Virus record (IMG/VR): IMGVR_UViG_3300014205_000183
Direction: 5' to 3' (one strand)
Length of the DNA: 64,000 bases
Origin: a virus
Taxonomy: Duplodnaviria > Caudoviricetes
The translations under genes and the position numbers were made by a program. Position 1 is the first letter of the stretch. The number at the start of each line of letters is the position of its first letter. The notes below the pieces were generated by a model. It was not told the origin of the DNA. It saw nothing but the letters and a program-made list of their open reading frames with translations, and did not search any database. This document shows, in pieces, positions 1 through 64,000 of the stretch.

Positions 1-72
1 ATCTCGCACAATAGCGGCGGTCAAATAGGCTACATCAGCATCTGGTTTAACATCTGCGAATATTCTGATCAT
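1..72 (-). CDS. 5' part of a hypothetical protein running off the window edge (MIRIFADVKP...)
   Basis: ATG at 72 preceded by AAGGA; frame open to position 1. Confidence 0.5.
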   Translation of the reverse strand, partial: MIRIFADVKPDADVAYLTAAIVRD

Positions 73-148
73 GTTTCATCCTTATATTAAAAGTGGCAGT
101 GAAGATGAATACCTGCACTGCCACACAAATTACAAAACGATAACCGGA

Positions 149-817
149 TTATACGTTAGCTGGCGCTGCGCCATGCATGCGTGTTACTCGGCCTGCTAAA
201 GTTTTCTTTAGCAGTTTTTCTTCCCGCTTGGCATCCCGCATTTCCAATTCATCAAACCGGCGGTCAAAATCATTAACCTGCTGGTCCTCAATGATGGTGC
301 CTTTCGGATACTTCTGTTTCTCGGGTAATTTGAACGCATCAGCCTGCTCTTCATTAGCAAGCGGAATCAGAGCAAAATTACCATTCAAACCAGTCAGCTT
401 AGAAGCTGCATAACGCAGGCCTTTAGAGCGATTGATTTCCATTGGAGAGTAGAAGTCTGTGAGCCTGATAACTTCACCCGGGTACAGCATAAGTCCTGTA
501 TCTTCTGAGTTAGTTTTCAAGTCAGGGACGATGAGGGCCATCAAGGATTGATTCTGCACCAGGTTGTAACGAGGTTCAACTCGCTGCATCATGGGGTCTG
601 CAATAGTGGCGTTTGGATTACCAGTAGCGGGAACTGCTCGTTCTTCGAGCGATTCTTTGTGTGCTTTTTCTTCTTCTTTTCGAGCCGCAACCTCTGCGGG
701 ACTCAGTATCTTTGTCTTAACTGTGGTCAAATCTTTGTCGGCGGCAGTTATGCCAGCCTTTGTGTCAACATCACCGGCATTTGTGCCAGCGTTTAATTCG
801 GACGACGTACCCTGCAT
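149..817 (-). CDS. hypothetical virion-associated protein downstream of the capsid gene
   Basis: ORF 149..1009; AGGAGG precedes ATG at 817 (MQGTSSE), so the start is revised. Confidence 0.7.
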   Translation of the reverse strand: MQGTSSELNAGTNAGDVDTKAGITAADKDLTTVKTKILSPAEVAARKEEEKAHKESLEERAVPATGNPNATIADPMMQRVEPRYNLVQNQSLMALIVPDLKTNSEDTGLMLYPGEVIRLTDFYSPMEINRSKGLRYAASKLTGLNGNFALIPLANEEQADAFKLPEKQKYPKGTIIEDQQVNDFDRRFDELEMRDAKREEKLLKKTLAGRVTRMHGAAPANV

Positions 818-980
818 TAGAAACCTCCTAAAGTTAAGAAACCCCGTTATTGGGATCTCTCGTGTGAAAAATTCAACACATCCATACAAGATGTGTTTAC
901 TATAAAAAGGGAATCCGAGGAGCCGACAAGCAACCCCTCGAATTGGGGATGTCAATGAACAACTTAATAAAACACGAGAC

Positions 981-1018
981 AAAATAAAGGTGGAGGGGTG
1001 GTTTGCCACCCCTCACCC
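981..1018 (-). terminator. intrinsic terminator after the major capsid gene
   Basis: GGTG-GAGGGGTGG/CCACCCCTC-ACC hairpin followed by TTTATTTT on the minus strand. Confidence 0.6.
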
Positions 1019-1023
1019 CTAAA

Positions 1024-1926
1024 TTAACCTGCTGTGTTAAATGTGCCCTTAGAAACAGCTTTTGCGTTGTGTACGGTCATGCCGAGCAACTCATAGCCTA
1101 CGAATCCAAGAAGCAGATTGTCTGGGTCATCTGCTGGGATAACATCAACATCACGACGGATAGGCATCCAAGCTGTGAACTCAGGTTCCGCAATAATGTA
1201 GAAAGTACCAGAAGTAACCTGATCGTTGATATAAATATCAGCGTCCCAAATTGATCCCAGGTAGCCGCTCTTACGAATTTCTTCACGGGCGACATTGTCA
1301 ACCATGAGATAATCCCAACGACGTACACCCTGGATACCAAACGGTGACATCAGAACAGATTTAACGCGAAGACGATGCTTCTCAACCTCAGTGAAGGCTT
1401 TGGCAAGAGCGTCTTTTGTTAAGTATGTTGTGACAGCGGTTGTTACGTTCAGCTGCTGAGACACTGTCTCAAGAAGACTGAATCCGTAAAGGTCTTCACG
1501 CAGAGCCATGCCCTGTTCAAGACGTTCTTTAACACGCTTCATCACCTGGTAGAGGCGCTTGTAAAGTTCTGCGTATGGAACTTTTGGCTTTACCACGATT
1601 TCGAACTCATCGAGTGTGGTTCTTTCAACCTGTACTTCGATGATACGAGTTGTACCGTTTGCGCCAATCTTGGCGGCGGTAAACTCTTCGATATCGTTGT
1701 CGTAAATCATAGGCATACCATCAGGCCAACCTTCTGTTACGGCAAATTTACGAAAAATCCCGATATAATCGAGATACTTGCGTACTGGGGACGCAAGGTT
1801 AGCAGCAATTTTGGAAAGCCCTGTAGGACTTTTCATCGCAGCCTGGAGATCCGCTTCACGGCGAATCAGTGCGGCTTTGGTAGCTTCCCGCTGCAAGGAA
1901 GAATTTTTCATCGTTCCTGTGGTCAT
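1024..1926 (-). CDS. major capsid protein (HK97 fold)
   Basis: ~300 aa; last gene of a protease-scaffold-decoration-capsid series; LASPVRKYLDY...G.IW.ADI pattern and C-terminal GFVGYELLGMTVHN; GGAG before ATG 1926. Confidence 0.8.
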   Translation of the reverse strand: MTTGTMKNSSLQREATKAALIRREADLQAAMKSPTGLSKIAANLASPVRKYLDYIGIFRKFAVTEGWPDGMPMIYDNDIEEFTAAKIGANGTTRIIEVQVERTTLDEFEIVVKPKVPYAELYKRLYQVMKRVKERLEQGMALREDLYGFSLLETVSQQLNVTTAVTTYLTKDALAKAFTEVEKHRLRVKSVLMSPFGIQGVRRWDYLMVDNVAREEIRKSGYLGSIWDADIYINDQVTSGTFYIIAEPEFTAWMPIRRDVDVIPADDPDNLLLGFVGYELLGMTVHNAKAVSKGTFNTAG

Positions 1927-2084
1927 TTGAGACTCCTTGTTATGTTGTTTGTACAACCTATATTTATGTCCTGCTGTTTTTCAGCTAATGGACTATTAGG
2001 TTCTGATTAATATTTCTGTCCAACCATTTCAAAATTTAACGTGCAGGCAAGCGGCGGGTTAGACCGCTCGCCCACACGGAATTG

Positions 2085-2507
2085 TTAGTTCAAGAACAAG
2101 AGTGTGAGGCTGCTGGTGATGCCACCTGCAACTGCTCCAACTGCAAGAACTCGAGCCTTATCAGTTGCCTGACCAGAGTTAACCCACTCACCTGCAAGGA
2201 TACCAGCGCCTTCGCCAGGTACGAATGTAAGTGCTTCATTGTATGGGTAAGCAGCTTCATTCTTTCCTTTTTCAAGGGTGAAGATACCATTACCGGCATA
2301 GAATGTGACTGGGTCACCACTTGGATCAACATCTGATCCATTGGCATAGATACCTACATAACCGGTATCACTGTAAGCGCGTGCGATTTCGCCTGCGCTG
2401 TTCATTGCACAAGGCATACCACCGGAGTAACCGGACTGGTGTGCAACGATTGATCCAAGAAACTCGCCGTTCTTTACTGTGAACTGTTTGACGCGATTGA
2501 GAGCCAT
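2085..2507 (-). CDS. capsid decoration/cement protein
   Basis: 140 aa, Gly/Ala-rich and beta-rich, immediately upstream of the capsid gene. Confidence 0.6.
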   Translation of the reverse strand: MALNRVKQFTVKNGEFLGSIVAHQSGYSGGMPCAMNSAGEIARAYSDTGYVGIYANGSDVDPSGDPVTFYAGNGIFTLEKGKNEAAYPYNEALTFVPGEGAGILAGEWVNSGQATDKARVLAVGAVAGGITSSLTLLFLN

Positions 2508-2538
2508 GAGAAACCTCCGTTAAATAAATGTTTGTTTG

Positions 2539-4803
2539 TTAATTACAATCTTCAAAAAATGTTCCGTTTTCCAGAGACGCTGAGACAACACCTGGAGTGC
2601 CACCATCAATAATCTCAGACTGCCTTCTTGAAAGTGAAGCCTGGACCTTATTAGCAGTTCTGTTTGCCAGAGTAGGCGTCTGCGCCTTATTAGCTTCCAG
2701 ATTAGCGATCAGTCTTCCAAAGGCTTTAAATTCAGCTTGGGCGTTCCTGTACAGTTCAGCCAATACCGTCTGTTGTTCACCACGCTGTTCTTCGGTTATT
2801 GCACCTACTTTAACGGCACGGTCTGTTAATAATGTGGCCTCAGTAACCGACAGGCGCTCAGCCATTTTACGATTACTTTCAACCAATATAGTTGCTTTTA
2901 ATTCTGCTTTTTTTACCATTGAGAACTGTGGGTCAACCTTCTCCTCTTTAGAAGTAGTGCTGTACCCTTTACCGTTCTGGTCAAGACCTCTGAGTGTTTT
3001 TGACACGTCAGCACTTGCGTCAGGGCGTTTAGTTGTTGCACTGTCTGTTGGACTGTCCGGTGTTTTAGCTGTGGACTTCTTCACCATACTGAACTGAGGA
3101 TCAACCTTTTCATCCTTAGAAGTGGAACCGTATCCCTTACCGTTCTGGTCAAGACCTCTGAGTGTTTTTGACACATCAACGCTTGCATCAGGACGTTTAG
3201 TTGTCGCACTGTCTGTTGGACTGTCTGGAGTCTTGGCAGTAGCTTTCACTTGCTTATTACTACGAGCAACCAATGCCTGGGCTTCAGGTTCTGTCGCACA
3301 TTCAACAATTTCAGTTTCTGAAATTTGAACATTAAACTTACCATTAGGAGCAGGTGCGTAAGTGGTTGTGAAGCTCTTACCAACTGTACCATTATCAGAA
3401 GCAGGTGCTTCTGGAGCTGGTATAGCATCGGGAGCTTTATCTGCTTTAGCATCGGGACCAGGAGCATCACCTTCAGCAGCAGTCTTTTTCTTACCGCTAC
3501 GAACCATCTTTATAGCTGCGCGAACGCGGTCTTCAATAGAAGCACCCTTAAGGTCAGGCATTTCACCTGCTTCAGGTTTTTCAACCTTTTCAGCTTTGTC
3601 ACCTTCAGGTTTTTCAGTTTTCTCTTCTTTGGCTTCGATCTTCTCGACAGCTTCCTCAACTTTTTCAGTTGGGATTTTGATAGTGACATTCTTCTCATCA
3701 GCCTTAACTGTAACGTCTTTTTCAGCAGACTTTTTAACGGATATGATCCTTTTTACAGAATTAGCCATTACAGTCTTTTCGATTCCGGCGACAGATACTT
3801 TAAGACGGGCACCATCAACAGAACTGATGACCCCAATAGAACCGTCAGCAAGCAGTACGCGCTCAGCAGCAGCATATACTGTAGTAGATGCAATTGTGGC
3901 TGTACGATAATTTTTACCTATTGGCTTACGCATAGCTGAAACAGTTTTAACTGGTGTGCTTGCTGCGGCAACCGATTTTGTAGGCATGAGCTTATCAGCC
4001 ATACGCTCTAGGATAGTGGCCTGACGCACATTTGCTGCTTTTTTAGTTGCATCTTTTTCAAGCGCAGCTTTCTTTGTGAGACTCATGGCAGCAGTATATA
4101 ATTTCTTAGCACGAGCACGACGATTGGCGGAAACATCAGGCCCACCTTCATTCATGCCTGGGGCATGACTGTTGATTGGCGCACCTTTTTCTTTTTCTTC
4201 GGTGTTACCAGCCTGTGGAAACTGCGGAGGCATTCCTGGAGCCATACCTTTCTGAGGTGGGCGATTACCAGGCACTGTACCGGAATCCATCACTGGGGCT
4301 TCACCCTCAGCAGCACGTCTGCGGAGAGCAAAACTACGACGAGCAGCTTCACGAGCACGAAGACTTGCAGCCTTCTCAGGTGCTTTGATAGCATCGGTTG
4401 ATGGATAACCTTTTTCAAGTTTTTCAAGTTCAGGAGAAGAAGCAAGTCTACTTACTTCTGTAGCCAGCTTTTTGACATGGTCAATTGCAGCTTGGATCTT
4501 CGTGGCATCTCTACGGATGCTAAATCCTCTGATTGCAGCCTGACGAACACCCTTGTCCGCATCTGCACGAGTAATGAGGTTTTCACTTGCACTTTTGTTT
4601 AAAGCAGCGCGTTTAGCAGTCACCTGCTGACCAGCTTTAACATTTGCGGCTTTGAGTTGAAACAACTCAGCAGCGGCTGAACCAAGTGTGCTTTTAATTT
4701 CACGAACCTGCATAGATGACAACCGGGTTTTGCGCGTCCGGGCGGCATCAATAAGGCGTCCGACCTTGTCTAGGCCTGACATAAGTAATTTCTTATCAAC
4801 CAT
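2539..4803 (-). CDS. head scaffolding/core protein
   Basis: Lies between protease and decoration/capsid genes; low-complexity and coiled-coil; many K/R-x-A motifs. Confidence 0.6.
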   Translation of the reverse strand: MVDKKLLMSGLDKVGRLIDAARTRKTRLSSMQVREIKSTLGSAAAELFQLKAANVKAGQQVTAKRAALNKSASENLITRADADKGVRQAAIRGFSIRRDATKIQAAIDHVKKLATEVSRLASSPELEKLEKGYPSTDAIKAPEKAASLRAREAARRSFALRRRAAEGEAPVMDSGTVPGNRPPQKGMAPGMPPQFPQAGNTEEKEKGAPINSHAPGMNEGGPDVSANRRARAKKLYTAAMSLTKKAALEKDATKKAANVRQATILERMADKLMPTKSVAAASTPVKTVSAMRKPIGKNYRTATIASTTVYAAAERVLLADGSIGVISSVDGARLKVSVAGIEKTVMANSVKRIISVKKSAEKDVTVKADEKNVTIKIPTEKVEEAVEKIEAKEEKTEKPEGDKAEKVEKPEAGEMPDLKGASIEDRVRAAIKMVRSGKKKTAAEGDAPGPDAKADKAPDAIPAPEAPASDNGTVGKSFTTTYAPAPNGKFNVQISETEIVECATEPEAQALVARSNKQVKATAKTPDSPTDSATTKRPDASVDVSKTLRGLDQNGKGYGSTSKDEKVDPQFSMVKKSTAKTPDSPTDSATTKRPDASADVSKTLRGLDQNGKGYSTTSKEEKVDPQFSMVKKAELKATILVESNRKMAERLSVTEATLLTDRAVKVGAITEEQRGEQQTVLAELYRNAQAEFKAFGRLIANLEANKAQTPTLANRTANKVQASLSRRQSEIIDGGTPGVVSASLENGTFFEDCN
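2911..3238 (-). repeat. two-copy 56-aa (168-bp period) tandem repeat in the scaffold
   Basis: AKTPDSPTDSATTKRPDAS.DVSKTLRGLDQNGKGY..TSK.EKVDPQFSMVKK occurs twice with synonymous DNA differences. Confidence 0.95.
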
Positions 4804-4842
4804 GTTGACTCCTTAAGATTTGGTTTTTTGTATACATATATA

Positions 4843-6168
4843 TTAGCGAGCCACACTGGCCGCCCGTTCTTCCGTTTTAGCGCCTTCAAATTGGTTGCTG
4901 TCTGCCCGATTCTCATAATCCATATCTTCAGCAAATTCCTTAACTTCAATAATATCCTGCCGCATAATATCGACAGGTTCATCTAGCCCATCAATGGCAA
5001 CCACTAAGCTCCCATCCTCATGCTCTTCAACAACCACAGCATCAACTTCATCCTCTTCATATTTGATAAGGATGATGGTGCCTTCGGGAGTATCTCCAGG
5101 GGCATTCTGCTCAGCAATGTGCTCTTGGATAGCCTCTTTTTTCTCGTTAATAAACTCATCTCGATTCTGCTCTACATTACCAGGCATTTCACCAATCATG
5201 ACGTACATATCTGGGGTTTTACGAATAGATTGGGAAGGGTTTGGATTTGTCTCAATGTATGCTACTTTGGCAGCTGTTTTCTTCTTACTGGAAAAAACCT
5301 CCAACAACTTAGCATCTTTATCAGCACCCTCGCCACCAGCCTTACCACCAAAACGGAAAGGTAATATGAGACTATCTTCAAAGAAACCACAACCACGGTT
5401 AATTTCAAATGGAATGACGAACATGCCACCGATCTGCATTTGGCGACCTTTGTGAAGTCTAATGCAATCACAAAAATCTTCATGCTCTGGTAACTCACCA
5501 TTGGCAGCGTTACCACAAACAGAACAAACCGCAGATTCCACCATAGTACCCATGCTGGAGTCAGTCACTTCACCAGCTAGAATAGCCCGACATAAACCTC
5601 GAGTATGATCTTCCGCCTGTTCTTTGTTAATAGCCCAGACATTCTCAACCCAACCAGAATTCGCCATATGCTTAGCAACCGCCTCAACTATCTGCCTCTG
5701 ATCGCTGCCTCTTACGAGTTTGCGGTCATTTGCGTAAGAGAGCACTTTGCCAAAGGCTTCTTTATTAGAGGCACAAGTAGCAGTTAAATTATCCAGGAGC
5801 TGATTAAATGGCATTATGGGCAGCCCCAAATCATCCCGAATACCTGGGATGGGGATAAACTCACTGTCCAACACAATACCGATTTGAGTCGTTCCTATAT
5901 GATCAACACTAATAGGCCTACCAATAAAAGAAGGATACGATTTTGCAAGTTCATCGTATTCAAAGGCGTCCCAGTTCTGGTTTGGCCCGTGAATCTCTAA
6001 GGCACTGATAGCTCTGTTTCGTAAATAAATATGGTTTTCAGGGTCCAAGTCAAAGGACTCCATACGATTAGCGGCCTGCTTAACTAAACCACCTTGCCAC
6101 GGACGGACTAAGCCTGCTAGCGTAGAGGAGGTCTTAATAATTTTTGCTGAACCGTAAGCTATTAGCAT
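4843..6168 (-). CDS. prohead (maturation) protease with Zn-ribbon insertion
   Basis: PNQNWDAF...F.GRP..VDH...G...D and DSSMG followed by CSVCG..C.C; position upstream of scaffold and capsid. Confidence 0.7.
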   Translation of the reverse strand: MLIAYGSAKIIKTSSTLAGLVRPWQGGLVKQAANRMESFDLDPENHIYLRNRAISALEIHGPNQNWDAFEYDELAKSYPSFIGRPISVDHIGTTQIGIVLDSEFIPIPGIRDDLGLPIMPFNQLLDNLTATCASNKEAFGKVLSYANDRKLVRGSDQRQIVEAVAKHMANSGWVENVWAINKEQAEDHTRGLCRAILAGEVTDSSMGTMVESAVCSVCGNAANGELPEHEDFCDCIRLHKGRQMQIGGMFVIPFEINRGCGFFEDSLILPFRFGGKAGGEGADKDAKLLEVFSSKKKTAAKVAYIETNPNPSQSIRKTPDMYVMIGEMPGNVEQNRDEFINEKKEAIQEHIAEQNAPGDTPEGTIILIKYEEDEVDAVVVEEHEDGSLVVAIDGLDEPVDIMRQDIIEVKEFAEDMDYENRADSNQFEGAKTEERAASVAR

Positions 6169-6217
6169 AAACTCACTTATTTTTTAAAAAATAACCCAAT
6201 ACCTTAAATTAGGTATA

Positions 6218-6260
6218 TATTCATTAAATGCATTAGATGTTGAACTGGGTTATGGAGTTT
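6218..6260 (-). promoter_or_regulatory. 43-bp exact repeat, copy 1 (candidate late promoter/operator)
   Basis: tattcattaaatgcattagatgttgaactgggttatggagttt is identical at 32485-32527; both copies are intergenic, upstream of head operons. Confidence 0.65.
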
Positions 6261-6286
6261 TTGACTACTGACTCACTTAAAACCGG

Positions 6287-6646
6287 TTAAAACTGGTATG
6301 TATAGCTCAAATTATTCCAAGTTTGGTCATTTGAACGATAGATATTGGCTTGTTCGGCCGCTTCTTCTGCTCTTTTTTTAGCCAACCAGACTTTCAAGGA
6401 ACCTAAAAGGTTGGATAGCTCAAAGTCTCCGAATATAGATGCCAGAGGTGTGGCCACAGTTAAGATGCTTTCTATGGTATCAAATATACCGCTACCAAAG
6501 CCACCAGTAACTGCACGACCAGCCTCTGCGCGTCTAGCCAGTGCTACCCCTAGCTCAAGATGAGCTTTAACCTCTTCACGGGTAGGATTGGCGGTTGCTG
6601 CCAGTGCCTTAGTGCGTAAAGCTGCGGTTTTGAGTAACTGGCGCAT
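6287..6646 (-). CDS. hypothetical protein
   Basis: 119-aa ORF with AAAGGA RBS; KTAA and KKRA motifs. Confidence 0.65.
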   Translation of the reverse strand: MRQLLKTAALRTKALAATANPTREEVKAHLELGVALARRAEAGRAVTGGFGSGIFDTIESILTVATPLASIFGDFELSNLLGSLKVWLAKKRAEEAAEQANIYRSNDQTWNNLSYTYQF

Positions 6647-6648
6647 AC

Positions 6649-6768
6649 TTATTTTCCTTTTTTATCGGTTTTGGTGATAGTCCGACTGGACGTAACCTTT
6701 TTGCCATCTTTGGTCGTCTGCTTGATTTCCGCTGTGATTTTTCCACAACCTGTTTTCACAAAGCTCAT
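6649..6768 (-). CDS. small basic protein (39 aa, MSFVKTGCGK...)
   Basis: GGAGGA RBS; fills the intergenic gap exactly. Confidence 0.5.
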   Translation of the reverse strand: MSFVKTGCGKITAEIKQTTKDGKKVTSSRTITKTDKKGK

Positions 6769-6781
6769 AACATCCTCCTGA

Positions 6782-7045
6782 TTAAGTGAGACTTAAAGAT
6801 TCTTTATCTATATGTTCATCTAGCACTTGATAACCATCTATCTGAGCCAGAATGAACACGCGCAATGCCATTTTATTCAAGTCTGCCATATAAACCCGAT
6901 CGCCGCGGACCTCCAACGGTAACGCCTTACGATCTGAGGCATCTCCCTTCTTATCGATATATCTCAATTCAATAGGGTTGCCGTTTATAATGCACTGATT
7001 CAAGTCAGACAGCAGGTCTCCGGTAGGTTCCCAATCCATAATCAC
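6782..7045 (-). CDS. stand-alone WYL-domain protein
   Basis: I.LRY.DKKG..SDR...P..........D.....LRVF....I WYL pattern. Confidence 0.7.
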   Translation of the reverse strand: MIMDWEPTGDLLSDLNQCIINGNPIELRYIDKKGDASDRKALPLEVRGDRVYMADLNKMALRVFILAQIDGYQVLDEHIDKESLSLT

Positions 7046-7347
7046 CAGTCCTTTTTAGGTTTATAGTTTATGGCTTCCAGAAGTTCACATCGCTTCACCA
7101 GCTTACCGTCTTGTTGAATACGGCCGCGTGGGTGCGCCATGGCCTGCTGAAGTGCCTCTTGTATCTTAAGCTCATCCTCTATCGACAACACTACATGGTC
7201 AGTACATACCTTAACATCGCTATCTAACAAGGTAGAATGCAAGTACGGGCCATCGGTAACTTCAAATGGTTTACCACAGACCGGGCACTCAATCAAATCA
7301 ATTTGGCGACACTTCACAGGATCGCCTGTATAGATTATGGTTGGCAT
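7042..7347 (-). CDS. hypothetical Zn-finger protein
   Basis: CPVCG...C..H; start revised to MPTII at 7347 to remove overlap with the upstream gene. Confidence 0.55.
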   Translation of the reverse strand: MPTIIYTGDPVKCRQIDLIECPVCGKPFEVTDGPYLHSTLLDSDVKVCTDHVVLSIEDELKIQEALQQAMAHPRGRIQQDGKLVKRCELLEAINYKPKKDW

Positions 7348-7348
7348 T

Positions 7349-8824
7349 TTATGAATTAATATTTTTAAATTCATCCACCAATTCATCACGCAAGGCATTG
7401 ATTGAACCGATGAATGTGTAAACCAAAAGCCCTTTTTCTTTTGGAAGTAAAGAGACAAGTTCCCTGATATTGCTTTCAAGTTGATTTACATTTGCTAAAA
7501 TTTCATCCGCCTTTTCACGTGCAGTATTTGCGGTAATTTTCTTTGTAGCCATGGTGCCATCCATAAAACTTGTTATCGGTTTATCACTTATTTCGTATGC
7601 TAATATATTATCACTTTTTAACTTAGCAGCTGCATAAGATATTTTGCCTTTTGTTTTTTGAAAGCTCTTAAAAAAGTCTGTCACAAATGCAGTTGAATTA
7701 GCTATTGTAAAATCCGCAATTTTCTTCGCAGACATGGTGCTACCCATAGAACTTGTTATTTGTTTTTTAATAATCTTCATAATCTCCGGCAAGGCAGCAT
7801 CAAAACCGCCAATTGCATTCTCACTGGAAGTTTGTAATAACTCTTTGAAAACCTTCTTAACCGCAGCCTCATCTCTGACTGGCTCATTATGAATCACAGT
7901 ATCAATAAGCTCTTGGTAAGAAACACCATCTATTAGATAGTCGTCTGCATTCCAAGGCATGATGGCTGCTTTTTTAGTTGCACCGGGATCAGCCAACAAA
8001 GGCATTACCGATACTTCAAGAAGAGACTGAAGCTCTGCTGCGGTATCTTTAAGAGGACTGAACAGCCCTTTAATTGTCTTCCACAAATCAGACAACCAAC
8101 TACCAATATCAGCTTGAATCTTTTTAGACTCTACTTTCTTCGGTAACTCTTCCTTAACCTGCTTACGTATAGTTTTAGCAGGTTCCCAACTTACGAGCTT
8201 ACGTTTAATTTCTTTCTTGGCAGTCTCAGTTTGTTTTACAGCCTGGTCAACTAAATCGGTAACACTCTTCACCAGCTCAGGTGCCAGCAGCTTATTCATT
8301 GCCTGGGTAAGTATTTCCAATCGTTCCTTATCGGAAACGGTGGTTGCTTTCACTTCATCGTAGATGGCATATACCCTCTGCTCATACTCCAACAGTATCT
8401 TCTTACTCTCCCCATAAGACTCAGAAACCTCCAGCAGCTCTCGCTGGATCTCGGCAGCAGCTCGCTCGCTCAAACCCTTTAGCTGTGTCTTGGATTCTTC
8501 GTACCCTTTTTCCGCTTTAAGAGCATTTATCTTTGCATCAGTTTCAGTGCGTAAATGGGTGAAGTCTTCATCCAATTTTTTAATCTTGTCTGTGGTTGTA
8601 GCTAATTGCTCCGCAATAGGCTTCATTCTGCGTAGGTCTCCCGCAGGCTTTAACGAGTACTGCTCAAGAGGTAAATCCTTTGGTTTGGTCTTATACTCTT
8701 GATAAGGAAGTAAAGGAGCGTCTTCCGTTACAGTAGTTTTAGGCGTGTTAGATATGGATTCTCCACTGTCAACAGCAATCGTGGTAAGCAGTGCTTTTTT
8801 AATTATTTGAATATCAGTGAGCAT
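7349..8824 (-). CDS. coiled-coil putative internal head protein
   Basis: 491 aa; KKIQA, KKAA, KKIA and KKITA linkers. Confidence 0.65.
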   Translation of the reverse strand: MLTDIQIIKKALLTTIAVDSGESISNTPKTTVTEDAPLLPYQEYKTKPKDLPLEQYSLKPAGDLRRMKPIAEQLATTTDKIKKLDEDFTHLRTETDAKINALKAEKGYEESKTQLKGLSERAAAEIQRELLEVSESYGESKKILLEYEQRVYAIYDEVKATTVSDKERLEILTQAMNKLLAPELVKSVTDLVDQAVKQTETAKKEIKRKLVSWEPAKTIRKQVKEELPKKVESKKIQADIGSWLSDLWKTIKGLFSPLKDTAAELQSLLEVSVMPLLADPGATKKAAIMPWNADDYLIDGVSYQELIDTVIHNEPVRDEAAVKKVFKELLQTSSENAIGGFDAALPEIMKIIKKQITSSMGSTMSAKKIADFTIANSTAFVTDFFKSFQKTKGKISYAAAKLKSDNILAYEISDKPITSFMDGTMATKKITANTAREKADEILANVNQLESNIRELVSLLPKEKGLLVYTFIGSINALRDELVDEFKNINS

Positions 8825-8839
8825 ACATTATATCCTTTC

Positions 8840-10771
8840 TTATTTACTCTCAAGAGAATGTGGGGCGATATTGCCATGATCACTCATGTGCCAAACACCA
8901 GGCCAGAACTGCTGAGACTCCATGCGGGCAAGGATGAAATCCTCGGCATCATCCATCGAATTAAATTCACCTAAGAATCTGCCACCAACTTCGGATACGG
9001 AAGTCTTACTTCCCAGGGAACCACTATCAGATATCATGTAGTCGCCGTCAACAGGTTCTTCTAGGAGGTCGTCTTCGATCTCAGGGTCATCCTCATATTC
9101 ATCGGCAGCGCGTTTCTTTTTTGCTGCATTCTTCCCCGCAGCCAATTTATCTGCCTTGGACATGGCTTCCTCAAGTGTAGCAGCGTGTCCCACAACTTCA
9201 GAAGCAGCATCTTCTATGTCAAACTTATCCGCAAACCCCTCTGGAAGAGGATCGATACGGTAGTTGGTTCGAGAGTTTAATAAGGTGCCGTCATCTTCTT
9301 CTAACCAATCTGAATTAGCGGCTTTGGCAAGTGCCTTCTTGCTGCCCTGCTTATCAGTAAGGTAGTCTGGGTCTTCTTCCAAGATACCTGAATGAAACTT
9401 TATATAATATTTACCATCAGTTGATTTTGCGCCATCACGAGAATCTTTAAACATTACATCAGGATAGTCAGATCCGTCCACATATGGCTCGATTACTTTA
9501 TCTGTCTTAGCATCTACAAGAGCCAGGCCGTAGCCCTGACCTTCCCAGTCAGCAATCAAATCAAATATTGATATAGGTTTTGCGGAAGTTGTTTTCTTAT
9601 TGGCGTATGTGCCTAGCAGTTGCTCTTTAAGCCATTCCCGCATGTCGTCGGCAGTGCTGAATGATTCTAGTTCAACACCATCCAAGTCTGTTACAAAGAA
9701 AGCCTCGGGGTCATCTTCAAATTTAGTATGGTGGAATAAAACATAATCCCCAAGCAGTAAACCCGTCTCGTCTTCCATCATCGCAAAGAGATCGCCATGA
9801 CCATCAAAAATATCGTCAATCATGCGTTCGGTATTAGCTGCTTGTTTTTTAGTCAACTTACCCGACTTTTTAACAGGTGCGAGACCATCTGCCAGACTCA
9901 TTGCACCATCCAGTGTATTGGCATGACCTATAAGTCCTTCCTCGTCATTCTTAATTTGAAAACGAGAGTTCCAAGGGGCATCATCATCTTCCTCAATCTT
10001 GAAATGCGTGCGAGTGTTCACCATCAAGTCAGCAGCTTCTGGCACCCATTCTGATACCAATGCAGTCACCTGCTTACCAGCTGTCTTACTCTTCGGCATA
10101 TTCTGTGTTACTTCATCCTGTGGAGTGACAATCTGCTTTGGTTTAATAGCCTCGCTGATATTGTCATTAAATGTAATAAGGATACCATCGGCTTCAACCT
10201 CTTTAGCAAGGTCTTGAAGAAGTTCCAGATCTTCCTGACGAACCAGGATATCAACACATACTCGGTCAGGGTCAATAGTATAACGGCGGACTTCCCGATA
10301 ACGAATATCAGCCTCAGCCAATACCGCAAGTACGCTGGTGTAGCTTTCGTTAGTCTGACCAGCTTTTGTTTCTATGGTTAAACGGTAGCCATAACCATCA
10401 TAGATAGTCGCCATCTTAGCAGCATTGCGTTTAAAGTCCTTACCGGAGAACTGGTCGTCACCAGTTCCCAGCCACTGGTAAACAGCATCAGATAGCTGCT
10501 TATTGGGTAGCTGCGCCACATGCAGTGCGGATTGCGGTTTGGTGAAGTCGTTACTCCAGGACATATACACATGAGTACTGTCAATAGGTTTGATGTAATA
10601 AGTGTCACCATCCATAGTAAATTCTTTTACTTCAGTAGGTGTGTTCTTATCAGACCTCTTCTCAAAGAAACCCTGTTGAAGTCTGGCCAACGCCGTAGGA
10701 GCTGATGCTGCTGCCAGAGTTCTTAAGTTTTCTGTTTCAAATTCACTGCCGGGGGTTCGCATACCACGCAT
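8840..10771 (-). CDS. modular acidic putative internal head polyprotein
   Basis: Acidic modules separated by KRNAA, KSKTAG, KKQAA, KKTTSA, AKAA and KKRAA; one module duplicated. Confidence 0.7.
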   Translation of the reverse strand: MRGMRTPGSEFETENLRTLAAASAPTALARLQQGFFEKRSDKNTPTEVKEFTMDGDTYYIKPIDSTHVYMSWSNDFTKPQSALHVAQLPNKQLSDAVYQWLGTGDDQFSGKDFKRNAAKMATIYDGYGYRLTIETKAGQTNESYTSVLAVLAEADIRYREVRRYTIDPDRVCVDILVRQEDLELLQDLAKEVEADGILITFNDNISEAIKPKQIVTPQDEVTQNMPKSKTAGKQVTALVSEWVPEAADLMVNTRTHFKIEEDDDAPWNSRFQIKNDEEGLIGHANTLDGAMSLADGLAPVKKSGKLTKKQAANTERMIDDIFDGHGDLFAMMEDETGLLLGDYVLFHHTKFEDDPEAFFVTDLDGVELESFSTADDMREWLKEQLLGTYANKKTTSAKPISIFDLIADWEGQGYGLALVDAKTDKVIEPYVDGSDYPDVMFKDSRDGAKSTDGKYYIKFHSGILEEDPDYLTDKQGSKKALAKAANSDWLEEDDGTLLNSRTNYRIDPLPEGFADKFDIEDAASEVVGHAATLEEAMSKADKLAAGKNAAKKKRAADEYEDDPEIEDDLLEEPVDGDYMISDSGSLGSKTSVSEVGGRFLGEFNSMDDAEDFILARMESQQFWPGVWHMSDHGNIAPHSLESK

Positions 10772-10785
10772 GAGCCGCTCCTTTT

Positions 10786-10968
10786 TTATTTTTCCTTTTG
10801 AGTTCTATCAGCAAAGAAATCTGGGTGCTGGTCGCCTACCGGTTGATTATTCATCGGCACCCGTAAATCATAATTCAAATCCAAACCACCTATGTCCGCC
10901 CCAATTTGCTCAGGGCTGCCATTGGCCAGTACGCTCTTAATATTGCTTATAGCATACTGAATGTTCAT
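10786..10968 (-). CDS. hypothetical protein
   Basis: 60-aa ORF tightly packed in the operon. Confidence 0.5.
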   Translation of the reverse strand: MNIQYAISNIKSVLANGSPEQIGADIGGLDLNYDLRVPMNNQPVGDQHPDFFADRTQKEK

Positions 10969-10970
10969 TA

Positions 10971-13877
10971 TTAACCTTTGTGCACTTTCTTGATTTTAGT
11001 ACCTTGATCACATGCTTCCAATTTCCAATTACGACCGCCGTGAATATCAAAATCGTAGTTGCCGAGTCGAGCGGCTTTCTTAGCTAAACGTCTACGAGTA
11101 GCTATGATTGTATCATCTTCCTTTTCACCTTCGACCATCATGCCGTTAGTGAGATCGGTAGCTGCAATTTTCTGAGCCAGCCGAGAAGCTGTTGTATTAG
11201 GTGCTCCTTGTAAATCAACAATAAGTTTTTCCAGAATCTTTTCCCGGATTTCTAAATACGTTTTTTCAGGATACCAGTTATCAAACGCAATTCTAGGATT
11301 TACAGAAGAGTCCCCATCATCGCCAAGACCGATCTTCCAATCTTCGAAATTGTAGAATATCCAACTATCTGATATGTCAGCTGGACCTTCTTGCCCTCCA
11401 GCAACACTTTCATCAGCCTCTGGGAATGTCAAATCCACATAACCAGAAATATGCTCCGCATCCTTCCAATTATTTGTTTGTATTGATATGTCATTCACGG
11501 TCATACCTGAAAACTCGCCAGCGATATCTTCGTCAGATTTATAGGGTCCGGTAGTCCCAACAGCCAATGCCCGGAGCTTAGCAGCTAATCGAGAAGACCG
11601 ACGCTTGATATCAACGACACTGTCGTCAATAATAGGGTCACCTTCAGTAACACCATTGGCGGCCAAGGCTTCTGTTATTTTTTTCTGTACTGCGGAGGTA
11701 GATTGCGAATATTTGCGTTTATTCACATGCATAACTCCGGCAGTATCTCTTAATGCCATGATGGTGGCATAATGCATCAATGCCCAACTCCCATCAGGCT
11801 GCTTCGAGATCTTTAGATTGGGTGTACCCCAGGTAGGTAGCTTATCTTTCGGAAAACTATCAGTCACAAAAAGGTTGATAACATCATCGTTAGTAGCTGC
11901 CTGTTTATCAAGACCGCTGAGTTTTTTAGCCAGCCGTGCAGCCTGTGTATCCAAATTACCAAGTTTCATATCCAACTCCCTTTCAGTTATTTGAGATTCT
12001 CCAACATCTGCTGCCTCTGGTTGTGTATTTAACATTTCATTATGTCCGCGAACAAATACACTAAACTTCCCTCCATTACCACTATATTTATTAAGTGGAC
12101 GGCCGTCAAAATCAGTAAAGCCTAGCTCAGTGAGTTTATTCTGCAATTCGGGTGTCCAACTCATAACCGGATTTTGAAGCCGCCAGGTTCCGCGCATACT
12201 GCCGTCCGCAATATATTTCACCCGGGCGTCTACCCCATTACTTAATAAAAACTCCTGCATCTTCTGATTCTCAGGTCTACGTTTAGCGGTGACAATGGCA
12301 GCGAGACGCTCGACACCCGTACTTTTAATGAGGTCACCAAAAATAGCAGAATACTTAGAACTGAAGATGGCAATATTGTCGGCGCGTCCGGCCTTTTCAG
12401 ATTCAGCTGGGTGACCGTCTTCGAGTGTCTTGATGTTGCCATCAGCCGCTGGAGTATTCGGGGCACTGGTCAAGCCCTTAGTAGGTGTGCGATCAACAGG
12501 CACAGTATTATTGTCTAGGGTGCCAAGTTCCGCGGCTGTTTTCTTTGTTGTCTTAACAAACTTACCTGCGCTAGTATACAAGGCGTCAAACTCTTTGAAA
12601 GACAACCTCACGAGTGATCCGAGCTTAGTGACCCGCAGTAAGGCACTTGGGCAACCCGCTTCTATATTCAAGGAAGTATATTTAGTAAGTTTCTTGTCAC
12701 CATCGATTTTACTGATAGACTCTTCATAGCGAACACCATAAGCCTGTGTCGGTTCGGCCTTGTCCAGATCCATATCCGCGGTAGGCCGCTTCTCCAAGAT
12801 GTACACTTTCTTTTCGAGGTCTACATCTTTAATGGTAATCATGTCTAATTCAGGAGCCTGCTTGGCATCTACCGGGACCAAGATGTCGCCTAAGCGATAT
12901 TTGGTTTCAAAATCATTAGGATGTCCGGCTGTTTTCTTTGCAGCTTCGACGCCAGGCTCTTGAGTATTGAAGTCACTCAACAAACTCCAGGCTGTGTCAC
13001 GCAAGCTATCACCAAAGCTCTCCAGGTATAGTCCGTGACTGCTGACACCCTTAGATTCCATAAAAGTCTCAACTTCGGTGTCATCTTCTGGAGATACACC
13101 ATGACCCTGGGAAACCAAAGCTAGATCAGACCAGACAGCCGGAAATTCCTTAACCAATTCTGCCACGGTGAGCTTGCCTTCCCACTTTTCATCAATGGCC
13201 GCGATAAGCTCCTGCCCTACTTTTTTTATTTCTTCATCAGGCATCTTGATGCCTGCGTCAGTTAACATGCTGGGAATGTACTCTGTAAGCTCCTGTTGTG
13301 ATGCGTTGTATCCTAGCTTCTCATTAACGCCTGCTAAATCAGACTCTTCACCCTCCTCATATGCACTCTCAAGCACAGAACCAACAGCATCTACAAATAG
13401 GATTTGACCCATATCATACGCGGTATCGCCAGTATCAGCGGCAGTCTTAACTGAGCTGTCTTTTTTAGATTCAAATTTACCACCCATGTTCTGGTAAACG
13501 GTATTCACGGTTGCCCATTCTTTATCTCCAAAGTCGGCCTTGGCTTTGCCGCTGCTCTTGGCCACGGCTTCCTCTGCCTTTTTCCACTTAGATTCATCAA
13601 CTTTACCCGGGGCATAAGTTTCAAATGCTGCCTTTTTTGGTTTTTTCTTTTTAGACTTATATGCCCAGGCATTATGCGCCGTGAGCTTATCTTTAGCAGC
13701 CAAGAAGCGTGCTTGCTTTTCTGTGAAGCCGTCTACCGCAGCTACAATTTGATCAAAATCAGCATACAGGCGTTTACCGCTTGTTAGCTTAATATTAGCC
13801 TTGGTTCCAACAACGGACAGTACACGCCCCTGTTGACCGTTCCACATCGTGACAAGTTGATTATGTTTAACTTCCAT
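10971..13877 (-). CDS. modular putative internal head polyprotein (includes a ChaB-like segment)
   Basis: 968 aa; KKAA, VKTAA, AKKTAG, KKTAA and DKQAA linkers; DE..W.KA....WA.V..VY..MGG ChaB-like helix pair. Confidence 0.7.
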   Translation of the reverse strand: MEVKHNQLVTMWNGQQGRVLSVVGTKANIKLTSGKRLYADFDQIVAAVDGFTEKQARFLAAKDKLTAHNAWAYKSKKKKPKKAAFETYAPGKVDESKWKKAEEAVAKSSGKAKADFGDKEWATVNTVYQNMGGKFESKKDSSVKTAADTGDTAYDMGQILFVDAVGSVLESAYEEGEESDLAGVNEKLGYNASQQELTEYIPSMLTDAGIKMPDEEIKKVGQELIAAIDEKWEGKLTVAELVKEFPAVWSDLALVSQGHGVSPEDDTEVETFMESKGVSSHGLYLESFGDSLRDTAWSLLSDFNTQEPGVEAAKKTAGHPNDFETKYRLGDILVPVDAKQAPELDMITIKDVDLEKKVYILEKRPTADMDLDKAEPTQAYGVRYEESISKIDGDKKLTKYTSLNIEAGCPSALLRVTKLGSLVRLSFKEFDALYTSAGKFVKTTKKTAAELGTLDNNTVPVDRTPTKGLTSAPNTPAADGNIKTLEDGHPAESEKAGRADNIAIFSSKYSAIFGDLIKSTGVERLAAIVTAKRRPENQKMQEFLLSNGVDARVKYIADGSMRGTWRLQNPVMSWTPELQNKLTELGFTDFDGRPLNKYSGNGGKFSVFVRGHNEMLNTQPEAADVGESQITERELDMKLGNLDTQAARLAKKLSGLDKQAATNDDVINLFVTDSFPKDKLPTWGTPNLKISKQPDGSWALMHYATIMALRDTAGVMHVNKRKYSQSTSAVQKKITEALAANGVTEGDPIIDDSVVDIKRRSSRLAAKLRALAVGTTGPYKSDEDIAGEFSGMTVNDISIQTNNWKDAEHISGYVDLTFPEADESVAGGQEGPADISDSWIFYNFEDWKIGLGDDGDSSVNPRIAFDNWYPEKTYLEIREKILEKLIVDLQGAPNTTASRLAQKIAATDLTNGMMVEGEKEDDTIIATRRRLAKKAARLGNYDFDIHGGRNWKLEACDQGTKIKKVHKG

Positions 13878-13912
13878 GACCGCCCTCGCTTAGTATATTT
13901 GTTTAAAAATAG

Positions 13913-15055
13913 TTACTTCTTATCTGTTGTTCCAAAGTCAAAATTCTTTAATTCATCCGCTAATTCCAAATCATTAGTAGCCCCACTGTCAATTCCACGT
14001 CTAGCCATCTCTTGCCGGAGAATAGGATTGATACGATGTTGCGGGTTGCGCAACAGCTCACTGCTCTGCTTACGACTACCTAATCTGTATTTTTTAATAG
14101 AATTAAGAGTGGTATTTAGGTAGCTACCTAATTTTTCTTTAGACCCGGACCACATCAAACGAGAACCTTTATGCACGGTAGACATACCAGTGGCTTCAAT
14201 AGCAGGTATATAAGTGCCCCCACCTAGTTGAGCAATTCGAGCTGTTAAGCCAGATGCCTTCTGCATAATGGATTCATCTTCATTTTTAGCAGATACGACG
14301 CTGCGAGCGAATGACCGGCGCTCTAAAGAAGCAGCTGTGGCTTCACCTGGAGCCTCTGCGGGAGTGGCTGCTTCACCTGCGGGTGCCGCGGCAGCATCAG
14401 GGCCTCCTGCAAGATTACCTTCGTCTACAATCTCTTCTTCGCCTGCCCCATCCATCAGGGCACCGCCACCCATATCACCACCAATATCGCCCCCGTCAGA
14501 GGGTTCAGCACCGGGTGCAAATGCAGGCTCACCTTCTGGTTCTGGCGGAGTCGCGTCTTCTTGTGCAGCGGCCTCGGCCTGTCCTTCCATCACGGTCTGC
14601 TCTATATTAGTATAGCTGTCCACAAGTAGGTCAAATCCTGACTCATATTGCGATTTAATCAAATCCACCTTATTTTCATCGAAGTCATCCGGTGCAGACC
14701 AGCCATTTTCGGTATCGTAAACATTGGTCACGAGTGCCTCTGATTCAGATATAGCCTTGTCACCCATAAACACTTTAAACTGCATTGTCAGCTGGCCATC
14801 CTTATTGGCCTCTTCTTTAACTAGAGAGAACTTACGCCCATCACGCTCCTCTTCCCGAAGCACCTCTGCCGCAGCACGGCGAACAAGTCCTGCCCGTCTC
14901 AACATATCATAAGGAACATCGTAACTTTCACCATTGTCTAAGGTAACAGCTGCATGAAGAGAACCTGTGCGAATAACGGTGCCTTTGCCAAGCAAATCAT
15001 CGCCATCAACCACCTCCACTACTTGCCCCGGATTATACTCTTCATAAGGTTTCAT
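13913..15055 (-). CDS. putative internal head protein with N-terminal SH3/KOW-like domain
   Basis: Y.PGQVVEV...G.GTV...V.LDNG pattern; RRAAA linker; acidic low-complexity middle. Confidence 0.6.
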   Translation of the reverse strand: MKPYEEYNPGQVVEVVDGDDLLGKGTVIRTGSLHAAVTLDNGESYDVPYDMLRRAGLVRRAAAEVLREEERDGRKFSLVKEEANKDGQLTMQFKVFMGDKAISESEALVTNVYDTENGWSAPDDFDENKVDLIKSQYESGFDLLVDSYTNIEQTVMEGQAEAAAQEDATPPEPEGEPAFAPGAEPSDGGDIGGDMGGGALMDGAGEEEIVDEGNLAGGPDAAAAPAGEAATPAEAPGEATAASLERRSFARSVVSAKNEDESIMQKASGLTARIAQLGGGTYIPAIEATGMSTVHKGSRLMWSGSKEKLGSYLNTTLNSIKKYRLGSRKQSSELLRNPQHRINPILRQEMARRGIDSGATNDLELADELKNFDFGTTDKK

Positions 15056-15056
15056 A

Positions 15057-15518
15057 TTATAACTCCCAATGTAAATTTGAGACCTGTGTGTTTATTTCTG
15101 TACGGATGTTATTCAGGTCTGTTGCGAATTGTTTTACTGCATCTAAATATTGTTCCGACATCCGAGCACCCTCAAGCAACACGTCGGACAAGGAAACTAA
15201 TGCCTCCAGTGGTTCATTCTGTCCCTCTGGATGAGCGTCCTGGATTCCCTGTGCCGCAGTCTTTAATGATTCAGCATAAGTTCGCAGGGTGTGCAGATAG
15301 TTGCCAACTAAGTCAACCTTAGATAAAAACTGCATACCTGATACCCTGTCTTCCAGGGTATTCTGAAGAAGTATGGCTAAGTCTTCAACCATATCTTTAC
15401 GCTCTTTAGCGGCCTGCTTACCCGCACCTTTAGATGTATGACCTATAATCGGGTCATGTGACTTGGTAGGGTCGAATTTAGGTGCTTGCTTAGTTGCCAC
15501 TAGCAACCTCCGCCGCAA
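15057..15518 (-). CDS. hypothetical helical protein
   Basis: 153 aa; overlaps the portal 3' end; KQA motifs. Confidence 0.6.
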   Translation of the reverse strand: MRRRLLVATKQAPKFDPTKSHDPIIGHTSKGAGKQAAKERKDMVEDLAILLQNTLEDRVSGMQFLSKVDLVGNYLHTLRTYAESLKTAAQGIQDAHPEGQNEPLEALVSLSDVLLEGARMSEQYLDAVKQFATDLNNIRTEINTQVSNLHWEL

Positions 15519-18500
15519 CCTCGGCTAATGTGCGTTCATGTTTTTGTTTAGGAGGCTCTACAGGTTTGTCTATGAGTGCGTTCTTCTGAGATATTTTACG
15601 ACCCTTGTAATTTTTACCTACCAGAGTCTTATTAACCATCCGTTTATTCTGGGTGTCTGAGAGAACATCAAATACTCTCTCAGTGGATTCTGACTTTTTT
15701 CCTGCCTCAAGTTTCAAACTTTCAGCCATTGGGTCTCTTGCAGCCGGGTCACCACCCTTCTCTACTTTACCCTTGTTAATCTGTGTCTGAATAGGGTCAG
15801 CTTTTGCCTCAGGTAACTTGGTGAGATCTGGAACTTTTGCAACATCCAATATACCGGCACCCAGCGGTTTTAATGATAATAATTTTGAATATGCACCACC
15901 CTTAGAGGCGGCCTTCTTAGTCTGTGGGGTGGCGGCTTCACCACGGCGAGCTTTTGTGGAAACGGGTTGGTTCTGTTTAGGTATGAATGGCTGACCAATC
16001 ATAGTCTCATCTGTATTAGCACCAGATATTTTCTTACGCCCTTCGATTGCCACGGGGTCAAATACACTGGCTTGTTCAGAATAGAGATAGCTACGCACCT
16101 CTTCATAATCGAGATCCAGAGACTCTGTTAATATTTTCATAGGCAAGCGACCGGTGGCCACCATGCTACTGATGATTGATTTAATAGAACCATCATCTAA
16201 CAGATTGGATTTAGAACGCCAATCAATAGTAGGAATAATGAGACGGTTAGTCTCCTCATTTCCTGTACGAACACCATGGGCTAGATCAGCCGCTTTACGT
16301 TTATAAAACTTATTGGCGTACGCCACAGGAGCAAATATTTTCTGATAAAGATACCGCTCAACTTTTGCCCTGATAGGGATGTATCTTGACATCATGGCGC
16401 GGAAGGCTACACTGGCGGTATTACCTTGAATGGTAACCAGACCATTACGCCGAGTTATAAACAAGTGGTTAGGAACCTCGAAGCAATAAACACGACCTTT
16501 GTAATCTTCGCGATAAATAGTTTTTATACCTTTACCTAAACGCTTGGCTTCCAAGGTTGGGAACTTCCCAGAATCTGCATCAGACCATTGAACATAATAT
16601 CTACGATTATGTTTCTCAGGAACCTTCTTATCTGCGGTCAATCGAGGTACATTGCCTAGTTTGTACACGATCTCAAATACGTCATCAATGAGTGTTTTTG
16701 ATGTGGAGCAGTAAGTGTAATATTGTTTGTCAGTTTGTTTTTTCGTAGTGGCAGCGCGACGACTCCCGTCCCCATCCACCAAGGCGCTTAAAAGAATACT
16801 GAGATACGGAGTAGGAAGATTTTTAATCCACTTAGGTAGTTTCTTGTTGAGACAACCCTTGCCAAAATTAGCATTAAAATAAGCAACTCTCTCTTTGCCT
16901 GAAATTCCAAAAGAGTCCTTGTACACATTAAAACCAAATTTAACACAAATATCTTTAATGTGCTTATAATGTGCTGAGGTATGCATTTGACGAATGCCTA
17001 CAACCTGGGTACGCTCTGCTGCACTTTCAGCAGTCCAACCTTCGGATACATAGTAACCTACGAGAGTACACCAGTCTGCCAAGGTAACATTTGCACCAAA
17101 CAGCCGCTTTACTTCCGCAGGAACATCTTGCTGTGCTCCCGCCCACTTAACCTGAGATCTAAACTCTGCTCTTGGGCCAACCTCATCTGCCCGCATAATC
17201 TTCCAGGCACCATCTTTACCCTTATTCCATCTGGTTCGAGTATACATGCGATGATTAGGTGTAACCATACAATCTATTTTGCCGGTTTTAAAATGAACCA
17301 TTTTTCCATCCCGAGCACTGTCATAGTCATATATATGCTTGCTCATGGGGAGATGGTATTCAAGCTGCTCGTTAACCGGATTGAATGTGGCAATTTTATC
17401 TTCATCCGTAATATCATCAATTTTCTTAAACCCATTATCAGTCAAAGTCTCTGTATTCTCATCATAGCAAGCGAAGTTGGGGCCGTCCCCCGTGGTCATT
17501 GCTTTATTGGAAAACAGTGCTGTCAAGATTTCACTTTCAATCTGCTGATATTCTTGATTTATGGGAAGCAACTTACCATTGAGGCCTACAGCCTCCACAG
17601 CTACTGCATAGTGAGTAATGATGGTGAACATGGGATCATTATTAGCGCTGACGAGTAGATCGCGGAATGACGATAAATCCTCCTCGGTTGGCATATAGCC
17701 TCCCGTTGCTAGATCACCAGCCTGCCCGAGCTTCCATAACCATTTAGGATTGATGTGCCCGTCTGCAATAACATAGTTCGCTTCTGCCAGCTTATCACGA
17801 TACAGCAGCGATTTTAAGCAGCGCAATACAATAGACGTACCGCGAAGATCTGCCCATCTAATTTTATTACGAATCATGTATGTGCTGAAGTTAGATAACA
17901 ACAATCTCTTATTCTGTCGCACTGCTGCCACGAAGTCATCATCGAGATAAGTGCGGAGCCGCTTAGTCACATAGTCGTCTGATTTAACCAGGTTAATCAG
18001 CATTGGGTCGGGTTCAAGTTCGTAAAATTCTACATCATCCCCCTCATCGGAGTGTAGTAGATAATGTCCCTTAACGTAAACGTAGTTGTTATCGAGAAAG
18101 GTGAGGTCTGTAAAACAATTATAATTATCATTCCAAAATGCAAATGGAATAACTTCACCATATGTGAAGAACTGTCGTAGCAACTCTACACATTTAAGAT
18201 GCAACTCCATAGACTCCGTCATGTCTTCATAAAATTGTGCGATTTTTGGGTCTTCGACACCTCGGAGAGCAAATCTGCTAAGAGGTATCTCAGCATGGGC
18301 ATCCAGCAGGTTACCAACCAAACCATTCCATTTTTTGTAATAAGTAATCCACTGATTAAGCAATCTATTAGGCTCACCTGTGGAGGCATCGCTCTCAGGC
18401 ATGTAGAAATTAGATTGATTAAGCAGCGGCGACCGGATGGCCGGGTTGGCCGTCTGAATGTCTGCGGCTAATTTACGAAACTTACCTATATCCCCCTGCT

Positions 18501-18642
18501 GATTGCCCGCGAATCGACTAAGCATAGTCATACCAGGAGCCGTACCGCCCGTTAAGGGTGTATTACGGCTATCAAAACTCTCACGTATACTACGTGCATG
18601 AACACTTACCGGTCTTCCTTGAGAATCCAAAATCGGACCCAT
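15490..18642 (-). CDS. portal protein (intein-containing)
   Basis: ~700-aa extein with portal-like FFTYGE, RGTSIV..CLK.L...DKL and IPTIDW segments; head-module context. Confidence 0.75.
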   Translation of the reverse strand: MGPILDSQGRPVSVHARSIRESFDSRNTPLTGGTAPGMTMLSRFAGNQQGDIGKFRKLAADIQTANPAIRSPLLNQSNFYMPESDASTGEPNRLLNQWITYYKKWNGLVGNLLDAHAEIPLSRFALRGVEDPKIAQFYEDMTESMELHLKCVELLRQFFTYGEVIPFAFWNDNYNCFTDLTFLDNNYVYVKGHYLLHSDEGDDVEFYELEPDPMLINLVKSDDYVTKRLRTYLDDDFVAAVRQNKRLLLSNFSTYMIRNKIRWADLRGTSIVLRCLKSLLYRDKLAEANYVIADGHINPKWLWKLGQAGDLATGGYMPTEEDLSSFRDLLVSANNDPMFTIITHYAVAVEAVGLNGKLLPINQEYQQIESEILTALFSNKAMTTGDGPNFACYDENTETLTDNGFKKIDDITDEDKIATFNPVNEQLEYHLPMSKHIYDYDSARDGKMVHFKTGKIDCMVTPNHRMYTRTRWNKGKDGAWKIMRADEVGPRAEFRSQVKWAGAQQDVPAEVKRLFGANVTLADWCTLVGYYVSEGWTAESAAERTQVVGIRQMHTSAHYKHIKDICVKFGFNVYKDSFGISGKERVAYFNANFGKGCLNKKLPKWIKNLPTPYLSILLSALVDGDGSRRAATTKKQTDKQYYTYCSTSKTLIDDVFEIVYKLGNVPRLTADKKVPEKHNRRYYVQWSDADSGKFPTLEAKRLGKGIKTIYREDYKGRVYCFEVPNHLFITRRNGLVTIQGNTASVAFRAMMSRYIPIRAKVERYLYQKIFAPVAYANKFYKRKAADLAHGVRTGNEETNRLIIPTIDWRSKSNLLDDGSIKSIISSMVATGRLPMKILTESLDLDYEEVRSYLYSEQASVFDPVAIEGRKKISGANTDETMIGQPFIPKQNQPVSTKARRGEAATPQTKKAASKGGAYSKLLSLKPLGAGILDVAKVPDLTKLPEAKADPIQTQINKGKVEKGGDPAARDPMAESLKLEAGKKSESTERVFDVLSDTQNKRMVNKTLVGKNYKGRKISQKNALIDKPVEPPKQKHERTLAEVAAEVASGN
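16420..17469 (-). mobile_element. intein with LAGLIDADG homing endonuclease, 350 aa
   Basis: NFA|CYDENTETLT start, block B VTPNHRM, LVGYYVSEG and LSALVDGDG motifs, VYCFEVPNH..., end IQGN|T. Confidence 0.92.
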
Positions 18643-18688
18643 GTGTTACCCTCGTTGTTAAATCAGATCATCCTATTTACTTCTTTAT

Positions 18689-20776
18689 CTAGTTCTCTCT
18701 AAAATACACAAAACCACTTGGGGTTGTGTCATAGTTTCCATCATAAGAACTCATAAAATGAACCCAACCGTCCTCGCTGATAGCTGCGTCTGCCGCGTCA
18801 CTAACATCAAGACTGACAAGGCCTGACTTAAGAAAGTCTGCTTCGGTATAAATCCCTTGGTCATGTACAAAATACTGCACAGGGTCGGCCAACGCTTCAT
18901 AAACCTCATCGTAAGCCTTCTCTGTCAGCTTTTCTCGCATTGTATCATAATTATATGTTGTCTTAGCTGTCTCCAGGTCAGACTGTAACTCTTCAAGCTG
19001 CGCCGTGAGTGTCTCAATAGTTTCAGGATCTTGCTCATTAGCTAGAATACCTTCAGCAGTTGATATCTGCATTTCCAAGTCAGAAACCCCATCTGCGTCA
19101 TCAACAGGTAGCTCGGAATCCACCTCGCGAGCATATGCTTCTTCAAGCTCACTGTCCCCCATGTCACTGTATCGGTTGTCGGATTCTTCACCTGCAAGAA
19201 TGCGGCGGTCAGTATCCGACATTGTCATATAATTCTGGAGCCAGCTTTGGGTAAACATCTCGGGTTCGTTGTTAAGCATATCTGTCACACGTTCGAGAGC
19301 GACTGCTTCCGCAGCATCTTCGTCTTCAAAAACACGCCAAGTCTTGCTACCTACAGAGACATCAAAACTACCATCTGAGTCTTCATTAACAGCAATATCG
19401 TCAACAGGGATGTCTAAAACAGAAGCCATTTCAGTTTGAACAGTATCCGCATCATACCCTACTGGCATACCTTCTTCAGAAGGCGCATCACCTTCAGCGG
19501 CAGTCTTGCCTAGGTTGTTGATGGCCGCCATTACAGCCATTTCCTCACTACTCTTACGTGTAGCCACTTTACCAATGTTGTTGATAGCAGCCATTACCGC
19601 TGCTTCTTCTGACTTGATATTCTGATTCATTTTTATCTCCTGTTCTTCGTGTGTGGTTGATTCCCGGCCTTTAAGATCATCATCTGCGCCAATACCCATT
19701 TCACGCTCGACTGGGTCTGCCAATTTATTCATAGTATAGTTAAGAGGTACTTTAGCTGGGATTCTATCAGCCACCTTCTTACCGGCGCTGATAGCTTTCC
19801 ATACAAAAGATAGAAGGCGATCAAGAGGGATGGTGTCAAACTTAGCTTGTCCAGCGGGGCTGAGTGCCTCATATACTGTCTTCATTGCTGAAGCTGTATA
19901 AGCATCCAGGGCGGAGCCTTCAAGTTTTTTGAGCTTGCCTTTATCATTATAGATTCCATTTTCAAGCACGTCATAAACGACCTGCATGCGTGTGGACGCC
20001 ACTGGGGCAGCTGCCTCCCCATCTGCGTTTTTAACAACTCCGCAGAACCTCAAAAGGGCTGCGTCAGTCATGAGATTCGGCTGAGCCATGGTAACTCCAT
20101 TATTTGATTGTTTACAACTTAAAGATAACTTATTGTCCGTAATTTCCAACTTAGCTTTTGCTAATTTTTCAAGATGTCCACTTTTACGTAATGCTTTAAA
20201 AACCTGATTACCAACAGAGTACTCTCCACCGACTGATAAACCTTCGGAACGTTGCTGCCGCAGCTTATTGCTAATGACTTCTAATTTCTCTACATCTGCA
20301 CCAGCAACAGCCTGGTCAATATCAAACATTAGCTGTTCTGCTTTTTTGTTAACAGTCGCGGTATCAATTACAGGAGTAGATTTCACAGGTAACTTTACCC
20401 ACTCATTATGCAGCAGGCTGTAAATGCCCGGAGCATAGTGTGGTTCAGCGGCGTCCTGTGCATATAACTCCACTGGCTGACCTTTTACAAATATGTGGTG
20501 CTGGTCATTCCACAATGCCTTCTTGGCCAGCATGTAATTCTTAATCATACGTTGATCCGCACCTAGTGCATTGAAATCAAATACTACATGCAGGTCAATG
20601 TCGGAAGCAGGCGTCCAATTGTAGCCCGCCATAGAACCAGTCAGAATAATATCAGTTGGTTCTTCAGCAATATCCAGCGATAACCAAAATCTATTGGCGA
20701 TAGCCAATAGTCGCTGCTGCACTTCAGGCAGCAGCGTAATCCCCTGCCAAATGCGCTGGTTAAGTTGGTCTTGCAT
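18689..20776 (-). CDS. Pol-beta-superfamily nucleotidyltransferase fused to acidic modules
   Basis: DIILTGS..GYNW...SDIDLH and VELYAQD in the first ~220 aa; C-terminal part has KKVAD and GKTAA linkers. Confidence 0.8.
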   Translation of the reverse strand: MQDQLNQRIWQGITLLPEVQQRLLAIANRFWLSLDIAEEPTDIILTGSMAGYNWTPASDIDLHVVFDFNALGADQRMIKNYMLAKKALWNDQHHIFVKGQPVELYAQDAAEPHYAPGIYSLLHNEWVKLPVKSTPVIDTATVNKKAEQLMFDIDQAVAGADVEKLEVISNKLRQQRSEGLSVGGEYSVGNQVFKALRKSGHLEKLAKAKLEITDNKLSLSCKQSNNGVTMAQPNLMTDAALLRFCGVVKNADGEAAAPVASTRMQVVYDVLENGIYNDKGKLKKLEGSALDAYTASAMKTVYEALSPAGQAKFDTIPLDRLLSFVWKAISAGKKVADRIPAKVPLNYTMNKLADPVEREMGIGADDDLKGRESTTHEEQEIKMNQNIKSEEAAVMAAINNIGKVATRKSSEEMAVMAAINNLGKTAAEGDAPSEEGMPVGYDADTVQTEMASVLDIPVDDIAVNEDSDGSFDVSVGSKTWRVFEDEDAAEAVALERVTDMLNNEPEMFTQSWLQNYMTMSDTDRRILAGEESDNRYSDMGDSELEEAYAREVDSELPVDDADGVSDLEMQISTAEGILANEQDPETIETLTAQLEELQSDLETAKTTYNYDTMREKLTEKAYDEVYEALADPVQYFVHDQGIYTEADFLKSGLVSLDVSDAADAAISEDGWVHFMSSYDGNYDTTPSGFVYFREN

Positions 20777-23437
20777 TTAGTTGAGCATATCCTTTTTAGC
20801 ATGACGAGTAATGTATGCGACCAATGCACGGCGGTCATCATTATGCCAAGCTGTTGCCATTCCAGATAGTGCTGCCTGTTTAGGCATACCCCAAACATCT
20901 TCAGCAAAACCCGCAAAGTCTTTCAGAGAGGCAAAAGAGGTGGCCTTACCAGTTAGATATTCATCCACTATAACGCCTGCAACGGTCTCATTAACGCCCG
21001 TGAAGTTACGACCACCATCAAGCAGGTCATAAGCACTACCATCATCACCTTCACCACCCACAGCACTAGCGAGTGTTTCTGTATTGGCCAGAAGAGAGCT
21101 GATAGCACTGATGCGGCTGCCGAACAAACCTTCGACCTCTTGTTCGACGGGTTCTTCTTCAGCCACAAAATCTTCAACCGGGTCAGATTCCTCTGTAGGT
21201 TCTTTATAGTCTTTAAGTTTGAGTATCAGATCGACAATCTCACTGGCTTTTTCACCTGTGGTCTGGTCTGGTGCAGTACCTACCAATGCCGTTACCTGGA
21301 CGCGGTCATTTTCTGTCCAAATTTCTGCCAGAGGTTTATACTCTTTAGTCATTACTATGTAAGACCCATCCTCATATTCGACATGTAGTTCAGTCGGATG
21401 CTCAGCCTCTATATAGGTGAGAACCTCATCGATTACTCTATCTGCATCATTATTATCGACGTTAGAATCCATGAAGTGTCCTAGAGGAGTCTCATGTGTC
21501 GGGTTACCAAATGTGGTTGGATTAGCATCAGGTGCTTCTTTGGAATTAGCAGGCTCATCTTGTCCAGCTGTTTTAGAAGCGTCAACTGAGATACCCATAT
21601 CATCAGGGCTTTCGTAACTTGCACCACTCCATGTAACTCCTTGTTCAGCGGCAAGCTCTTTACCCGTGATTTCGCAAAATTCTCTCATTCGATCTTTACC
21701 AACACCTTCTTCTGCGGAAACAAAAGTCTGTGACTCAGCAGGACTATTACCCCCTGTATACAGCGGTGCCTCGCCACCAGTTTCCCAAATCTCATACTGC
21801 AATTCATTATAAACTCCGTATAAAGAGTTAGTATCTTGTCCAGCTGTTTTTGTTGTGGTTTTAAATTGAAGAACAAATTCTTCAATGAATTTTTCTGCAT
21901 CAGCTGGAGACGCTATCTCCGCGTATTTAGCTTCTGCGGAGTCAAACCATTCAGTTACCATTTGATATACTTCAAATTTACCTTTAACCTCAGAATCTGT
22001 GCTCAATTTATTAATCAAGTCACTCCGGGATGCGGCACCCTCATTGTTAACAAGTTGGCCAGCAATCCAGTAAGTTATTTCTGGTACAGTATTGTCGTCT
22101 TGACTGGCTGTCTTTGTTGTGTCAGAGGGGTTATTAAATTGTTTTGCAATAGCTTCCTCGGCTACAGCCAAATTTGCCCAATCATCAACAGTCATCACTA
22201 ATTTCTTAGCAATATGTTTCAGTTTCTTGGCTGTCGCAGGATCTACCTCGTCAAGACCAACATCGTACTTATGAAGAATACCCTCGACGGCTACTGCACC
22301 CTCATAACGGTCAGCATGTTGTTTCTCAAAGCCTTTGTTATATTTGCCAGCTTTGACAGCGGCAGTTGTTGATTCCTCATCGAGACCAACATCATCTTTT
22401 CCATACATGGCAATGTAGACAGAAAATTCAGAATTCTGCTCCTCAAACCAATGCCATATTTCTTCCCGATTAGTCCCAACTTCAAAATCTAAAAACGGCA
22501 CTTCAATGTTATCATCTTCATCAGTAGGAATATCACCCAGCTCAATCCAAAGTTGTTCCAGCTCTTCCATAGATTTGCCAGCCGTTTTCTTTGCTGCACT
22601 AACCGCGGGAACATCCGCTACTGGTGCTTTAGGTGCTTTCTTTTCCAGTTTCTGCATGCCGTAAACATAAGCATCGTTTAGTAAAGCAGCCAACCCTGCA
22701 TCATCCCAACGTTCAGTGCTACCATGGTTACCCGTCTCTAATTCAACCAGATCACCATTTGACTTATTAAAAGAAGCGAAATAACCACTGGTAGGCCAGT
22801 GGAGGCCAGGCCAACGCTGTGCCCAATTGCGTATTTGATTGCTGGTAAGCCGAACACCAACCTCGGAACCCTTATCATAAATGCGAGCACCTGAAAGAGC
22901 AGCAGCGCCAGCAGGATCACCCTCTCCAGTTGCTGTTTTCTTGGATGCTCCTTTACCGGCAGGTGCAGATTCTTCCTCCTCTGGAACAGCGTCTTCATCA
23001 GCAACTCCTTCAGTGCCTTCTGGTTTGGTTGGGGCTTGTGGTGTAGGAGTGACGGGTTTAGTACCTGTGCCACTGGCATCACCAGAAGTAGCGCCCACGT
23101 CTGCGGGTGCGGGTTCAAGCGCGATATAATATTCCCCCTTCTCTAAATCAGTAGGGTAAACTACAAACTCTTCATCTGCGGGCTTAGATTTTTCATTTGG
23201 GTTTTCAGGTGATACAAAAATACCATAGAACTTATCCTGGAAAGTTTGGGTAACCTTGACCAGGTTGATGGCTTTAAATAAGATACTCTCATGGACAAGC
23301 AGCTGCCCTGGCTGGACTTCGTCTATACTCGTCATAACCTTACCTCTACGGTAGTTACCAGTGCCAGTACCTGCGGCTGTGCGCTTAAAGATACCACCAC
23401 GAGTCTGGATGCGTTTTGTGTTCAATATGTGAGCCAT
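20777..23437 (-). CDS. modular acidic putative internal head polyprotein
   Basis: 886 aa; KRTAA, ASKKTAT, AKKTAG, TKTAS, TKTAG and ASKTAG linkers. Confidence 0.7.
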   Translation of the reverse strand: MAHILNTKRIQTRGGIFKRTAAGTGTGNYRRGKVMTSIDEVQPGQLLVHESILFKAINLVKVTQTFQDKFYGIFVSPENPNEKSKPADEEFVVYPTDLEKGEYYIALEPAPADVGATSGDASGTGTKPVTPTPQAPTKPEGTEGVADEDAVPEEEESAPAGKGASKKTATGEGDPAGAAALSGARIYDKGSEVGVRLTSNQIRNWAQRWPGLHWPTSGYFASFNKSNGDLVELETGNHGSTERWDDAGLAALLNDAYVYGMQKLEKKAPKAPVADVPAVSAAKKTAGKSMEELEQLWIELGDIPTDEDDNIEVPFLDFEVGTNREEIWHWFEEQNSEFSVYIAMYGKDDVGLDEESTTAAVKAGKYNKGFEKQHADRYEGAVAVEGILHKYDVGLDEVDPATAKKLKHIAKKLVMTVDDWANLAVAEEAIAKQFNNPSDTTKTASQDDNTVPEITYWIAGQLVNNEGAASRSDLINKLSTDSEVKGKFEVYQMVTEWFDSAEAKYAEIASPADAEKFIEEFVLQFKTTTKTAGQDTNSLYGVYNELQYEIWETGGEAPLYTGGNSPAESQTFVSAEEGVGKDRMREFCEITGKELAAEQGVTWSGASYESPDDMGISVDASKTAGQDEPANSKEAPDANPTTFGNPTHETPLGHFMDSNVDNNDADRVIDEVLTYIEAEHPTELHVEYEDGSYIVMTKEYKPLAEIWTENDRVQVTALVGTAPDQTTGEKASEIVDLILKLKDYKEPTEESDPVEDFVAEEEPVEQEVEGLFGSRISAISSLLANTETLASAVGGEGDDGSAYDLLDGGRNFTGVNETVAGVIVDEYLTGKATSFASLKDFAGFAEDVWGMPKQAALSGMATAWHNDDRRALVAYITRHAKKDMLN

Positions 23438-23481
23438 CGATTAATCTCCTTCTGATACGATTTAACTATCCAGCACTATAA

Positions 23482-24405
23482 TTACTCTTGTGTTGTAAAT
23501 AAATTTGTTTGACCTTGTTCTTCTCGATACTGACGATCAGCTGCATAAATACTATCCATAAAATCGTCAGAAGGTAAAGAGTCAGAGTTGTTCAGCAGCA
23601 TGCCGTATTCAACTAAAAGGGAAAGCTCTTTTGCTGCTTGAGCAGTATCAGCTTTTGAATCACCTGTGGCTTCATACCCCAAAAGTATATACCCTTGGTC
23701 TTCAGACGGTGTGCCTGTTAAGGTAAGCAAAAAGGTATCAAAAGCATCTGAAGAATAAAGTACCCAGTCTTTATTGTCCATAGCGCCGTAACCACGGCCA
23801 ATACGTATCAACATTCCCTCATTGGTCTCAATATATTCTAAACCATCATTACCTTGGAATTCGCCACTCTGGTAAGGACCCACACCACCCGTGCCCAAGT
23901 AATCTCCCAGTTCAATACCAGCCGCCACAAGTGCTGCTTCTGTTTCTTCTTGCGAAAACTCATCATTCTCTTCCCGTAGTTGTGCATTAAGCTGTGTAAG
24001 CCAATCTGGAGATGATGGCTCTCCGCATAACAGTGTTAAAAGATTGTAGGTGTCAAACGAATTGTAAGCACTTACACTTGCGGGTTCTACAACACCATCT
24101 TGTGCACGGAATTCAACACTGGTACTATCTGGCTCATATGACCCTAGACCCGGTTTATAGTCGCTACTGAAACGACCAGAACCATCTTCAAAATCAATAT
24201 GCCCATCCAGGTCATCTATAGCGGCGACGGAATCTCCACCCCACAACGCCTTAACAACCGCTAGACCGTCAATAACTGTTTTAGCAACAGTCATGTCTGC
24301 TTCAGATAGAGCAGCTGTACGGCTCATGAACATACCTTCTCTAAGCGGCGCTGCCGCAGCAAGATAAGCTGCTCGGCTGGATATAATCTTATCATGTGTT
24401 TTCAT
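23482..24405 (-). CDS. acidic protein with basic leader ending in SRTAA
   Basis: GAGGA before MKTHDK (24405); highly acidic body. Confidence 0.65.
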   Translation of the reverse strand: MKTHDKIISSRAAYLAAAAPLREGMFMSRTAALSEADMTVAKTVIDGLAVVKALWGGDSVAAIDDLDGHIDFEDGSGRFSSDYKPGLGSYEPDSTSVEFRAQDGVVEPASVSAYNSFDTYNLLTLLCGEPSSPDWLTQLNAQLREENDEFSQEETEAALVAAGIELGDYLGTGGVGPYQSGEFQGNDGLEYIETNEGMLIRIGRGYGAMDNKDWVLYSSDAFDTFLLTLTGTPSEDQGYILLGYEATGDSKADTAQAAKELSLLVEYGMLLNNSDSLPSDDFMDSIYAADRQYREEQGQTNLFTTQE

Positions 24406-24422
24406 GCAATTCCTCAATTTAA

Positions 24423-24677
24423 TTAATAGTGTTGATTCGGTACTGCCTTCGGCTGAACACATAGCGCGGCTTTAATTACCCTAATAGCTGACTTAGCTTC
24501 AAGATTCTCATTCATAGCGTTCCACAAGATGCCGACTATTTTCAGCATGACATCCGGTGCCGCACCTATCGGGAGGTGTTCTGCAAGATAAGGTGTTTCC
24601 CGCAAAAACGTCCCCACCAGTTCTTGTAATTCAGATGACACTTGATTTTTATCAAGATCTGATTTGCGAGTCTGCAT
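24423..24677 (-). CDS. hypothetical protein
   Basis: 84-aa ORF coupled to the upstream stop; AAGGAG RBS. Confidence 0.55.
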   Translation of the reverse strand: MQTRKSDLDKNQVSSELQELVGTFLRETPYLAEHLPIGAAPDVMLKIVGILWNAMNENLEAKSAIRVIKAALCVQPKAVPNQHY

Positions 24678-27600
24678 TACCTAGCTCCTTTTTTCTTAGA
24701 AGCCTGTGCTGCGCCAGAAACTACGTCAAAGAATTCTGGGCTGTATTGCTCATCACGCTCGTCGCCGTCTTCGTCCTTAAATGTAATGATATATATCAGT
24801 TCACTGCCGTTATAGCTATGGTCGGATATCTCACCTTCTTTACCAATATCCTGGTTTCCCCATCCAAAATCAGATTGCGCATTAGGCTTTACTTTTGTAC
24901 CATTGGCTAAGACTTTGTAGGGACGCAGGGTTCTGAATTCACCCATAGGAGCGTCATGGTGACTGATTTTGACTTCGATAACACCACCAGGGAATTCCCG
25001 AGCGTCAAAAGAAAAATCCTGAGTACCCGGGAACATCTTGAAGAAATCATCGGAACCTTCGATCTTCATGACGGCATCGCCGGACCGCTGCTGCCAGCCC
25101 ATAGCCCGTCCTTCAACTTCCCAAAGACCTTCATTTTCGAATTGCTCATTAAGGCGAGAAAAAGCCTCATCAAGATCGATCTTCGTGTCATCAAGAGCTA
25201 TTTGGTATGCATCAATGTCATCTTCGGCCAACTCTTTGGCCTTGGCTTCAATGTCCTCGTCTGACGCCCCGGCTTCCATGTCATACTGTTCCGGGTCTTC
25301 TTTTATCAGTTCCTGAAAAAATTCGACTTGGCTCGTATATACGTCGGAATCACTGTATGAGGCAAGGAACTGGCCCTGGTCTTCAGCCGCCTGTTTCTTC
25401 TTACTTTTTAGCGGGCGTTTGGTGCTGACGGCCGTGCGATGACCATTCTTCGACGCAACCATGCTTGGCGCACCCGCGAAGGTACCCAAAATCATAGCAA
25501 CTGAATCGATAGTCGCGGCATCTGCACCTTGCAGCTCCGCTTCAACAGTACCATATACATCCTGCTCAATTCCCTCATCACCTGCAAGCATAGCCAAGAG
25601 GCCCGCGGCTGAATCAGCGGCCGTGGGGTCGTTACCGTACCGGCTATCCCGCATTAGGATATTCAAAATCCGACCATATAAGGCATCTTTTGAATTAGCA
25701 CGTTTATTGGCGGAACCCGCACGTGCTACCGTTGGCCGAAGTGACCTCCGGGTTGCTTGCTTACGGGAAGTCTTGGCGGCTTCTTTATTTGTGGTGTCCT
25801 CACCAAAAGCCTCTAAGACAAAGTTGTAATTGGTTGGTGCACCATGATTCTCAGCAAAAGTACCCCAATTGCCCTGACTGATAGCATCTATGGCACCTTC
25901 AGCAAGATCAACTGCTCGTGCAGCTTTCAATGCTTGTTCCCGCGAATCAACCTGTAAACCAAATTCGGCTAGACCCTCTTCATTACTGAAGTTAATCACT
26001 GTACCAAATTTACCAAATGTCTTAACAGCAACATCCTCTGTCATATCAGGGGATGCCTCTAGCAGAATAATGCCAAGAGTGTACGGTGCAGCAGCAGTCT
26101 TCTTGGAGGCCTCAACACCAACAATCGGAACATAGCTATCGGGGTTAGCCGCACGGTCTGCTTTCAGCATATCCACTATGCCCTTGATTGATTTCTCACC
26201 TCGCAAGGTATTCATGCGAGGCTTACCATTCATCAAAATGTTTGCTTTCTCTTCTTCTGGCAAATCACTGTGAATGATGGCCGACACACCCATGATTGAT
26301 TTATTCCCATTCGTGGTTGGTAGCTTATTTTGCCCACCCATGATATCAGCGAGGATACCAGCAGTCTTCTTACTGGACTCAACTTTCACCCCTGCGGTGT
26401 CCACGTCAAGTATTTGCGCAACGGCCATAGCGTCATCCCGCATAGCCAAGAATCCCTCTCTACCTTCGGGTGTAGATGTATCCCACGTACCATCCATACC
26501 CTCGGTACAAGAATTTTTAAGGCCATTGATTAAACTTAAAGCGGTCTCATCAGTTTCAGCAAATTTCTCAATGCCTTCTAATAAGGTATACATATCTAAA
26601 AAACCATCTCGACCTGCATCTGAAGAAGTATCCCACTCGCCTGTGTAACCCTCAACACAGGAGTTGATGAAGGCTACTAAGTCAGACTTGAGGTCAGATG
26701 TTCCCTCCGCAGCAGTTTTCACCGCTTTGCGCGTCTTTAAACCCGCGTCTGTCTGAAAATCAGGTTCATCTCCTTCGGTGGAGTCATCAGAATCCCAACC
26801 GTAAAACAATTCATAAGAGCCATCATTTTCATTATGTCCAAAATAAAAGCTACCATTATCATAAGGTGCAGCAACTTTCTCGCTGCGGTTCAGCTGGTCT
26901 GCCAGTTTGTTCGCAACACTATCAATAGTATCCCATGAAAGTTCGTCCCCGATAATCAAGTCTTCATCTTCCGTTCCTAATGCGGAAGGAGACTTAGCAG
27001 TGCTGCCCGCAGCCTTAAGTTCGGCAACCAACTCATCAAAAATACCAAAAAACTTGGCTACCTGGACTGGCTGGTAAATGCCATTAGCACCACTAGATAT
27101 GGTATCAACTATAATTTCATAACGACCCGGTTCCCGCTCCAGGTCAGATAAGTTGTAAGACTTTATCTGCTTGAGTGTCTCTTCGCCTAAACCTGGTTTG
27201 TACATTTTAGAAATATCAACATCGTAAGCAGCTTTCACAGCCTTAGAGCTGCGGGTTTTGCTTTGGCCGCCTTTGGGTTTAAAACCGGCGGAGCTGATGG
27301 CGTTGATAAGTTCGGAAGCATCTACATCTTCGCCTTTTACCGTGATCTCACCACCAAGTTCAGGATTACGTTCGCCAATCAGTATATAATGACTGGTTTC
27401 AGAACCTTTCTCATATATGAATGTAGTTGGTGCAACATCCTCATCTTTTGGTAAATCAGATTTCTTCGGATTTTGAATCTCTTCTGTAGACCCATCTGCC
27501 AAAGTCAACACCAAAGTGCATTCCTCAAACACATGATCTGCTGGGAGTTGAAAATAATCTCCAGGAGTGGCGGAGAGAGTATCGCCGTCGGGAGAGATTA

Positions 27601-30600
27601 ACTTAACTCGGCGATATTTCTTGGTCTCCGGTTTGTCTGTTCGGGTTCCGCTGGTGAACACCTCGTCAATCCAGAATTTGTCAACACCAGGGACATTCAG
27701 GTACACCCCTTGATATTTGTCAAATTCCTTGTGTGTCGCGCCGGTGAATCCGGCGTCGGTCAGTTGTTCAACAACTTTGTCGTACATCTCAATATCATAA
27801 TCCTGATCGGCTTCGCCCGTGGCTTTCACATCTTTACCAGCCTTGATTATGCGACGGTCAAACTTGGCTTTTAAAGCCCGGAGTTTAGAGCCATGTTTAT
27901 TAGGATCACGTTCGCCCGGAGCATGAAACATATCAAGCTGCCCCTGGTCTTCACGAACTTGGTGCATGTCAACGCCTGCATCTTCTGGACTACCGATGGC
28001 GCCATCGTTGCTCTTTACGTCCTCAATAAAGCTATCGCGCTCAAGTCCCTGGGGAACCATGAACGCCAGGTTAGAAAAAATACCGGCCAAACTGTCAGCC
28101 GTGCCGTTAAGGCGGCCTTCGTTGCTGTAGTATGGAATATCGCTATCCTGCTCAGCCCAGAAGCCAAAGCTACTACCGTCATCGAAATTCACGGTAAACG
28201 TGATGCTGCCACTGATAAGTTCCATAAAGGACTGACCAAATCTATCAAAGGCCGCATCTTCCGACTCATTGTTATCCTGGTTAAAGAAATAAGTAAGACC
28301 ATAGTTACCACGGACATCGCCACCCTGGTGAACCAGCGCATAACCGTACCACAGTTCATCGTTGCCCTGACAAACACCAAATTGACAAGTAGGTCCAAGG
28401 TACGACCAGTTATAAGTGTTTTCGCTCTTGCCCCTGATTTCTGGCCAGCCGTTACTGGCCACCAGATTGAGTTTCTTGGCCTTGGCCGAACCTTCTTTAA
28501 AGTCCGCTTGCTGGGCAATCATGTTCTCAAACTCTTTTTTAGCCTCTTCCCAGTTGTCCAGGTCAAGGGTTATTCCGGCTTCACTGAGAGTCATAATCTG
28601 GGATGTGCTTTCCACGTGCTCGGCCCAGGTTCCAAGGTCTTCGCCATCGGCCTTTACTTTCTTGGAACTATGTACATATTTACTATCCAAGTTGGCCAGG
28701 AACTCATCAACCTTAGATTCCAGTGTTGCCATGTCGTTAAATGCAAACTCTTCTTCCTTGATAATATTCTCACCGGATTCATGGTGGTATCCAAAGTCTG
28801 TATTCACGGCGTATCGCATGTACAGTGAGTGTGTGTCTGGATTATCACTGTGACCATTGCCCGGAGCATAATACTGAGCTTTTATGATGAACATAACAGT
28901 ATCTTCGCCGTCGCCGCGCTCCATCTCTGACAACTCTTCTGCTTCAGAGGAGTACCCCGCGTTATACAACTCATTGTAGTAAATGTTCTCTACCCCTAGT
29001 TTTTCTACAAGCTCAGGATATTTTTTAATAAATTCTTCCTTAGCATATGTGTAGTTTGACTCCTGGGCTGCGTCAATATCCTTCTGTGCTTCCACATTAG
29101 GAACAGTTGTTCCTGACCCTGTAAGATATTCTACAGTAGTAAAACCATCAACCTGCACACCACCATCTGTAAACGGAATAAAACCATCACGACTTGCGTG
29201 CTCTATTTCTTTAGTCTCGACCTCACCAGCGTTAGTAAGTTCATAGTCGTCCGCGATCGTGTTGAATGCATCAAGCAGTTTCTCATCCAGCATATCCTTG
29301 ATGGCATCATAAGAAACATCACTATCACCGGTATCGTCAGCGGTTTCAGAATCATCAGCCGCTTTGACAGCCTTTGACCCTGTCTTGACTTCATCGTTGC
29401 CAGAAGTAAAGATGGTCTCACCTTTCTCGAGCAACTCTTCCATGGCGTTGCTTACTGCGTAGTTCGGATACCACCAAACCTTACCCTCGGAGGAGATATT
29501 TCCTTCATCATCCGGCAGCATATCATATCCAATAATAGGAGCGGAAGTCAGGGCACCAATGTCCTCCGGTTGTACCATACCCCAAGAACTGTTAGCAAAA
29601 ATGTCTTCAAGTAAATCGGGCATGATATAATTCTCATCCTTGCTTTTTTCAAGCATGGCCGGAAGTTCTTCACGACCAAGGTCTGTAACCTTTATGGAGA
29701 GATCACCGTTAGGTAGTTCTGTAAGAGATGCGTATGTACCTTCTTCAGATAATGCAGCAGTTTTCTTAGAAGCACTAACTTCATTTTTCTGGTCTGCATC
29801 AGCACCGATGGGTGTCTGTCCAGCAAGCGGGAGAATCTCAGCTGTTTTCGCAGCGGCTGTCTTATTATTATCGCAGGCCTCAACAACAGCATTAACAGTA
29901 GCTTCATCAGCATTCTGTAATAAAGACCCAACTAAATCAGTCAGCTCCTGTTCCCCATCCCATTCCTCAAGAGCGTATCCGATTTCAGCAGCTATATTGC
30001 CGCTAGTGCCTTGATCTTTGTAATAGGAATCCTTATTAAGGATAGTCTTGATGGTGTCAACAACGGGCAGCTGCGAGGCGGTTTTCTTATCTGTATCAAC
30101 TTCCGCATCTGCATCTTTAACCATATCAGAGGCTGTAACACCTCTCAGTAGATTGTTTACATCACGGTCTGCATGAACGGCACTGCCGACGCGCTGCTTA
30201 GCGGCTTTGTGACGGAACATGTCATCCTCAGCCAGACTACCGAGGTGTGCCTGAAGGCCTTCGGCGGACATGGGGAACTTCTGACCTGTGCTGATGATGA
30301 ATTCTTTTCCAATATCAATTGACCCGTTAACGAGTGTTAACGGAATAGTGATGTTGCTTGTACGTTTGTAGCTTGGGCTAGCAACTCGACAATTCCACTC
30401 CACAGAACCTGCTGTAGCCTGTCCCTCGCCATCAATTGCACTAACAGTAACCTTGTTAAGACTGGAGCGGTCCAAATAAGCAGCACCTTTCACTGTCTTC
30501 ATAAAATCACTGATAACACCTGCGGAGGCGTTCAAAATACTGTCATAGTTTGCAAGGTTTCCCAGTACAGGAGCCTGGTCTTTAACGACGCCAACCGGGT

Positions 30601-31348
30601 TGTAGCTCGGAATATCAGTTGGCTGGTAAAGTAGCTCGTCTGGTTCATGGAAGTCATCTTCAGTTGCTATGGATTCACGATCAATGGCAAATTGCATACG
30701 TTCAACATCATCTGATGAATATACTGTGCCATCTTTTGCTTTAAGTGTGCCGTTTGGGTAGGCTTCATCAACAATGATACTTACTACTTCATGCGAGAGC
30801 GGACAGATACCATGCAGAACTTGACCTTTAGCAAACTCCTGTGGCTCGTACATCTGCGGTTCAACGAAAGATGGACTGAGTTCCATAATCTCATTATTCA
30901 TGGGGATGAGCATCATGTAATCACCACCATACATATTCTGAGGCATAGCATATCGCACGCCTGCCGCCATTTTTTCAACATCCATAGAAGCCACACCTAC
31001 TAAACCAGCGGCAACCACATCCTTGGTTCCCGTAATAGTATGCACCACTTTATCCGTGTTATCCTTGGAAGCCCTTATTTCAAGTTTGAAATGCTGACCG
31101 AGTTTCTCATGGATAGCTGCTCGTACTTCTGCACCAGAGCTGGGGAATTGATGTAGATTAAGACCATCAACAGCTGCTTCAACTTCTTGGAGGTTGTGTG
31201 CTATCTTTCTGGTTGATCCACATTTGACTTCAAATTTACCAGATTTAACAGCCCACACCTGTAAACCATTATCGTTATAAAGTTCAGTGTATGCAGCGGA
31301 TGCCCGGCGAATATTTTCGGCCTGGACTTTAAGTACGGACTTTGCCAT
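24677..31348 (-). CDS. giant (~2220 aa) modular acidic putative internal head polyprotein
   Basis: More than 10 basic linkers (DKKTAS, ASKKTAA, KAVKAA, SSKKVKAD, KAVKTAA, SSKKTAG, ASKKTAAA, KKQAA) between acidic domains; AAGGAG before MAKSVLK. Confidence 0.75.
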   Translation of the reverse strand: MAKSVLKVQAENIRRASAAYTELYNDNGLQVWAVKSGKFEVKCGSTRKIAHNLQEVEAAVDGLNLHQFPSSGAEVRAAIHEKLGQHFKLEIRASKDNTDKVVHTITGTKDVVAAGLVGVASMDVEKMAAGVRYAMPQNMYGGDYMMLIPMNNEIMELSPSFVEPQMYEPQEFAKGQVLHGICPLSHEVVSIIVDEAYPNGTLKAKDGTVYSSDDVERMQFAIDRESIATEDDFHEPDELLYQPTDIPSYNPVGVVKDQAPVLGNLANYDSILNASAGVISDFMKTVKGAAYLDRSSLNKVTVSAIDGEGQATAGSVEWNCRVASPSYKRTSNITIPLTLVNGSIDIGKEFIISTGQKFPMSAEGLQAHLGSLAEDDMFRHKAAKQRVGSAVHADRDVNNLLRGVTASDMVKDADAEVDTDKKTASQLPVVDTIKTILNKDSYYKDQGTSGNIAAEIGYALEEWDGEQELTDLVGSLLQNADEATVNAVVEACDNNKTAAAKTAEILPLAGQTPIGADADQKNEVSASKKTAALSEEGTYASLTELPNGDLSIKVTDLGREELPAMLEKSKDENYIMPDLLEDIFANSSWGMVQPEDIGALTSAPIIGYDMLPDDEGNISSEGKVWWYPNYAVSNAMEELLEKGETIFTSGNDEVKTGSKAVKAADDSETADDTGDSDVSYDAIKDMLDEKLLDAFNTIADDYELTNAGEVETKEIEHASRDGFIPFTDGGVQVDGFTTVEYLTGSGTTVPNVEAQKDIDAAQESNYTYAKEEFIKKYPELVEKLGVENIYYNELYNAGYSSEAEELSEMERGDGEDTVMFIIKAQYYAPGNGHSDNPDTHSLYMRYAVNTDFGYHHESGENIIKEEEFAFNDMATLESKVDEFLANLDSKYVHSSKKVKADGEDLGTWAEHVESTSQIMTLSEAGITLDLDNWEEAKKEFENMIAQQADFKEGSAKAKKLNLVASNGWPEIRGKSENTYNWSYLGPTCQFGVCQGNDELWYGYALVHQGGDVRGNYGLTYFFNQDNNESEDAAFDRFGQSFMELISGSITFTVNFDDGSSFGFWAEQDSDIPYYSNEGRLNGTADSLAGIFSNLAFMVPQGLERDSFIEDVKSNDGAIGSPEDAGVDMHQVREDQGQLDMFHAPGERDPNKHGSKLRALKAKFDRRIIKAGKDVKATGEADQDYDIEMYDKVVEQLTDAGFTGATHKEFDKYQGVYLNVPGVDKFWIDEVFTSGTRTDKPETKKYRRVKLISPDGDTLSATPGDYFQLPADHVFEECTLVLTLADGSTEEIQNPKKSDLPKDEDVAPTTFIYEKGSETSHYILIGERNPELGGEITVKGEDVDASELINAISSAGFKPKGGQSKTRSSKAVKAAYDVDISKMYKPGLGEETLKQIKSYNLSDLEREPGRYEIIVDTISSGANGIYQPVQVAKFFGIFDELVAELKAAGSTAKSPSALGTEDEDLIIGDELSWDTIDSVANKLADQLNRSEKVAAPYDNGSFYFGHNENDGSYELFYGWDSDDSTEGDEPDFQTDAGLKTRKAVKTAAEGTSDLKSDLVAFINSCVEGYTGEWDTSSDAGRDGFLDMYTLLEGIEKFAETDETALSLINGLKNSCTEGMDGTWDTSTPEGREGFLAMRDDAMAVAQILDVDTAGVKVESSKKTAGILADIMGGQNKLPTTNGNKSIMGVSAIIHSDLPEEEKANILMNGKPRMNTLRGEKSIKGIVDMLKADRAANPDSYVPIVGVEASKKTAAAPYTLGIILLEASPDMTEDVAVKTFGKFGTVINFSNEEGLAEFGLQVDSREQALKAARAVDLAEGAIDAISQGNWGTFAENHGAPTNYNFVLEAFGEDTTNKEAAKTSRKQATRRSLRPTVARAGSANKRANSKDALYGRILNILMRDSRYGNDPTAADSAAGLLAMLAGDEGIEQDVYGTVEAELQGADAATIDSVAMILGTFAGAPSMVASKNGHRTAVSTKRPLKSKKKQAAEDQGQFLASYSDSDVYTSQVEFFQELIKEDPEQYDMEAGASDEDIEAKAKELAEDDIDAYQIALDDTKIDLDEAFSRLNEQFENEGLWEVEGRAMGWQQRSGDAVMKIEGSDDFFKMFPGTQDFSFDAREFPGGVIEVKISHHDAPMGEFRTLRPYKVLANGTKVKPNAQSDFGWGNQDIGKEGEISDHSYNGSELIYIITFKDEDGDERDEQYSPEFFDVVSGAAQASKKKGAR

Positions 31349-31382
31349 GTGAAACTCCTTATGGAATACGATCAAAATTAAA

Positions 31383-31850
31383 TTACAGAACTATGTATTC
31401 GTTGCCCCCAAGCAAGCTGTCAAACTCCAATGAGGACAGAGTCTCAATGACCTCTCCTTCGTCGGATGATAATTCAACCAACTTACCTGCATTTGTTCTA
31501 CGGAAATTGAGAGTATCGCCTGTTTCTCTTAACGCAATCTTGCCTGCACGTTTAACGCCGGCCTCGCGGACAGGATTGGTGAATTCAGCAGCACGGGAAA
31601 CATCGGAGGCATCAATGCCAAACATGGCCCGAACACCCTCAGACGCCAGGCGTGGATTCTCAGCCATAAGCCTGTCACTTCCTTCTTCAATTTCTTCAGA
31701 GTTTACACCATCGAGCAGGGTGTCGAGTGCCTCTTCTTCATCGAATGTGGGTACTTCGAGTTCTTCGATAATCACACGGCCACCAATTTTACGGGCCTGA
31801 GTGAGAGCTGGTTTCATAGTGAGAGATTTCTCAAAACTTGTATCTGACAT
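31383..31850 (-). CDS. acidic hypothetical protein
   Basis: AAGGAG before MSDTSFE. Confidence 0.6.
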   Translation of the reverse strand: MSDTSFEKSLTMKPALTQARKIGGRVIIEELEVPTFDEEEALDTLLDGVNSEEIEEGSDRLMAENPRLASEGVRAMFGIDASDVSRAAEFTNPVREAGVKRAGKIALRETGDTLNFRRTNAGKLVELSSDEGEVIETLSSLEFDSLLGGNEYIVL

Positions 31851-31863
31851 ATTGACTCCTTGG

Positions 31864-32454
31864 TTACAGTCCTGTACTACCGCCAACACGACAACGTCCA
31901 GTCTTGGCATTAATTACTAAGGTTAAACGACCTGCGTGATAATCTTCGATGGATTCTTTAGAAATGCAAAGCAATTCATAGACTGCTTCGTAGTCCTCGG
32001 TATCGAAAGTCTTACCCACTGCCGCTGAACCTGCATCTTGCTTAAAAGTGGGGTCATTAAACACACTCTTATCGATGGCCGCCATGCGGGTGGTGCCCAC
32101 AGCTTTTGCAAACTTGGCTGCTTCGATTTTCTTGTTAATTATTTTCAAAGAATCTCCGGTGAAATCTTCGAAAGTGGTGCGTTCATCCCAGTGTGTGATA
32201 ATCCGACTATCTGGGTGTTGGCGAGGCTCGTGTCGTAAAACAGACACTAAATAATTCTCATACAAATCCTGAAAAAACTCGTCCACATCAAACATTGCCC
32301 GAACTCGATTCATCTTGGCGACCACTGACTCACCCATATCATAAACCGATTTACCCGACCTCTGCATTTGAAACTCAGCATCCGGTGCGGACTGGACAAT
32401 AGGTGTCCCCGTACCTTTAGCTGCAAACAGCTCATCCTTTTGTTTTTCGCTCAC
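31864..32454 (-). CDS. hypothetical protein, first gene of the internal-protein/portal operon
   Basis: GGAGG before GTG; downstream of the 43-bp repeat. Confidence 0.65.
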   Translation of the reverse strand: MSEKQKDELFAAKGTGTPIVQSAPDAEFQMQRSGKSVYDMGESVVAKMNRVRAMFDVDEFFQDLYENYLVSVLRHEPRQHPDSRIITHWDERTTFEDFTGDSLKIINKKIEAAKFAKAVGTTRMAAIDKSVFNDPTFKQDAGSAAVGKTFDTEDYEAVYELLCISKESIEDYHAGRLTLVINAKTGRCRVGGSTGL

Positions 32455-32484
32455 AGGACCTCCAATTAAATATAATTATACCTG

Positions 32485-32527
32485 TATTCATTAAATGCAT
32501 TAGATGTTGAACTGGGTTATGGAGTTT
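32485..32527 (-). promoter_or_regulatory. 43-bp exact repeat, copy 2 (candidate late promoter/operator)
   Basis: Identical to 6218-6260. Confidence 0.65.
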
Positions 32528-32568
32528 CCAACTAATGAGATGCAGCTTTCGCGGGCTTTAGAAAACTT

Positions 32569-32823
32569 TTAGTGTTTGCGTTTGCTATTTTTTATAAATT
32601 TTTCATTTTGCTTGCGTGCCTGCCGTCGCTGTTCATGGTTCATGAATGGGTGCAATTCAGGAGTAACCTCAAATTGTGGAATCTCCGGTAAGGAAATTCC
32701 GTAATCTTTTAACTGATCAGCAGTCAGTAGGATAGCTGAGTCACCGCGTAGTCGATTCAAAATTAATTCAGTCTGAAGGTCAAAAGTATCATCACCAATG
32801 ATAGCTATCTTAGCTCGCGTCAT
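32569..32823 (-). CDS. hypothetical protein
   Basis: 84 aa; ATGA overlap with the terminase stop. Confidence 0.55.
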   Translation of the reverse strand: MTRAKIAIIGDDTFDLQTELILNRLRGDSAILLTADQLKDYGISLPEIPQFEVTPELHPFMNHEQRRQARKQNEKFIKNSKRKH

Positions 32824-34937
32824 AAGCGCACTCCACGAGGAAATTTAGAACCACCACCGTTTTGTGGTTGCCGTTGCACCTGAGTTGTCCGGGGTCGAAC
32901 CATATTAGACTGCCCACCACCCCTGGACATAGGTGATAACGCTCGGAACATGTCTGAATGGTCTCTTATGGCGGCTTTCTGCCCCTGCATACCGGGCTGT
33001 GACCATGGGTTAGTACCTGCTGAGTGTGCGGCCGACCCTGCGTTTAAACCACCTCCGACACCCAATCCGCCTATAGATATGCTTGAAGGTGCCCTGCCCG
33101 CTCTTAAAAACGTGTTAGGGGCTAGATTGCCCAACAACAAGGCGGTAACACCACACCAGGTATCTGCAATATCCTTCTTATGTTTGGTGGAACCGGTTGT
33201 AGCGTTTCCTGTCCTAGTGCGGCTTAAGTGTTTTACTTGTTCCACACCTTTAACAACTTGCGGACACCATGGGGCAATAAATCTGTTAGAATAGATAATC
33301 CCCTTAAAAAACTCATAATCTCCGCCGGATAAGTTATGCTTATCGCATACAATACCTGCGGTACGCAGGTCAAACAAGCCTGTACCACTGTTCCATTGAT
33401 CCCAGAATGCAACCTTTAACGTAATATATCGACGCATATCCGTACAACAGGTGGTCATACTTCCAATATCCACGATACGACGCATAGTCGGGTCTGGTTC
33501 CCATACGATGGTGTCATCTATGACAACTGCTGCCACTTCTCGCTTCTCCGCACCTTCAATAAGTGTGACAGACTCCAGATGCCCAATAGTTAATGCAGCA
33601 TCACACATGGTATCTGCGGCATCCATCCAGGCTACATAATCTACATTGGCACTAGGCGGTCTATTTATACCCACAATCTTCTTGCGGACATAGGTGACCT
33701 TATTACCTTTGCCATCCAGCGAATCAATGTAGCTTGTCTCAACCTTGAATAGTGGCTGACGGTCTTTAAACGCCACAGCATCGATCTTGTCAGTGTACTC
33801 GAAGAACGGTCCGCCTACTGCTGGTGGTCGTAACAAGTAGAAGCATTTAGCCTTTTCCGGGTGCTGATTAAAAAAGTCTTCGTCTAGCTCTGCGGGTACA
33901 TCAAACCACTCTGGAAGCTCGACGGTACCTGCATTAAACCTAAATGTTTTACCACTATAAAAACGTTTCGGTTTAACATCCCACTGGAAACCACGAGAGA
34001 AAAATATTTTGCTATTTGGTTTCTGAGACTCTTTTTCCAGGTCGAACATAATATCATCGTCTTGTCGAGGAAAGCTGATAGCCAGCCCGAGGCCAGCCAA
34101 CTTCTTAGTATTACGAGACGACTGAGATGTTCTAAGTGTACTTAAAATAGTCTCTGCTAAACGACGTTCGCTTTCCGACACCCAGGCGGATATTTCATCA
34201 CAAATAAAGAACACAATGTTATATCCTTCAAAGGAGCCAGGATCTCCAGAGTTTTCAGCAAATGCACGAATATTTTTATAAGGCCATTCCGCCGCACGGG
34301 TACCAATTTTACAGGCAGGAAAAGTGCGGCCATTATAACGGTAGCGGCGACCCTCGTCTGTAACATTGAACTTTGTGAGCATCCATTCCCACTTAAGGAG
34401 ACGAGCGCGAAACTTGGTAAAGTATACACGTTCAGCCTGCATACCTTTCTTACCCACATTCAAAATATCGCAAGGCTCACCAGGAGCAAAACCAAAGAAA
34501 TCTTGAGGGTCTTTGAGGCAGAGAAGAATATGAACAATGTAAGCCTGTAATAAAGAACAGACGAGATCTTTCCCAGAGCCTTTAGCCCAAAGTAAACCGC
34601 CAAATGTAAACTTACGAACTTCAGGGTCAAACATCTTAAGAGGGTCATCTCCCAGAATAGCAAGACAGTCATGGTATTGCTTTTTAGATAGAGCACCATC
34701 AACGTCAGATGCTTTCCAATCACTCGGTAGCATCTTCATATGATCATTAGATTCGCAGAAGACTTTAAAATTTACAGGGTCATAATCCCAGTCCGGGTGT
34801 ACAGACTTACCGGAAACTACATTAGTGCTATCTAAAGGTTGAGCACCTACAGCCTTAGCCACATCTGCCGGCAAATATATGCCATGCACCTTTTCAAACG
34901 CCGCAGATAAATCAGCTAACCCTCTGTTGTAAACCAC
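32820..34937 (-). CDS. terL: terminase large subunit
   Basis: Walker A-like WAKGSGKD, Walker B FFICDE, motif III ISFP, nuclease acidic residues WMDAA / DQWNS / KDIAD. Confidence 0.85.
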   Translation of the reverse strand: MVYNRGLADLSAAFEKVHGIYLPADVAKAVGAQPLDSTNVVSGKSVHPDWDYDPVNFKVFCESNDHMKMLPSDWKASDVDGALSKKQYHDCLAILGDDPLKMFDPEVRKFTFGGLLWAKGSGKDLVCSLLQAYIVHILLCLKDPQDFFGFAPGEPCDILNVGKKGMQAERVYFTKFRARLLKWEWMLTKFNVTDEGRRYRYNGRTFPACKIGTRAAEWPYKNIRAFAENSGDPGSFEGYNIVFFICDEISAWVSESERRLAETILSTLRTSQSSRNTKKLAGLGLAISFPRQDDDIMFDLEKESQKPNSKIFFSRGFQWDVKPKRFYSGKTFRFNAGTVELPEWFDVPAELDEDFFNQHPEKAKCFYLLRPPAVGGPFFEYTDKIDAVAFKDRQPLFKVETSYIDSLDGKGNKVTYVRKKIVGINRPPSANVDYVAWMDAADTMCDAALTIGHLESVTLIEGAEKREVAAVVIDDTIVWEPDPTMRRIVDIGSMTTCCTDMRRYITLKVAFWDQWNSGTGLFDLRTAGIVCDKHNLSGGDYEFFKGIIYSNRFIAPWCPQVVKGVEQVKHLSRTRTGNATTGSTKHKKDIADTWCGVTALLLGNLAPNTFLRAGRAPSSISIGGLGVGGGLNAGSAAHSAGTNPWSQPGMQGQKAAIRDHSDMFRALSPMSRGGGQSNMVRPRTTQVQRQPQNGGGSKFPRGVRL

Positions 34938-34954
34938 CCATCCCCCAGTATATA

Positions 34955-35545
34955 TTACAGTAAAATACTCTCAATATAAGTTGCAGCATCCACGATCGAA
35001 GGAACTATGGCATCAACCCGATTCTGATGTTCTATCGCACTCTCGGCCACACTCACCATAATGGTATGATGGTCATGCATATCATTCGAGGATTGAAAAG
35101 CCGACCACTGCTTAAGATTGTCAATGCAGTCATCAATAAGCACGTGACCTACAACCAAATGCTTAGGCTTACATAATATGATCCTATCAGGTTCTAGGAA
35201 TGGAAAATGCTCTGCAAAATAAAGTAGCTTACCATGAGCAATTTCATGGTGTCCACTATAGCTGGTTAAAATATAACAATCCAATTTAGGATTCTGTACC
35301 ATCTGCTCCAGAGTCTCTACCGCTCCTGGCAGGGGCTTTAAGCTGGCAAACATACCAGGCTCTTTCATAAGCTCAAAAACCTTAGCACCACATTCCGGCT
35401 TAACATACTTCTCAATCTCTAGCCAATCCCGAAAGATAGCAACCTCCAGATTATCATCGTATCTTTCATTGTAAACTTCACACCAACGACTGGCCAGGTC
35501 TGTAAGAACAGAGTCAGAATCGATTAGTACAATCAGCTTCTCCAT
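34955..35545 (-). CDS. 5'(3')-deoxyribonucleotidase (HAD, NT5C family)
   Basis: LIDSDSVL motif I, P.PGA.E, ILTS, K....LIDD. Confidence 0.85.
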   Translation of the reverse strand: MEKLIVLIDSDSVLTDLASRWCEVYNERYDDNLEVAIFRDWLEIEKYVKPECGAKVFELMKEPGMFASLKPLPGAVETLEQMVQNPKLDCYILTSYSGHHEIAHGKLLYFAEHFPFLEPDRIILCKPKHLVVGHVLIDDCIDNLKQWSAFQSSNDMHDHHTIMVSVAESAIEHQNRVDAIVPSIVDAATYIESILL

Positions 35546-35718
35546 TTATTTTTCCTCTGTGTTTTTAAATTCACATGGGCCTGTTTTCACACATTCCTGA
35601 GCATCCCGACTGTAATTACGTCGCTTACTTTCACAAGCCCCTGTATGATCACATATTGGTGGTTTACCAAATATAGCGTCATAATTTTCAATTGAACGAT
35701 TACTACTAAATATAGACA

Positions 35719-36543
35719 TTACACATCCTTTGATTGAGATAACCACGACTCCAGATTGTCAGTATATTTACGACTATCACAGCGCCGCACGTACTTCACA
35801 ACCAAATCTATAGCAGTATCACGGCCAACTACGGCAGTCAACTGCTTTACTAAATGAAAAATATACTCTTTGGCACGCTCTACTATCATATTTTTAATCG
35901 CGTACCCACCAACAACACTACCACTTATGAGTTGTGCAGGCTGTACTTCCATTCGCACTTTTAAATGCTCTCCTTCAGCAGAGTATGGGACAAGTGTTAC
36001 ATGCTTATCTACAAACTGCGTATCATCATAATAGCATACATGATTCATAGCATCCAACACAATCTTCATTACATTATCCAAGTCCATGTGCCGCTCATCT
36101 TTTAAATGCACCTCTAAGGTTAAAGATAGGTTCTTTCGACGCATAGTGCATGCCTGACAATCTAGGAAGTTTTTACTATTAAAATATCTTTGGCAAGGCC
36201 GTTCTTCACCCCACCATCGACAGCCTAAAAAATTATCCGCCACTGGCCAGCCTTTATCCTGCCAGTACACACCACCACAACTGGGATATGCTAAAAAGAA
36301 ATGTCGTCGAATCCAGGCTTCAAAATCATGTGTACCTTTGGGTGTAAAAACTCTACTATTTCCTTTGTTATCTCGACCAAAGCGCGGACGTTCTTTAGGT
36401 ACTATTTTGCTGACTGACATGAGCTGCATATCTTTATCTCGTTTAACAACTTGCTTACCAAAAACATTCTTAGTCTTCACAGCGAAAGACATGGCAGGTA
36501 CTTCAAATGAAACGCTCGTCAAGCCATTTATAAGGTCAGACAT
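35719..36543 (-). CDS. rusA: RusA-like Holliday junction resolvase with Cys-rich insertion
   Basis: DLDNVMKIVLDAMN..YYDDTQF signature; start probably MSDLING. Confidence 0.75.
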   Translation of the reverse strand: MSDLINGLTSVSFEVPAMSFAVKTKNVFGKQVVKRDKDMQLMSVSKIVPKERPRFGRDNKGNSRVFTPKGTHDFEAWIRRHFFLAYPSCGGVYWQDKGWPVADNFLGCRWWGEERPCQRYFNSKNFLDCQACTMRRKNLSLTLEVHLKDERHMDLDNVMKIVLDAMNHVCYYDDTQFVDKHVTLVPYSAEGEHLKVRMEVQPAQLISGSVVGGYAIKNMIVERAKEYIFHLVKQLTAVVGRDTAIDLVVKYVRRCDSRKYTDNLESWLSQSKDV

Positions 36544-37417
36544 GTGCGGCATCCTTCTTGTGTAAGACCTGGCAGGTGGGACACACATAAGTGTTTCTGC
36601 CCTCGATAAGTATTTTTTGAATTGTATTGCCACACATAACACATTCGGAACCGTCTCGTCCAAAGATGGAATACAAAGCCTCTATAGGCATAGGAGATGT
36701 TAGACAGTAATCATTACGAACACACTCCAAAATACGAGTGTACAAGATTTTAAAAGATTTTATTAATGTAACTGCGCTATGGAATGATAAACTAGTCTCT
36801 ACGCTCAACATTGGATGGATGCCAGATAAAAATAACACTTCAGAAGCAATTTCATTATCAAGCCAGGCTATAACATTGGGGGACATGAGGAATGACTTAA
36901 TACACTTGGAGTCTTTTAAATGACTCAGTTTTGTAGCCTCGGCTATGAGGTACTGTGGGGTAAATCCCACATCCAAAATATCCATTCCCAAATAAGCAAA
37001 CTCCGCAGGCACCTCACCCACTGGGTACACAGTAAACTGCCCACATTCAGCAAAGTCTGCATATATGAAAAACAATGTCTGACTGTCCTGATTTGTAAAA
37101 GTTAGCATACAGCCTATATCAGTATGCCGTAGATCGGAAGGGTACTGGTTATTTGTTACCATGATAGAGGTACGATGGCCCATCTTGAACACCATAGTAC
37201 AAGTTGAAAACGTCAAAACAATGTGCCGCCCCCACCTCCCAATACCCTCTAAGCGCGGAGACATACTTATGCCGCCGATATCAATGACAGGGAAAATGGA
37301 TGCTAAAGTGAATTCATTGTGGTGAGTATATGCATCCGCAGAGTAGAACTCATCAAGAGTCCAGTCTTTTAAAACTAGCAAATCATTCGCTAAAAGGTAT
37401 GCGTTAGCCAGGGTCAT
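36536..37417 (-). CDS. Fpg/Nei-like protein lacking the N-terminal catalytic Pro-Glu
   Basis: R.GR.I, H2TH IKSFLM...SEVLFLSGIHP, Zn finger CVMCG...GRNTYVCPTCQ; N-terminus MTLANA. Confidence 0.75.
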   Translation of the reverse strand: MTLANAYLLANDLLVLKDWTLDEFYSADAYTHHNEFTLASIFPVIDIGGISMSPRLEGIGRWGRHIVLTFSTCTMVFKMGHRTSIMVTNNQYPSDLRHTDIGCMLTFTNQDSQTLFFIYADFAECGQFTVYPVGEVPAEFAYLGMDILDVGFTPQYLIAEATKLSHLKDSKCIKSFLMSPNVIAWLDNEIASEVLFLSGIHPMLSVETSLSFHSAVTLIKSFKILYTRILECVRNDYCLTSPMPIEALYSIFGRDGSECVMCGNTIQKILIEGRNTYVCPTCQVLHKKDAAHV

Positions 37418-37427
37418 TATTATGTAC

Positions 37428-38186
37428 CTACTTCGTTAGTATACCCTTATAAATGTAAGTTAATTTTTTATATTCTCGCAAGACATCGGAAGCATAATCC
37501 TTAACTTGCTTACCTTCATGATATTTAGCTCCACCAATATATCTCTTAAACGCCTCTATAAGTCTTTCCGTTATATCATCCCGACCATTAGTGTAGCATT
37601 CATTAAAATAAGAAGACCCAATATATACATTCAGTGTTGGCTGCCATAAAGTATGATTAGGCGTGTATGGAATCCCCAGCATACGGCAATGTACAATTGC
37701 AGTGCCCGGCATTAATTGCATCAATCCACAAGCACCCACATGTGACTTAGCATCTATCCTAAATCGCGATTCGATATACATGGTGGCAGCTAAAGCCTCC
37801 CAAGGGTAACCAAATTGTTTAGCGTGCTTACGAAACAAATACACATAGTAATCCGCCATAGGCTCTGATAGTCGATATGCCATACACAGTGTTTGAACCG
37901 CGGCATCATGTTCTTGCCCATTTCTCTGCATGGTCTCTATCCTAATGTTAGCTAAAGTCAGATCTTCTCTCGTCTGATATAAATGCCAAGATAACAACCC
38001 TGCGCACCCAATAGAACCATAAAACAATAAAGCAGCCATCCACCAGGAGTAATTGCGGATATCTAATAGCTTAAAAACAGTTAGCAAAAACCATGCAATA
38101 GACAAAATAATAACAGTTATTATCATTATAAAAATTGATAATATGCCATAAACAAAGTCTTTAACTGTGGTTAGTGCCCTTAACAT
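37428..38186 (-). CDS. membrane-anchored lytic transglycosylase (SLT domain)
   Basis: IESRF...GACGLMQLMP..A; N-terminal hydrophobic helices. Confidence 0.85.
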   Translation of the reverse strand: MLRALTTVKDFVYGILSIFIMIITVIILSIAWFLLTVFKLLDIRNYSWWMAALLFYGSIGCAGLLSWHLYQTREDLTLANIRIETMQRNGQEHDAAVQTLCMAYRLSEPMADYYVYLFRKHAKQFGYPWEALAATMYIESRFRIDAKSHVGACGLMQLMPGTAIVHCRMLGIPYTPNHTLWQPTLNVYIGSSYFNECYTNGRDDITERLIEAFKRYIGGAKYHEGKQVKDYASDVLREYKKLTYIYKGILTK

Positions 38187-38914
38187 TTTTCGAGTATGAT
38201 GACGTTGAACCAGTTAGCCAACACTTCCCTAGGAGTATTGGTACGAAAATCTATTACCAAGTCATCTCTGAGTTTAAAACCCGCACCAATAAAAAGCTGA
38301 TCCCACCAAGAACGCTGCTCCATATTGAGGTGGCCAGCCAGCATGAAATGTTCGTATAATCGATGGACATCATTTATTGGCTTAGCTTCTTCTTTTTCAA
38401 AATCAAACACATCCTCTGGAACGTCTACGATAGGGAATTGTAAAAATACCCACTTGCGACTGATCCTCATAAACTCATTGGCTACAATATGAATTTTGGA
38501 CTTACGAATATGTTCAACCATATCACTACAGAAGATCATGTCGTAAGACTCATCAGGTTCGGGAATTCCGGCAGTAACATCTGCCTGGAAAACATGACCC
38601 TTAGCAAAGTTGTGCACAGTATCAACCGCGTATGCTGAGAAATCATAACCCTTAGCCCGGAGGCCAGCACGAAGAGCATAATCAGTGAAACTACCTTGGC
38701 CACAGCCTACATCCAAAACCGAACCCAGTTCACCTTTAAAAGTCTTTAGTAAACCCGTGACTACAGCAAGATTTCCATACCAGTCGGTACCCTTGTAACC
38801 CCAAACTTTCTCTTTACCTGTGCAGCGGTCAACAATACGTTTAGAACCGGTATCAAAGTAATCTCGGTCATAATATTTCTGATCGGTAGGTAACGATCCT
38901 GGTTGTTGTTCCAT
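38180..38914 (-). CDS. class I SAM-dependent methyltransferase
   Basis: VLDVGCGQG motif; YD...CSDMVEHI. Confidence 0.85.
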   Translation of the reverse strand: MEQQPGSLPTDQKYYDRDYFDTGSKRIVDRCTGKEKVWGYKGTDWYGNLAVVTGLLKTFKGELGSVLDVGCGQGSFTDYALRAGLRAKGYDFSAYAVDTVHNFAKGHVFQADVTAGIPEPDESYDMIFCSDMVEHIRKSKIHIVANEFMRISRKWVFLQFPIVDVPEDVFDFEKEEAKPINDVHRLYEHFMLAGHLNMEQRSWWDQLFIGAGFKLRDDLVIDFRTNTPREVLANWFNVIILEKC

Positions 38915-39429
38915 TAGGCCTCCGTCTTTGGTTCGGGTATGAAACTTAGGGATAGTTTATGACCCATCAAAGTACCAGTTGCAAAAAACTCAAGACATAA
39001 TTTTTTAATAAAATCCTGATAGAAATTATCCAGGTGCACATGCTGCACACCAAAATCCATGAAGTCTTTCTGTTCTTGAAACAACTCTATAGACTCTTTA
39101 CCTCGCTGTATTGCAAATACCGCAGCAATGATATCCCGAGTCTCCACCTTGCGCCCAGGACCATCCGTAGGAGGTACAGGAATCAAGAAATCTAGGATAT
39201 GATTAAGGTCGGCATGTAATGCCTCTAAATTGGCATAATGCAGTACTGCTTTAGGATTGAGACAAAAAGCGGGATAGATCGCCATAAAATATACCGTCTC
39301 TGGACCGTGACAATGCACCCCATATGACAAACGGTAATCACAGAAAGAAAATCCGGGGATAAAAATCTCACTGATCGGACGCTCAACATCTTGTGTGATA
39401 GCATCCAATAAATTTGCTGTAGTAAACAT
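38914..39429 (-). CDS. hypothetical protein
   Basis: AAGGAGG before MFTTAN; coupled to neighbours. Confidence 0.55.
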   Translation of the reverse strand: MFTTANLLDAITQDVERPISEIFIPGFSFCDYRLSYGVHCHGPETVYFMAIYPAFCLNPKAVLHYANLEALHADLNHILDFLIPVPPTDGPGRKVETRDIIAAVFAIQRGKESIELFQEQKDFMDFGVQHVHLDNFYQDFIKKLCLEFFATGTLMGHKLSLSFIPEPKTEA

Positions 39430-40235
39430 TATGGCCTCCTTATATCTACTAATATCCAACCTGAGATTGGGTGTAAAGTTAACAGTTCATTCATCGCTCT
39501 ACGTACAACAGTCGAAGCCTTCATTAACCCTGCTGGCACCTGCAAACCTCTCTCGTCACGTATCTCTGAATATACTACATAATCTCCCATGAAGATCCCC
39601 CTATCATCTCGGACTTCAAGAAGTTGAACATCATCTACATGGTAAACCACTTCAAAAAAGGCTAAAAAATCAAGGCAGTCATAAGCATAATAGCCGAGGT
39701 CGGACGTGTATATGACTTGAGGAACCTCATGTGACAGCTCTATAGCTTTGGCCAACGGTTCGGAAGCATCCACATTATAAACCTCTTTAGCTATCCGCAC
39801 AAATATATCCCTAACTGCATCATTATTATTATCTAGCATGTTGGCAATTGTGTGCTGTAATGCCTGTGACTTTTCCAGTGCTAATGCACTGACATACATA
39901 CATGCTCCAGCATCCAGGTCTGCTATATTAAGATGCTGATTACCAACATCTTTAAAAATCAATGCAGAAGGATGTTCCGTAATAAATTGAGCAATCTCTA
40001 ATCGGTCAGTACCCATACTCATTGCCATAACAGGGATGCCATTCGCAGCTGTGCGAGGATTCCCCGGATAATAGTAAGTATTACATTCTCCCACCTTACT
40101 TCCGACAACCACTCCTAGGTATCCTTCAGATATACGATCGAATAATGGTAATGCCTGAAAATTCTCAAGGTTTTCCTTACAGATAGCAATAACCCTGTCT
40201 AGGGCTTGGTCTTTAGTTTCTAAAAATGTCTCCAT
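39429..40235 (-). CDS. hypothetical protein
   Basis: 268-aa ORF coupled to the ruvA-like gene. Confidence 0.6.
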   Translation of the reverse strand: METFLETKDQALDRVIAICKENLENFQALPLFDRISEGYLGVVVGSKVGECNTYYYPGNPRTAANGIPVMAMSMGTDRLEIAQFITEHPSALIFKDVGNQHLNIADLDAGACMYVSALALEKSQALQHTIANMLDNNNDAVRDIFVRIAKEVYNVDASEPLAKAIELSHEVPQVIYTSDLGYYAYDCLDFLAFFEVVYHVDDVQLLEVRDDRGIFMGDYVVYSEIRDERGLQVPAGLMKASTVVRRAMNELLTLHPISGWILVDIRRP

Positions 40236-40930
40236 TAAAAATCTCCTGAATTTAGTATTTTTAAACCATATTTTATAAGTTGCGCTAACACAGCATTAAA
40301 ATCCCAAACATTATCCTCCAAATTTTGAGTAGGATTAATTATTGCTCTGAGATCCGCCTTCTCAAGCACCACTTTGGCATCTTTCTTGGTATACCCTAAT
40401 TTTATAAGCGCCAATACAGCAGTATTTACAGTCTCATTTATTTTATCCTTTACCTCTTGTGATATTTGGGAGGGATGTGACATGTTTCTAATCTGAATAG
40501 CATTTAAAGTTCCCATATCCCTGGTGGTGCTGTATTTGGGAGCATATTTCTTCTGTAGGTCAAGTACTAATTTATCAGCAGATTTACGACCAATACCCTG
40601 AGCCTCAGCCAGTAGTTCAGCACTCCCATCTGCCAAGTACATCATTATCTTCTCCGGCTCCATAGAAGACATTACTTTTATAGCCTTAGAAGGTCCTATG
40701 TTATCTACTGATATGAAGTCAATAAATAATTGCTTTGCATCTGGGGTGTCAAACCCGTATAGTCTCTGTCCTCGCTCATGCATATGGTGGTGTATATAAA
40801 ACTGGTATGGCTTATCTTCAATAACCTGGTCTGCCATGGGAGTTTCAATCTCGTAACAAACATCATTAACCCAAGCTGTAGCTATGTGGTTAACAACAGT
40901 TACTGATTTTGCTATAAGCCCTGCAATCAT
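40235..40930 (-). CDS. ruvA: RuvA-like Holliday junction binding protein
   Basis: LYGF, HhH motifs V.NIGP.KA and GIGRKSA.KLVLDL, C-terminal AL..LGY...A. Confidence 0.85.
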   Translation of the reverse strand: MIAGLIAKSVTVVNHIATAWVNDVCYEIETPMADQVIEDKPYQFYIHHHMHERGQRLYGFDTPDAKQLFIDFISVDNIGPSKAIKVMSSMEPEKIMMYLADGSAELLAEAQGIGRKSADKLVLDLQKKYAPKYSTTRDMGTLNAIQIRNMSHPSQISQEVKDKINETVNTAVLALIKLGYTKKDAKVVLEKADLRAIINPTQNLEDNVWDFNAVLAQLIKYGLKILNSGDF

Positions 40931-41895
40931 GCGGCCCCCTTTAAAAGACTATCTAAGCCGCCTGGCAGCCCCTCTGGTACGCGCATCTGCCTGGTTAGTT
41001 GTGTGTGCGCCATCAGTTCTGAAGGATCAACCATACCATGGGCACCACATTCTTTACAGTGTGCTATACGATAGTGCTCTTTAAATTCTATCCGTAAAAA
41101 TTCATTTTCAGGTAGCTTATTATTACCCCAAAACTTATTCTGAGTGTTAGAGATGAAAGGCTCCACATCATGAACATGGTCAAATGAGTATGTGTACGGT
41201 ATGTGTCCTGTGGCCAGATTTATAGTAGCAGCATCCGGGTTAAAGAAGCAGCCAAATCCCGCCATATGTGCCCGCATACCGAAATCACAATCTTCCAAGC
41301 CTGATTCCATTCGTGGATCAAACCCATTAATACAATCTGATATTTTTCGAGGAAACCCTAAATTACCTGTGTAAGTTATACCGACTGCCCGATATGGCCG
41401 AGAAATGACAGTATTATTACGTACAGCACGATGGTCCATGCCAATATATGGTGTATACTGCTCCAGAATATCAATAAATGGAGTGGCAACTAAAGTCGGC
41501 AAGTCGTCAATCTGCTTCTCAAGACGAAACATGTTGCCGGCACTTAAGCAACCTTGTGATATAATTTCTAAGTGCTTGGCAACAAAATTAGACTTTACCA
41601 CAGCATAATCATCTACAAAAATAATTACATCCCCAGTGGCACGAGATAGTGCTAGATTACGATTGCGAGTTATATCTCTAAAAAACTTCTGGTCATCCCG
41701 AACATTGGGAACGTGTACAAATGATAACCCTAACTCAGTAGTCAGTGCTTTCATAGTACCTGCGCGGTCTTCATACGCAAAATCAACCAGTACCCATTCT
41801 AACTCACACCCTTGCAGCTGCTGGGCAGAAAACAAGCGGGCTTGAATGTCGGTGTAACCTCTTCTGGCCGTGGTGGTACAGATAGATACTCGCAT
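40927..41895 (-). CDS. glycosyltransferase family 2
   Basis: RN..L..ATGD.I.FVDD; GFD......EDCDFG.R. Confidence 0.85.
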   Translation of the reverse strand: MRVSICTTTARRGYTDIQARLFSAQQLQGCELEWVLVDFAYEDRAGTMKALTTELGLSFVHVPNVRDDQKFFRDITRNRNLALSRATGDVIIFVDDYAVVKSNFVAKHLEIISQGCLSAGNMFRLEKQIDDLPTLVATPFIDILEQYTPYIGMDHRAVRNNTVISRPYRAVGITYTGNLGFPRKISDCINGFDPRMESGLEDCDFGMRAHMAGFGCFFNPDAATINLATGHIPYTYSFDHVHDVEPFISNTQNKFWGNNKLPENEFLRIEFKEHYRIAHCKECGAHGMVDPSELMAHTQLTRQMRVPEGLPGGLDSLLKGAA

Positions 41896-41897
41896 AA

Positions 41898-42965
41898 TTA
41901 CTCCTTCAAAGCATCTGCATAATAAGTATAACCAGTTCCCGCATATAAATTTGTCAATCTCTCTAGTATCTCTCTCTTTATAGGAAATTTAGCAAAAGTC
42001 TTACGACCATCAACGGTGGTAGGAAAAACTTTTCCTTTAAATGCTCTAGTTTGTGTGGTAAAGTTAATGACCTCAATAGAATCTATAACACCTAAACCAC
42101 CACAGTTTTCACAAATGTAATACTTAATACCGTCCATATCTCGATGAGTGTATAAGGTTGCGTGTGTGGTAAGGTTATAATCCCCTGTATGATATTGATT
42201 TACTGTGAAGGGTTGTCGGTCATGATTACATCTGGAGAGGTCTATTGCTAATGGTAGGCTCTCGGTGACACGCATCATGGGTATATGATGGTGTGATATG
42301 TGGTTTATCCATGTTTCTGTAGTGAAAAATAAAACACACCCGGTATGCGATAACCGCATACCTAAATCACCGTCCTCACCACCCGTTCCACCATTGTACC
42401 GTTCATCAAACCCCACAACTTCCTGGAGGTCTGCCCTATGTACACTAGCCCCGTTTGTCCATAGACTTCGAGGGTCCATGTTAAATATGACTTGCTTTTT
42501 CTGTGGATTACGATACTCATCATGCTCAAAAGACTCAGCACCCCAATCTGGCTGATCAGCCCATATTGAATAATCCACAGTATTCCGATGATAATAACAT
42601 ACCTGTCTAGTCGCGACCATGGTTTTTGGTTTACAATATTTAATATGTGTTGCCACAAAATTAGGTGCTGGTTGTTGGTAATCATCAAAGAAGATGATAA
42701 TATCTCCTTCAGAATGTGCCAGGGCTTCATTGCGGTTTGTCGAGTGTGTGAGTTCTGTTACATAACTTAATTGTGGAAGTGGTAGATGTTTGACATTAAG
42801 GTGTAACGCATTTGCCAAACTAGCAATAGCTTCTTTACGTAATGTATAAAGACCGTCTACAATAACTATTTCAAAATCTGAACAGGTTTGCTGAGCTAGG
42901 AGTTTCAACTGCCAATCTAATCCACCTTCACGTACTGTTACTAAGTTAATTGATGCTTTATACAT
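41898..42965 (-). CDS. glycosyltransferase family 2
   Basis: FEIVIVD, RNEAL..S.GD..IFFDD, GFDE...G.GGEDGDLG.R. Confidence 0.88.
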   Translation of the reverse strand: MYKASINLVTVREGGLDWQLKLLAQQTCSDFEIVIVDGLYTLRKEAIASLANALHLNVKHLPLPQLSYVTELTHSTNRNEALAHSEGDIIIFFDDYQQPAPNFVATHIKYCKPKTMVATRQVCYYHRNTVDYSIWADQPDWGAESFEHDEYRNPQKKQVIFNMDPRSLWTNGASVHRADLQEVVGFDERYNGGTGGEDGDLGMRLSHTGCVLFFTTETWINHISHHHIPMMRVTESLPLAIDLSRCNHDRQPFTVNQYHTGDYNLTTHATLYTHRDMDGIKYYICENCGGLGVIDSIEVINFTTQTRAFKGKVFPTTVDGRKTFAKFPIKREILERLTNLYAGTGYTYYADALKE

Positions 42966-43611
42966 TTTTAATATACCAGGCTAGAATTTGATAATTGCCC
43001 ATCAATCTAACCTGATACCCTAAGTCCATTAGAGTCTCAATATTAGGTTGCCCTTTGTAATTCAAATACACATTGTTCGCACATTTCTCCATATTTAAAG
43101 GACCCATGTGATGGGACAGCCCACAGCTTGTAATAAAAGCAGTTTTACGAGTCACCTGTGTCATTTGTTTAGCAATAGCTGCGGAAACATCCTCATCAAC
43201 GTGTTCTAGCGTTTCGCAACACTGCACATGATCAAATGCATTTTGTCCAAATCGTTCCAATACCTTATCAGCCGACAATTCTATACCATCAAAGCCGGGA
43301 GTAACGTTCATGTCACTAATATGTATATCACTGGCAATGCGTGGAGGTAAAAAATTATTAACGTGCTCCCACACGCAAAGCACGCCTGCATTACCGGTGC
43401 CTAAATCAAGCACACCGGTTCCCGAAGGCATAACCCCACCAAATGCAGTAGTAAATAAGGCTGCGTGGGAAGGAGGATACGGAATCACCAGTTCTGGATG
43501 TCGTAAAAATAATTCTCTGGTCTTGTCTTCTCGGACGATAACTTCATCTGCATTATAACAAGTAGTTTTAAGTTCTTGATATACTGCTTCACGGTGTGCT
43601 GCATCAAACAT
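42958..43611 (-). CDS. class I SAM-dependent methyltransferase
   Basis: VLDLGTGNA; FD.V.C.ETLEHV. Confidence 0.75.
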   Translation of the reverse strand: MFDAAHREAVYQELKTTCYNADEVIVREDKTRELFLRHPELVIPYPPSHAALFTTAFGGVMPSGTGVLDLGTGNAGVLCVWEHVNNFLPPRIASDIHISDMNVTPGFDGIELSADKVLERFGQNAFDHVQCCETLEHVDEDVSAAIAKQMTQVTRKTAFITSCGLSHHMGPLNMEKCANNVYLNYKGQPNIETLMDLGYQVRLMGNYQILAWYIKNV

Positions 43612-45322
43612 GTAACGCTCCTTTATTTTCTACTATTGTCCGCCAGGTATCCTGACAGAATTGGGCATAACCTGCCCTAGAATAATCACCCCTACGATCT
43701 GTAGCTACAGGAAACAGCCCTTGTAATGGAACGTGTAATCCTACTTTCTCTTCACAATCTATGATATCATCTGGAACGATACCTCTGGCAATATCTCTAA
43801 TAGCTCGCTTGGTTATAAAATTTTTACCATCAAAATGTATCTTCTGTTCATCTGGCAGCCCGAGTGCTCCTTGGTATACCTCATCATCTAAAAAAGGTGC
43901 ACGTGCCTCAATACCCGCACAACCAGCGGCACGGTCATTCATCTGCACCAGTGATGGTAGAGTAAAGGCTATTTCCATCTGGGTAACAAATTGTAAAACA
44001 GAAATGGCGTTTTTAGCTAACCCGTAAGCAGCACACAACGCCCAAGGAGGAATGACATCTCCGCCCCGTTTAATTAAATGAAGAAAGGCAGATGCCCACA
44101 TAACTCGTTCACCTAAATTCATTTCTATATTAGCAACACCACCATGATAATAGTCCATAAGCGGCTGGTAGCGTGCATACTTGGAACGGAATAGCATATC
44201 CTCATAAAACAACAAGTCTCTAAAATAACCGCAGAATAATTCATCAGCTCCTTGCCCTGTCAATACTGCCTTTACATATTTAGAGGCTTCAGCAGCCAAC
44301 GCAAAATCAGCAATTGGGGATTGCGTAGCCAAGGGACCGTCCGTATAATACACAGTTCGGGCAACGGCTTCTCTAGTAATCTCCGGTTTAACCACGTGAT
44401 GTACAGCACCTATACGTTTGGCGACCTTAGCAGCGAAGGCATACTCTCGCTTCCCAATAGAAGTATTGAAAGCACATGTAAATACGTGCTTCGGTCTAGC
44501 TATGCAGCAAATCAAGGCGGAATCTAATCCGCCAGAAAGATAAGCCCCTATTTCATGATTACCATGATCAGAACGTTCTACGATAGCATTATAGAGCAAA
44601 TCACCAACATTGGCAGTGGTCTGTGGGTTATTCCATTTTTTAAGCTGTTCAAATGCACCTCTAAAAGAAAAACCGTTATCAGTTTTCTTAAACACAACAC
44701 AGTGATTAGCGGGAACAGTAGCTATACCTGGCACCATAGATGAGAGAGGTAAACCTCCCTTTAATGCAGGCATTCCAGCGACATCAAAAACCTGAGTTTC
44801 AAGAAAATCAATATCCGAATATTCTACAGCCGCAACTTCTAAAAAAGGCAATAATGCCTTACTTTCAGAAGAAAAATAGATATGTTTAGTATTCTCATTT
44901 TGATAAAAATACAAAGGTCGTTCACCAAAAAAATCACGACATAGGGTTAATAATTGCTTTTTATTATTCCAATAAGCAAAAGCATATTGGCCATGCAATT
45001 CAGGAAGATATCTTACCCCCTGTACATTAAGGTCTTCCCATAGTAATTGATGTTGTTGAAGTACATGAAAAAGATACTCTGTGTCCGTCTTATACTGTTC
45101 TTTAGGATAACCAAAAAGTTCACCATTAAATAGTAACCAATCACCATCTCTGTGTATAATATCCGCAGTCTGCTCTTGTCCGGTAATAGCTAATCTGGCA
45201 AAACCCAATTCAAAATCCCCATACAAGGCTCTACGCATGTCATCAGGTCCACGATGTCGAACTCGCTTCAGCATCTCCGCAGATGCCCAGCCTTTTTCAG
45301 TTGTGCCAACAATACCGCACAT
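43604..45322 (-). CDS. asnB: asparagine synthetase B-like glutamine amidotransferase
   Basis: MCGI Ntn start, HRGPD, FNGE, RD.FG.RPL, LSGGLDS, GQGADELF.GY, E.RAPFLD. Confidence 0.92.
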   Translation of the reverse strand: MCGIVGTTEKGWASAEMLKRVRHRGPDDMRRALYGDFELGFARLAITGQEQTADIIHRDGDWLLFNGELFGYPKEQYKTDTEYLFHVLQQHQLLWEDLNVQGVRYLPELHGQYAFAYWNNKKQLLTLCRDFFGERPLYFYQNENTKHIYFSSESKALLPFLEVAAVEYSDIDFLETQVFDVAGMPALKGGLPLSSMVPGIATVPANHCVVFKKTDNGFSFRGAFEQLKKWNNPQTTANVGDLLYNAIVERSDHGNHEIGAYLSGGLDSALICCIARPKHVFTCAFNTSIGKREYAFAAKVAKRIGAVHHVVKPEITREAVARTVYYTDGPLATQSPIADFALAAEASKYVKAVLTGQGADELFCGYFRDLLFYEDMLFRSKYARYQPLMDYYHGGVANIEMNLGERVMWASAFLHLIKRGGDVIPPWALCAAYGLAKNAISVLQFVTQMEIAFTLPSLVQMNDRAAGCAGIEARAPFLDDEVYQGALGLPDEQKIHFDGKNFITKRAIRDIARGIVPDDIIDCEEKVGLHVPLQGLFPVATDRRGDYSRAGYAQFCQDTWRTIVENKGALHV

Positions 45323-45326
45323 TTAA

Positions 45327-46325
45327 TTAAATCCCCACTCTATAGGTTGTTCCACGAAACTCATCACGGTCTGCACGAAGATCAAAATGAGCATTAGCCC
45401 GCCAACGAGTAGGAGTCTTCATAATCGCCCATATTCGATACTCCCCTCTTGTAACTTTGATGCCGTTAACCTCACCAATATGACCCCATAAAAATGGGTG
45501 TACGGATTGCATAACCTTATTATCATCACCAAGGTATTCATACACACAACACTGCCTATCTAAGATAGTATGCACCCCATAATTATTGAGGCGCAGGCCG
45601 TAATCACAATCCTGGGGTTCAGGAACGCCATCATAGTCCTCATCATTACCATTGATAGCTAACGAGGCTTCTAGCGACATAGACATATTACGGCCGTAGC
45701 ACCAAGCCCCGGAAACCAACTCATAATCCCCAATCATAATCGGCTTACCACTAGGCTGAGGATAGTTGGCGTATGCCCTCGGGTCGTCAGCAAGCGAAGC
45801 AGAAGTGTCTCTTAAGTTCTGTGTATTATTAGCATCAAAAGAACCTGTGCGACAAAACGCATTGTTTAAATCAAACGGCTCATGCGTAGCCAAGTCTGCA
45901 ACATTGTGCCAATCTTTAAAAGACCATCCGAGACCAACCATGTGGCAGGGGTTACCGTCGTAGGAATAGGTAACCTGGTTACCCTTATAATGTCTATACA
46001 AAAAGTCGGGCTTAAACCAAATATTATCATCTACCCAGACCAGAATATCCCCTTGTGCCTCCATGATACCGCTGTTCCTGGCGTTAGACATGGCAGGCAT
46101 ATTAAAGTCATGATAGATGGACCATTTAGGTTCTATAACTCTAACAGGGAATTTGCCTCCCACAATTCGACGTACAATATTATAATATGTCGGACGGGTA
46201 CGTAATTTCCTATCCACTATGACCCATTCAAAATCAGTAAAAGTTTGATCAACCAGGCATTGCGCCATCTTATCAAGATTGGGGTTATCCCGGCAGGTGC
46301 AAGTTATAACAGATATCTTTGGCAC
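45327..46325 (-). CDS. glycosyltransferase family 2
   Basis: QTFTDFEWVIVD, ARNSGI..A.GD...WVDD, ING.DE.Y....QDCDYGLRL. Confidence 0.88.
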   Translation of the reverse strand: MPKISVITCTCRDNPNLDKMAQCLVDQTFTDFEWVIVDRKLRTRPTYYNIVRRIVGGKFPVRVIEPKWSIYHDFNMPAMSNARNSGIMEAQGDILVWVDDNIWFKPDFLYRHYKGNQVTYSYDGNPCHMVGLGWSFKDWHNVADLATHEPFDLNNAFCRTGSFDANNTQNLRDTSASLADDPRAYANYPQPSGKPIMIGDYELVSGAWCYGRNMSMSLEASLAINGNDEDYDGVPEPQDCDYGLRLNNYGVHTILDRQCCVYEYLGDDNKVMQSVHPFLWGHIGEVNGIKVTRGEYRIWAIMKTPTRWRANAHFDLRADRDEFRGTTYRVGI

Positions 46326-47060
46326 TTATTGTCTCCGAAATAAATTAAGAATCCAAGGTCTGTCACTTGCGGCAAGATGACCATCAAAATCCTCAGCAGC
46401 TACTACAGGTGCAATCGGCTGTGGCTTATTTTCTATCATAACAGGTACTGTTACAATAACAGGCGGCCGCATCTCTAGTGAAAGAGGCACGATCACCCTA
46501 CTACGTGTGGTGGGAGGTAATTTAGCGTAAATACGCTTCCATACCGACTCTAACCCCTCGTTAATTAATATCTGATACAAATCGGATGCTTTGAAACCAT
46601 ATCTATTCTGAGCATGCGGGTACTCTTTAAAGTTAGTCCAATTACCTGCCCACTCCATCCCCAGACTTTTAACAATCTTTCCATATGCTGCCCAATTAAC
46701 TTTTTGAGTTTTGCCTGTTGCATCAATGTATGTGTCTTTCCAACTCCATTGCATACCTATTTTAGTTTGGTCACCATCGGGGACCGCATCGAAGGCTAAT
46801 CCATATGTGTGGAAACCCATACCCGGTTTGGCGTTTGTAACCACCGCCTTAGAATTAGTAACTACCCAAATACCATTTTGCTGTGTACGACCCTGTGAAA
46901 AGCGATCAAGCTGACGCTCCAGGCTTCTATAGGTCTCAAATACATATAAATCAAGCTCAGTCATCTTGCGGGCAGCTTTTGCAACCTGCTCTGCAAATGG
47001 TGGAAATAATGTATCAAGGGAGCGTATAACCGTACTCATTGTAAAGGCCTCCTTATGCAA
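46326..47060 (-). CDS. M15 family L-Ala-D-Glu peptidase (endolysin)
   Basis: YRS..RQ...F.QGRT, H.YGLAFD, WAG.W..F.E.PH. Confidence 0.85.
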   Translation of the reverse strand: MHKEAFTMSTVIRSLDTLFPPFAEQVAKAARKMTELDLYVFETYRSLERQLDRFSQGRTQQNGIWVVTNSKAVVTNAKPGMGFHTYGLAFDAVPDGDQTKIGMQWSWKDTYIDATGKTQKVNWAAYGKIVKSLGMEWAGNWTNFKEYPHAQNRYGFKASDLYQILINEGLESVWKRIYAKLPPTTRSRVIVPLSLEMRPPVIVTVPVMIENKPQPIAPVVAAEDFDGHLAASDRPWILNLFRRQ

Positions 47061-47106
47061 AGGAATATAAATAAAGTATTATGGAATACCAACAAAAAAA
47101 TAAATA

Positions 47107-47442
47107 TTATTCTATTCGATCTGTGTAGTGAAATCCTTGAAATCCCCTATGAGGTATAGGTGTTTTTAAATATACAGGTGGGCATGCCAAAAGTAAATTA
47201 AGACCAAACCACACTCGCCCAGTAACAGCACAAACAGGGTCTTGGATGTATCCTTTAAAAATGTGATAACAAGTAATAAAACCCTGCTCAATAAAGTATA
47301 CTCTATCGCCCACATTTAACTTAGTAGGCTTTTTTGGTACCTTCCAAAATTGCACTACTGCATCTTTAAATTGAGAAACGACTACATCTTCTTTTACTTG
47401 ATTGCCTGTTTCAGATTTTGGAATAGTTACTAGTAAATCCAT
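47107..47442 (-). CDS. ASCH/PUA-like small protein
   Basis: VGDRVYF...G and C-terminal RGFQGF.Y. Confidence 0.45.
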   Translation of the reverse strand: MDLLVTIPKSETGNQVKEDVVVSQFKDAVVQFWKVPKKPTKLNVGDRVYFIEQGFITCYHIFKGYIQDPVCAVTGRVWFGLNLLLACPPVYLKTPIPHRGFQGFHYTDRIE

Positions 47443-48551
47443 TAGTCAACTCCTCCCATAACCCTATTAGAAAACATCATATCTTTTCCCAGATACCCGG
47501 TAGTTACAATATCCATATCTAGGTCCAACGCTGAAGGGCAGAATGTTCGTGTAACATCCGTATGCGTAAGCCCTAATAATCCGCCTAGACTACTATTAAT
47601 CATGAAACGACCTGAAAAACCCATGAGCACCGCAAACTGTGACTCGTAAGCTAAACCTGTCTTCAACATCTCGACATACAGCTTCTTAGACTGAGTATAA
47701 CATTTGAGTATCTCATCCAACAATGCCTCATCTTTGATGTAGATTTCATACTGCTCAGCGTTATTTATACCGAAAAAAGGAGTCCAGATTTGCCGTTGAA
47801 GATTCACCTGGAAAGGTGGATTAGCCTGACGGAAGCTCATGTATGCCTGAAAGTCAGAAACAAATTCATAGGTTAGCGCCTGGCCAAAATCAAGCCCTGA
47901 GCGTAACGCCATATTATCTTCTGAGGCCGGGTTCATATATTCTTTAAGCATATTATCCCACACCTCCTTATCAATAGAAGGTATAAGCAGCCTCAGCTGA
48001 TTCATTGGCTGCATTACCCAGGGATATATCAAATTGGCCAGTAAATATTCAGTATAAAAACCACTATCATTTTGTATAAATGTTGTACGGCCTACATCTC
48101 GCTGCGGTGTATATCCGGCGCACAAACGTTGACCCACCTTCTCTACCGCCTGCATCTGCTTCTTAACTGTTGCCACATCCCAAACATTGCCCGGGACCAG
48201 GGGTTCCAATATTTGATTTGTTACCGGACCGGCTAAGACCTCCAATGTTCGTGCATTAGGAACTACATCCTCTGCAACCATATCAATTTTTAATGCATTT
48301 AGTTGAGTACCTATGGGAAGAAGCGACTGGGCCACCCAAGTAGCAAGCGGATTTTTATGTCCCTGGCTCTCTAAGTGCTCCTTAACTTTGTGGTAAGTCT
48401 GAATAAAAAATGACATGTTATTAGCATAATATTCACCAACCGAGGAGTCCATGATATGCGCTGGGCGTGTAAAATCAGACATAATCAGTTCAGACAACAG
48501 TGTGAGATTGGGATTGATTACAGACGCGCCATCAAGGTCAAGTATGTGCAT
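47442..48551 (-). CDS. divergent tandem-type ThyX-like protein lacking the RHR motif
   Basis: YEFVSDF.AY..F....QRQ..TP..G...ESQFAVLMGF..RF pattern recalls the C-terminal half of double-domain ThyX. Confidence 0.4.
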   Translation of the reverse strand: MHILDLDGASVINPNLTLLSELIMSDFTRPAHIMDSSVGEYYANNMSFFIQTYHKVKEHLESQGHKNPLATWVAQSLLPIGTQLNALKIDMVAEDVVPNARTLEVLAGPVTNQILEPLVPGNVWDVATVKKQMQAVEKVGQRLCAGYTPQRDVGRTTFIQNDSGFYTEYLLANLIYPWVMQPMNQLRLLIPSIDKEVWDNMLKEYMNPASEDNMALRSGLDFGQALTYEFVSDFQAYMSFRQANPPFQVNLQRQIWTPFFGINNAEQYEIYIKDEALLDEILKCYTQSKKLYVEMLKTGLAYESQFAVLMGFSGRFMINSSLGGLLGLTHTDVTRTFCPSALDLDMDIVTTGYLGKDMMFSNRVMGGVD

Positions 48552-48568
48552 AGATTCTCCTATATAAT

Positions 48569-48868
48569 TTAAGTAAGCACTTTCTCCGGCTTAACAGTCG
48601 CTAGTATAAATTCAAATTGATTGTTTCTAACAATATAATCACTAAACCGTGTAACAGACAAACGGTCGGCGTACTGTTCCTCCCCTGCACCCCTATTTAC
48701 AGTAAAGTACCCAATCAAAGAAGGTGACCCTGGAGTAATAATGAATTTATACTTGACAGCATGCTTATCTATAGGCGTTACCCCTTCTAGGCTCCGTATA
48801 CTGGTCGTAGTTTTAAGCAACTGTATAATCGCTTTTGTTAACACCGTTTTTTGATCACGTTGGCGCAA
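48569..48868 (-). CDS. hypothetical protein
   Basis: 99 aa; AGGAG RBS. Confidence 0.55.
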   Translation of the reverse strand: MRQRDQKTVLTKAIIQLLKTTTSIRSLEGVTPIDKHAVKYKFIITPGSPSLIGYFTVNRGAGEEQYADRLSVTRFSDYIVRNNQFEFILATVKPEKVLT

Positions 48869-49113
48869 TCGGATCTCCTATGAGTTCGAAATCCAAATAC
48901 TTTACTTCCTGCCCACACAATACACAACGATCCTCAGCAAGTATTATGAAGGTCTTAGAATCTCGTCGGACCAACAACATACCTGTATAACAAAAAGGGC
49001 ATTCCCGTTTAAAAACAGAATCTGGTGATGAAGGAACCAATGCGCGGTGGTGTATTTCTACTGGTGGCTTATGCATATTTATGCCAGCCAGATTTTTTGT
49101 TTTATTCATGATC

Positions 49114-50070
49114 TTACCGGTTATCCATCTGTGGAACATACGCATAACCTGATAAAACTTGGGAGTAGTTTCCCCAACCGTCATCCGCAATAGCCTGTGT
49201 CCTAATAGCCTCTTCAATATGTCCAAGACTGCTCACCATATAATCTGCGTGATGCACTGCTAAGGCCTCCCGGGTGGCGGGTTTAATATCACCAAACTGA
49301 CCGTGATGGGCTAAAATGCAGTGCCGAATGTGGTTTATGGTTTTGGTATCCACTAAAATGTTTCCTAACACCATAAAATGCGCAATTAATTCCAACGCCA
49401 TTACTGCGTGTGAAACCAAACGTGCTTCTGGGGCGTAGGTCATGTCACCTGTGTATTCCTTGACTTTGCCTATATCGTGATACAAGGCGCAAAAGAATAC
49501 CACGTTCATATCCATACCTTTAGACAACAATAGTTGATTATTAAGGATGGATAGTACCTCCCACGTATGCTTGGCCAAGCCACCGCGTAGAGCTTCATGA
49601 TTCTTCTTAGCCGCCGGAGTAATGGTTAAATGCGGCTCCATATATTCAAACAACATCTGTGATAATTTTAAAATACTTGGGTCAGTGAAAGCGGTGGACC
49701 ACTGTTTTAATTCTATGATATACTTTTGAAGCTCATCTGCGGGAACAGTAGGTAGACATCTATTTTTAAATTCAGATAAATCACTAACATCGGTGATTAT
49801 TCCCATGTGTGTAGCCCATACCTGTATACTACCTTTACTTTCTCCGATAACGCCTATAGCGTGTGCGACATCGCCCGGTTTAAAAACAGGCAGCGTTTTA
49901 TTATTCTCAAATAAAGTCCCCATTACTGGATTTGCCATAATGTCAAATCCTGACCAAGCAAGATATTTAGTTTGATTAGACGCCGTGCGGATAGAGGTGG
50001 TTTGAATATAAACCCAGCCATCAGCAGACGTTGCGACGGGGAGGCCCGAGAGAGCATTAGAATTTAGCAT
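49114..50070 (-). CDS. YhaM/Cbf1-like OB-fold + HD-domain 3'-5' exonuclease
   Basis: PAA...H.A..GGL..H, LYHDIGK..EY, HCILAHHG, P.TREA...H.AD. Confidence 0.85.
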   Translation of the reverse strand: MLNSNALSGLPVATSADGWVYIQTTSIRTASNQTKYLAWSGFDIMANPVMGTLFENNKTLPVFKPGDVAHAIGVIGESKGSIQVWATHMGIITDVSDLSEFKNRCLPTVPADELQKYIIELKQWSTAFTDPSILKLSQMLFEYMEPHLTITPAAKKNHEALRGGLAKHTWEVLSILNNQLLLSKGMDMNVVFFCALYHDIGKVKEYTGDMTYAPEARLVSHAVMALELIAHFMVLGNILVDTKTINHIRHCILAHHGQFGDIKPATREALAVHHADYMVSSLGHIEEAIRTQAIADDGWGNYSQVLSGYAYVPQMDNR

Positions 50071-50152
50071 CAGTTCATCCTTTGTTAACCAGTAATTAAG
50101 ATATATCGTACAAAACCAAAAACCAATAAAAATAAATAATCTAAAACGTTAT

Positions 50153-50506
50153 TTATAATCTGCTATTTATATACGGCCAAACCTCACTACCATAACAAGC
50201 CTCCATAGCAGCCTCAAAGATATACTGACCAGTCTCCTCAACATGCTCGTGATTTTCTATACTCCCAATATATGCCTTACAAAGATCATGTACTTGCGTA
50301 AAATCAGGATTCGAGTGCAGCTCCAGTGTCTTATTAACGGGAACTGGTGGTGCCAATTGCGTATTTTTGCCAATAGCGTTCAAAATCTTTAAAGCAATCT
50401 CCGGGTCTGATTTTATTCTTCCCTCTAACTCCCAGCAGCGGTCACACAACTTCGTGCCCAACATAATTGTAGGCTCACCGCAAATGCGGCAGGGAATAGT
50501 GCTCAT
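50153..50506 (-). CDS. hypothetical Zn-finger protein
   Basis: CRICG...LCDRC. Confidence 0.6.
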   Translation of the reverse strand: MSTIPCRICGEPTIMLGTKLCDRCWELEGRIKSDPEIALKILNAIGKNTQLAPPVPVNKTLELHSNPDFTQVHDLCKAYIGSIENHEHVEETGQYIFEAAMEACYGSEVWPYINSRL

Positions 50507-50817
50507 AGGGTACCGCCTGTTTCTAAAGGTACTGTATTCTCTTCTGGAAGGTCTTCGAACGCACCTTCATTAACAGCCATTAAACTCTTGATTTCTTGAA
50601 TTTGTAGGCTGATAGTTTTCTTGAAAACATCTGGAACAGACTGTGTTGTACCTTCGGGTATTGGAGGTCTGCGATGCGGGTCATCTACTTTAAAATTGAA
50701 TTTAGTTGTGGCATACTTCTCCTCATCACGCATTGACCGCCAGGCAGCCAATACTTTGGATTCATCTGCCACCTTAAACAGATATTTAATATCGCTCTTT
50801 GTATAAATGACTATCAT
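50503..50817 (-). CDS. hypothetical protein
   Basis: GAGG RBS; ATGA overlaps. Confidence 0.55.
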   Translation of the reverse strand: MIVIYTKSDIKYLFKVADESKVLAAWRSMRDEEKYATTKFNFKVDDPHRRPPIPEGTTQSVPDVFKKTISLQIQEIKSLMAVNEGAFEDLPEENTVPLETGGTL

Positions 50818-51005
50818 AACACCTCGCTAACCAATTTAGAAAAAGACTCCGGTTCTACTATGACCTCTTTACCATCTTTTTCCCGCTCCAGAGTTACTAA
50901 TGACCGCCCATGTAACTTCTTTACTTTATAGGTGGTCTTGGCCTTACCGTGGGCTATAAAACGCATACCCTCGGTGTATGCTGTGTGCGTAAGGGTAGAG
51001 GCCAT
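50814..51005 (-). CDS. hypothetical protein
   Basis: GAGGAG RBS; coupled to neighbours. Confidence 0.55.
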   Translation of the reverse strand: MASTLTHTAYTEGMRFIAHGKAKTTYKVKKLHGRSLVTLEREKDGKEVIVEPESFSKLVSEVL

Positions 51006-51544
51006 TAACGGCTCCTCTTACTGTTATAGCTATTGAACGCCTGCTGCTCAGCACGGTCGGCGAGTTCCTTCCTTCTGCGACGTTGCGCCGGGGTCAGCTG
51101 CTCATCCGGTATGGCATCCTCATCATCATGCTTGTCATACCAAGCACCGCCTTTGCCCTTCTTTGGCTTAGAATGACTAGGTGTTACTGGAGCAGGTGCG
51201 GTTGTCTGCGCCTGAACAGGTGAAATCTTCGGCGGTGGCGCCACCATAGAAACCATCTCCGCGGGTGGCAACCCCATAAAACCCTGTTTCAAAGTATGCT
51301 TATCTTCGTATCCCTCAACTGTCAGTACACTATAACTTACATCTATTAGGCCGCTGGTGTCATTAGCGTTACTTTGCAGAGTAAGATAGTGTCGCAGTGT
51401 CGATATAGTCTTGGCTCGGTCTATGCGCACGGTGCCGCTTTCTCGTTTTACTCCCAACATATCTTCCGGGGCCTGGAAGGAACCTTCGACATGCCTCTTA
51501 CCAACCAACACAGCTTTATACCTTATTGTCGCGAAACCATTCAT
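51005..51544 (-). CDS. hypothetical protein
   Basis: 179 aa; AAGGGTGA RBS. Confidence 0.6.
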   Translation of the reverse strand: MNGFATIRYKAVLVGKRHVEGSFQAPEDMLGVKRESGTVRIDRAKTISTLRHYLTLQSNANDTSGLIDVSYSVLTVEGYEDKHTLKQGFMGLPPAEMVSMVAPPPKISPVQAQTTAPAPVTPSHSKPKKGKGGAWYDKHDDEDAIPDEQLTPAQRRRRKELADRAEQQAFNSYNSKRSR

Positions 51545-51888
51545 TTGATCACCCTTCTTTTAAATTGTATGTAATAAACTCGCCCGAGAGTCAGTTTTCA
51601 CAGGGAACCCTCGGACGAGTAACCCAGGGGAGGTAGTCCACCCAGATTTGTTAAAAATTTGAAAACCACAATAATAAACCATCTAATTGTCCTGCCTGTA
51701 TTGATAGACCGAGTACTTGTAAACAAAAAAGAAGTGCAAATCCCCAGGCCATAAAAGCCTCCCTATTACCATCTTGAAAAGATAGCATTAGCCCTAATAT
51801 TATCACAATCAACAATAAAGCATTTATTATAATCTGGTAGTGCATATCAAAGCTCCTAAAGAGGCCGGTATTACCCGGCCACATGTTT

Positions 51889-52818
51889 TTAAAGTGCCAT
51901 TGCAGTTTCAAATGCCAACTGTTTAACATCCGCCCCGTGTCCAAGCAGTACAGAAGAATAGCGACGATCTTCGTCATTACGATTCGTATAATGATCAATA
52001 TATTCTGTAGTGCCATTGAATAAATCCCATGCGCTACCTTGACCATTACCTTTACCGTTCTCAAACAGATTGGTGATATCTACTCGTTTAGCCCCGACCT
52101 TTGGGCGACGAACCTTTCTCGAAACACCATCTATCTCCTGTATCTCAATCGGCTTACCTACAACAGTATCCAGGAATCTTTCAACCATTGCGCGGTCAAG
52201 CTGCTTCTGAGCGAGGTATTGACATTTTTCTTGAAAAGCTACAAAAGTATCCTGAGACATATTAAAGACCTTAACAGCCTCAGAAAAACGCTCAGCCAAC
52301 GTGGTGCCTTTATGCTGAATACGAATCTCATCTTTACGACCCGCCCACATCAAGCGAAACTGATTAGCACACCATGCGCGAAGAGTTCCACTGAATGCCA
52401 ATACTGAACCACCACCATCATGGTGATTAGAAAGATTGATGTATTTATCAACATGGTCGCCTGGGCGTACATCAAAACCGCCATTAATCTTCATCTGAAG
52501 TAAGATATTAGCACCACCATTGAGACAGTAGGCATGCTCATATGTTGCACCATAGCGTTCAACAAGTGTATCTGCAAAGGCAAATGCCTCATGGTTCTGG
52601 AGTGGAGTATACTTGAGACCTACGACGCCAATTACCGCCTGATTATCAGAGCGATAGAGAGCCTTGCGCTGAGGGACAGGCAAACCATTAGTGGTTATTA
52701 ATTCAGACTGTTCCACAGTCCAATTAAGACCAGCAATAGACATTGCCTCCTCTGCCGTTTTAGCTGACTGAAGTGCTGCGTGTACAACCTGAGTCTGAAT
52801 TGTGCTTGGTGTGTTCAT
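51889..52818 (-). CDS. DUF932-family protein
   Basis: AGLNW.V, R.DN...GVVG..Y.PLQN.EAF.F, N.HDG, R..CANQ, G.AW..FN..TEY.DH. Confidence 0.85.
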   Translation of the reverse strand: MNTPSTIQTQVVHAALQSAKTAEEAMSIAGLNWTVEQSELITTNGLPVPQRKALYRSDNQAVIGVVGLKYTPLQNHEAFAFADTLVERYGATYEHAYCLNGGANILLQMKINGGFDVRPGDHVDKYINLSNHHDGGGSVLAFSGTLRAWCANQFRLMWAGRKDEIRIQHKGTTLAERFSEAVKVFNMSQDTFVAFQEKCQYLAQKQLDRAMVERFLDTVVGKPIEIQEIDGVSRKVRRPKVGAKRVDITNLFENGKGNGQGSAWDLFNGTTEYIDHYTNRNDEDRRYSSVLLGHGADVKQLAFETAMAL

Positions 52819-52875
52819 GATACTACCTCCTAAAATGTTTTTGTCGAGCAGACCCTGTATCCGTCCGACAATTAT

Positions 52876-52920
52876 AATATAATGATTCTAAAATTCAAAG
52901 TCAACAAAAAAATATAAAAA
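52876..52920 (-). promoter_or_regulatory. sigma70-like promoter with UP element
   Basis: TTGACT-17 bp-TATATT preceded by a T-rich tract. Confidence 0.7.
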
Positions 52921-53266
52921 TAAGTGACGCTATGGTGATAAGAGTACATAAGCTAGCACGAGATGAAGGTGGCTTGCTATTGTAATACTCTCGCCAATCT
53001 GGGAGATCTGCTGCTCTACAGCTTTTAGGAACATCAACAGTTACATTAAAATGATTCTCAATTTTAACCTGTACCAAGATCTCACCGCTAATCTCATTAG
53101 TCACTGCACGACAAATCACCTTTTGCGTGTTTGGCTTCCTGGTGCTATTTTTTACATACTGAGCATTAACGACGCGCATAACATCCTCGGCACAGTTAGC
53201 GGACTTAAGAGCATCGCGTAAGGCCTCTACATCGCGTAAGGCTTCTGCTTCAATTGCTGCGTTCAT
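52901..53266 (-). CDS. hypothetical protein with C-terminal TM helix
   Basis: AAGGAGG RBS; hydrophobic C-terminus. Confidence 0.6.
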   Translation of the reverse strand: MNAAIEAEALRDVEALRDALKSANCAEDVMRVVNAQYVKNSTRKPNTQKVICRAVTNEISGEILVQVKIENHFNVTVDVPKSCRAADLPDWREYYNSKPPSSRASLCTLITIASLIFIFFC

Positions 53267-53323
53267 CTGTTACCTCCTTAGTTATGCTTGCCAGATAAAC
53301 CCTGTATTCATCCGACACTATAT

Positions 53324-53370
53324 AATTTAATATATAGCATAATAAAAGTCAACATAAAAATAAAAAAATA
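53324..53370 (-). promoter_or_regulatory. sigma70-like promoter with UP element
   Basis: TTGACT-17 bp-TAAATT; same TTTTATGTTGACTTT context as at 61891. Confidence 0.65.
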
Positions 53371-53371
53371 A

Positions 53372-53665
53372 TTATAGTTTATTAACCAATTTCTCTAACA
53401 AAGATAGCCTGCGGGCAACCAGCAGATTCTTGCTCTCCAGGAGCTTAAATAGCTTGCGAACAGTAGATAACTTCAATCGAATAAGGTCGCCTGTATCCGG
53501 CTTATGCAGCACAACAGTCAAATAAGGCGATCTGCCGGTCTTTGAATGCGGGTAGTATAATGTCTCGGCTGTGGCCAGATCCTGCCCCAGATACGCTGTT
53601 ACCTTGTCTGACAGCTGCCTCGTAGCCATTACATTAAAATTCTTTAACCGTACAGGTTTAGGCAT
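53372..53665 (-). CDS. hypothetical protein
   Basis: 97-aa ORF in a tandem small-gene array. Confidence 0.55.
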   Translation of the reverse strand: MPKPVRLKNFNVMATRQLSDKVTAYLGQDLATAETLYYPHSKTGRSPYLTVVLHKPDTGDLIRLKLSTVRKLFKLLESKNLLVARRLSLLEKLVNKL

Positions 53666-53686
53666 TTTAATACCCTTTCTAAAATT

Positions 53687-53962
53687 TTACATTAAAGTTA
53701 TACCATGAGGGCTATTTGTATCATGACATCGATTAGGACAGGTTAAATCTCGTCCGCATGCAGTACATTGTGCGCCGTCTTCCTTATTCACCTGTCGTAC
53801 CTCCCATACTCGGTTAGAGAGGTCATGCATAGTTAGTAGGTCAACTATCCTGCCTAGCACATATTTGTCTGTATACTCGTTAGTAGACTCAATCACCGCC
53901 ATTTTTATCTGGGGGTGCTCTCTCGGACTGTCCTTATTAGAACAAAATAATTCGTAGTTCAT
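53687..53962 (-). CDS. hypothetical Zn-finger protein
   Basis: CTACG...CPNRC. Confidence 0.55.
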   Translation of the reverse strand: MNYELFCSNKDSPREHPQIKMAVIESTNEYTDKYVLGRIVDLLTMHDLSNRVWEVRQVNKEDGAQCTACGRDLTCPNRCHDTNSPHGITLM

Positions 53963-54204
53963 TTAATAGTATCTCCGGGATTATAGGTATCTAACATAGC
54001 GGAGCCAAATAAATTAGCATACACATTATTTGCATCTCGCACATAAAGATGCTCTACGTGATTCTCAGAAGTTGCATGCTTTGCGATAACAATAATTGGG
54101 CGAGTTAAAGAATTTAATTTGACTATGTCCTGCTCCATATCCGAACAACCCTGGCAGCCACTCAAGCAAAATAACATACCTCCGTAAATAACTAACTTTT
54201 TCAT
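53959..54204 (-). CDS. putative lipoprotein
   Basis: MKK + hydrophobic stretch + LSGC lipobox. Confidence 0.6.
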   Translation of the reverse strand: MKKLVIYGGMLFCLSGCQGCSDMEQDIVKLNSLTRPIIVIAKHATSENHVEHLYVRDANNVYANLFGSAMLDTYNPGDTIK

Positions 54205-54396
54205 TCAGTACCCCCAAGAATAATATCTATACAACTATGGTTTGCGTGCTATTCTAAGCCGCCACCAACCTAAACGCACCTGGACACCTAAGAACTTAGT
54301 AACCTGCCCCTTTACAACTGCGCGGTAAAAGTATCCCTCACCCTTAGAGACATCCCACCATATAGTTTCAAATCCAAACCCGCAGTAGTTCATATA

Positions 54397-54651
54397 TTAT
54401 GATTCTTTCTTTTCATCTTGCATTTGTGGGTGTACCTTATCAGGTGTCGCTGTAAAATTTACGGTAACAGAGTATTTTTCTGGAGTATGGGACTCCATTA
54501 TCATATGAGGTTGCAGGTTGTGCGTCACCCCTCTCCTTAAATCCGGCGCCAGACTGCGAGTATCGAGGCAAAGCCGCTCAATACGAACATCCACAAGGTC
54601 AGCCCCTCTGTTCTTTAACAACAAGGCTAGGTCATCTACTCGCATAAGCAT
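54397..54651 (-). CDS. hypothetical protein
   Basis: GGAG RBS; coupled to upstream stop. Confidence 0.5.
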   Translation of the reverse strand: MLMRVDDLALLLKNRGADLVDVRIERLCLDTRSLAPDLRRGVTHNLQPHMIMESHTPEKYSVTVNFTATPDKVHPQMQDEKKES

Positions 54652-54920
54652 TATTTTACTCTCCGCTTCTCACTATTGACTTTATTAGACTTGGTATCCT
54701 TGCGTTTCTTAACTATCTCACATGAATATTCATGCGGAGGTTTAGGCAGTTGAGTAGTCATTATAAAACCATTGGATTCCTTGCCTTTTTCTATTATCTC
54801 AAACATACCATACCAAGCATCCAACCATCTGCACAACAGCGTACCGCTAATCGTCACCAGCCTAAATTCAAATTTATCATCTCCCTCTTTTGCTTTTTTC
54901 TGACATTCAACTAGTGTCAT
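54651..54920 (-). CDS. hypothetical protein
   Basis: GGAGGAG RBS; ATGA overlap. Confidence 0.55.
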   Translation of the reverse strand: MTLVECQKKAKEGDDKFEFRLVTISGTLLCRWLDAWYGMFEIIEKGKESNGFIMTTQLPKPPHEYSCEIVKKRKDTKSNKVNSEKRRVK

Positions 54921-55333
54921 AACTCCTCCCGCAGCTCATAAAAAGTTGGTGGTGCATCTAAATTAAAAATTGAAGGTTCAGGCTCTGTACGGCCCAACAT
55001 ACGAACAAACACTGTTTTGTTAAGTTTACTTGCGCGGTCAATCATATCCTTGGTACCTTTACTACGCCCATCCCACACCGCGATAAGAGCGTCGGCGTAA
55101 TCAGCCATCTGCTGATTGCGCACCGGTCCGGCAAGTTTTCCATGCTTGTTCCACTCAGCAGGAAATCTTTTAACGGGTATCCCAGAGGCAGCTGCCCACT
55201 GTTCACCCAGCGTATCAACACCTCTAGCGCAACCACTGACTACTTCTGTAATATTGAAGTTAGCCGCCTTAATGACAGCACATACTTTTTCATATTCAAT
55301 AACTGTTCGACTACCTGCAATAATAGTTCTCAT
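54917..55333 (-). CDS. SLOG-superfamily (YspA/DUF2493-like) protein
   Basis: IIAGSR, VVSG.ARG.D..GE.WA, AGP.RN..M, WDG.SKGT. Confidence 0.85.
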   Translation of the reverse strand: MRTIIAGSRTVIEYEKVCAVIKAANFNITEVVSGCARGVDTLGEQWAAASGIPVKRFPAEWNKHGKLAGPVRNQQMADYADALIAVWDGRSKGTKDMIDRASKLNKTVFVRMLGRTEPEPSIFNLDAPPTFYELREEL

Positions 55334-55803
55334 TTAGCTAACTCTCCTGCCTTCCATGAATCTATAAGCCGGATTGTTAAAGACATAAGTGCTGCATGTC
55401 GCTCTAGCTGGGCATCCTGTTCTTCTTTAATTCTACTCAATATCCACTGCGATACCTCTTGAAGGTCAGATGGGGTTATATGTGGATTGGGATTTTTTAT
55501 CAACCCAATGATAGGGTTAACCACCCCATGGACTGGCGTTAGCTTCAACGCTTCCAGACGGTCCCACAGCTGCATCCTAGTAAGTATATAGGTTTCAATG
55601 TGCGGTGCCGGGGTCTCGGCTTGCTCAGGTAGTATAGCCGGATAACCTGGCTCTTCCGGTTTATTAGCACAATTACACTCCTCAAGCGGCTCATGCCAAT
55701 TACCATAAGCACAAAGACGTGAATCATTGTACTGCGAATATTGCCTATATTGCCTGGCCGTATCTAATATATCCTGCAACTCTTTTTGAGTCTTCTTACG
55801 CAT
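55330..55803 (-). CDS. hypothetical protein
   Basis: 157 aa; AAGGAG RBS. Confidence 0.55.
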   Translation of the reverse strand: MRKKTQKELQDILDTARQYRQYSQYNDSRLCAYGNWHEPLEECNCANKPEEPGYPAILPEQAETPAPHIETYILTRMQLWDRLEALKLTPVHGVVNPIIGLIKNPNPHITPSDLQEVSQWILSRIKEEQDAQLERHAALMSLTIRLIDSWKAGELAK

Positions 55804-55819
55804 CTGTGCTCCTTATAAA

Positions 55820-56047
55820 TTACATCAGTCCGCCAGGCTTATCAGGTTTCCCCGGATGTCGTTCTTCCCTAATAGTATGTTTAGCTATTGAACTTAATGT
55901 TCCACCAAATACGTTGGCCAACACCCGTAATTCCTCACCATATGTCAACTCTTTACAAGCCTCTATTAATACCCCTTTGATTTTAAACTCTGCTTCCTGT
56001 ACCAAAGATTCTCGATCGTGAATTCGAGGTAGATCACCAAACGCCAT
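55820..56047 (-). CDS. hypothetical protein
   Basis: GAGGAGG RBS. Confidence 0.6.
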   Translation of the reverse strand: MAFGDLPRIHDRESLVQEAEFKIKGVLIEACKELTYGEELRVLANVFGGTLSSIAKHTIREERHPGKPDKPGGLM

Positions 56048-56066
56048 TGTCCCCTCCTCTTTCCTA

Positions 56067-56558
56067 TCAGGTATGTATCTTTGTTTTGCAAGCTAAAACA
56101 TTCTCCAATTCGGAGATGATTGTTTCCGCTCTACGCAGCCTCTTTAGTAACAGCATAAATGAGGCAGAATGTTTAATTTTGTGAAAATTAACCTGATGAA
56201 AATGCTCAATTTCTTTTAATGTACCCTGCTGTATTATTTTTTCATACTCTCGCTGGTCAACTAAGTATCTTTCGGCAGATGTGGGATTAGGAATAACACC
56301 CAGACCTTCACAACGTTCACAAGGCATGCCGTGAGATACATGCGGTTGATCCCCTGTTCCTCTGCACGATGGACATGTTTTTAGTTGTGTTTCAGAATCT
56401 GTGTCTTTTACTTCCATAGAGACTGCACCCAGAAAACCAAAACCCTTTACCGCAGCATCAAACTGTGCTTCTGTTATTTGAACCAAATCAGGTGATGTGT
56501 CAGATAATTGTGCAGTCATAGTTCTTCCCGAGGGGGTTATCAAATTTACTTGCTTCAT
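56067..56558 (-). CDS. protein with DnaJ-type CxxCxGxG zinc finger
   Basis: CPSCRGTG ... CERCEGLG. Confidence 0.7.
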   Translation of the reverse strand: MKQVNLITPSGRTMTAQLSDTSPDLVQITEAQFDAAVKGFGFLGAVSMEVKDTDSETQLKTCPSCRGTGDQPHVSHGMPCERCEGLGVIPNPTSAERYLVDQREYEKIIQQGTLKEIEHFHQVNFHKIKHSASFMLLLKRLRRAETIISELENVLACKTKIHT

Positions 56559-56971
56559 TTATGCCTCCACAACAATAGTTAAAAATCTGCGGGGTTTTAA
56601 GTGGACCCCGCAAGAAACCACCAACAACTTGTACGCTCTTACGAGGCGTGTGCCAGCGAGGCAGTGATAAAATCCACCTTGCATACCCGTGTTGCACCTG
56701 GAGCACGGTACAGGTCGGGGGAGGGTTATAAGCTCCTCCGAAGAAATGCCTTTATTATGAGGCATACGCTGGATATCAATCAGCATTTTATTTTTAAAAC
56801 CCCAGCCGGGCTGCCTATTTCCCGTGAAGCCAGTTATAGACGTCCGCCTTTCAGCGTCGGCCACTGGGGAGTATTTAAAGCAGCCGCCCCCTTGGGTATG
56901 AGCCATTACCCTCAGTACCAAAAACCTTTACAAGAGACTCACTAGTTTTAGCGGCTGCTAATTTTCTCATT

Positions 56972-57151
56972 TTAGTCTATCCGTGTGAATGCGTCAACAA
57001 TATGTGCATCCCTCTCATCGTCATAAGATATCGTGTCATGTAAAGAGGCACGTTCATTTCTCCCACCTGCATCATACCCTGCACTAAACGCAGCCTCCAG
57101 CATAGCTTTTAATTTACTCTCTTCTATTGTGTGTAATTTGGTGGCCGACAT
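56972..57151 (-). CDS. hypothetical protein (59 aa, MSATKLH...)
   Basis: GGGAGG RBS just downstream of the promoter at 57205. Confidence 0.55.
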   Translation of the reverse strand: MSATKLHTIEESKLKAMLEAAFSAGYDAGGRNERASLHDTISYDDERDAHIVDAFTRID

Positions 57152-57176
57152 AATAACCTCCCGTTAAACAGTTATT

Positions 57177-57220
57177 AAAATAAATACTGTAATAATGAAA
57201 GTCAACAAAAAAATAAAATA
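57177..57220 (-). promoter_or_regulatory. sigma70-like promoter with UP element
   Basis: TTGACT-17 bp-TATTTT preceded by a T tract. Confidence 0.65.
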
Positions 57221-57466
57221 TTATTGTAATAGCCCTTTAGCTACTGCATTGTGCACTTCATATGTCCAAGCAATGGCTGCATCCTCAAACTTATTAAAGG
57301 CAGCCTTTCTAACTTCTATAGCTCTGTGAACTGCTGCGTAACATTGTTGCAATTCAGCATCTGTAACAGTGTGTATATTTTGAACAATGCCTTGAGGACT
57401 GCCGCCTATATCACCAAATATAGCACGCCCTTTATTAAATAACTCCTCGAATATCTTATCATTCAT
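57221..57466 (-). CDS. hypothetical protein
   Basis: AAAGGA before MNDKIF. Confidence 0.55.
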   Translation of the reverse strand: MNDKIFEELFNKGRAIFGDIGGSPQGIVQNIHTVTDAELQQCYAAVHRAIEVRKAAFNKFEDAAIAWTYEVHNAVAKGLLQ

Positions 57467-57493
57467 CGCGTGTATCCTTTGATTAGATTCAAT

Positions 57494-57523
57494 AAAAAAC
57501 CCCAACCAAGTATGGCTGGGGTT
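57494..57523 (-). terminator. intrinsic terminator after the Ro60 gene
   Basis: AACCCCAGCC-loop-GGTTGGGGTT followed by a T run. Confidence 0.7.
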
Positions 57524-57533
57524 GTGTTACTTC

Positions 57534-58997
57534 TTATCTGAGATTTTCAACCTCTCTAATATAAGACAAGATACCCTCGCTGAAGCCGCTGATATGGTTC
57601 CAAGTTCCCCTAGGACCTACACCGTGCTCTGCTGAAGCCACGTTAACCATGTAAGCCAGCGGCGTTCTGGCGTTTGGAACTGATGTCCTGGACTGCTCAT
57701 CGGTGAACACTATAAGCCGGTCATAATCCTTCTTCTCTGCTGCGGATACTGCATAGGCGATGTCAGTGCCACCACCGAATACAGCGCCTGCCAAGGCATC
57801 CCGCAAAGCGAATCCTTTGCGTGGTGGCAACAGCAGTAACTCACCCCTATTGCCAAAGCTGTAAATATCTACATCATCACAAACCCATCGCAACACCATG
57901 GCCAACCCGAAGGCAGCCTCGTATCGCATAAGTTCTGACTTATCAGATAGAGGGTCTTTCATCGAACCACTAGTATCTACCAGCAACGCTGTACGACCAG
58001 CCAATTTAACCTGGCTTAATATAGACTTCTCCATAACGGCCTCTAACTCTGGCTCAAAAGCCGGCGCATGCTTGGCTGCGGCGATGAATCTGAATGGCAA
58101 TATCTTGCTAGTCTTCATAGCAAGCAACGCCTCCTTTATTAACGCCCGGTCAACACCTGCCTGCTCCATGTTACGCAAGTTGCGTAACAAGGCCATCCCA
58201 CCAAGCAGCTCCTCCTTTATCAGGCGAGTGAAGGTCTTCTTCTTATCTGCACCTGCACTTAAAGCGGTCTCCCAGGTATCTGGGATAGGTAATACAGCCT
58301 CCTCATAGTTGGTGCATGGCTCACCTGGCTTACGCCGCTTTACTGGCTTCTTAGCCTTCTTGCGAGCCTGTTCAGCCTTCTTTATAGCTGCTGGAGAGGC
58401 ATGGTCGTCACACTTACACCAACAATGCTTACAGAAGTTACCACTAAGGGTCTTGAACAGTCTGTCCTGCTCCTTATCAACTGCCTTTGGTCTAGCCAAA
58501 AACAACACGTCACGCAACTTCACAGCTGCATTGTTGAAGTCCCACTTAGACAGACGCTCAAGATCAAACTTACCGAGACCGGCAGCCAATCCTCGCTTAA
58601 GCTGCTTGGATAGCATCTTGCGGTCACCGTTTACTGACCAGTAAAGGCTTACCAACTCGCCCAGCTCATCTGGGCGCTGAATCACAGCCTCTGCGGTCTT
58701 GGCCACAAACTCAGGATGAAACTTGCACATAGCAACGACAATCATGAGTGGGGCATGCCGCATATGCCACTTTGACCGAACCTCTATAGCCCAATCACTG
58801 GCAAACTGACCAGACACCTTGGCCACTGCATCATATATAGCAGTCTTTATGGTCTTACCATCTACATAGAACTGATCCTCTCCCAGGAAGCAACAGGCAG
58901 TTAGCCGTTGTAGTAGCTGCTCTGGAGTATTTCTGATAGCTACCGCACCCTCGTGGGTGTGTGGAGCTGGGGTTACGATTTTACGATTTGACTTCAT
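57534..58997 (-). CDS. Ro60/Rsr-like TROVE-domain RNA-binding protein with vWA domain
   Basis: THEG, FY.DG, MR..P, QRPDE..E, LRDVLFL..PK, TWET.LS, MALLRNLRN, LPFRF..A, LVDTSGSM (MIDAS), GGTD, FTDEQ. Confidence 0.93.
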   Translation of the reverse strand: MKSNRKIVTPAPHTHEGAVAIRNTPEQLLQRLTACCFLGEDQFYVDGKTIKTAIYDAVAKVSGQFASDWAIEVRSKWHMRHAPLMIVVAMCKFHPEFVAKTAEAVIQRPDELGELVSLYWSVNGDRKMLSKQLKRGLAAGLGKFDLERLSKWDFNNAAVKLRDVLFLARPKAVDKEQDRLFKTLSGNFCKHCWCKCDDHASPAAIKKAEQARKKAKKPVKRRKPGEPCTNYEEAVLPIPDTWETALSAGADKKKTFTRLIKEELLGGMALLRNLRNMEQAGVDRALIKEALLAMKTSKILPFRFIAAAKHAPAFEPELEAVMEKSILSQVKLAGRTALLVDTSGSMKDPLSDKSELMRYEAAFGLAMVLRWVCDDVDIYSFGNRGELLLLPPRKGFALRDALAGAVFGGGTDIAYAVSAAEKKDYDRLIVFTDEQSRTSVPNARTPLAYMVNVASAEHGVGPRGTWNHISGFSEGILSYIREVENLR

Positions 58998-59245
58998 TGG
59001 ATATCCTTTCTTTTATATGAAACAATTCTTTCAAGAGGTTTCTCATCCTCATTAGCGGCTCTAATCGCAGCTGTACACACATATTGACAATGATACATAT
59101 GTACAGAAGCAGTGTCATACAACTCAGCAAATCCGTCTACTGTGCTAGCTAGGGCGTGTTCTGTTATATCTTTGGGTATATGTACTAATCTACGTTCTAA
59201 CTCGTTGTCTGCATTCACTAATAGAATTGTACCTTCGATAGCCAT
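58994..59245 (-). CDS. hypothetical protein translationally coupled to Ro60
   Basis: AGGAGG before MAIEG (59245); ATGA overlap with the Ro60 start; the longer ORF call runs into an RNA gene. Confidence 0.6.
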   Translation of the reverse strand: MAIEGTILLVNADNELERRLVHIPKDITEHALASTVDGFAELYDTASVHMYHCQYVCTAAIRAANEDEKPLERIVSYKRKDIQ

Positions 59246-59270
59246 TACATACCTCCTGTTAAGTACAAAT

Positions 59271-59300
59271 AAAAAAGCCACGGACAATATGTTCGTGGCT
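59271..59300 (-). terminator. intrinsic terminator between the ncRNA array and the Ro60 operon
   Basis: AGCCACGAACA-TAT-TGTCCGTGGCT followed by TTTTT. Confidence 0.7.
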
Positions 59301-59314
59301 AGATTTATAAAGTA

Positions 59315-59448
59315 TTGCGGGTAACGCATGAAACGAGCTTTTTTTGACGGTTGCTCTGCCAACTGAGCTACAGCAGCCTAAGCCGCTGATGGGACTCGAA
59401 CCCATGACCTACTGTGTGGTTGAAGTATTCGTCTCTCCAACACCGCAA
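59315..59448 (-). ncRNA. Y RNA (YrlA-like) 1
   Basis: TTGCG/CGCAA terminal stem; TGTTG..TACTTC; permuted tRNA module (T-arm GGGTTCGAGTCCC, closed acceptor hairpin, D-arm TAGCTCAGTTGGCAGAGC); CGTTACC; adjacent to Ro60. Confidence 0.85.
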
Positions 59449-59455
59449 ATTATAA

Positions 59456-59541
59456 ATCCGGGAACGTTCGACTGCCGTTAGTGGGTTACCCCACGGTCAT
59501 ACCAAAAAAGAATGAAGTAACGGATGTCTATCACCACGGAT
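59456..59541 (-). ncRNA. Y RNA 2 (minimal, no tRNA-like module)
   Basis: ATCCG/CGGAT stem; TGGTG..TACTTC..CGTTCC shared with the other copies. Confidence 0.7.
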
Positions 59542-59557
59542 CATTTTTCTTATTAAT

Positions 59558-59671
59558 AAGTCGGGAACGGGCACTGCACGTTAGCCCTTACCAAATAGGG
59601 CGAGGCATCTGGCGTTAACCAGGTGCACTGGGATTTGAACCTAGAAGTAGGTGCAATAATCACCACGACTT
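59558..59671 (-). ncRNA. Y RNA (YrlA-like) 3
   Basis: AAGTCG/CGACTT stem; TGGTG..TACTTC; T-arm GGTTCAAATCC; closed acceptor; D-arm GCCCTATTTGGTAAGGGC; CGTTCC. Confidence 0.8.
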
Positions 59672-60444
59672 GAATATGTGAAAGAACAAATAGACCAATT
59701 TATAAACCCAGTTAGAGGAAAAATAGAGGTAAAAAATAACCCCTACCGTGGCTGTTGCCAGTACCGCCCTCCAACCAAGCAATTTTTAAGAGTAGCTTGA
59801 GTGTCGGTACCGGTACTAATGATCTGTCCATATGAACAAACCCGTTCTCAGCCCTTGTTCTCTCACTACTCAACGTTTAAGGTTACCTTGATAATATTAG
59901 CTAACATTAATGTGGCCACAAAGAACGTCGAATACCAGGTACTGGTTATGAGCCAGCAGTCCAATATCACCTTTAAGACCTTCTTGCTACCAAAATATTA
60001 TCAAAGAACCAGTTTCTGTGTTCACGGGAGTGTCAGGCATCATCAGTGCAGGATTGAGAGCTACCCGGGCAGAATCGATTCTACTTGACCGGACAATCCT
60101 AACTGCACCCAACACAAGAAACTCCCGAGAACACACAATCAATTTGGAGCCAGACGCCCCCGGTTGATTAGACCGAAGGTTTGCTACGGAATCACCCGTA
60201 TGCTGGCAAGTTTTTACCTCTCTTCGTATCTCTACAGGCAGGAGGAGATCCCGGGAGCTGTTTTACCAGCCGCCACCCACCACCGTATTTTGTTAAATAC
60301 GGAAAATATTTCTCGTCGTAAGAATAAAGAGGCTTGTGGCCCCGCCTGGTCCCCGGCCTTACAACGAAATTTTAAAGGGGGTATATCCTTATCTTTTAGG
60401 GATAAGTGCCCTCGGGTGGAGTCTATATACCCTTTAATTTATAA

Positions 60445-60579
60445 TGCCGGTAACGTGCGAAACACTGACGTGTGCGCTCTACCACTGAGCTACGTTCGGC
60501 ATGAATGGGCCAAACGACAGGATTCGAACCTGTGACCTCACCCTCCAAAAGGGAAGTAAGTGTATCTATCAACACGGCA
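60445..60579 (-). ncRNA. Y RNA (YrlA-like) 4
   Basis: TGCCG/CGGCA stem; TGTTG..TACTTC; T-arm CAGGTTCGAATCCTG; D-arm TAGCTCAGTGGTAGAGC; CGTTACC. Confidence 0.85.
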
Positions 60580-60614
60580 AATTTTATATCAAAGAACAAG
60601 CTAATCTACAAACC

Positions 60615-60740
60615 TCAGCAGAAGTGGGAGTCGAACCCACAGAACCCAGAGAGATAACAGACTCTCTAAGTAACCTCTTTTCGCTTGCCGTTATCGCAGC
60701 TACTCGAAAGCGCGGCTGCCAATTTTCGCCATTCTGCTGA
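60615..60740 (-). ncRNA. tRNA-like RNA with expanded anticodon domain and no CCA
   Basis: TCAGCAGAA/TTCTGCTGA acceptor; D-arm; long variable arm; T-arm GTGGGTTCGACTCCCAC. Confidence 0.65.
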
Positions 60741-61636
60741 TTTCTTTTTAACGATCATAGAGGGGCATGGTCAGCACGGAGGTTTATAAGCCCCTCACCG
60801 CTGAGTATTTAATTCAGCTTCAACCAACTATGCTTGTCCTCTACAATCTACATGTCAAAGTCATGGGTCAGAATTTAGTCAAAAACTTAACCTAAACCCT
60901 AAGTCTCTGCTTCTGTTTGGACTGGCTACCGTCCATGCAAATATGGCGCCCCTACAATAGAGTGACTATTCACAACACTTGCCCTAATGCCTTGCAGTTA
61001 CCCCGGGTGCGGCACCTACTCTAGTGTCATTGCAGCATCTCTTCGCTGCGTAGAGGACTTTTAATAAGTGCTACTAGATCCGGTTGTTGGAGCTGCATTA
61101 GCGCCTAGAGAGGATGTGTTCGCACGGTTTAAAGATTCTCACAAGGTTGGGCAGGTAGTGTCTCCTGCTCTGACTGGTCAAGCCTCTTTATTCTCGGCCC
61201 TTCCCACGTAACCAACGGGTGAGCTTCCGAGTTCATCAACGTGTTTCAACGCTGCACCAACCCTGTCAGAATCCTTAACTCTTTTACAAGTGAGGTTGGC
61301 TAACACGCACTTGTGTCCGAGTTGTTTACCGAGTTCGCTCGGTGGTCCACGGGCAACCCTGCGTTGCTCCTCACTTATTTTTTAAGGGTGTCCTGAACTT
61401 TAGACGAACTGCGTCAAGCAAGCCGGATCGTGACCCCGGATTTCCCTAAGTTTGAAGACACAGCCAAGGGTCGCGCCCTTCTCGACGGTCTCTCACCGCA
61501 AGCCATGCCAAATTTATAAACCAACAGGAGATATATCCATAAGGATATAACAAAGTTACTGGAGCAATTACGCTTCATCACAACGGTAGCGACCTTACGG
61601 TGCGCCCATCCTGTTGATAATTTATTTCAAAGAACA

Positions 61637-61842
61637 AAAATCATATATCGATGGAGTCGAACCACCTAGTCTGCCTACTTACATTTACCTACCGGATTTT
61701 CATGTCCGTTCCAGTGTAGGCCGTGCACCAGTTGTTTAGACCGCACACGTACAGGATTTGAACCCGCAATAAATGTGTGCTTCAACAGCATTTGCAGCTT
61801 ACGAGGCTACTGCGTTCACCATGACGCCCCACATATGATTTT
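61637..61842 (-). ncRNA. ~205-nt tRNA-like RNA with two T-arms
   Basis: AAAATCATAT/ATATGATTTT closing stem; D-arm; anticodon-like arm; T-arms CGGGTTCAAATCCTG and GTGGTTCGACTCCAT. Confidence 0.6.
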
Positions 61843-61867
61843 AAAAGAACATTTTAATTTCCTAAAT

Positions 61868-61915
61868 AACATAAACTATTAAAAATTAAAAGTCAACATA
61901 AAAATAAAAAAAAAT
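61868..61915 (-). promoter_or_regulatory. sigma70-like promoter of the ncRNA operon
   Basis: TTGACT-17 bp-TATGTT with a T-rich UP element; boxA-like GTTCTTT just downstream. Confidence 0.7.
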
Positions 61916-62035
61916 TATCACACTCGGTACGATTATTCTTTACATCTCATTTTTAACACTATATATTAGCAGCATCATCGACCAACGGAGTTTAACCATT
62001 TTGATATCTACTCCGTATATCAAGAAAGGACATGT

Positions 62036-62740
62036 ATGATGCATTCAAATTCTTTTGTCTTAGCTGTCAAGTCGGCGGACAACAAAATCCTTCGTGAAAT
62101 CGGAGGACAGGTTTTCCTCACATTCAATTCAGAGTATTCTCTCCTGCTGAAGAACCTTAACAATGTAAAAAGCTGTTGCACAGTTAGCATTGACGGAACG
62201 GATGTTCTAGGTGGTCACGAGTTGATCGTCGAAGCACATTCCAGTATTGACCTAGAGAGATTTGTGGTAGATGGCAACTTTGGAAGTGGTCGCCGCTTCA
62301 AATTTGTACCACTTACGGACTCTAAGGTACAAGACCCCTCTTCTGCTGAAAATGGTATCGTGGAAGTGCGGTTCTGGAAAGAGAAAGTTATTCAACCTAT
62401 CTTCATAGGGAGTAACTCTCTTCTTCGATCAAGCGGGGTGATCCATCCTAACTCCAGCAGTTGCTTCTATTCAGCTCCTATAGGTACTGCCTGCTGTGAT
62501 AGTATGGCTACTCCAGCGGCTGCGGGGGCTACTGTAGAAGGTGCATATAGCAATCAGCAGTTTGGCAGCGGATACTTCGGAGAAAAAGACGGGGCACCCA
62601 CCGTGCTGCGGCTTAAGTTGGTTGGTCAGGTAGATAAACCACTAACAGTAGAAGCTACTAAAAATAAACACTGCACTAACTGTGGCCGAAAAGCCAAGTT
62701 CAATGATTATTTCTGTGGTGGCTGCGGTAAAGCTCTATAA
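62036..62740 (+). CDS. hypothetical protein with C-terminal zinc ribbon
   Basis: 234 aa; AAAGGA RBS; CTNCG...CGGCG; own terminator; the only convincing plus-strand gene in the window. Confidence 0.8.
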   Translation: MMHSNSFVLAVKSADNKILREIGGQVFLTFNSEYSLLLKNLNNVKSCCTVSIDGTDVLGGHELIVEAHSSIDLERFVVDGNFGSGRRFKFVPLTDSKVQDPSSAENGIVEVRFWKEKVIQPIFIGSNSLLRSSGVIHPNSSSCFYSAPIGTACCDSMATPAAAGATVEGAYSNQQFGSGYFGEKDGAPTVLRLKLVGQVDKPLTVEATKNKHCTNCGRKAKFNDYFCGGCGKAL

Positions 62741-62765
62741 GATCCAGTTACTCGGTCGATGACAG

Positions 62766-62795
62766 CCCGGCTTCCATGGTGGAGGCCGGGTTTTT
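62766..62795 (+). terminator. intrinsic terminator
   Basis: CCCGGCTTCC-ATGGT-GGAGGCCGGG followed by TTTTT. Confidence 0.8.
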
Positions 62796-62802
62796 AATTT
62801 AA

Positions 62803-62925
62803 TGCCGGTAACGTGCGTTTTCGGATGTTTTTTGTTTTACCATTAAACTACACCTTACGGCGTCGGGATTCGAACCCGAATCTTTCTTTAGACAGAAGAA
62901 GTATCCGATAACTATCAACACGGCA
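62803..62925 (-). ncRNA. Y RNA (YrlA-like) 5
   Basis: TGCCG/CGGCA stem; TGTTGATAG..TACTTC; T-arm TCGGGTTCGAATCCCGA; short closed acceptor; D-arm TAGTTTAATGGTAAAAC; CGTTACC. Confidence 0.85.
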
Positions 62926-62929
62926 ATTT

Positions 62930-63018
62930 TGGCGGATGAAGTGAGACTCGAACTCACAACGCCGTCTCTGGCGCTACTGCTTTTCAAGAGCAGCTCCCGT
63001 TCCAGCAGGAACTCATCC
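62930..63018 (-). tRNA. tRNA-Ser(TGA)
   Basis: Anticodon loop CTTGAAA; long variable arm; TTCGA; encoded CCA; atypical D-arm. Confidence 0.85.
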
Positions 63019-63026
63019 ATATATTT

Positions 63027-63103
63027 TGGAGCACCCTCCCGGAATTGCACCGAGGTATTAATCGGGTTGCGACCGACCGCCTTACTGTCTTGGCTAAGAG
63101 TGC
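63027..63103 (-). tRNA. tRNA-Cys(GCA)
   Basis: Loop TCGCAAC; U73 discriminator; CCA; T-loop TGCAA. Confidence 0.8.
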
Positions 63104-63113
63104 ATATAAATTT

Positions 63114-63194
63114 TGGTGCGCTAGGAGGGACTTGCACCCCCACGATTTCTCGGCAGATCCTAAGTCTGCTGCGTCTGCATTCCGCCACAAGCGC
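63114..63194 (-). tRNA. tRNA-Leu(TAG)
   Basis: Loop CTTAGGA; A73; CCA; T-loop TGCAA. Confidence 0.85.
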
Positions 63195-63200
63195 ATAATC

Positions 63201-63277
63201 TGGTATCCTCGGTTGGATTCTAACCAACGACATCCTCTTTAGGAAAGAAGAACTCTGAACAGCTGAGCTACGAGGAT
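63201..63277 (-). tRNA. tRNA-Arg(CCT)
   Basis: Loop TTCCTAA; CCA; T-loop TAGAA. Confidence 0.85.
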
Positions 63278-63278
63278 A

Positions 63279-63355
63279 TGGTGCTTCGAGTCGGACTTAA
63301 ACCGACGGCATCAGCCTTCGGAAAGCTGCGCTCTATTCATCTGAGCTATCGAAGC
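63279..63355 (-). tRNA. tRNA-Arg(CCG)
   Basis: Loop TTCCGAA; CCA; T-loop TTTAA. Confidence 0.88.
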
Positions 63356-63360
63356 CTGTT

Positions 63361-63437
63361 TGGCGTTCATGGAAGGACTTGAACCTTCAGCCTCCTGGTC
63401 CGTAGCCAGGTGCTCTATCCAATTGAGCTACACGAAC
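63361..63437 (-). tRNA. tRNA-Arg(ACG)
   Basis: Loop CTACGGA; canonical arms; CCA. Confidence 0.92.
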
Positions 63438-63443
63438 ATATTT

Positions 63444-63519
63444 TGGCAGGAGAGGCCGGAGTTGAACCGACGACATCCAGCTCCAGAGGCTGGCGTTCTA
63501 CCAACTGAACTACTCTCCA
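63444..63519 (-). tRNA. tRNA-Gln(CTG)
   Basis: Loop CTCTGGA; canonical arms; CCA. Confidence 0.9.
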
Positions 63520-63526
63520 ACGATTT

Positions 63527-63600
63527 TGGCTGAGGTGCATCGACTTGCACGATGATAACAGGCTCCAAAGGCCTGGGTCCTACTATTGAACGACACCCCA
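63527..63600 (-). tRNA. tRNA-Gln(TTG)
   Basis: Loop CTTTGGA; U1:A72; CCA; T-loop TGCAA. Confidence 0.88.
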
Positions 63601-63634
63601 AAATTTTTAAAAGAGCCGGGTGGTTGTCCCCGGC

Positions 63635-64000
63635 TTATGCTTCAAGTTCAACATCCCAATAAACAAAGTCTTTCCAACTCTCGTGCGGCAGGTGCTTAAG
63701 AGCCTGAATCTTCAGGGTTATTTCACGCTCAAGAGAGAGGTCGTACTTCGGCGCCTGGGGTGTGCACCACAAGTGCATTCCAGCTTGTGCCGGCGTTCGG
63801 TTAGCCTTCTTGCCGTTGCAAGCTAAGCAGCAGCATACAAGATTACGCCAATGACTTGTTCCACCCTGGTCACGAGGAACCACGTGGTCCCAGTGCATCT
63901 TCTGGATAGGTAAAAACGTCCGGCAATACTGACAATGCCCCCGGTCACGAATCCACAGATTCTTACGGGACAGCCGCATAACACGGCCACGCTTCTGGAC
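63635..64000 (-). CDS. HNH endonuclease (probably 5'-truncated by the window edge)
   Basis: RD...CQYC, DHVVPR.QGG...W.NLV.CC..CN..K.NRTP. Confidence 0.88.
   Translation of the reverse strand, partial: VQKRGRVMRLSRKNLWIRDRGHCQYCRTFLPIQKMHWDHVVPRDQGGTSHWRNLVCCCLACNGKKANRTPAQAGMHLWCTPQAPKYDLSLEREITLKIQALKHLPHESWKDFVYWDVELEA

What the first reader, a model, noticed from the sequence alone, without database searches (positions are those of the whole stretch)
7349..31348. Polyprotein cargo system: acidic modules joined by a shared S-K-K-T-A linker
Seen: at least six large ORFs (2220, 968, 886, 695, 643 and 491 aa) consist of acidic domains separated by short basic linkers of the form [A/S/G]-S-K-K-x-A-[A/G/D/S], e.g. 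VEASKKTAAA, VESSKKTAG, VSASKKTAA, GASKKTAT, EAAKKTAG, HSSKKVKAD, KAVKTAA, KKQAA. The same K/R-x-A motif occurs in the scaffold (KKKTAA), protease (KKKTAA, KQAA), portal leader (RKLAA) and capsid leader (RREA). I did not see it in this form in the enzyme genes beyond 33 kb. Known: T4 gp21 and phiKZ gp175 prohead proteases cut many internal head proteins at short motifs, there ending in Glu. Inference: an Ala-specific maturation code lets the phage package concatenated effectors and release dozens of small acidic proteins (DNA-mimic or anti-defence-like) for injection.
Basis: partly seen in the sequence, partly recalled or inferred. Interest (0 to 1): 0.85.

Follow-up and report, generated by a model that had tools for sequence, protein, structure and literature searches.

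The report
Phage head polyproteins with Lys-Lys-Thr-Ala cut-sites
A large uncultured phage related to Bacillus phage G strings small acidic protein modules into giant head proteins. The modules are joined by one short peptide ([A/S]-S-K-K-T-A, then a small residue) that also marks its capsid protease, scaffold, portal and capsid protein, so it is very probably the head protease's cutting signal, although no cut has been measured.

Summary
K-[T/Q]-A-[small] occurs 27 times in 9,624 residues of head-module proteins. It occurs 6 times in 28,617 residues elsewhere on the contig (Fisher 1e-11) and never in the 41 ORFs at 33-64 kb. KKTA occurs 10 times against 0.33 expected.

The extended logo is [A/G/S]-[S/A]-K-K-[T/Q]-A then A/G/S/T. 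Outside the four positions used to select sites, information lies upstream, which fits cutting after Ala.

The same motif is the top enriched word in most of 12 homologous giant proteins from other metagenomes. A looser K-x-A-[A/G/S] is enriched in head-internal proteins of the distant relatives Tunturi_5 and phage G.

Homology blocks between relatives begin at the motif (49% against 11% by chance). Several modules equal whole stand-alone small proteins that start exactly at the predicted cut. One relative carries a stand-alone copy with a 13-residue leader ending in ASKKTA.

The motif flanks the protease domain (T4 gp21-like fold), splits the scaffold, and sits in the portal and capsid-protein N-termini.

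Best reading: an Ala-P1 maturation code of the prohead protease cuts modular head-internal polyproteins into about 26-35 mostly acidic pieces.

Packaging, cutting, injection and any anti-defence role are inferred, not shown. This scan has noted the same theme, with other codes, on other phage DNA.

Verdict: a new variant of a known kind.

The parts
24677..31348 (-). Giant 2223-aa acidic polyprotein. It has a conserved N-terminal domain of about 410 aa, then variable modules. Eight strict sites: 30074-30085, 29852-29863, 29753-29764, 26708-26719, 26357-26368, 26090-26101, 25751-25762, 25385-25396. Four further K-x-V-K-A variant sites lie at residues 668, 905, 1181 and 1378, counted from the TTG start.
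23482..24462 (-). 326-aa very acidic protein (pI 4.07) inside the block, with no motif. Whether it belongs to the system is uncertain.
20777..23437 (-). 886-aa polyprotein. The N-terminal part (19-170) and C-terminal part (760-885) are conserved and the middle is variable. Six strict sites: 22928-22939, 22577-22588, 22103-22114, 21839-21850, 21563-21574, 20870-20881. Modules 287-346, 539-615 and 172-268 have stand-alone homologues.
18689..20776 (-). 695-aa protein. The N-terminal part matches phrog_36119 and shows weak nucleotidyltransferase hits. One strict site (19496-19507) separates it from an acidic C-terminal half (pI 4.05).
15490..18642 (-). Portal protein, interrupted by an intein. Conserved K-L-A-A lies at 18463-18474 and K-K-A-A-S at 15904-15918. 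Both are kept in relatives, and the first also at the same place in phage G gp14.
15057..15518 (-). 153-aa protein with sites at 15408-15419 and 15252-15263.
13913..15055 (-). 380-aa acidic protein with no motif. The N- and C-terminal parts are conserved and the middle is low-complexity and variable.
10971..13877 (-). 968-aa polyprotein with four strict sites: 13437-13448, 12924-12935, 12531-12542, 11895-11906. The segment 318-448 between two sites is one homology block in three relatives.
8840..10771 (-). 643-aa polyprotein with strict sites at 10076-10087 and 9836-9847. About 320 aa are inserted, relative to the closest relative's 245-aa orthologue, between K-T-A-G (residue 231) and K-R-A-A (about residue 556).
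7349..8824 (-). It has only a loose site (T-K-K-A-A at residue 284). The orthologue in relative L005 carries Pfam LPD11 flanked by two sites.
6287..6646 (-). 119-aa protein whose first 8 residues end in K-T-A (6620-6631). Orthologues start M-S-K-M-A-S or M-S-K-K-A-S, which looks like a mini-leader plus a site.
4843..6168 (-). Prohead protease, 441 aa. It has a T4 gp21-like domain (about residues 8-270), with His90 and Ser205 invariant in the family. Sites lie before the domain (6070-6081) and after it, in a disordered linker (5269-5280, followed by K-V-A-Y). The C-terminal part is an acidic Tudor/KOW-like barrel.
2539..4803 (-). Scaffold-like 754-aa protein. One strict site (3475-3486), kept in relatives, splits a basic N-terminal half (pI 10) from the C-terminal half. 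There are many loose K-x-A sites.
1024..1926 (-). Major capsid protein (36% identical to phage G gp27). The N-terminal 40 residues or so carry conserved [K/R]-x-A sites, the last being K-I-A then A at 1801-1812.

Best explanation
The peptide [A/G/S]-[S/A]-K-K-[T/Q]-A, followed by A/G/S/T, is the recognition and cutting site of this phage's own prohead protease (window 4843-6168). The cut is inferred to fall after the Ala: P1 = Ala, P3 and P4 = Lys.

Proposed sequence of events:
1. The protease trims itself on both sides of its catalytic domain.
2. It splits the scaffold.
3. It removes short N-terminal leaders from the capsid protein, the portal and small head proteins.
4. It cuts five large acidic head-internal proteins (2223, 968, 886, 695 and 643 aa) at 21 strict sites, plus about 5-10 variant sites, into about 26-35 separate pieces.

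Each large protein has conserved end domains, which probably get it into the prohead. Between them is a variable middle made of small autonomous modules that are swapped between related phages together with their upstream cut site.

The freed modules probably stay in the DNA-filled head and enter the host with the DNA.

Shown here (computationally): the motif, its distribution, its conservation, and its match to module borders.

Inferred: cutting, packaging, delivery, and what the modules do.
For: 1. Enrichment and restriction to the head module.

2. Logo from 143 unique sites in the family. Outside the four selected positions, information lies at the three positions upstream. This is the pattern of a protease reading P6 to P1'.

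3. Synonymous codon variation at the sites.

4. Twelve homologues of the giant protein (44-82% identical in the N-terminal domain). In 9 of them SKKT, KKTA or ASKK is the top enriched 4-mer; in P0202, KKTA occurs 10 times against 0.06 expected.

5. Homology-block starts lie within -10 to +15 residues of a site in 49% of cases, against 11% for random sites (0 of 2000 permutations). Block ends: 32% against 13%. The same holds in the window proteins: 30% against 9%, P 0.003.

6. Stand-alone homologues with matching ends:
- 59-62-aa proteins P0067, P0098, P0099 and P0117 align from their residue 2 to residue 287-289 of the 886-aa protein, directly after A-A-K-K-T-A.
- Module 539-615 matches P0149, P0105 and P0131.
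- The module of the giant protein after S-A-S-K-K-T-A equals stand-alone proteins of 112-134 aa.
- In relative L009 it is a separate 132-aa gene whose 13-residue leader ends in A-S-K-K-T-A.

7. An insertion of about 320 aa in the 643-aa protein lies exactly between two sites.

8. Protease. Sites are conserved at about residue 30 and just after the domain in all close relatives, and both align with phage G gp19 sites. The site after the domain lies in a disordered linker, residues 277-336. The fold match to T4 gp21 (5jbl) has Z 7.3 and rmsd 4.3 over 135 residues. The protease also matches phrog_18299, head maturation protease.

9. The lineage-wide, looser K-x-A-[AGS] is enriched in Tunturi_5 gp328 (12 against 2.2) and gp332 (8 against 1.7), and in phage G gp7 (8 against 1.5) and gp19 (4 against 0.5). 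It is at or near expectation in their tail and other proteins.

10. Pfam-defined borders. LPD11 in a relative's orthologue is flanked by two sites. The Nuc_deoxyri_tr2 domain of the neighbouring polyvalent protein starts 3 residues after K-T-A.

11. Precedent. T4, phiKZ, 201phi2-1 and SPN3US proteases cut many head proteins and their own C-terminus at a P3-x-P1 motif (PMC5694885, PMC10052503).
Against: - There is no proteomic or biochemical evidence for this phage or any relative. Neither cutting nor presence in virions has been measured.
- All characterised gp21-type phage proteases cut after Glu, not Ala (PMC5694885).
- The fold match of the protease is only moderate (Z 7.3, within the range that the tool calls common), and Pfam finds nothing.
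- Some homology-block borders do not lie at strict sites.
- One strict site (K-Q-A-A at residue 853 of the 886-aa protein) lies inside a conserved C-terminal domain.
- Relative L003/L010 has few sites in some orthologues.
- L009's copy of the polyvalent protein has none.
- The exact scissile bond is inferred from the logo only.
- Acidic cargo beside packed DNA is unlike the basic T4 internal proteins.
Confidence: 0.65

Rival explanations
1. The motif is cut by the prohead protease, but the large acidic proteins are assembly-core or scaffold components. They are chopped so that the pieces can leave the prohead and make room for DNA, as with T4 gp22, gp67 and gp68. They would not be cargo kept for delivery.
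For: - The scaffold and protease carry the same sites.
- T4 core proteins are cut into short fragments that leave the head, and acidic peptides derive from them (PMC5694885).
- The proteins sit between the terminase, portal and protease genes.
- Conserved end domains with a variable middle could be spacer mass.
Against: - The pieces are folded autonomous domains of 60-430 aa with widespread stand-alone homologues. There are 1138 hits to the 886-aa protein, and most of the 150 listed match the 60-aa module. This is not the short peptide product expected of scaffold clearance.
- Module content is swapped freely between close relatives, which is typical of accessory cargo.
- An orthologue carries LPD11, a domain of polyvalent effector proteins.
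Confidence: 0.15
2. The motif is not cut. It is a conserved flexible basic spacer, for instance a DNA-contacting Lys-rich linker or a capsid-targeting tag, and the proteins work as intact multidomain (polyvalent) proteins.
For: - The Lys-rich, Ala-rich linkers resemble histone-like tails (my own knowledge).
- Polyvalent proteins are often thought to act, or at least to be transferred, as whole chains (PMC5512222).
- No cut has been observed.
Against: - The Thr/Gln-Ala pair is kept strictly, and P1' is always small, which a spacer does not need.
- The motif is present on both flanks of the protease domain, at the extreme N-terminus of small proteins (M-S-K-K-A-S) and in the capsid-protein leader.
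- A stand-alone module has a 13-residue leader ending in the motif. This is the layout of T4 capsid-targeting leaders, which are cut.
Confidence: 0.1
3. The motif is a cut site, but it is read by another enzyme: a host protease or a second phage protease, possibly only after injection.
For: - The Ala-P1 specificity differs from every studied gp21-type phage protease (PMC5694885).
- Earlier notes of this scan proposed a second protease for a different code in another phage (unchecked).
Against: - The motif flanks the prohead protease domain itself at conserved positions across very distant relatives. It also marks the scaffold, portal and capsid protein, which are the classical substrates of the prohead protease.
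- No other protease gene was seen in the head module.
- Herpesvirus assemblin, which has the same fold class, cuts Ala-Ser bonds (my own knowledge), so Ala-P1 is within the family's reach.
Confidence: 0.07

Closest known systems
Proteolytic head maturation by T4 gp21 and the giant-phage proteases phiKZ gp175, 201phi2-1 and SPN3US gp245
   Same: - One prohead protease with the gp21/assemblin fold.
- A short P3-x-P1 motif shared by the capsid protein, portal, scaffold, internal or ejection proteins, and the protease's own C-terminus.
- Several cuts per protein.
- C-terminal self-trimming (PMC5694885, PMC10052503).
   Different: - P1 is Ala with Lys at P3 and P4, where all those proteases have Glu.
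- The substrates here are long chains of swappable autonomous modules with a site at each joint. In the known cases the substrates are mostly proteins that lose an N-terminal propeptide.
- Nothing here has been measured.
T4 internal proteins (IPI-III, Alt) with a capsid-targeting leader removed by gp21
   Same: A short N-terminal leader ending in the protease motif precedes a small cargo protein. This is seen in L009's 132-aa gene and in the 107-119-aa protein family next to the protease gene.
   Different: - T4 cargo proteins are separate genes and basic.
- Here most modules are concatenated and acidic, and conserved end domains rather than a leader probably mediate loading.
Polyvalent proteins of phages and conjugative elements (Iyer et al. 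2017, PMC5512222)
   Same: - Large late-gene proteins made of many unrelated domains, predicted to be packed in the head.
- An orthologue carries LPD11.
- The neighbouring 1109-aa protein carries ART-PolyVal, Nuc_deoxyri_tr2 and Acb1/2H domains.
   Different: - That paper proposes self-processing by an in-built zincin-like MPTase domain. No such domain is found here, and the joints instead carry the prohead protease's motif.
- Most modules here match no named family.
Herpesvirus assemblin maturation and release sites (consensus hydrophobic-x-Ala, then Ser; from my own knowledge, not checked in a paper here)
   Same: Same protease fold class as gp21. The cut falls after Ala and before a small residue, and specificity sits at P3/P4 to P1'.
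   Different: - Eukaryotic virus.
- P3/P4 are hydrophobic, not Lys.
- Only the protease-scaffold precursors are substrates; there is no cargo polyprotein.
Polyproteins of RNA viruses cut by a viral protease at a repeated site
   Same: It works alike: one chain, one protease, one short code at every joint.
   Different: - Unrelated proteases.
- The purpose there is gene expression, not capsid loading.
- In a dsDNA phage, separate genes would be possible.

Membership tests
gp21/assemblin-type prohead protease maturation system | A prohead protease gene of the gp21/assemblin fold in the head module, with conserved Ser and His | tested here: met
   - phrog_18299 'head maturation protease', E 4e-8.
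- VIA match to T4 gp21 5jbl_A: Z 7.3, rmsd 4.3, 135 of 165 residues aligned, model range 8-270. This is moderate only.
- His90 and Ser205 are invariant in 14 family members.
- The gene lies between the head-internal proteins and the scaffold and capsid-protein genes.
gp21/assemblin-type prohead protease maturation system | One short motif shared by several head proteins, including the scaffold, the capsid protein or portal, and the protease's own C-terminal flank | tested here: met
gp21/assemblin-type prohead protease maturation system | Cut after Glu (P1 = Glu), as in T4, phiKZ, 201phi2-1 and SPN3US | tested here: not met
   The motif ends in Ala. Glu is not enriched at any motif position. 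This is a feature of the studied phage members rather than of the fold class.
gp21/assemblin-type prohead protease maturation system | Cleavage demonstrated in virions or in vitro | not testable with these tools
   No proteome exists for this phage. The phage G and Tunturi_5 papers read here report no cut sites.
Polyvalent proteins (Iyer et al. 2017) | Many unrelated autonomous domains in one polypeptide, encoded among phage late or structural genes | tested here: met
   Modules have separate stand-alone homologues. They are shuffled between relatives. The context is the head module.
Polyvalent proteins (Iyer et al. 2017) | Presence of the family's signature domains (LPD domains, ART-PolyVal, MPTase-PolyVal and others) | tested here: inconclusive
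   The six window proteins have no Pfam hit that reaches a family's cut-off. LPD11 is present in the L005 orthologue of the 491-aa protein, and ART-PolyVal in the neighbouring 1109-aa protein.
Polyvalent proteins (Iyer et al. 2017) | Self-processing by an in-built MPTase (zincin-like) peptidase domain | tested here: not met
   No MPTase or other peptidase family hit in any of the polyproteins or their 12 homologues.
T4-type internal proteins with a capsid-targeting leader | A short N-terminal leader that ends in the protease motif, on a small separate protein | tested here: met
   L009:996-1394 has a 13-residue leader ending in A-S-K-K-T-A. Window 6287-6646 and its orthologues have a site within the first 3-8 residues. 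This holds for these small proteins only, not for the polyproteins.
T4-type internal proteins with a capsid-targeting leader | Basic, DNA-associated small proteins | tested here: not met
   Most predicted fragments have pI 4.0-5.3.

The most novel reading that the evidence does not exclude
The prohead protease's cut site acts as a universal adaptor. Any small protein that acquires the 7-residue tag, or is inserted between two tags in a carrier protein with the right end domains, is loaded into the capsid, released as a free protein and delivered to the next host. On this reading, about 25 kb (a tenth) of this genome would be a freely recombining 'cargo bay' of 25-35 early-acting proteins. The phage G lineage would then have evolved an Ala-specific version of the gp21 protease to run it.
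Probability: 0.35. Interest if true: 0.8.

Novelty: new variant of a known kind. Interest (0 to 1): 0.62.

Why it matters
If the code is real, it matters in four ways.

1. It gives the first cleavage rule for the head protease of the phage G lineage of jumbo phages, and the rule is unlike the Glu rule of every studied gp21-type phage protease.

2. It allows the mature virion proteome of these mostly uncultured phages to be predicted from sequence alone.

3. It explains how polyvalent or cargo proteins that lack their own peptidase can be separated into working units.

4. It points to a large set of small proteins of unknown function that also occur as widespread stand-alone phage genes. These are candidates for the earliest-acting phage factors, because they would arrive ready-made with the DNA.

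It also suggests a natural, rule-based way to load chosen proteins into large capsids.

Tried and rejected
- Pfam and PHROGs on all head proteins and on the 12 giant-protein homologues gave almost nothing. There were only DUFs, a Rubrerythrin-like stretch in two homologues, and phrog_24588 for the 60-aa module.
- A scan of viral contigs with the protease found no relative.
- Foldseek of the protease model against PDB found only the C-terminal Tudor/KOW-like barrel. The gp21 match came only from the wide VIA search. A profile of the protease family found no solved structure by sequence.
- The model of the giant protein's N-terminal domain gave only weak matches: NTF2/cystatin-like for residues 264-372 (Z at most 7.6), and phage G gp7 at Foldseek probability 0.92 but with a low TM-score. 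These are not used as evidence.
- Two mixed alignments (A2, A3), meant for folding several modules of the 886-aa protein at once, were misaligned and were dropped. As a result, predicted disorder at the linkers was examined only for the protease linker and the first joint of the giant protein. A simple count of hydrophobic residues around the sites showed no clear dip beyond the motif itself.
- Single-linkage clustering of the segments lumped everything together and was replaced by the block-boundary test.
- A more distant protease clade (about 33% identity, locus L013) showed K/R-x-A-[A/S] sites in its protease, scaffold and capsid protein, but no sharply enriched word. A test for co-variation between protease and motif was therefore not possible. 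A second distant contig could not be fetched.
- Whole-record searches of the relatives' contigs were not possible.
- The DNA-repeat (recombination joint) explanation was rejected on codon variation.
- The literature searches found no description of a K-x-A code or of these proteins.

Full report
**Setting.** The window belongs to an uncultured phage. The contig held here is 132 kb, and the gene catalogue lists its proteins on a contig of 236,752 bases. All genes in the region lie on the minus strand.

Read in the direction of transcription, the head module runs as follows:
- terminase (32820-34937)
- two small proteins
- a giant protein (24677-31348)
- proteins of 326, 886 and 695 aa
- portal (15490-18642, with an intein)
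- proteins of 153, 380, 968, 643 and 491 aa
- small proteins
- protease (4843-6168)
- scaffold-like protein (2539-4803)
- a 140-aa protein
- major capsid protein (1024-1926)

These assignments rest. The capsid protein is 36% identical to gp27 of Bacillus phage G and 31% identical to that of Tunturiibacter phage Tunturi_5, so the phage is a distant member of the phage G lineage of jumbo phages.

- An unbiased word count over the 17 head-module proteins (9,624 aa) puts KTA first among tripeptides seen more than twice: 21 observed against 4.5 expected.
- KTAA (11 against 0.46, P 3e-12) and KKTA (10 against 0.33) come first among tetrapeptides.
- K[TQ]A[AGSTD] occurs 27 times in the head module and 6 times in the other 28,617 aa of the contig (Fisher 1.4e-11). 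It does not occur in the 41 ORFs at 33-64 kb.
- Codons at the ten KKTA sites differ synonymously: four Thr codons, three Ala codons and both Lys codons are used. The repeat is therefore kept at the protein level.
- The carrier proteins are unusually acidic, at pI 4.1-5.4 against a proteome median near 7.

Small corrections: the 491-aa protein has no strict site, and the 326-aa and 380-aa acidic proteins in the block have none.

**Shape of the motif.** Pooling 143 distinct sites from the window and its relatives gives [A/G/S]-[S/A]-K-K-[T/Q]-A followed by A/G/S/T. Outside the four positions used to select the sites, information is found only at the three positions upstream. That asymmetry is what a protease reading P6 to P1' leaves behind, and it places the scissile bond after Ala. 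The form P3-x-P1 (Lys-x-Ala) parallels Leu/Ile-x-Glu of T4 and Ser/Ala/Gly-x-Glu of the phiKZ group (PMC5694885). The giant protein also has a second variant, K-x-V-K-A, at four further joints.

**It is a family-wide code.**
- The protease has 34 close homologues in metagenomes, and I fetched five of their contigs.
- Twelve homologues of the giant protein share its first 410 residues or so (44-82% identity) and then diverge.
- In nine of the twelve, SKKT, KKTA or ASKK is the most enriched 4-mer. In one, KKTA occurs 10 times against 0.06 expected.
- In the far more distant cultured phages the looser K-x-A-[A/G/S] is enriched in head-internal proteins. Examples are Tunturi_5 gp328 (12 against 2.2) and gp332 (8 against 1.7), and phage G gp7 (8 against 1.5) and protease gp19 (4 against 0.5).
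- In their tail sheath, fibre and unrelated proteins it stays at or near expectation.

**The motif marks the classical substrates of a prohead protease.**
- In the protease itself a site sits at about residue 30. It is conserved in all close relatives and aligned with K-T-A-A of phage G gp19.
- A second site sits just after the catalytic domain. Where relatives have lost K-T-A they keep K-x-A-Y.
- In the predicted structure that second site lies in a disordered stretch (residues 277-336), between the catalytic domain and a small C-terminal barrel.
- The catalytic domain matches T4 gp21 (5jbl: Z 7.3, rmsd 4.3, 135 residues aligned). This is a moderate match, backed by a PHROG protease hit and by invariant His90 and Ser205.
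- C-terminal self-trimming is a conserved trait of these proteases (PMC5694885).
- The scaffold-like protein has one conserved strict site. The portal has conserved sites near residue 57 (also in phage G gp14 at residue 55) and near its C-terminal tail.
- The capsid protein's first 40 residues or so carry three conserved sites, the last being K-I-A then A-N-L-A-S-P.

**The motif sits at module borders.**
- Each large protein has conserved ends and a variable middle.
- In the 968-aa protein, the segment between two sites (318-448) is one homology block in three relatives, with block ends within 1-5 residues of the sites.
- The 643-aa protein differs from its 245-aa orthologue in the closest relative by about 320 residues, inserted exactly between K-T-A-G and K-R-A-A.
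- Across the 13 giant proteins, 49% of homology-block starts lie within -10 to +15 residues of a site, against 11% for randomly placed sites (0 of 2000 permutations). For block ends the figures are 32% against 13%.
- Blocks tend to start just before the cut, so a module travels together with its upstream site.
- A search of 1.8 billion representative proteins with the 886-aa protein returned stand-alone proteins for each module. Whole proteins of 59-62 aa align from their residue 2 to residues 287-289, directly after A-A-K-K-T-A.
- Other stand-alone proteins match residues 539-615, 172-268, 22-106 and 740-885.
- The module that follows S-A-S-K-K-T-A in the giant protein equals stand-alone proteins of 112-134 aa. 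In relative L009 it is a separate gene with a 13-residue leader ending in A-S-K-K-T-A. That is the layout of the T4 internal proteins.
- Two Pfam-defined borders agree as well. LPD11 in a relative's orthologue is flanked by two sites. In the neighbouring 1109-aa polyvalent protein, K-T-A lies three residues before the start of a nucleoside deoxyribosyltransferase-like domain.

**Mechanism proposed.** The large proteins enter the prohead through their conserved end domains. The protease then cuts after Ala at each tag, giving about 26 pieces from strict sites and up to about 35 with variant sites. It also trims itself, the scaffold, the portal and the capsid protein. Because the pieces are folded domains of 60-430 aa, they should be too large to leave a closed shell. 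They therefore probably stay with the DNA and enter the next host. Everything after 'the motif marks module borders and protease substrates' is inference.

**Rivals.**
- The proteins may be assembly-core mass that is cleared after cutting. The autonomous, widely distributed and freely swapped modules argue against this.
- The linker may be uncut. The strict Thr/Gln-Ala pair, the always-small next residue, the sites flanking the protease domain and the leader-type copies all argue against this.
- Another protease may read the tag. The conserved sites on the prohead protease's own flanks, and on the scaffold, portal and capsid protein, argue against this.

**Comparison with what is known.**
- The system works like head maturation in T4 and the phiKZ-type phages, and like RNA-virus polyproteins.
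- It differs from the former in the Ala-P1/Lys-P3,P4 rule and in the concatenated, swappable cargo.
- It fits the description of polyvalent proteins (PMC5512222), but lacks the built-in MPTase peptidase that those authors proposed for processing.
- From my own knowledge, herpesvirus assemblin, which has the same fold class, cuts Ala-Ser bonds, so Ala at P1 has a precedent in the wider family.
- I found no paper describing this code or these proteins.
- Unpublished notes of this scan describe the same theme, with other motifs, in other phage genomes. I did not test those.

**Limits.**
- No cut, packaging or delivery has been measured.
- The protease fold match is moderate.
- Predicted disorder was checked at only two joints.

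Noticed in passing
window 16420-17466 (-), inside the portal gene 15490-18642: The portal protein is 1050 aa against 640-644 aa in relatives. Residues 393-741 are an insertion with weak LAGLIDADG and intein-type hits, so this is an intein in the portal gene. The relative on L008 also has intein hits in its portal.
   Followed up: partly
window 4924-5106 (-), residues 355-415 of the protease: After its self-cut site the protease carries an acidic C-terminal domain with a Tudor/KOW/SH3-like barrel (Z up to 8.8 to many such domains). This domain is absent from the shorter protease clade of about 300 aa. It may be the part that targets the enzyme to the prohead.
   Followed up: partly
window 6782-7045 (-): An 87-aa protein is conserved in all five relatives at the same spot between the head genes. 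Two orthologues carry a precomputed Pfam WYL hit. A possible ligand-sensing regulator fragment inside a structural module is unexpected.
   Followed up: no
window 18689-20776 (-), residues 1-220: The N-terminal part of the 695-aa protein matches phrog_36119 strongly (E 4e-43) and nucleotidyltransferase (Pol-beta type) families weakly. It is the only module in the block with an enzyme-like hint.
   Followed up: no
window 1926-1956 and 149-1009 (-): The mechanical ORF starts are probably too far upstream. The capsid-protein orthologues start at the ATG at 1926, not the TTG at 1956. The 286-aa ORF at 149-1009 matches orthologues of 203-234 aa only from about residue 80 onwards.
   Followed up: partly
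P0206 and P0207 (homologues of the giant protein), residues 426-508; L011:3-4352: Two relatives carry a Rubrerythrin-like (ferritin-type) module directly after the conserved N-terminal domain of the giant protein. This is an example of a recognisable module in the cargo position.
   Followed up: no
G000 C1:25741-29070 (window -6259 to -2930), locus L012:5741-9070 (-): The neighbouring 1109-aa polyvalent protein (three ART-PolyVal stretches, Nuc_deoxyri_tr2, Acb1/2H) carries two strict sites, K-K-Q-A-A at residue 413 and K-T-A-A at residue 822. The same code may therefore reach beyond the head module. L009's orthologue has none.
   Followed up: partly
giant protein residues 264-372 (window about 30233-30559, -): The third subdomain of the conserved N-terminal domain has an NTF2/cystatin-like fold. 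The weak matches include VirB8/TraM-type proteins of conjugation systems (Z 6.5-7.5, within the noise range).
   Followed up: partly

What the first reader, a model, noticed from the sequence alone, without database searches (positions are those of the whole stretch)
59271..61915. Ro60-linked operon of about 20 small structured RNAs
Seen: 2.5 kb between a sigma70-like promoter (61868-61896) and a terminator (59271-59300) has no credible protein gene. It is tiled with closed-stem units separated by short AT-rich spacers, as in a tRNA operon. Besides four Y RNAs and two tRNA-like RNAs, units with self-complementary ends lie at about 59710-59776, 59790-59871, 59888-60004, 60017-60135, 60308-60370, 60374-60436, 60752-60848, 60862-60938, 60950-61056, 61069-61124, 61134-61273, 61288-61376, 61388-61461 and 61522-61616. 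A GC-rich unit ending in CCA lies at 60145-60285. Several stems are completed by G-U pairs only on the minus strand. Known: Ro60 genes sit next to one or a few Y RNAs. Inference: this is a processed polycistronic RNA toolkit (decoys, scaffolds or guides) whose members I mostly cannot assign to any family.
Basis: partly seen in the sequence, partly recalled or inferred. Interest (0 to 1): 0.92.

Follow-up and report, generated by a model that had tools for sequence, protein, structure and literature searches.

The report
Phage Ro60-linked structured RNA operon
Just upstream of its Ro60 gene, an uncultured large phage carries a 2.6-kb protein-free transcription unit encoding four Y RNAs, three tRNA look-alikes and about ten further unusually stable folded RNAs of no known family, punctuated by rRNA-type antitermination signals; the Y RNA part is a known kind of system, and the rest is new but rests on sequence analysis alone.

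Summary
The stretch 59271-61915 (minus strand) is a non-coding transcription unit. It has no ORF with a ribosome-binding site. Its promoter belongs to a repeated phage promoter family. Its intrinsic terminator is conserved, and a small ORF and Ro60 follow directly.

A related phage contig (L016, Ro60 57% identical) has the same layout in 0.8 kb instead of 2.55 kb.

Four units are Y RNAs; their handle covaries across 38 sequences, and a fifth lies at 62799-62928. Three units carry T-loops (tRNA look-alikes). The other 1.7 kb matches neither my Y RNA model nor any Rfam family, and has no homologue anywhere I searched.

Terminal 7-bp stems alone are at chance level. However, this is the most densely structured 2.2 kb of the 132-kb record, and 9-10 orphan units beat shuffles (z -2.8 to -5.2).

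Five boxA-like motifs (GTTCTTTGA type) sit in the leader and between blocks. This argues for Nus-factor antitermination of one long untranslated transcript.

Processing, Ro60 binding and any function of the orphans are inferred, not shown.

This scan has reported Ro60 with arrays of 4-5 Y-like RNAs before, on other phage DNA. It has also noted this same stretch in other readings.

The parts
61868..61896 (-). Sigma70-type promoter (TTGACT, 17 nt, TATGTT) with an A/T-rich upstream block
   Evidence: Scan hit. The invariant block TTATTTTTATGTTGACTTTTA is shared with two other promoters of this genome and with the array promoter of L016.
61842..61850 (-). Leader boxA-like element GTTCTTTTA(AAA), about 20 nt after the -10
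   Evidence: It is present after the two RNA-array promoters (window and L016) and absent after the two protein-gene promoters of the same family.
61743..61837 (-). tRNA look-alike 1: cloverleaf with anticodon CGU, a 25-nt variable arm, and G8 and C14 instead of U8 and A14
   Evidence: ARAGORN calls it tRNA-Thr, 95 nt. Rfam tRNA scores 27.6 bits, below the gathering score of 29.
61645..61742 (-). tRNA look-alike 2: carries a T-loop (GGTTCGACTCC); the rest is not tRNA-like
   Evidence: T-loop motif. Its T-arm is 94% identical to that of the phage tRNA-Tyr. Fold z is -0.66.
61627..61635 (-). Internal boxA-like element 2 (TGTTCTTTGAAA)
   Evidence: It matches the B. subtilis boxA consensus UGAUCUUUGAAA (PMC13753749) at 11 of 12 positions.
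61519..61618 (-). Orphan structured unit
   Evidence: z -3.84. RNALfold z -3.76 with the same bounds.
61386..61518 (-).
   Evidence: z -0.72 and +0.61: no more stable than shuffles.
61285..61378 (-). Orphan structured unit with a 10-bp closing helix
   Evidence: z -2.84. RNALfold z -3.68. Closing helix.
61128..61278 (-). Orphan structured unit, 150 nt, with a long closing stem and a multi-branch core. It holds one arm of the 16-nt complementarity (61179-61194).
   Evidence: z -4.97, with 0 of 200 shuffles folding as well. RNALfold z -5.26. Repeat I1.
60862..61124 (-). Three proposed units (61069-61124, 60950-61056, 60862-60938) with ambiguous bounds
   Evidence: z +0.12, -0.99 and -2.24. RNALfold prefers 60980-61104, z -3.07.
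60752..60848 (-). Orphan structured unit with an 11-bp closing helix
   Evidence: z -3.62. Also found in the MFE domain list and by RNALfold.
60605..60745 (-). tRNA look-alike 3: a 9-bp acceptor-like stem stacked on a T-arm, with about 90 nt of extra hairpins and no encoded CCA
   Evidence: T-loop. Fold z -2.22, with 6 of 200 shuffles as good.
60589..60597 (-). Internal boxA-like element 3
60441..60582 (-). Y RNA (YrlA type, with a T-arm and D-arm module)
   Evidence: Model R1 117.7 bits. Rfam YrlA partial match, 30.9 bits.
60272..60420 (-). It holds the other arm of the 16-nt complementarity (60321-60336).
   Evidence: z -3.88, with 0 of 200 shuffles as good. RNALfold z -4.82.
60143..60290 (-). 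GC-rich stretch ending in ...GCUCCA followed by AAAU, like the 3' ends in the tRNA operon. Weak as one unit; its 5' end competes with the junction above.
   Evidence: z -0.85 and -1.26. Only the inner part 60169-60231 reaches z -3.25.
60013..60138 (-). Orphan rod-like structured unit
   Evidence: z -5.23. RNALfold z -5.09.
60001..60009 (-). Internal boxA-like element 4
59880..60010 (-). Orphan unit containing an anticodon-arm look-alike (5-bp stem, loop CUCAUAA)
   Evidence: z -2.38. RNALfold z -3.88. Anticodon-arm motif.
59789..59871 (-). Orphan structured unit
   Evidence: z -3.44 on the minus strand against +0.24 on the plus strand.
59705..59780 (-). Orphan structured unit with a 14-bp closing helix
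   Evidence: z -3.47. RNALfold z -4.38. Closing helix.
59679..59687 (-). Internal boxA-like element 5 (variant GTTCTTTCA)
59555..59673 (-). Y RNA (handle, T-arm and two hairpins)
   Evidence: Model R1 80.9 bits.
59452..59544 (-). Y RNA with a short hairpin module (CGUGGGGUAACCCAC), shared with L016 unit 3503-3593
   Evidence: Model R1 59.5 bits. Alignment A1.
59312..59450 (-). Y RNA (YrlA type)
   Evidence: Model R1 95.5 bits. Rfam YrlA 45.5 bits, E 3e-8, below the gathering score of 69.
59271..59300 (-). Intrinsic terminator (hairpin plus UUUUUUAUUU), directly followed by the ribosome-binding site of the next ORF
   Evidence: z -4.35. The 3' half and the U-run are conserved in L016.
58994..59245 (-). 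83-codon ORF with an AGGAGG site; its stop overlaps the Ro60 start
   Evidence: Sequence reading, ORF table; no family match.
57534..58997 (-). Ro60 orthologue (TROVE plus vWA)
   Evidence: Pfam TROVE E 4e-10 plus vWA. More than 7000 homologues at E below 1e-60, many named Ro ribonucleoprotein or TROVE by their sources.
62799..62928 (-). Fifth Y RNA, at the 3' end of the neighbouring tRNA operon and before a terminator (outside the finding's range)
   Evidence: Model R1 112.6 bits. Sequence and terminator.

Best explanation
The stretch is one long non-coding operon of an uncultured large phage that also carries 36 tRNAs and a tmRNA. A host-type sigma70 promoter starts transcription on the minus strand. 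A boxA-like element in the leader, with four more inside the unit, loads NusB and S10 onto RNA polymerase, as in rRNA operons and CRISPR arrays. The polymerase can then cross 2.5 kb of untranslated, hairpin-rich RNA without Rho-dependent or premature termination.

The precursor is cut into stable small RNAs. Cutting would occur at the tRNA-like modules (RNase P and RNase Z type) and in the A/U-rich spacers (UUAAAA, UUAUAAAU). The paired 5' and 3' ends of each RNA would protect it from exonucleases.

Four products are Y RNAs that share one Ro60-binding handle and carry different modules. They load onto the phage Ro60. That protein is translated from the cistrons just behind the terminator, probably by read-through, which would give much RNA and little protein.

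Three products are tRNA look-alikes. About ten more are phage-specific structured RNAs of no known family. I think these most likely act as protein-binding decoys or clients in the same RNA-surveillance context.

Shown here: absence of genes, the promoter family, the terminator, the Y RNA handle with covariation, boxA-like motif distribution, exceptional density of stable structure, and synteny with one relative.

Inferred: transcription as one unit, Nus loading, processing sites, Ro60 binding, and any role of the orphans.
For: No gene.

Promoter family, conserved at the syntenic place in L016.

boxA-like motif. The extended pattern occurs 7 times in 264 kb of both strands; 5 of these are on the sense strand of the two RNA operons, and a sixth variant is at 59687. 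It follows only the RNA-array promoters, in both phages. Published consensus sequences are E. coli UGCUCUUUAACA and B. subtilis AUGAUCUUUGAAA; boxA is also found upstream of CRISPR operons (PMC13753749).

Terminator conserved, with ORFs following directly.

Y RNA handle: 91% of cells paired against 67.5% in shuffles, 20 of 22 pairs with changes on both sides, and 0 of 500 shuffles reaching any measure, over 38 sequences next to Ro60 genes.

Structure density is the genome maximum on the minus strand. Nine orphans have z <= -2.8, and RNALfold independently recovers the same bounds.

The relative L016 has four orphan units between its Y RNAs, three of them with z -3.3 to -4.5.

Precedent: D. radiodurans makes Yrn2, tRNA-Asp and Yrn1 as one precursor upstream of rsr, with four small RNAs encoded there (PMC4201824).

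Pieces of the array, letter for letter, occur in a second metagenome from another study, so it is not an assembly artefact.
Against: There are no RNA data of any kind.

No orphan has a homologue, even in the syntenic relative, so there is no covariation evidence. Lack of conservation is also what drifting spacer would show.

Terminal stems of 7 bp are at chance level, and longer ones are only mildly enriched.

Five or six proposed units are no more stable than shuffles.

The Ro60 coding sequence next door is almost as rich in low-z local structures and shows the same strand asymmetry.

Three internal boxA-like copies can also be read as lying inside sigma70-like promoters (and sequence reading).

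A promoter-like site at 59118-59090 could drive Ro60 independently.
Confidence: 0.6

Rival explanations
1. Only the Y RNAs and tRNA look-alikes are functional. The orphan 1.7 kb is fast-drifting filler: decayed copies of Y RNA or tRNA genes, or spacer, that is transcribed but has no function of its own.
For: There is no similarity between the orphans here and those in the syntenic L016, although handles, T-arms, promoter and terminator are conserved. There are no paralogues in the genome. Closing-helix statistics are near chance. Several units are no better than shuffles. One orphan holds an anticodon-arm relic.
Against: This is the most densely structured stretch of the record, and nine units have z of -2.8 to -5.2. 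Drifting sequence should not be more stable than its own shuffles. Both phages keep closed, stable units at the same kind of position. The array is 3 times longer than in the relative, in a phage genome that is otherwise tightly packed. The regular A/U spacer motif sits at unit boundaries.
Confidence: 0.22
2. The orphans are not about 14 small RNAs but a few larger structured RNAs (150-900 nt) held together by longer-range pairing.
For: Units 60374-60436 and 60308-60370 fold better as one 149-nt four-way junction, z -3.88. A perfect 16-nt complementarity joins 61179-61194 to 60321-60336, 842 nt apart; about 0.001 such pairs are expected by chance. Bounds are ambiguous at 60862-61124 and 60143-60290.
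Against: There is no match to GOLLD, ROOL, OLE, HEARO or any other Rfam family even at E up to 10. Most stable units are bounded by A/U spacers and long local closing stems. Both arms of the 16-nt pair lie inside well-folded local units.
Confidence: 0.1
3. The GTTCTTTGA motif belongs to internal promoters, so the stretch is a cluster of four or five independent short RNA operons and not one antiterminated transcript.
For: TTGTAG-17-TATAAA spans the copy at 60597 and would start transcription at the Y RNA 5' end. TGAACA-16-GATAAT spans the copy at 60009 (and sequence).
Against: The motif would lie in the normally unconserved spacer of these promoters. The copy at 61635 has no credible -35. The leader copies in the window and in L016 lie downstream of a well-defined promoter. 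The motif is absent from the protein-gene promoters of the same family. It matches published boxA consensus sequences (PMC13753749).
Confidence: 0.06
4. The stretch hides small protein genes or uses another genetic code.
For: Under code 4 a 293-aa plus-strand frame opens at 59678-60559.
Against: That frame needs three TGA read-throughs, runs antisense across a Y RNA, and the phage's other genes are intact under code 11. No ORF of 25 aa or more has a Shine-Dalgarno core on either strand. There is no Pfam or PHROG match. The phage has no suppressor tRNA among its 36.
Confidence: 0.02

Closest known systems
Bacterial and phage Ro60 (Rsr) loci with YrlA, YrlB or Yrn Y RNAs (Chen et al. 2014, PMC4201824; Rfam RF02553)
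   Same: A TROVE plus vWA protein gene has Y RNAs directly upstream on the same strand. There is a conserved two-helix handle. At least one Y RNA carries a T-arm and D-arm tRNA-like module. Co-transcription with tRNA-like genes matches D. radiodurans Yrn2, tRNA-Asp and Yrn1.
   Different: Here there are four Y RNAs, plus a fifth in the tRNA operon, embedded in 2.55 kb together with about 1.7 kb of units that lack the handle. boxA-like elements are present. The Rfam YrlA gathering score is not reached (45.5 and 30.9 against 69 bits).
Y RNA arrays of Caulobacter phages CcrPW and CcrColossus (loci L007, L008)
   Same: A long promoter-driven non-coding array lies directly upstream of the phage Ro60 gene.
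   Different: There, about 1.2 kb is filled by about eight tandem units that all carry the handle (read by eye; 4 reach the model threshold). Here only 4 of about 20 units do.
boxA-dependent Nus-factor antitermination of rRNA operons and CRISPR arrays (PMC13753749; PMC2724277)
   Same: There is a short U-rich motif of the GYUCUUU(R)A type in the leader, about 20 nt after the promoter, and again further inside a long untranslated, highly structured transcript.
   Different: Five copies lie in 2.5 kb of a phage small-RNA operon. NusB-S10 binding was not tested and the host is unknown.
Phage T4 tRNA gene cluster with stable RNAs species 1 and 2 (from my own knowledge, not checked in a paper here)
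   Same: Small stable RNAs of unknown function are encoded among tRNA genes and matured from polycistronic precursors.
   Different: T4 has two such RNAs and no Ro60. Here there are about ten orphans in their own operon, tied to Ro60 and Y RNAs.
Large ornate RNAs found beside phage tRNA arrays (GOLLD, ROOL)
   Same: Kilobase-scale protein-free structured sequence lies near tRNA genes in a phage.
   Different: There is no Rfam match at E up to 10. The stretch resolves into short locally closed units and not one conserved large fold.

Membership tests
Y RNA (YrlA type, RF02553): units 59312-59450, 59452-59544, 59555-59673, 60441-60582 | Encoded next to a Ro60 (TROVE) gene | tested here: met
   The Ro60 ORF is at 57534-58997 on the same strand, 315 nt downstream of the last Y RNA.
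Y RNA (YrlA type, RF02553): units 59312-59450, 59452-59544, 59555-59673, 60441-60582 | Conserved handle in which the 5' and 3' ends pair in two helices around an internal loop, supported by covariation | tested here: met
   In alignment A1, 19 of 22 pairs show compensatory change. In alignment A5 (38 sequences), 91% of cells are paired and 0 of 500 shuffles reach any measure.
Y RNA (YrlA type, RF02553): units 59312-59450, 59452-59544, 59555-59673, 60441-60582 | tRNA-like module (T-arm plus D-arm) in at least one Y RNA of the locus | tested here: met
   Rfam aligns the T and D arms in 59327-59435 and 60471-60541.
Y RNA (YrlA type, RF02553): units 59312-59450, 59452-59544, 59555-59673, 60441-60582 | Score at or above Rfam's gathering threshold | tested here: not met
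   45.5 and 30.9 bits against 69; nothing at gathering. I therefore file them as Y RNAs by handle and context, not as curated YrlA members.
Y RNA (YrlA type, RF02553): units 59312-59450, 59452-59544, 59555-59673, 60441-60582 | Bound by Ro60 | not testable with these tools
   Needs a pull-down.
Y RNA: the orphan units | Handle (5' CGUGKUGAU ... WACUUC and 3' GUUNCC) | tested here: not met
   Model R1 with filters off finds only the five Y RNAs in 56000-64000. The handle motifs occur only there.
tRNA (RF00005): unit 61743-61837 | Cloverleaf scoring above the gathering threshold, with conserved U8, A14 and T-loop | tested here: inconclusive
   ARAGORN calls tRNA-Thr(CGU), 95 nt. Rfam scores 27.6 against 29 bits. 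The sequence has G8, C14 and a 25-nt variable arm that is unusual for tRNA-Thr.
boxA antitermination element | Match to the boxA consensus | tested here: met
   TGTTCTTTGAAA matches B. subtilis UGAUCUUUGAAA at 11 of 12 positions and E. coli UGCUCUUUAACA at 9 of 12 (PMC13753749).
boxA antitermination element | Located in the transcribed leader or spacers of a long untranslated operon and not spread through the genome | tested here: met
   5 of the 7 genome-wide matches lie on the sense strand of the RNA operons. The leader position is conserved in L016 and absent after protein-gene promoters.
boxA antitermination element | Binds NusB-S10 and suppresses Rho-dependent termination | not testable with these tools
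   Needs binding and reporter assays; the host is unknown.
Any curated RNA family (Rfam 15, 4227 models, including GOLLD, ROOL, 6S, ribozymes, riboswitches): the orphans | Covariance-model match | tested here: not met
   No match at E up to 10 other than YrlA, tRNA and noise at the terminator.

The most novel reading that the evidence does not exclude
The orphans may be a previously undescribed class of phage RNA cargo: a fast-turning-over library of about ten sealed, highly stable small RNAs. They would be co-expressed with Ro60 and Y RNAs from a boxA-protected operon. They would serve as decoys or clients for host RNA-binding or RNA-cutting defence proteins. The 16-nt complementarity between two of them would mark RNA-RNA control within the set. 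The relative L016 would then carry a different, smaller library at the same place.
Probability: 0.25. Interest if true: 0.8.

Novelty: new variant of a known kind. Interest (0 to 1): 0.55.

Why it matters
Ro60 and Y RNAs are conserved from bacteria to humans, yet their role in phages is unknown. This locus is the largest Ro60-linked non-coding unit among the roughly 65 loci I compared. It mixes five Y RNAs that differ in their modules with tRNA look-alikes and a set of unassigned stable RNAs.

If the orphans are real products, phages use Ro60 operons as platforms for diverse RNA effectors. If the boxA reading holds, the rRNA and CRISPR-type antitermination logic also serves phage small-RNA operons. 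That second point is a clean, testable one, using a reporter with and without the motif, Rho and NusB.

If the orphans turn out to be filler, the locus is simply an expanded example of a known system.

Tried and rejected
Rfam at gathering level on the window finds only seven tRNAs. Rfam in E-value mode on 58900-62100 adds nothing beyond YrlA, tRNA and noise.

DNA search of the array against GenBank phages: no match.

Ro60-anchored searches of IMG/VR, JGI metagenomes and GTDB genomes gave a closest relative of 57% identity (L016); all others are at 48% or less or lack the upstream flank. The 5.8-billion-protein search added only relatives at 61% and 55% identity on contigs of 1.5 and 2.6 kb.

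The promoter pattern scan of IMG/VR gave 13 unrelated hits.

Sequencing runs: no RNA holder is listed. The second DNA holder (a groundwater metagenome from another study) carries identical pieces, so it offers no variation for covariation.

blastn-short of L016 orphans against window orphans, and of orphans against the phage's tRNA regions and the rest of the genome, found nothing beyond a T-arm.

Fixed 120-nt window z-scores separate the array poorly: -0.98, against -0.03 to -0.40 in two control coding regions and -0.85 in the Ro60 coding sequence.

Terminal-helix tiling at 7 bp is uninformative.

Window 53267-54916, another stretch free of ORFs of 100 aa or more, proved to be small protein genes and not a second RNA array.

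Alternative genetic codes were rejected.

A sixth Y RNA at 60145-60290, suspected by eye, was rejected by model R1.

Neighbouring genes (44-57 kb) include no RNA ligase, RtcB or PNPase.

I did not build single-sequence covariance models of orphans, because the only relative shows no sequence similarity.


Full report
WHERE IT LIES

The window is bases 32001-96000 of a 132-kb IMG/VR virus record. CheckV estimates it to be 68% complete. The identical Ro60 protein is on record on a 237-kb contig.

The record carries 36 tRNA genes and a tmRNA.

Pieces of the stretch occur letter for letter in Logan contigs of a second metagenome (groundwater, another study). The sequence is therefore reproducible, but that run offers no variation.

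THE FRAME OF THE LOCUS

On the minus strand, a 487-aa TROVE plus vWA protein (Ro60) occupies 57534-58997. An 83-codon ORF with an AGGAGG site precedes it, and its stop overlaps the Ro60 start.

Immediately upstream lies a hairpin plus U-run at 59300-59271, with z -4.35.

From there to the promoter at 61896-61868 (TTGACT, 17 nt, TATGTT) there is no gene:
- ORFs are at most 123 aa, with no Pfam or PHROG match.
- No ORF of 25 aa or more has a Shine-Dalgarno core on either strand, whereas a control region of small genes shows several.
- Recoding TGA or TAG opens nothing credible.

The promoter is real in the sense that it belongs to a family. An invariant 21-nt block (TTATTTTTATGTTGACTTTTA) followed by a -10-like hexamer recurs before protein genes at window 53355 and at genome position 102083.

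A SYNTENIC RELATIVE

The closest Ro60 I could find with flanks (L016, 57% identity) has the same layout:
- the same promoter block;
- a boxA-like motif about 20 nt after the -10;
- three Y RNAs with other sequence between them;
- the same terminator (3' half and U-run conserved);
- small ORFs, then Ro60;
- a tRNA array ending in a further Y RNA;
- a tmRNA nearby.

Its array is 0.8 kb; the window's is 2.55 kb.

All other Ro60 loci that I compared have 1-4 Y RNA model hits upstream of the gene. This covers about 65 loci from IMG/VR, JGI metagenomes and GTDB genomes. Caulobacter phages CcrPW and CcrColossus carry about eight tandem handle-bearing units in 1.2 kb (read by eye).

THE Y RNAs

I aligned the five window candidates with the three from L016. 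This gave a two-helix handle in which 19 of 22 predicted pairs show compensatory changes.

The covariance model built from this alignment (R1) finds exactly five copies in 56000-64000 with filters off:
- 59312-59450
- 59452-59544
- 59555-59673
- 60441-60582
- 62799-62928

On 38 matches from 33 sources, 91% of cells pair against 67.5% in shuffles. Twenty of 22 pairs change on both sides, and no shuffle or slid register comes near.

Rfam's YrlA model recognises two of them below its gathering score (45.5 and 30.9 against 69 bits).

The handle motifs (WACUUC, GUUNCC) occur at these five places only.

tRNA LOOK-ALIKES

Seven T-loop motifs (GGTTCRANTCC) lie on the minus strand outside the canonical tRNAs. 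Four are in Y RNAs and three are in other units.
- 61743-61837: ARAGORN calls it tRNA-Thr(CGU) of 95 nt. Rfam scores it 27.6 against 29 bits. It has G8, C14 and a long variable arm.
- 61645-61742: a T-arm close to that of the phage tRNA-Tyr; the rest is not tRNA-like.
- 60605-60745: a 9-bp acceptor-like stem stacked on a T-arm with about 90 nt of extra hairpins, z -2.2.

THE ORPHANS: WHAT HOLDS AND WHAT DOES NOT

- A terminal helix of at least 7 bp within 50-150 nt tiles 84% of any 2.56 kb of this genome.
- Helices of 9, 10 or 11 bp or more are only mildly enriched: 14 against 9.4 +/- 2.5, 7 against 4.1, and 5 against 1.6.
- Fixed-window z-scores hardly separate the array from coding sequence.
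- The minus-over-plus energy advantage (-797 against -688 kcal/mol; 18 of 22 units) is shared by the Ro60 coding sequence. It therefore reflects a G+U-rich sense strand.

Three things do hold.

First, nine orphan units are clearly more stable than dinucleotide shuffles:

| Unit | z-score |
|---|---|
| 59705-59780 | -3.5 |
| 59789-59871 | -3.4 |
| 60013-60138 | -5.2 |
| 60272-60420 | -3.9 |
| 60308-60370 | -3.5 |
| 60752-60848 | -3.6 |
| 61128-61278 | -5.0 |
| 61285-61378 | -2.8 |
| 61519-61618 | -3.8 |

The unit 60308-60370 lies inside 60272-60420.

Second, an unsupervised RNALfold scan of the whole record recovers the same bounds. It also shows that the share of bases inside non-overlapping locally stable structures is the genome-wide maximum here. 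The share is 0.71 against 0.31 +/- 0.11 at z <= -2.5, and 0.56 against 0.17 +/- 0.09 at z <= -3. The minus strand scores higher than the plus strand.

Third, the unit boundaries carry a recurrent A/U motif. TTAAAA occurs 7 times on the minus strand, once on the plus strand, with 2.6 expected. TTATAAA occurs 5 times against 0.6 expected.

Against this:
- The units 60145-60285, 60374-60436, 60950-61056, 61069-61124 and 61388-61461, and the stretch 61386-61518, are no better than shuffles.
- The Ro60 coding sequence is nearly as rich in low-z hits.
- No orphan has any homologue. I searched GenBank phages, all fetched loci, L016 specifically and the rest of this genome.

L016 does have four closed units of its own between its Y RNAs, three of them with z -3.3 to -4.5. 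The kind of element is therefore shared while the sequences are not.

boxA-LIKE PUNCTUATION

I first noticed GTTCTTTGA as a repeated motif.

The nine-mer GTTCTTTSA occurs five times in the window, four of them on the minus strand of the array, against 1.4 expected.

The extended pattern occurs seven times in the whole record on both strands. Five of these are on the sense strand of the two RNA operons.

One copy sits about 20 nt after the -10 of the array promoter, and L016 has one at the same place. The two protein-gene promoters of the same family have none.

The copy TGTTCTTTGAAA matches the B. subtilis boxA consensus (A)UGAUCUUUGAAA at 11 of 12 positions. It matches the E. coli consensus UGCUCUUUAACA at 9 of 12. 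boxA is also known upstream of CRISPR operons, another kind of long untranslated transcript (PMC13753749; also PMC2724277).

The copy at the head of the tRNA operon (63616) overlaps a terminator U-run and is ambiguous.

Three internal copies can alternatively be read as sitting inside sigma70-like promoters. I rate that lower, because the motif would fall in a promoter spacer and the leader copies lie downstream of a defined promoter.

HOW IT MOST LIKELY WORKS

One sigma70 promoter drives a long untranslated transcript. boxA-like elements keep RNA polymerase termination-resistant through 2.5 kb that includes two terminator-like hairpins (60343-60329 and 59747-59722).

tRNA-like modules and A/U spacers give processing sites, and paired ends stabilise the products. 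The terminator at 59300 lets a fraction of polymerases through to the 83-codon ORF and Ro60, which have no room for a promoter of their own in the 25-nt gap.

The handle-bearing RNAs load onto Ro60. This parallels the D. radiodurans precursor of Yrn2, tRNA-Asp and Yrn1 upstream of rsr, and the four small RNAs encoded there (PMC4201824).

All steps after the sequence features are inference. No RNA run holds the stretch.

COMPARISON AND NOVELTY

The Ro60 and Y RNA part is a known kind of system (PMC4201824; jumbo-phage TROVE proteins are noted in PMC7824862). This scan has reported phage Ro60-type proteins with arrays of four or five Y-like RNAs on other DNA before.

What is different here:
- the size of the unit;
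- the fact that most of it lacks the handle and matches nothing;
- the boxA-like punctuation.

I file it as a new variant of a known kind. The orphan RNAs count as candidates until relatives or RNA data exist.

Noticed in passing
window 61179-61194 and 60321-60336: There is a perfect 16-nt complementarity between two orphan units 842 nt apart; about 0.001 such pairs are expected by chance in 2.7 kb. The downstream arm is the 3' half of a terminator-like hairpin plus its U-run. The upstream arm lies in a multiloop of the 150-nt unit. It could be RNA-RNA control or a long-range processing stem.
   Followed up: partly
window 62799-62928 (minus): A fifth YrlA-type Y RNA closes the neighbouring tRNA operon, just before a terminator at 62764-62792 that can be read on both strands. 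L016 likewise has a Y RNA (2123-2234) at the end of its tRNA array.
   Followed up: yes
window 59941-59957 (minus), inside unit 59880-60010: There is an anticodon-arm look-alike: a 5-bp stem with the 7-nt loop CUCAUAA (anticodon CAU) inside an orphan that is otherwise not tRNA-like. It may be a relic of a tRNA-Met or tRNA-Ile gene, or a deliberate mimic.
   Followed up: no
window 61743-61837 (minus): This tRNA-Thr(CGU)-like gene has a 25-nt variable arm, and G8 and C14. The phage also has a normal tRNA-Thr(CGU) at genome 96478-96551.
   Followed up: partly
window 53330-53383 (minus); genome 102060-102110 (plus); L016 3425-3470: A family of near-identical promoters (A/T-rich block plus ATGTTGACTTTTA plus a -10) is used for both protein and RNA operons. 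It is conserved between two phages whose Ro60 proteins are only 57% identical.
   Followed up: partly
window 62036-62740 (plus): A 234-aa ORF is divergent from the array promoter and convergent with the tRNA operon. It has a C-terminal zinc ribbon. The protein atlas places it among phage-only clusters of hypothetical proteins, and its function is unknown.
   Followed up: partly
L007 and L008, about 4720-5960: Caulobacter phages CcrPW and CcrColossus carry about eight tandem handle-bearing Y RNAs with different inner modules upstream of Ro60. This is more than the one or few usually quoted.
   Followed up: partly
window 57534-58997 (minus): The Ro60 coding sequence itself is unusually rich in locally stable RNA structures: 7 hits at z <= -3 in 1.46 kb, against a genome mean of 2.7 per 1.5 kb. 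It is also higher in G+C (50% against 43%). This is unexplained.
   Followed up: no
genome 110422-110772 (outside the window); L016 8032-8380: Both related phages encode a tmRNA (tag ANEEFRAAA here) in addition to large tRNA sets and the Ro60 and Y RNA unit.
   Followed up: no

What the first reader, a model, noticed from the sequence alone, without database searches (positions are those of the whole stretch)
59315..62925. Five divergent Y RNAs with a constant Ro-binding stem and swapped effector modules
Seen: five elements (59315-59448, 59456-59541, 59558-59671, 60445-60579, 62803-62925) share, on the minus strand, stem-G-TG[T/G]TG...TACTTC...CGTT[A/C]CC-stem. The terminal stems co-vary (TTGCG/CGCAA, ATCCG/CGGAT, AAGTCG/CGACTT, TGCCG/CGGCA). 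Four carry a circularly permuted tRNA module (T-arm, closed acceptor hairpin of differing length, D-arm); copy 2 has only a small hairpin. Known: YrlA-type Y RNAs have this Ro-stem plus tRNA-mimic architecture, and Y RNA can tether Ro60 to partners such as PNPase. Inference: one Ro60 is reprogrammed by a panel of adaptors, each presenting a different tRNA mimic, possibly as decoys for tRNA-targeting defences.
Basis: partly seen in the sequence, partly recalled or inferred. Interest (0 to 1): 0.8.

Follow-up and report, generated by a model that had tools for sequence, protein, structure and literature searches.

The report
Five phage Y RNAs beside Ro60
An uncultured phage carries five small structured RNAs of the known Y RNA family next to its Ro60 gene; related phages usually carry two or three, so this is a large set of a known kind rather than a new system.

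Summary
The five elements sit at the stated coordinates on the minus strand. They are the only matches to the shared motif in the 132-kb genome (0.07 expected by chance).

Two covariance models built only from elements of other phages recover all five, full length:
- Y5, Y1 and Y4 score 80, 79 and 71 bits.
- Y2 scores 43 bits with the short-form model.
- Y3 scores only 29 and 21 bits.

The adjacent 487-aa protein is a Ro60/Rsr ortholog; its model matches Thermus phage phiLo Ro60 at TM 0.70.

The same RNA family lies on the Ro60 strand in 86 of 89 related viral loci. There are 241 elements in 80 non-redundant loci, at 1-8 copies each and most often 2-3. Covariation is strong (94% paired against 62-65% in shuffles).

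These are YrlA-type (tRNA-like) and YrlB-type (hairpin) Y RNAs. The family was already reported in phages, including Caulobacter phage CcrColossus, which is one of my loci. They are diverged: Rfam YrlA scores are 31-46 bits against a cut-off of 69.

Five copies is in the upper range. Four tRNA-like copies is the second highest count of 80.

Ro60 binding, different partners for each RNA, and the "decoy" idea are all untested.

The parts
59316..59447 (-). Y1: YrlA-type Y RNA. It has a 6-bp basal stem, a bulged U, a GU/AC 2-bp helix, a second stem AGACGA/UCGUUU and the motif AUACUUC. Its tRNA-like module has a T-arm AUGGG-UUCGAGU-CCCAU, a 7-bp acceptor-like hairpin with a UUAG loop, U8-A9, and a D-arm GCUC-AGUUGGCA-GAGC.
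   Evidence: Model R1, built only from other phages: 79.1 bits, E 2.3e-16, full length. Rfam YrlA: 45.5 bits, E 3.7e-8, below the cut-off of 69. Fold.
59456..59541 (-). Y2: short YrlB-like Y RNA with the same platform and UUACUUC. It has no T- or D-arm. Its apex is a U-rich hairpin plus a GUGGG-GUAA-CCCAC hairpin.
   Evidence: Short-form model R2, built only from other phages: 43.3 bits, E 1e-8, full length. Folds.
59559..59670 (-). Y3: compact Y RNA with the platform and a second stem UUGCAC/GUGCAG. It has a weak T-arm (CUAGG-UUCAAAU-CCCAG, one mismatch), a long acceptor-like hairpin, and a D-arm GCCC(U)-loop with GG-(A)GGGC.
   Evidence: R1: 28.6 bits, E 8e-5, full length. R2: 21.3 bits, E 0.004. 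This is the weakest of the five; its R1 score is in the range of tandem-tRNA junction hits, but those hits are only partial.
60445..60579 (-). Y4: YrlA-type Y RNA with a V hairpin, a T-arm ACAGG-UUCGAAU-CCUGU, an 8-bp acceptor-like hairpin with an 8-nt loop, and a D-arm GCUC-AGUGGUA-GAGC. A long hairpin with a U-rich tail follows it (about 60432-60368).
   Evidence: R1: 71.2 bits, E 1.5e-14. Rfam YrlA: 30.9 bits. Sequence.
62803..62925 (-). Y5: YrlA-type Y RNA that starts 2-4 nt after tRNA-Ser in an eight-tRNA array. It has a V hairpin, a T-arm CGGG-UUCGAAU-CCCG, a 5-bp acceptor-like hairpin with a GUAA loop, and a D-arm GUUU-AAUGGUA-AAAC. Its platform is 29/30 identical to that of Y4.
   Evidence: R1: 79.9 bits, E 1.5e-16. 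R2: 47.7 bits. Rfam YrlA: 31.6 bits. Comparison with Y4. tRNA positions.
57534..58997 (-). Ro60/Rsr ortholog: 487 aa, a TROVE ring plus a vWA domain with an intact MIDAS motif (DxSxS, T, D).
   Evidence: Pfam TROVE, E 4e-10. phmmer against PDB: 9KOP/9L5Y, phage phiLo Ro60, E 3e-15. AF2 model with pLDDT 77.6; Foldseek gives 9KOP TM 0.70, 2NVO TM 0.63, and 1YVP. MIDAS residues are invariant in 10 homologs.
59270..59300 (-). Intrinsic-terminator-like hairpin (AGCCACG, 11-nt loop, CGTGGCT, then T6ATTT) just after Y1. It separates the Y3-Y2-Y1 tandem from the small ORF and the Ro60 gene.
   Evidence: Read directly from the sequence. The automatic scan missed it because the loop is longer than 8 nt.
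58994..59245 (-). Small ORF (83 aa, no family match) overlapping the Ro60 start codon; probably co-translated with Ro60.
62930..63600 (-). Array of eight tRNA genes directly upstream of Y5 on the same strand. It is probably one precursor with Y5.
   Evidence: ARAGORN and Rfam.

Best explanation
The five elements are Y RNAs, the small non-coding partners of the Ro60 ring protein encoded just downstream.

Anatomy (shown):
- Each RNA pairs its 5' and 3' ends into a basal helix whose sequence differs between copies.
- A nearly constant platform follows: one bulged U, a 2-bp helix, and an asymmetric internal loop (5' UGAUAG facing 3' CGCACGUU).
- Next come a second helix of free sequence and a UACUUC motif.
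- The apex is variable.
- In Y1, Y3, Y4 and Y5 the apex is a tRNA-like domain in permuted order (T-arm, closed acceptor-like hairpin, U8, D-arm), as in YrlA.
- In Y2 the apex is a U-rich hairpin plus a small hairpin, as in YrlB.

Mechanism (inferred):
- The RNAs are cut out of longer precursors that also hold tRNAs.
- The constant platform docks on the phage Ro60.
- The apical module tethers Ro60 to a host RNA enzyme. PNPase is the documented partner in Deinococcus, Salmonella and Thermus phage phiLo.
- The complex then acts on structured RNA during infection.
- Plausible substrates are the phage's own 36 tRNAs and its large set of other structured RNAs, or host RNA.

Whether the four tRNA-like copies recruit different partners or simply add dosage is open.
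For: (1) Uniqueness: exactly five motif matches in 132 kb against 0.07 expected.

(2) Independent family membership: models trained only on elements next to TROVE genes of other phages recover all five at full length and nothing else comparable in 64 kb.

(3) Linkage to Ro60: 86 of 89 related viral loci carry such elements. All 258 are on the TROVE strand, mostly within 600 nt upstream.

(4) RNA structure:
- 94.6% of cells are paired against 62.4% in shuffles and 42-57% when the partner is slid; 14 of 15 pairs show double changes.
- In a second set, 94.2% against 64.7%, with 23 of 24 pairs showing double changes; this set includes the T- and D-arms.
- G.U pairs fix the strand.
- Compensatory changes are seen between the close relatives CcrPW and CcrColossus.

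(5) The architecture matches published YrlA: basal helix, internal loop, second stem, YUAY, then V, T, AS and D (PMC4201824). Rfam YrlA E-values run from 3.7e-8 to 6e-4.

(6) The protein is Ro60 by sequence and by fold. Its closest solved relative, phiLo Ro60, binds two phage Y-like RNAs and host PNPase (PMC12135203).

(7) Platform variants are uniform within a locus and differ between loci. Bulge, pair 8 and position 9 each gave 0 of 1000 permutations. This fits one locus-specific binding partner.
Against: - No expression or binding data exist.
- Rfam YrlA scores (45.5, 31.6 and 30.9 bits) are below the gathering cut-off of 69. That model also rings on tandem tRNAs.
- The literal GNCGAAN0-1G motif is not present in the window. 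The window has GKUGAUAG at that position.
- Y3 scores weakly.
- Locus-specific platform variants could reflect recent duplication rather than co-evolution with Ro60.
- No exoribonuclease partner is encoded in the 132-kb record, which is 68% complete. Any partner must therefore come from an unknown host.
Confidence: 0.8

Rival explanations
1. The copies are redundant. Tandem and dispersed duplicates raise Y RNA dosage or drift neutrally, and the differing modules do not specify different partners.
For: Copy number varies freely from 1 to 8 among related loci. In CcrPW several neighbouring copies share basal-stem sequence, which points to recent duplication. All T-loops and D-loops are near-consensus, so the tRNA-like face is much the same in each copy.
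Against: Interiors are only 38-60% identical while each keeps a well-formed module. Short and long forms coexist in most loci, and lengths are bimodal at about 65 and about 130 nt. Acceptor-like hairpins differ in length (5, 7, 8 and about 9 layers), and V hairpins are present in only some copies.
Confidence: 0.3
2. One reading: the tRNA-like Y RNAs are decoys or sponges for host defences that target tRNA, presented on one Ro60.
For: All four modules keep the canonical elbow (UUC T-loop, GG D-loop), whereas 24 of the phage's 36 tRNAs carry G55 instead of U55. A Ro60-like protein of phage Bas63 was reported to counter the ppl defence (PMC11482910). Four tRNA-like copies is the second highest count among 80 loci.
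Against: The modules have no anticodon stem-loop, which (from general knowledge, not tested here) is where most known tRNA-targeting defence nucleases cut. The acceptor end is closed by a loop. UUC T-loops are a family-wide trait (97 of 100 elements), so they need no phage-specific explanation. No tRNA-repair genes (RtcB, RNA ligase, CCA-adding enzyme) were found in the record.
Confidence: 0.1
3. They are DNA-level repeats or cis-acting leader elements of the Ro60 mRNA, not free RNAs that bind Ro60.
For: Most family members lie directly upstream of the Ro60 gene on the same strand. No expression data exist.
Against: Compensatory changes preserve strand-specific helices that include G.U pairs. 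Y4 and Y5 lie 1.4 and 3.8 kb away, behind terminator-like hairpins, and Y5 abuts a tRNA. In L019 two copies sit between tRNA genes 3 kb downstream of the Ro60 gene. A terminator separates Y1 from the Ro60 operon.
Confidence: 0.04
4. They are degenerate tRNA genes, or artefacts of tandem tRNA junctions.
For: The Rfam YrlA model and R1 also hit T-arm/D-arm junctions of adjacent tRNAs at 27-33 bits.
Against: Junction hits cover only the middle of the models. The five elements match end to end, including the platform. ARAGORN calls no tRNA in them, and there is no anticodon arm. Y2 has no tRNA-like part at all.
Confidence: 0.02

Closest known systems
YrlA / YrlB Y RNAs of bacteria and phages (Chen et al. 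2013, 2014; Rfam RF02553), including those of Caulobacter phage CcrColossus
   Same: Encoded upstream of a Ro60/Rsr gene on the same strand. Same order of parts: basal helix with a conserved 5'-strand motif, internal loop, second stem, YUAY, then V, T-arm, closed acceptor-like hairpin and D-arm. A hairpin-type partner RNA lies alongside. CcrColossus and CcrPW are two of my related loci (L012, L011), so this is the same lineage.
   Different: Scores fall below the Rfam cut-off: 31-46 bits here and 33-42 bits in relatives, against 69. The 5' motif here is GKUGAUAG rather than GNCGAAN0-1G. There are five copies, four of them tRNA-like, where the published picture is one YrlA plus one YrlB. Copies are dispersed through a tRNA/ncRNA island rather than only tandem.
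Thermus phage phiLo Ro60 with Yrl1 and Yrl2 (PMC12135203; PDB 9KOP, 9L5Y)
   Same: The closest solved protein (E 3e-15, TM 0.70). A phage Ro60 with Y-like RNAs encoded upstream, reported to form complexes with host PNPase.
   Different: phiLo has two Y-like RNAs, described as stem-bulge-stem with a CGAA motif. tRNA-like modules are not described for them. Protein identity is only about 22%.
Metazoan Y RNAs (four in humans) and the Xenopus Ro-Y RNA complex (PDB 1YVP)
   Same: A small family of paralogous RNAs shares one Ro-binding bulged helix formed by the paired ends, with variable loops thought to recruit different proteins. The 3' strand here (GCACGUUACC) resembles the GCACUUGAC that I recall for human Y1; this is from memory and is only a lead.
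   Different: Metazoan Y RNAs have no tRNA-like domain, and they are RNA polymerase III transcripts. Here the RNAs are embedded in tRNA operons.
RYPER complex (Rsr-Y RNA-PNPase) of Deinococcus radiodurans and Salmonella
   Same: It is the model for function: the Y RNA docks on Ro60 and tethers it to an exoribonuclease.
   Different: No PNPase gene is in the phage record. The partner in this system is unknown.

Membership tests
YrlA/YrlB-type Y RNA | Encoded within a few kb of a Ro60/Rsr (TROVE) gene, on the same strand | tested here: met
   Y1-Y3 lie 0.3-0.7 kb, Y4 1.4 kb and Y5 3.8 kb upstream of the TROVE ORF, all on the minus strand. The same linkage holds in 86 of 89 related loci, with 258 of 258 elements on the TROVE strand.
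YrlA/YrlB-type Y RNA | 5' and 3' ends pair into a helix that carries a conserved 5'-strand motif (GNCGAAN0-1G), the putative Rsr site | tested here: inconclusive
   The helix is met, with strong covariation. The literal motif is not present in the window: it reads G(U/G)UG(A/G)(U/A)(A/U)(G/A) at that position. The motif grades into GGCGAAG in L010 and GGCGUAG in L011. G at position 10 is invariant in 207 of 210 elements.
YrlA/YrlB-type Y RNA | tRNA-like domain in the order T-arm, acceptor-like hairpin, D-arm (YrlA only) | tested here: met
   Y1, Y4 and Y5 align to the T- and D-arms of R1 and of Rfam YrlA with all pairs standard. Y3 has the same parts with one T-stem mismatch. Y2 lacks the domain and fits the YrlB-like short-form model.
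YrlA/YrlB-type Y RNA | Score at or above the Rfam RF02553 gathering threshold (69 bits) | tested here: not met
   Scores are 45.5, 31.6 and 30.9 bits; Y2 and Y3 give no hit. Relatives, including a CcrPW copy, also score only 33-42 bits. The whole phage clade is therefore below the curated cut-off.
YrlA/YrlB-type Y RNA | Bound by Ro60/Rsr in cells, with tRNA-type modifications or RNase P cleavage | not testable with these tools
   No experiment or tool here measures binding, modification or cleavage.
Ro60/Rsr protein | TROVE helical-repeat ring plus a vWA domain with MIDAS | tested here: met
   Pfam TROVE plus weak vWA hits. The full-length fold matches phiLo, Deinococcus, Xenopus and human Ro60. 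The DxSxS, T and D residues are invariant.
Genuine tRNA | Cloverleaf with an anticodon arm and an open acceptor end | tested here: not met
   ARAGORN and the Rfam tRNA model call nothing inside the five elements. The acceptor-like stem is closed by a loop, and the anticodon-arm position leads into the platform.
RYPER-type Ro60-Y RNA-exoribonuclease machine | A PNPase or other exoribonuclease tethered by the Y RNA | not testable with these tools
   No RNase PH/PNPase domain is in the record. The only RNB hit is below threshold, in a probable structural protein. The host is unknown.

The most novel reading that the evidence does not exclude
This phage has diversified its Y RNAs into a panel of four tRNA mimics that keep the canonical tRNA elbow, while two thirds of its own tRNAs have rewired that elbow (G55). 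On this reading the Y RNAs, held on Ro60, engage host factors that recognise canonical tRNA shape. They would either soak up such factors (nucleases, modification or processing enzymes) or aim a Ro60-exonuclease complex at host tRNAs, while the phage's rewired tRNAs escape.
Probability: 0.1. Interest if true: 0.75.

Novelty: new member of a known kind. Interest (0 to 1): 0.4.

Why it matters
Y RNAs are well studied in animals and in a few bacteria, but their role in phages is barely explored.

This locus and the census built around it show that phage Ro60 genes almost always travel with several Y RNAs. Counts run from 1 to 8 and are most often 2-3, and the usual mix is a tRNA-like form plus hairpin forms. 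The curated Rfam model misses this clade.

That gives three practical results:
- an annotation fix, since RefSeq marks part of one CcrColossus Y RNA as tRNA-Gln;
- two usable covariance models;
- culturable test systems (Caulobacter phages CcrColossus and CcrPW, with eight copies each) for asking what a phage gains from Ro60 and whether paralogous Y RNAs recruit different partners.

For this phage itself, the result is an enlarged set of a known RNA family, not a new mechanism.

Tried and rejected
- blastn of 59300-62950 against GenBank phages: no match.
- Public sequencing runs: no RNA holder is listed. The only holders are a landfill metagenome (the probable source) and a groundwater metagenome, both kept as DNA contigs. 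Laying their contigs gave only the source contig, low-depth identical fragments and cross-matches to tRNAs. It says nothing about expression.
- Pfam searches of the 132-kb record for RtcB, CCA-adding/poly(A) polymerase, RNA ligase and RNase PH/PNPase: none found. The record is only 68% complete.
- A weak RNB hit (16 bits against a cut-off of 29) lies in an 891-aa ORF two ORFs from the tail sheath gene. I rejected it as an exoribonuclease.
- blastn of the ORF-free spacers against related loci and the rest of the genome: nothing.
- My first MAFFT alignments of the five copies were out of register in the middle. I replaced them with model-based alignments.
- A constrained fold of Y1 failed to keep the basal stem. 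I used the unconstrained fold instead.
- R1 found nothing in Ralstonia phage RsoM2USA, which has the closest named Ro60. I did not search it with the short-form model.
Full report
**Source and setting**

The window is bases 32001-96000 of a 132,324-bp IMG/VR virus record. It was assembled from a landfill metagenome and is also present at low depth in a groundwater metagenome. Nearly all genes lie on the minus strand. The finding sits in an RNA-rich stretch between a TROVE gene (57534-58997) and an array of tRNA genes (62930-63600).

**Checking the observation**

The minus strand shows the five elements as described. I searched for GTGKTG, then 50-170 nt, then CGTTMCC, closed by a flanking stem of at least 4 bp.
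- This finds exactly the five elements in the whole genome, all on the minus strand.
- One hundred second-order Markov simulations gave a mean of 0.07 hits.
- Five of the eight CGTTMCC sites on that strand belong to these elements.
- Each folds better than its shuffles (z from -2.2 to -3.2).

The descriptor was written after seeing the elements, so the stronger test is the independent one below.

**Independent test with sequences from other phages**

The TROVE protein has relatives (38-45% identity) in 11 IMG/VR loci. Directly upstream of those genes, on the same strand, I found the same kind of element in tandem.

I built two covariance models from those foreign elements only:
- R1, from nine long elements.
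- R2, from ten short ones.

Searched against the 64-kb window, they gave:
- R1: Y5 79.9 bits, Y1 79.1 bits, Y4 71.2 bits, Y3 28.6 bits, all matched end to end.
- R2: Y2 43.3 bits, Y5 47.7 bits, Y3 21.3 bits.

The only other hits are partial matches (27-33 bits) to T-arm/D-arm junctions of adjacent tRNAs. Chen et al. 2014 warn about the same artefact. So all five belong to a family that travels with phage TROVE genes. Y3 is the weakest member.

**Structure**

On 37 model-aligned elements from 11 sources:
- 94.6% of cells pair, against 62.4% in shuffles and 42-57% when the partner is slid.
- 14 of 15 pairs show changes on both sides.

On a second set of 71 distinct elements from other loci:
- 94.2% pair, against 64.7% in shuffles.
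- 23 of 24 pairs show double changes, including the T-arm and D-arm.

The pair just above the bulge occurs as G-C, U-A and C-G. The window supplies the U-A state in Y1, Y4 and Y5 and the G-C state in Y2 and Y3. Frequent G.U pairs fix the strand as that of the TROVE gene.

Between the close relatives CcrPW and CcrColossus, the array is more conserved (95.2%) than the TROVE gene (92.6%), and it contains compensatory pairs of changes. This rules out a DNA-only repeat.

**Anatomy (minus strand)**

In order, each element has:
- a basal helix of 5-6 bp with free sequence;
- one bulged U;
- a 2-bp helix;
- an internal loop (5' UGAUAG facing 3' CGCACGUU);
- a second helix of 5-7 bp with free sequence;
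- (A/U)UACUUC;
- an apical module.

In Y1, Y4 and Y5 the module is a T-arm with a UUCGANU loop, a closed acceptor-like hairpin (7, 8 and 5 bp), U8, and a 4-bp D-arm with GG. Y4 and Y5 also have a V hairpin. Y3 is a compact version with one T-stem mismatch. Y2 has a U-rich hairpin and a GNRA-capped hairpin instead.

**Comparison with what is known**

The order of parts is that of YrlA as published (PMC4201824). [quoted passage not shown]
- The published GNCGAAN0-1G motif, proposed as the Rsr site, occupies the position of the window's GKUGAUAG.
- Relatives bridge the two forms: GGCGAAG in L010 and GGCGUAG in L011.
- UACUUC corresponds to the published YUAY at the start of the V loop.
- Rfam YrlA hits Y1, Y5 and Y4 with E from 3.7e-8 to 6e-4, but at 45.5, 31.6 and 30.9 bits, below the cut-off of 69.
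- Relatives score 33-42 bits.

Two of my loci are cultured phages: L011 is Caulobacter phage CcrPW and L012 is CcrColossus. CcrColossus is cited as a phage with Ro60 and Y-like RNA. So this is the known phage Y RNA lineage, diverged beyond the curated threshold.

**The protein**

- Pfam gives TROVE (E 4e-10) and weak vWA hits.
- The best PDB sequence match is Thermus phage phiLo Ro60 (E 3e-15).
- An AlphaFold model (pLDDT 77.6) matches phiLo Ro60 at TM 0.70. It also matches Deinococcus Rsr at TM 0.63, and Xenopus and human Ro60, over the full length.
- The MIDAS residues are invariant in ten homologs.

phiLo Ro60 binds two phage Y-like RNAs and forms complexes with host PNPase.

**How unusual is five?**

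A profile scan found 329 TROVE-encoding stretches in IMG/VR, and I fetched the best 80. I ran both models over them and merged the hits.
- 86 of 89 loci have elements. Two of the three blanks have no upstream sequence.
- All 258 foreign elements are on the TROVE strand.
- In 80 non-redundant loci there are 241 elements.

| Copies per locus | 1 | 2 | 3 | 4 | 5 | 6 | 8 |
|---|---|---|---|---|---|---|---|
| Loci | 3 | 30 | 28 | 7 | 8 | 3 | 1 |

| tRNA-like copies per locus | 0 | 1 | 2 | 3 | 4 | 5 |
|---|---|---|---|---|---|---|
| Loci | 23 | 33 | 20 | 2 | 1 (this window) | 1 (CcrPW) |

Lengths are bimodal, at about 65 and about 130 nt. These counts cover only 6-8 kb on each side of the gene, and the tRNA-like class was assigned by a simple pattern. 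Five copies is in the upper range but not unique. Four tRNA-like copies is rare.

**Evidence on 'constant stem, swapped modules'**

- Y4 and Y5 share 29 of 30 platform nucleotides, including the freely variable basal stem, yet their interiors are 53% identical. That is no more than other pairs (38-60%). It is a mosaic, so platform and module have different histories.
- Across 210 elements, the bulge nucleotide, the pair above it and position 9 are much more uniform within a locus than between loci (0 of 1000 permutations each).
- This fits one locus-specific binding partner. Shared descent of paralogs could add to the signal.

**Transcription and processing (inferred)**

- Y5 starts 2-4 nt after tRNA-Ser at the end of an eight-tRNA array, and a strong hairpin follows it.
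- Y4 ends a second ORF-free unit that begins near a promoter-like site at 61896-61868. A long hairpin with a U-rich tail follows Y4.
- Y3, Y2 and Y1 are separated by AU-rich spacers of about 14 and 7 nt, and end at a terminator-like hairpin at 59300-59270.
- In L014 and L019 the Ro60 gene and its Y RNAs also sit among tRNA genes.

Release by the tRNA-processing machinery is therefore likely, but it is not shown.

**The decoy idea**

- For: 24 of the phage's 36 tRNAs have G55 in place of U55, whereas all four Y modules keep UUC and GG. A Ro60-like protein of phage Bas63 was reported to counter a defence system.
- Against: UUC T-loops are family-wide (97 of 100). The modules lack an anticodon loop and have a closed acceptor end. 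The record holds no tRNA-repair genes.

I put this reading at about 0.1.

**Verdict**

The identification as Y RNAs on a shared platform is well supported. Ro60 binding and partner specificity are inferred, and the decoy function is speculative. This is a new, enlarged member of a known family, and the useful by-product is the family-wide census and models.

Other readers in this scan noted the same stretch.

Noticed in passing
window 59675-60444 and 60741-61640, minus strand: Two ORF-free stretches between the Y RNAs fold far better than their shuffles: z = -6.4 for 770 nt and z = -3.1 for 900 nt, with 20 shuffles each. They have no Rfam match at E up to 10 and no similarity in related loci. 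They are probably further structured RNAs of unknown kind.
   Followed up: partly
window 60605-60750, minus strand: A tRNA-like RNA of about 130 nt with a 9-bp acceptor-like stem (UCAGCAGAA/UUCUGCUGA), a canonical T-arm (GUGGG-UUCGACU-CCCAC) and a long extra hairpin. Neither ARAGORN nor Rfam calls it.
   Followed up: partly
window 61625-61850, minus strand: ARAGORN's tRNA-Thr(cgt) at 61743-61837 has an insert of more than 20 nt and scores just below the Rfam tRNA cut-off (27.6 against 29). It is nested inside an outer 12-bp stem that also encloses a second T-arm (GGUGG-UUCGACU-CCAUC).
   Followed up: partly
whole genome G000:C1 93743-101498 (window 61743-64000 and beyond): Of the phage's 36 tRNAs, 24 have G at T-loop position 55 (mostly UGC instead of UUC), usually with an A-containing D-loop in place of GG. 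The four Y RNA modules all keep UUC and GG.
   Followed up: partly
L102 (Caulobacter phage CcrColossus, NC_019406.1) 1218-2409: Eight tandem Y RNA elements lie upstream of gp139, which is annotated as an RNA-binding protein. The RefSeq 'tRNA-Gln' (record 109217-109284) and a 'rho-independent terminator' (109342-109357) fall inside two of them, so they are probably mis-annotations.
   Followed up: yes
window 62036-62740, plus strand: A lone plus-strand ORF (234 aa, with only a weak C-terminal zinc-ribbon hit) sits inside the minus-strand RNA island. It has its own strong terminator at 62764-62792 and an AT-rich divergent promoter region at 61840-62030.
   Followed up: no
window 63635-63979, minus strand: An HNH endonuclease gene lies directly upstream of the tRNA array.
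   Followed up: no
window 49114-56558, minus strand: Genes downstream of the Ro60 gene include a SLOG/YAcAr-family protein (54917-55333), a zinc-finger protein with a weak Anti-TRAP/DnaJ-like hit (56067-56558), a DUF932 protein (51889-52818) and an HD-domain protein (49114-50070).
   Followed up: no
L019 6647-6826: In a related phage, two short Y RNAs sit between tRNA-Leu and tRNA-Glu, 3 kb downstream of the Ro60 gene. Y RNAs interleaved with tRNA genes are therefore not peculiar to this window.
   Followed up: yes
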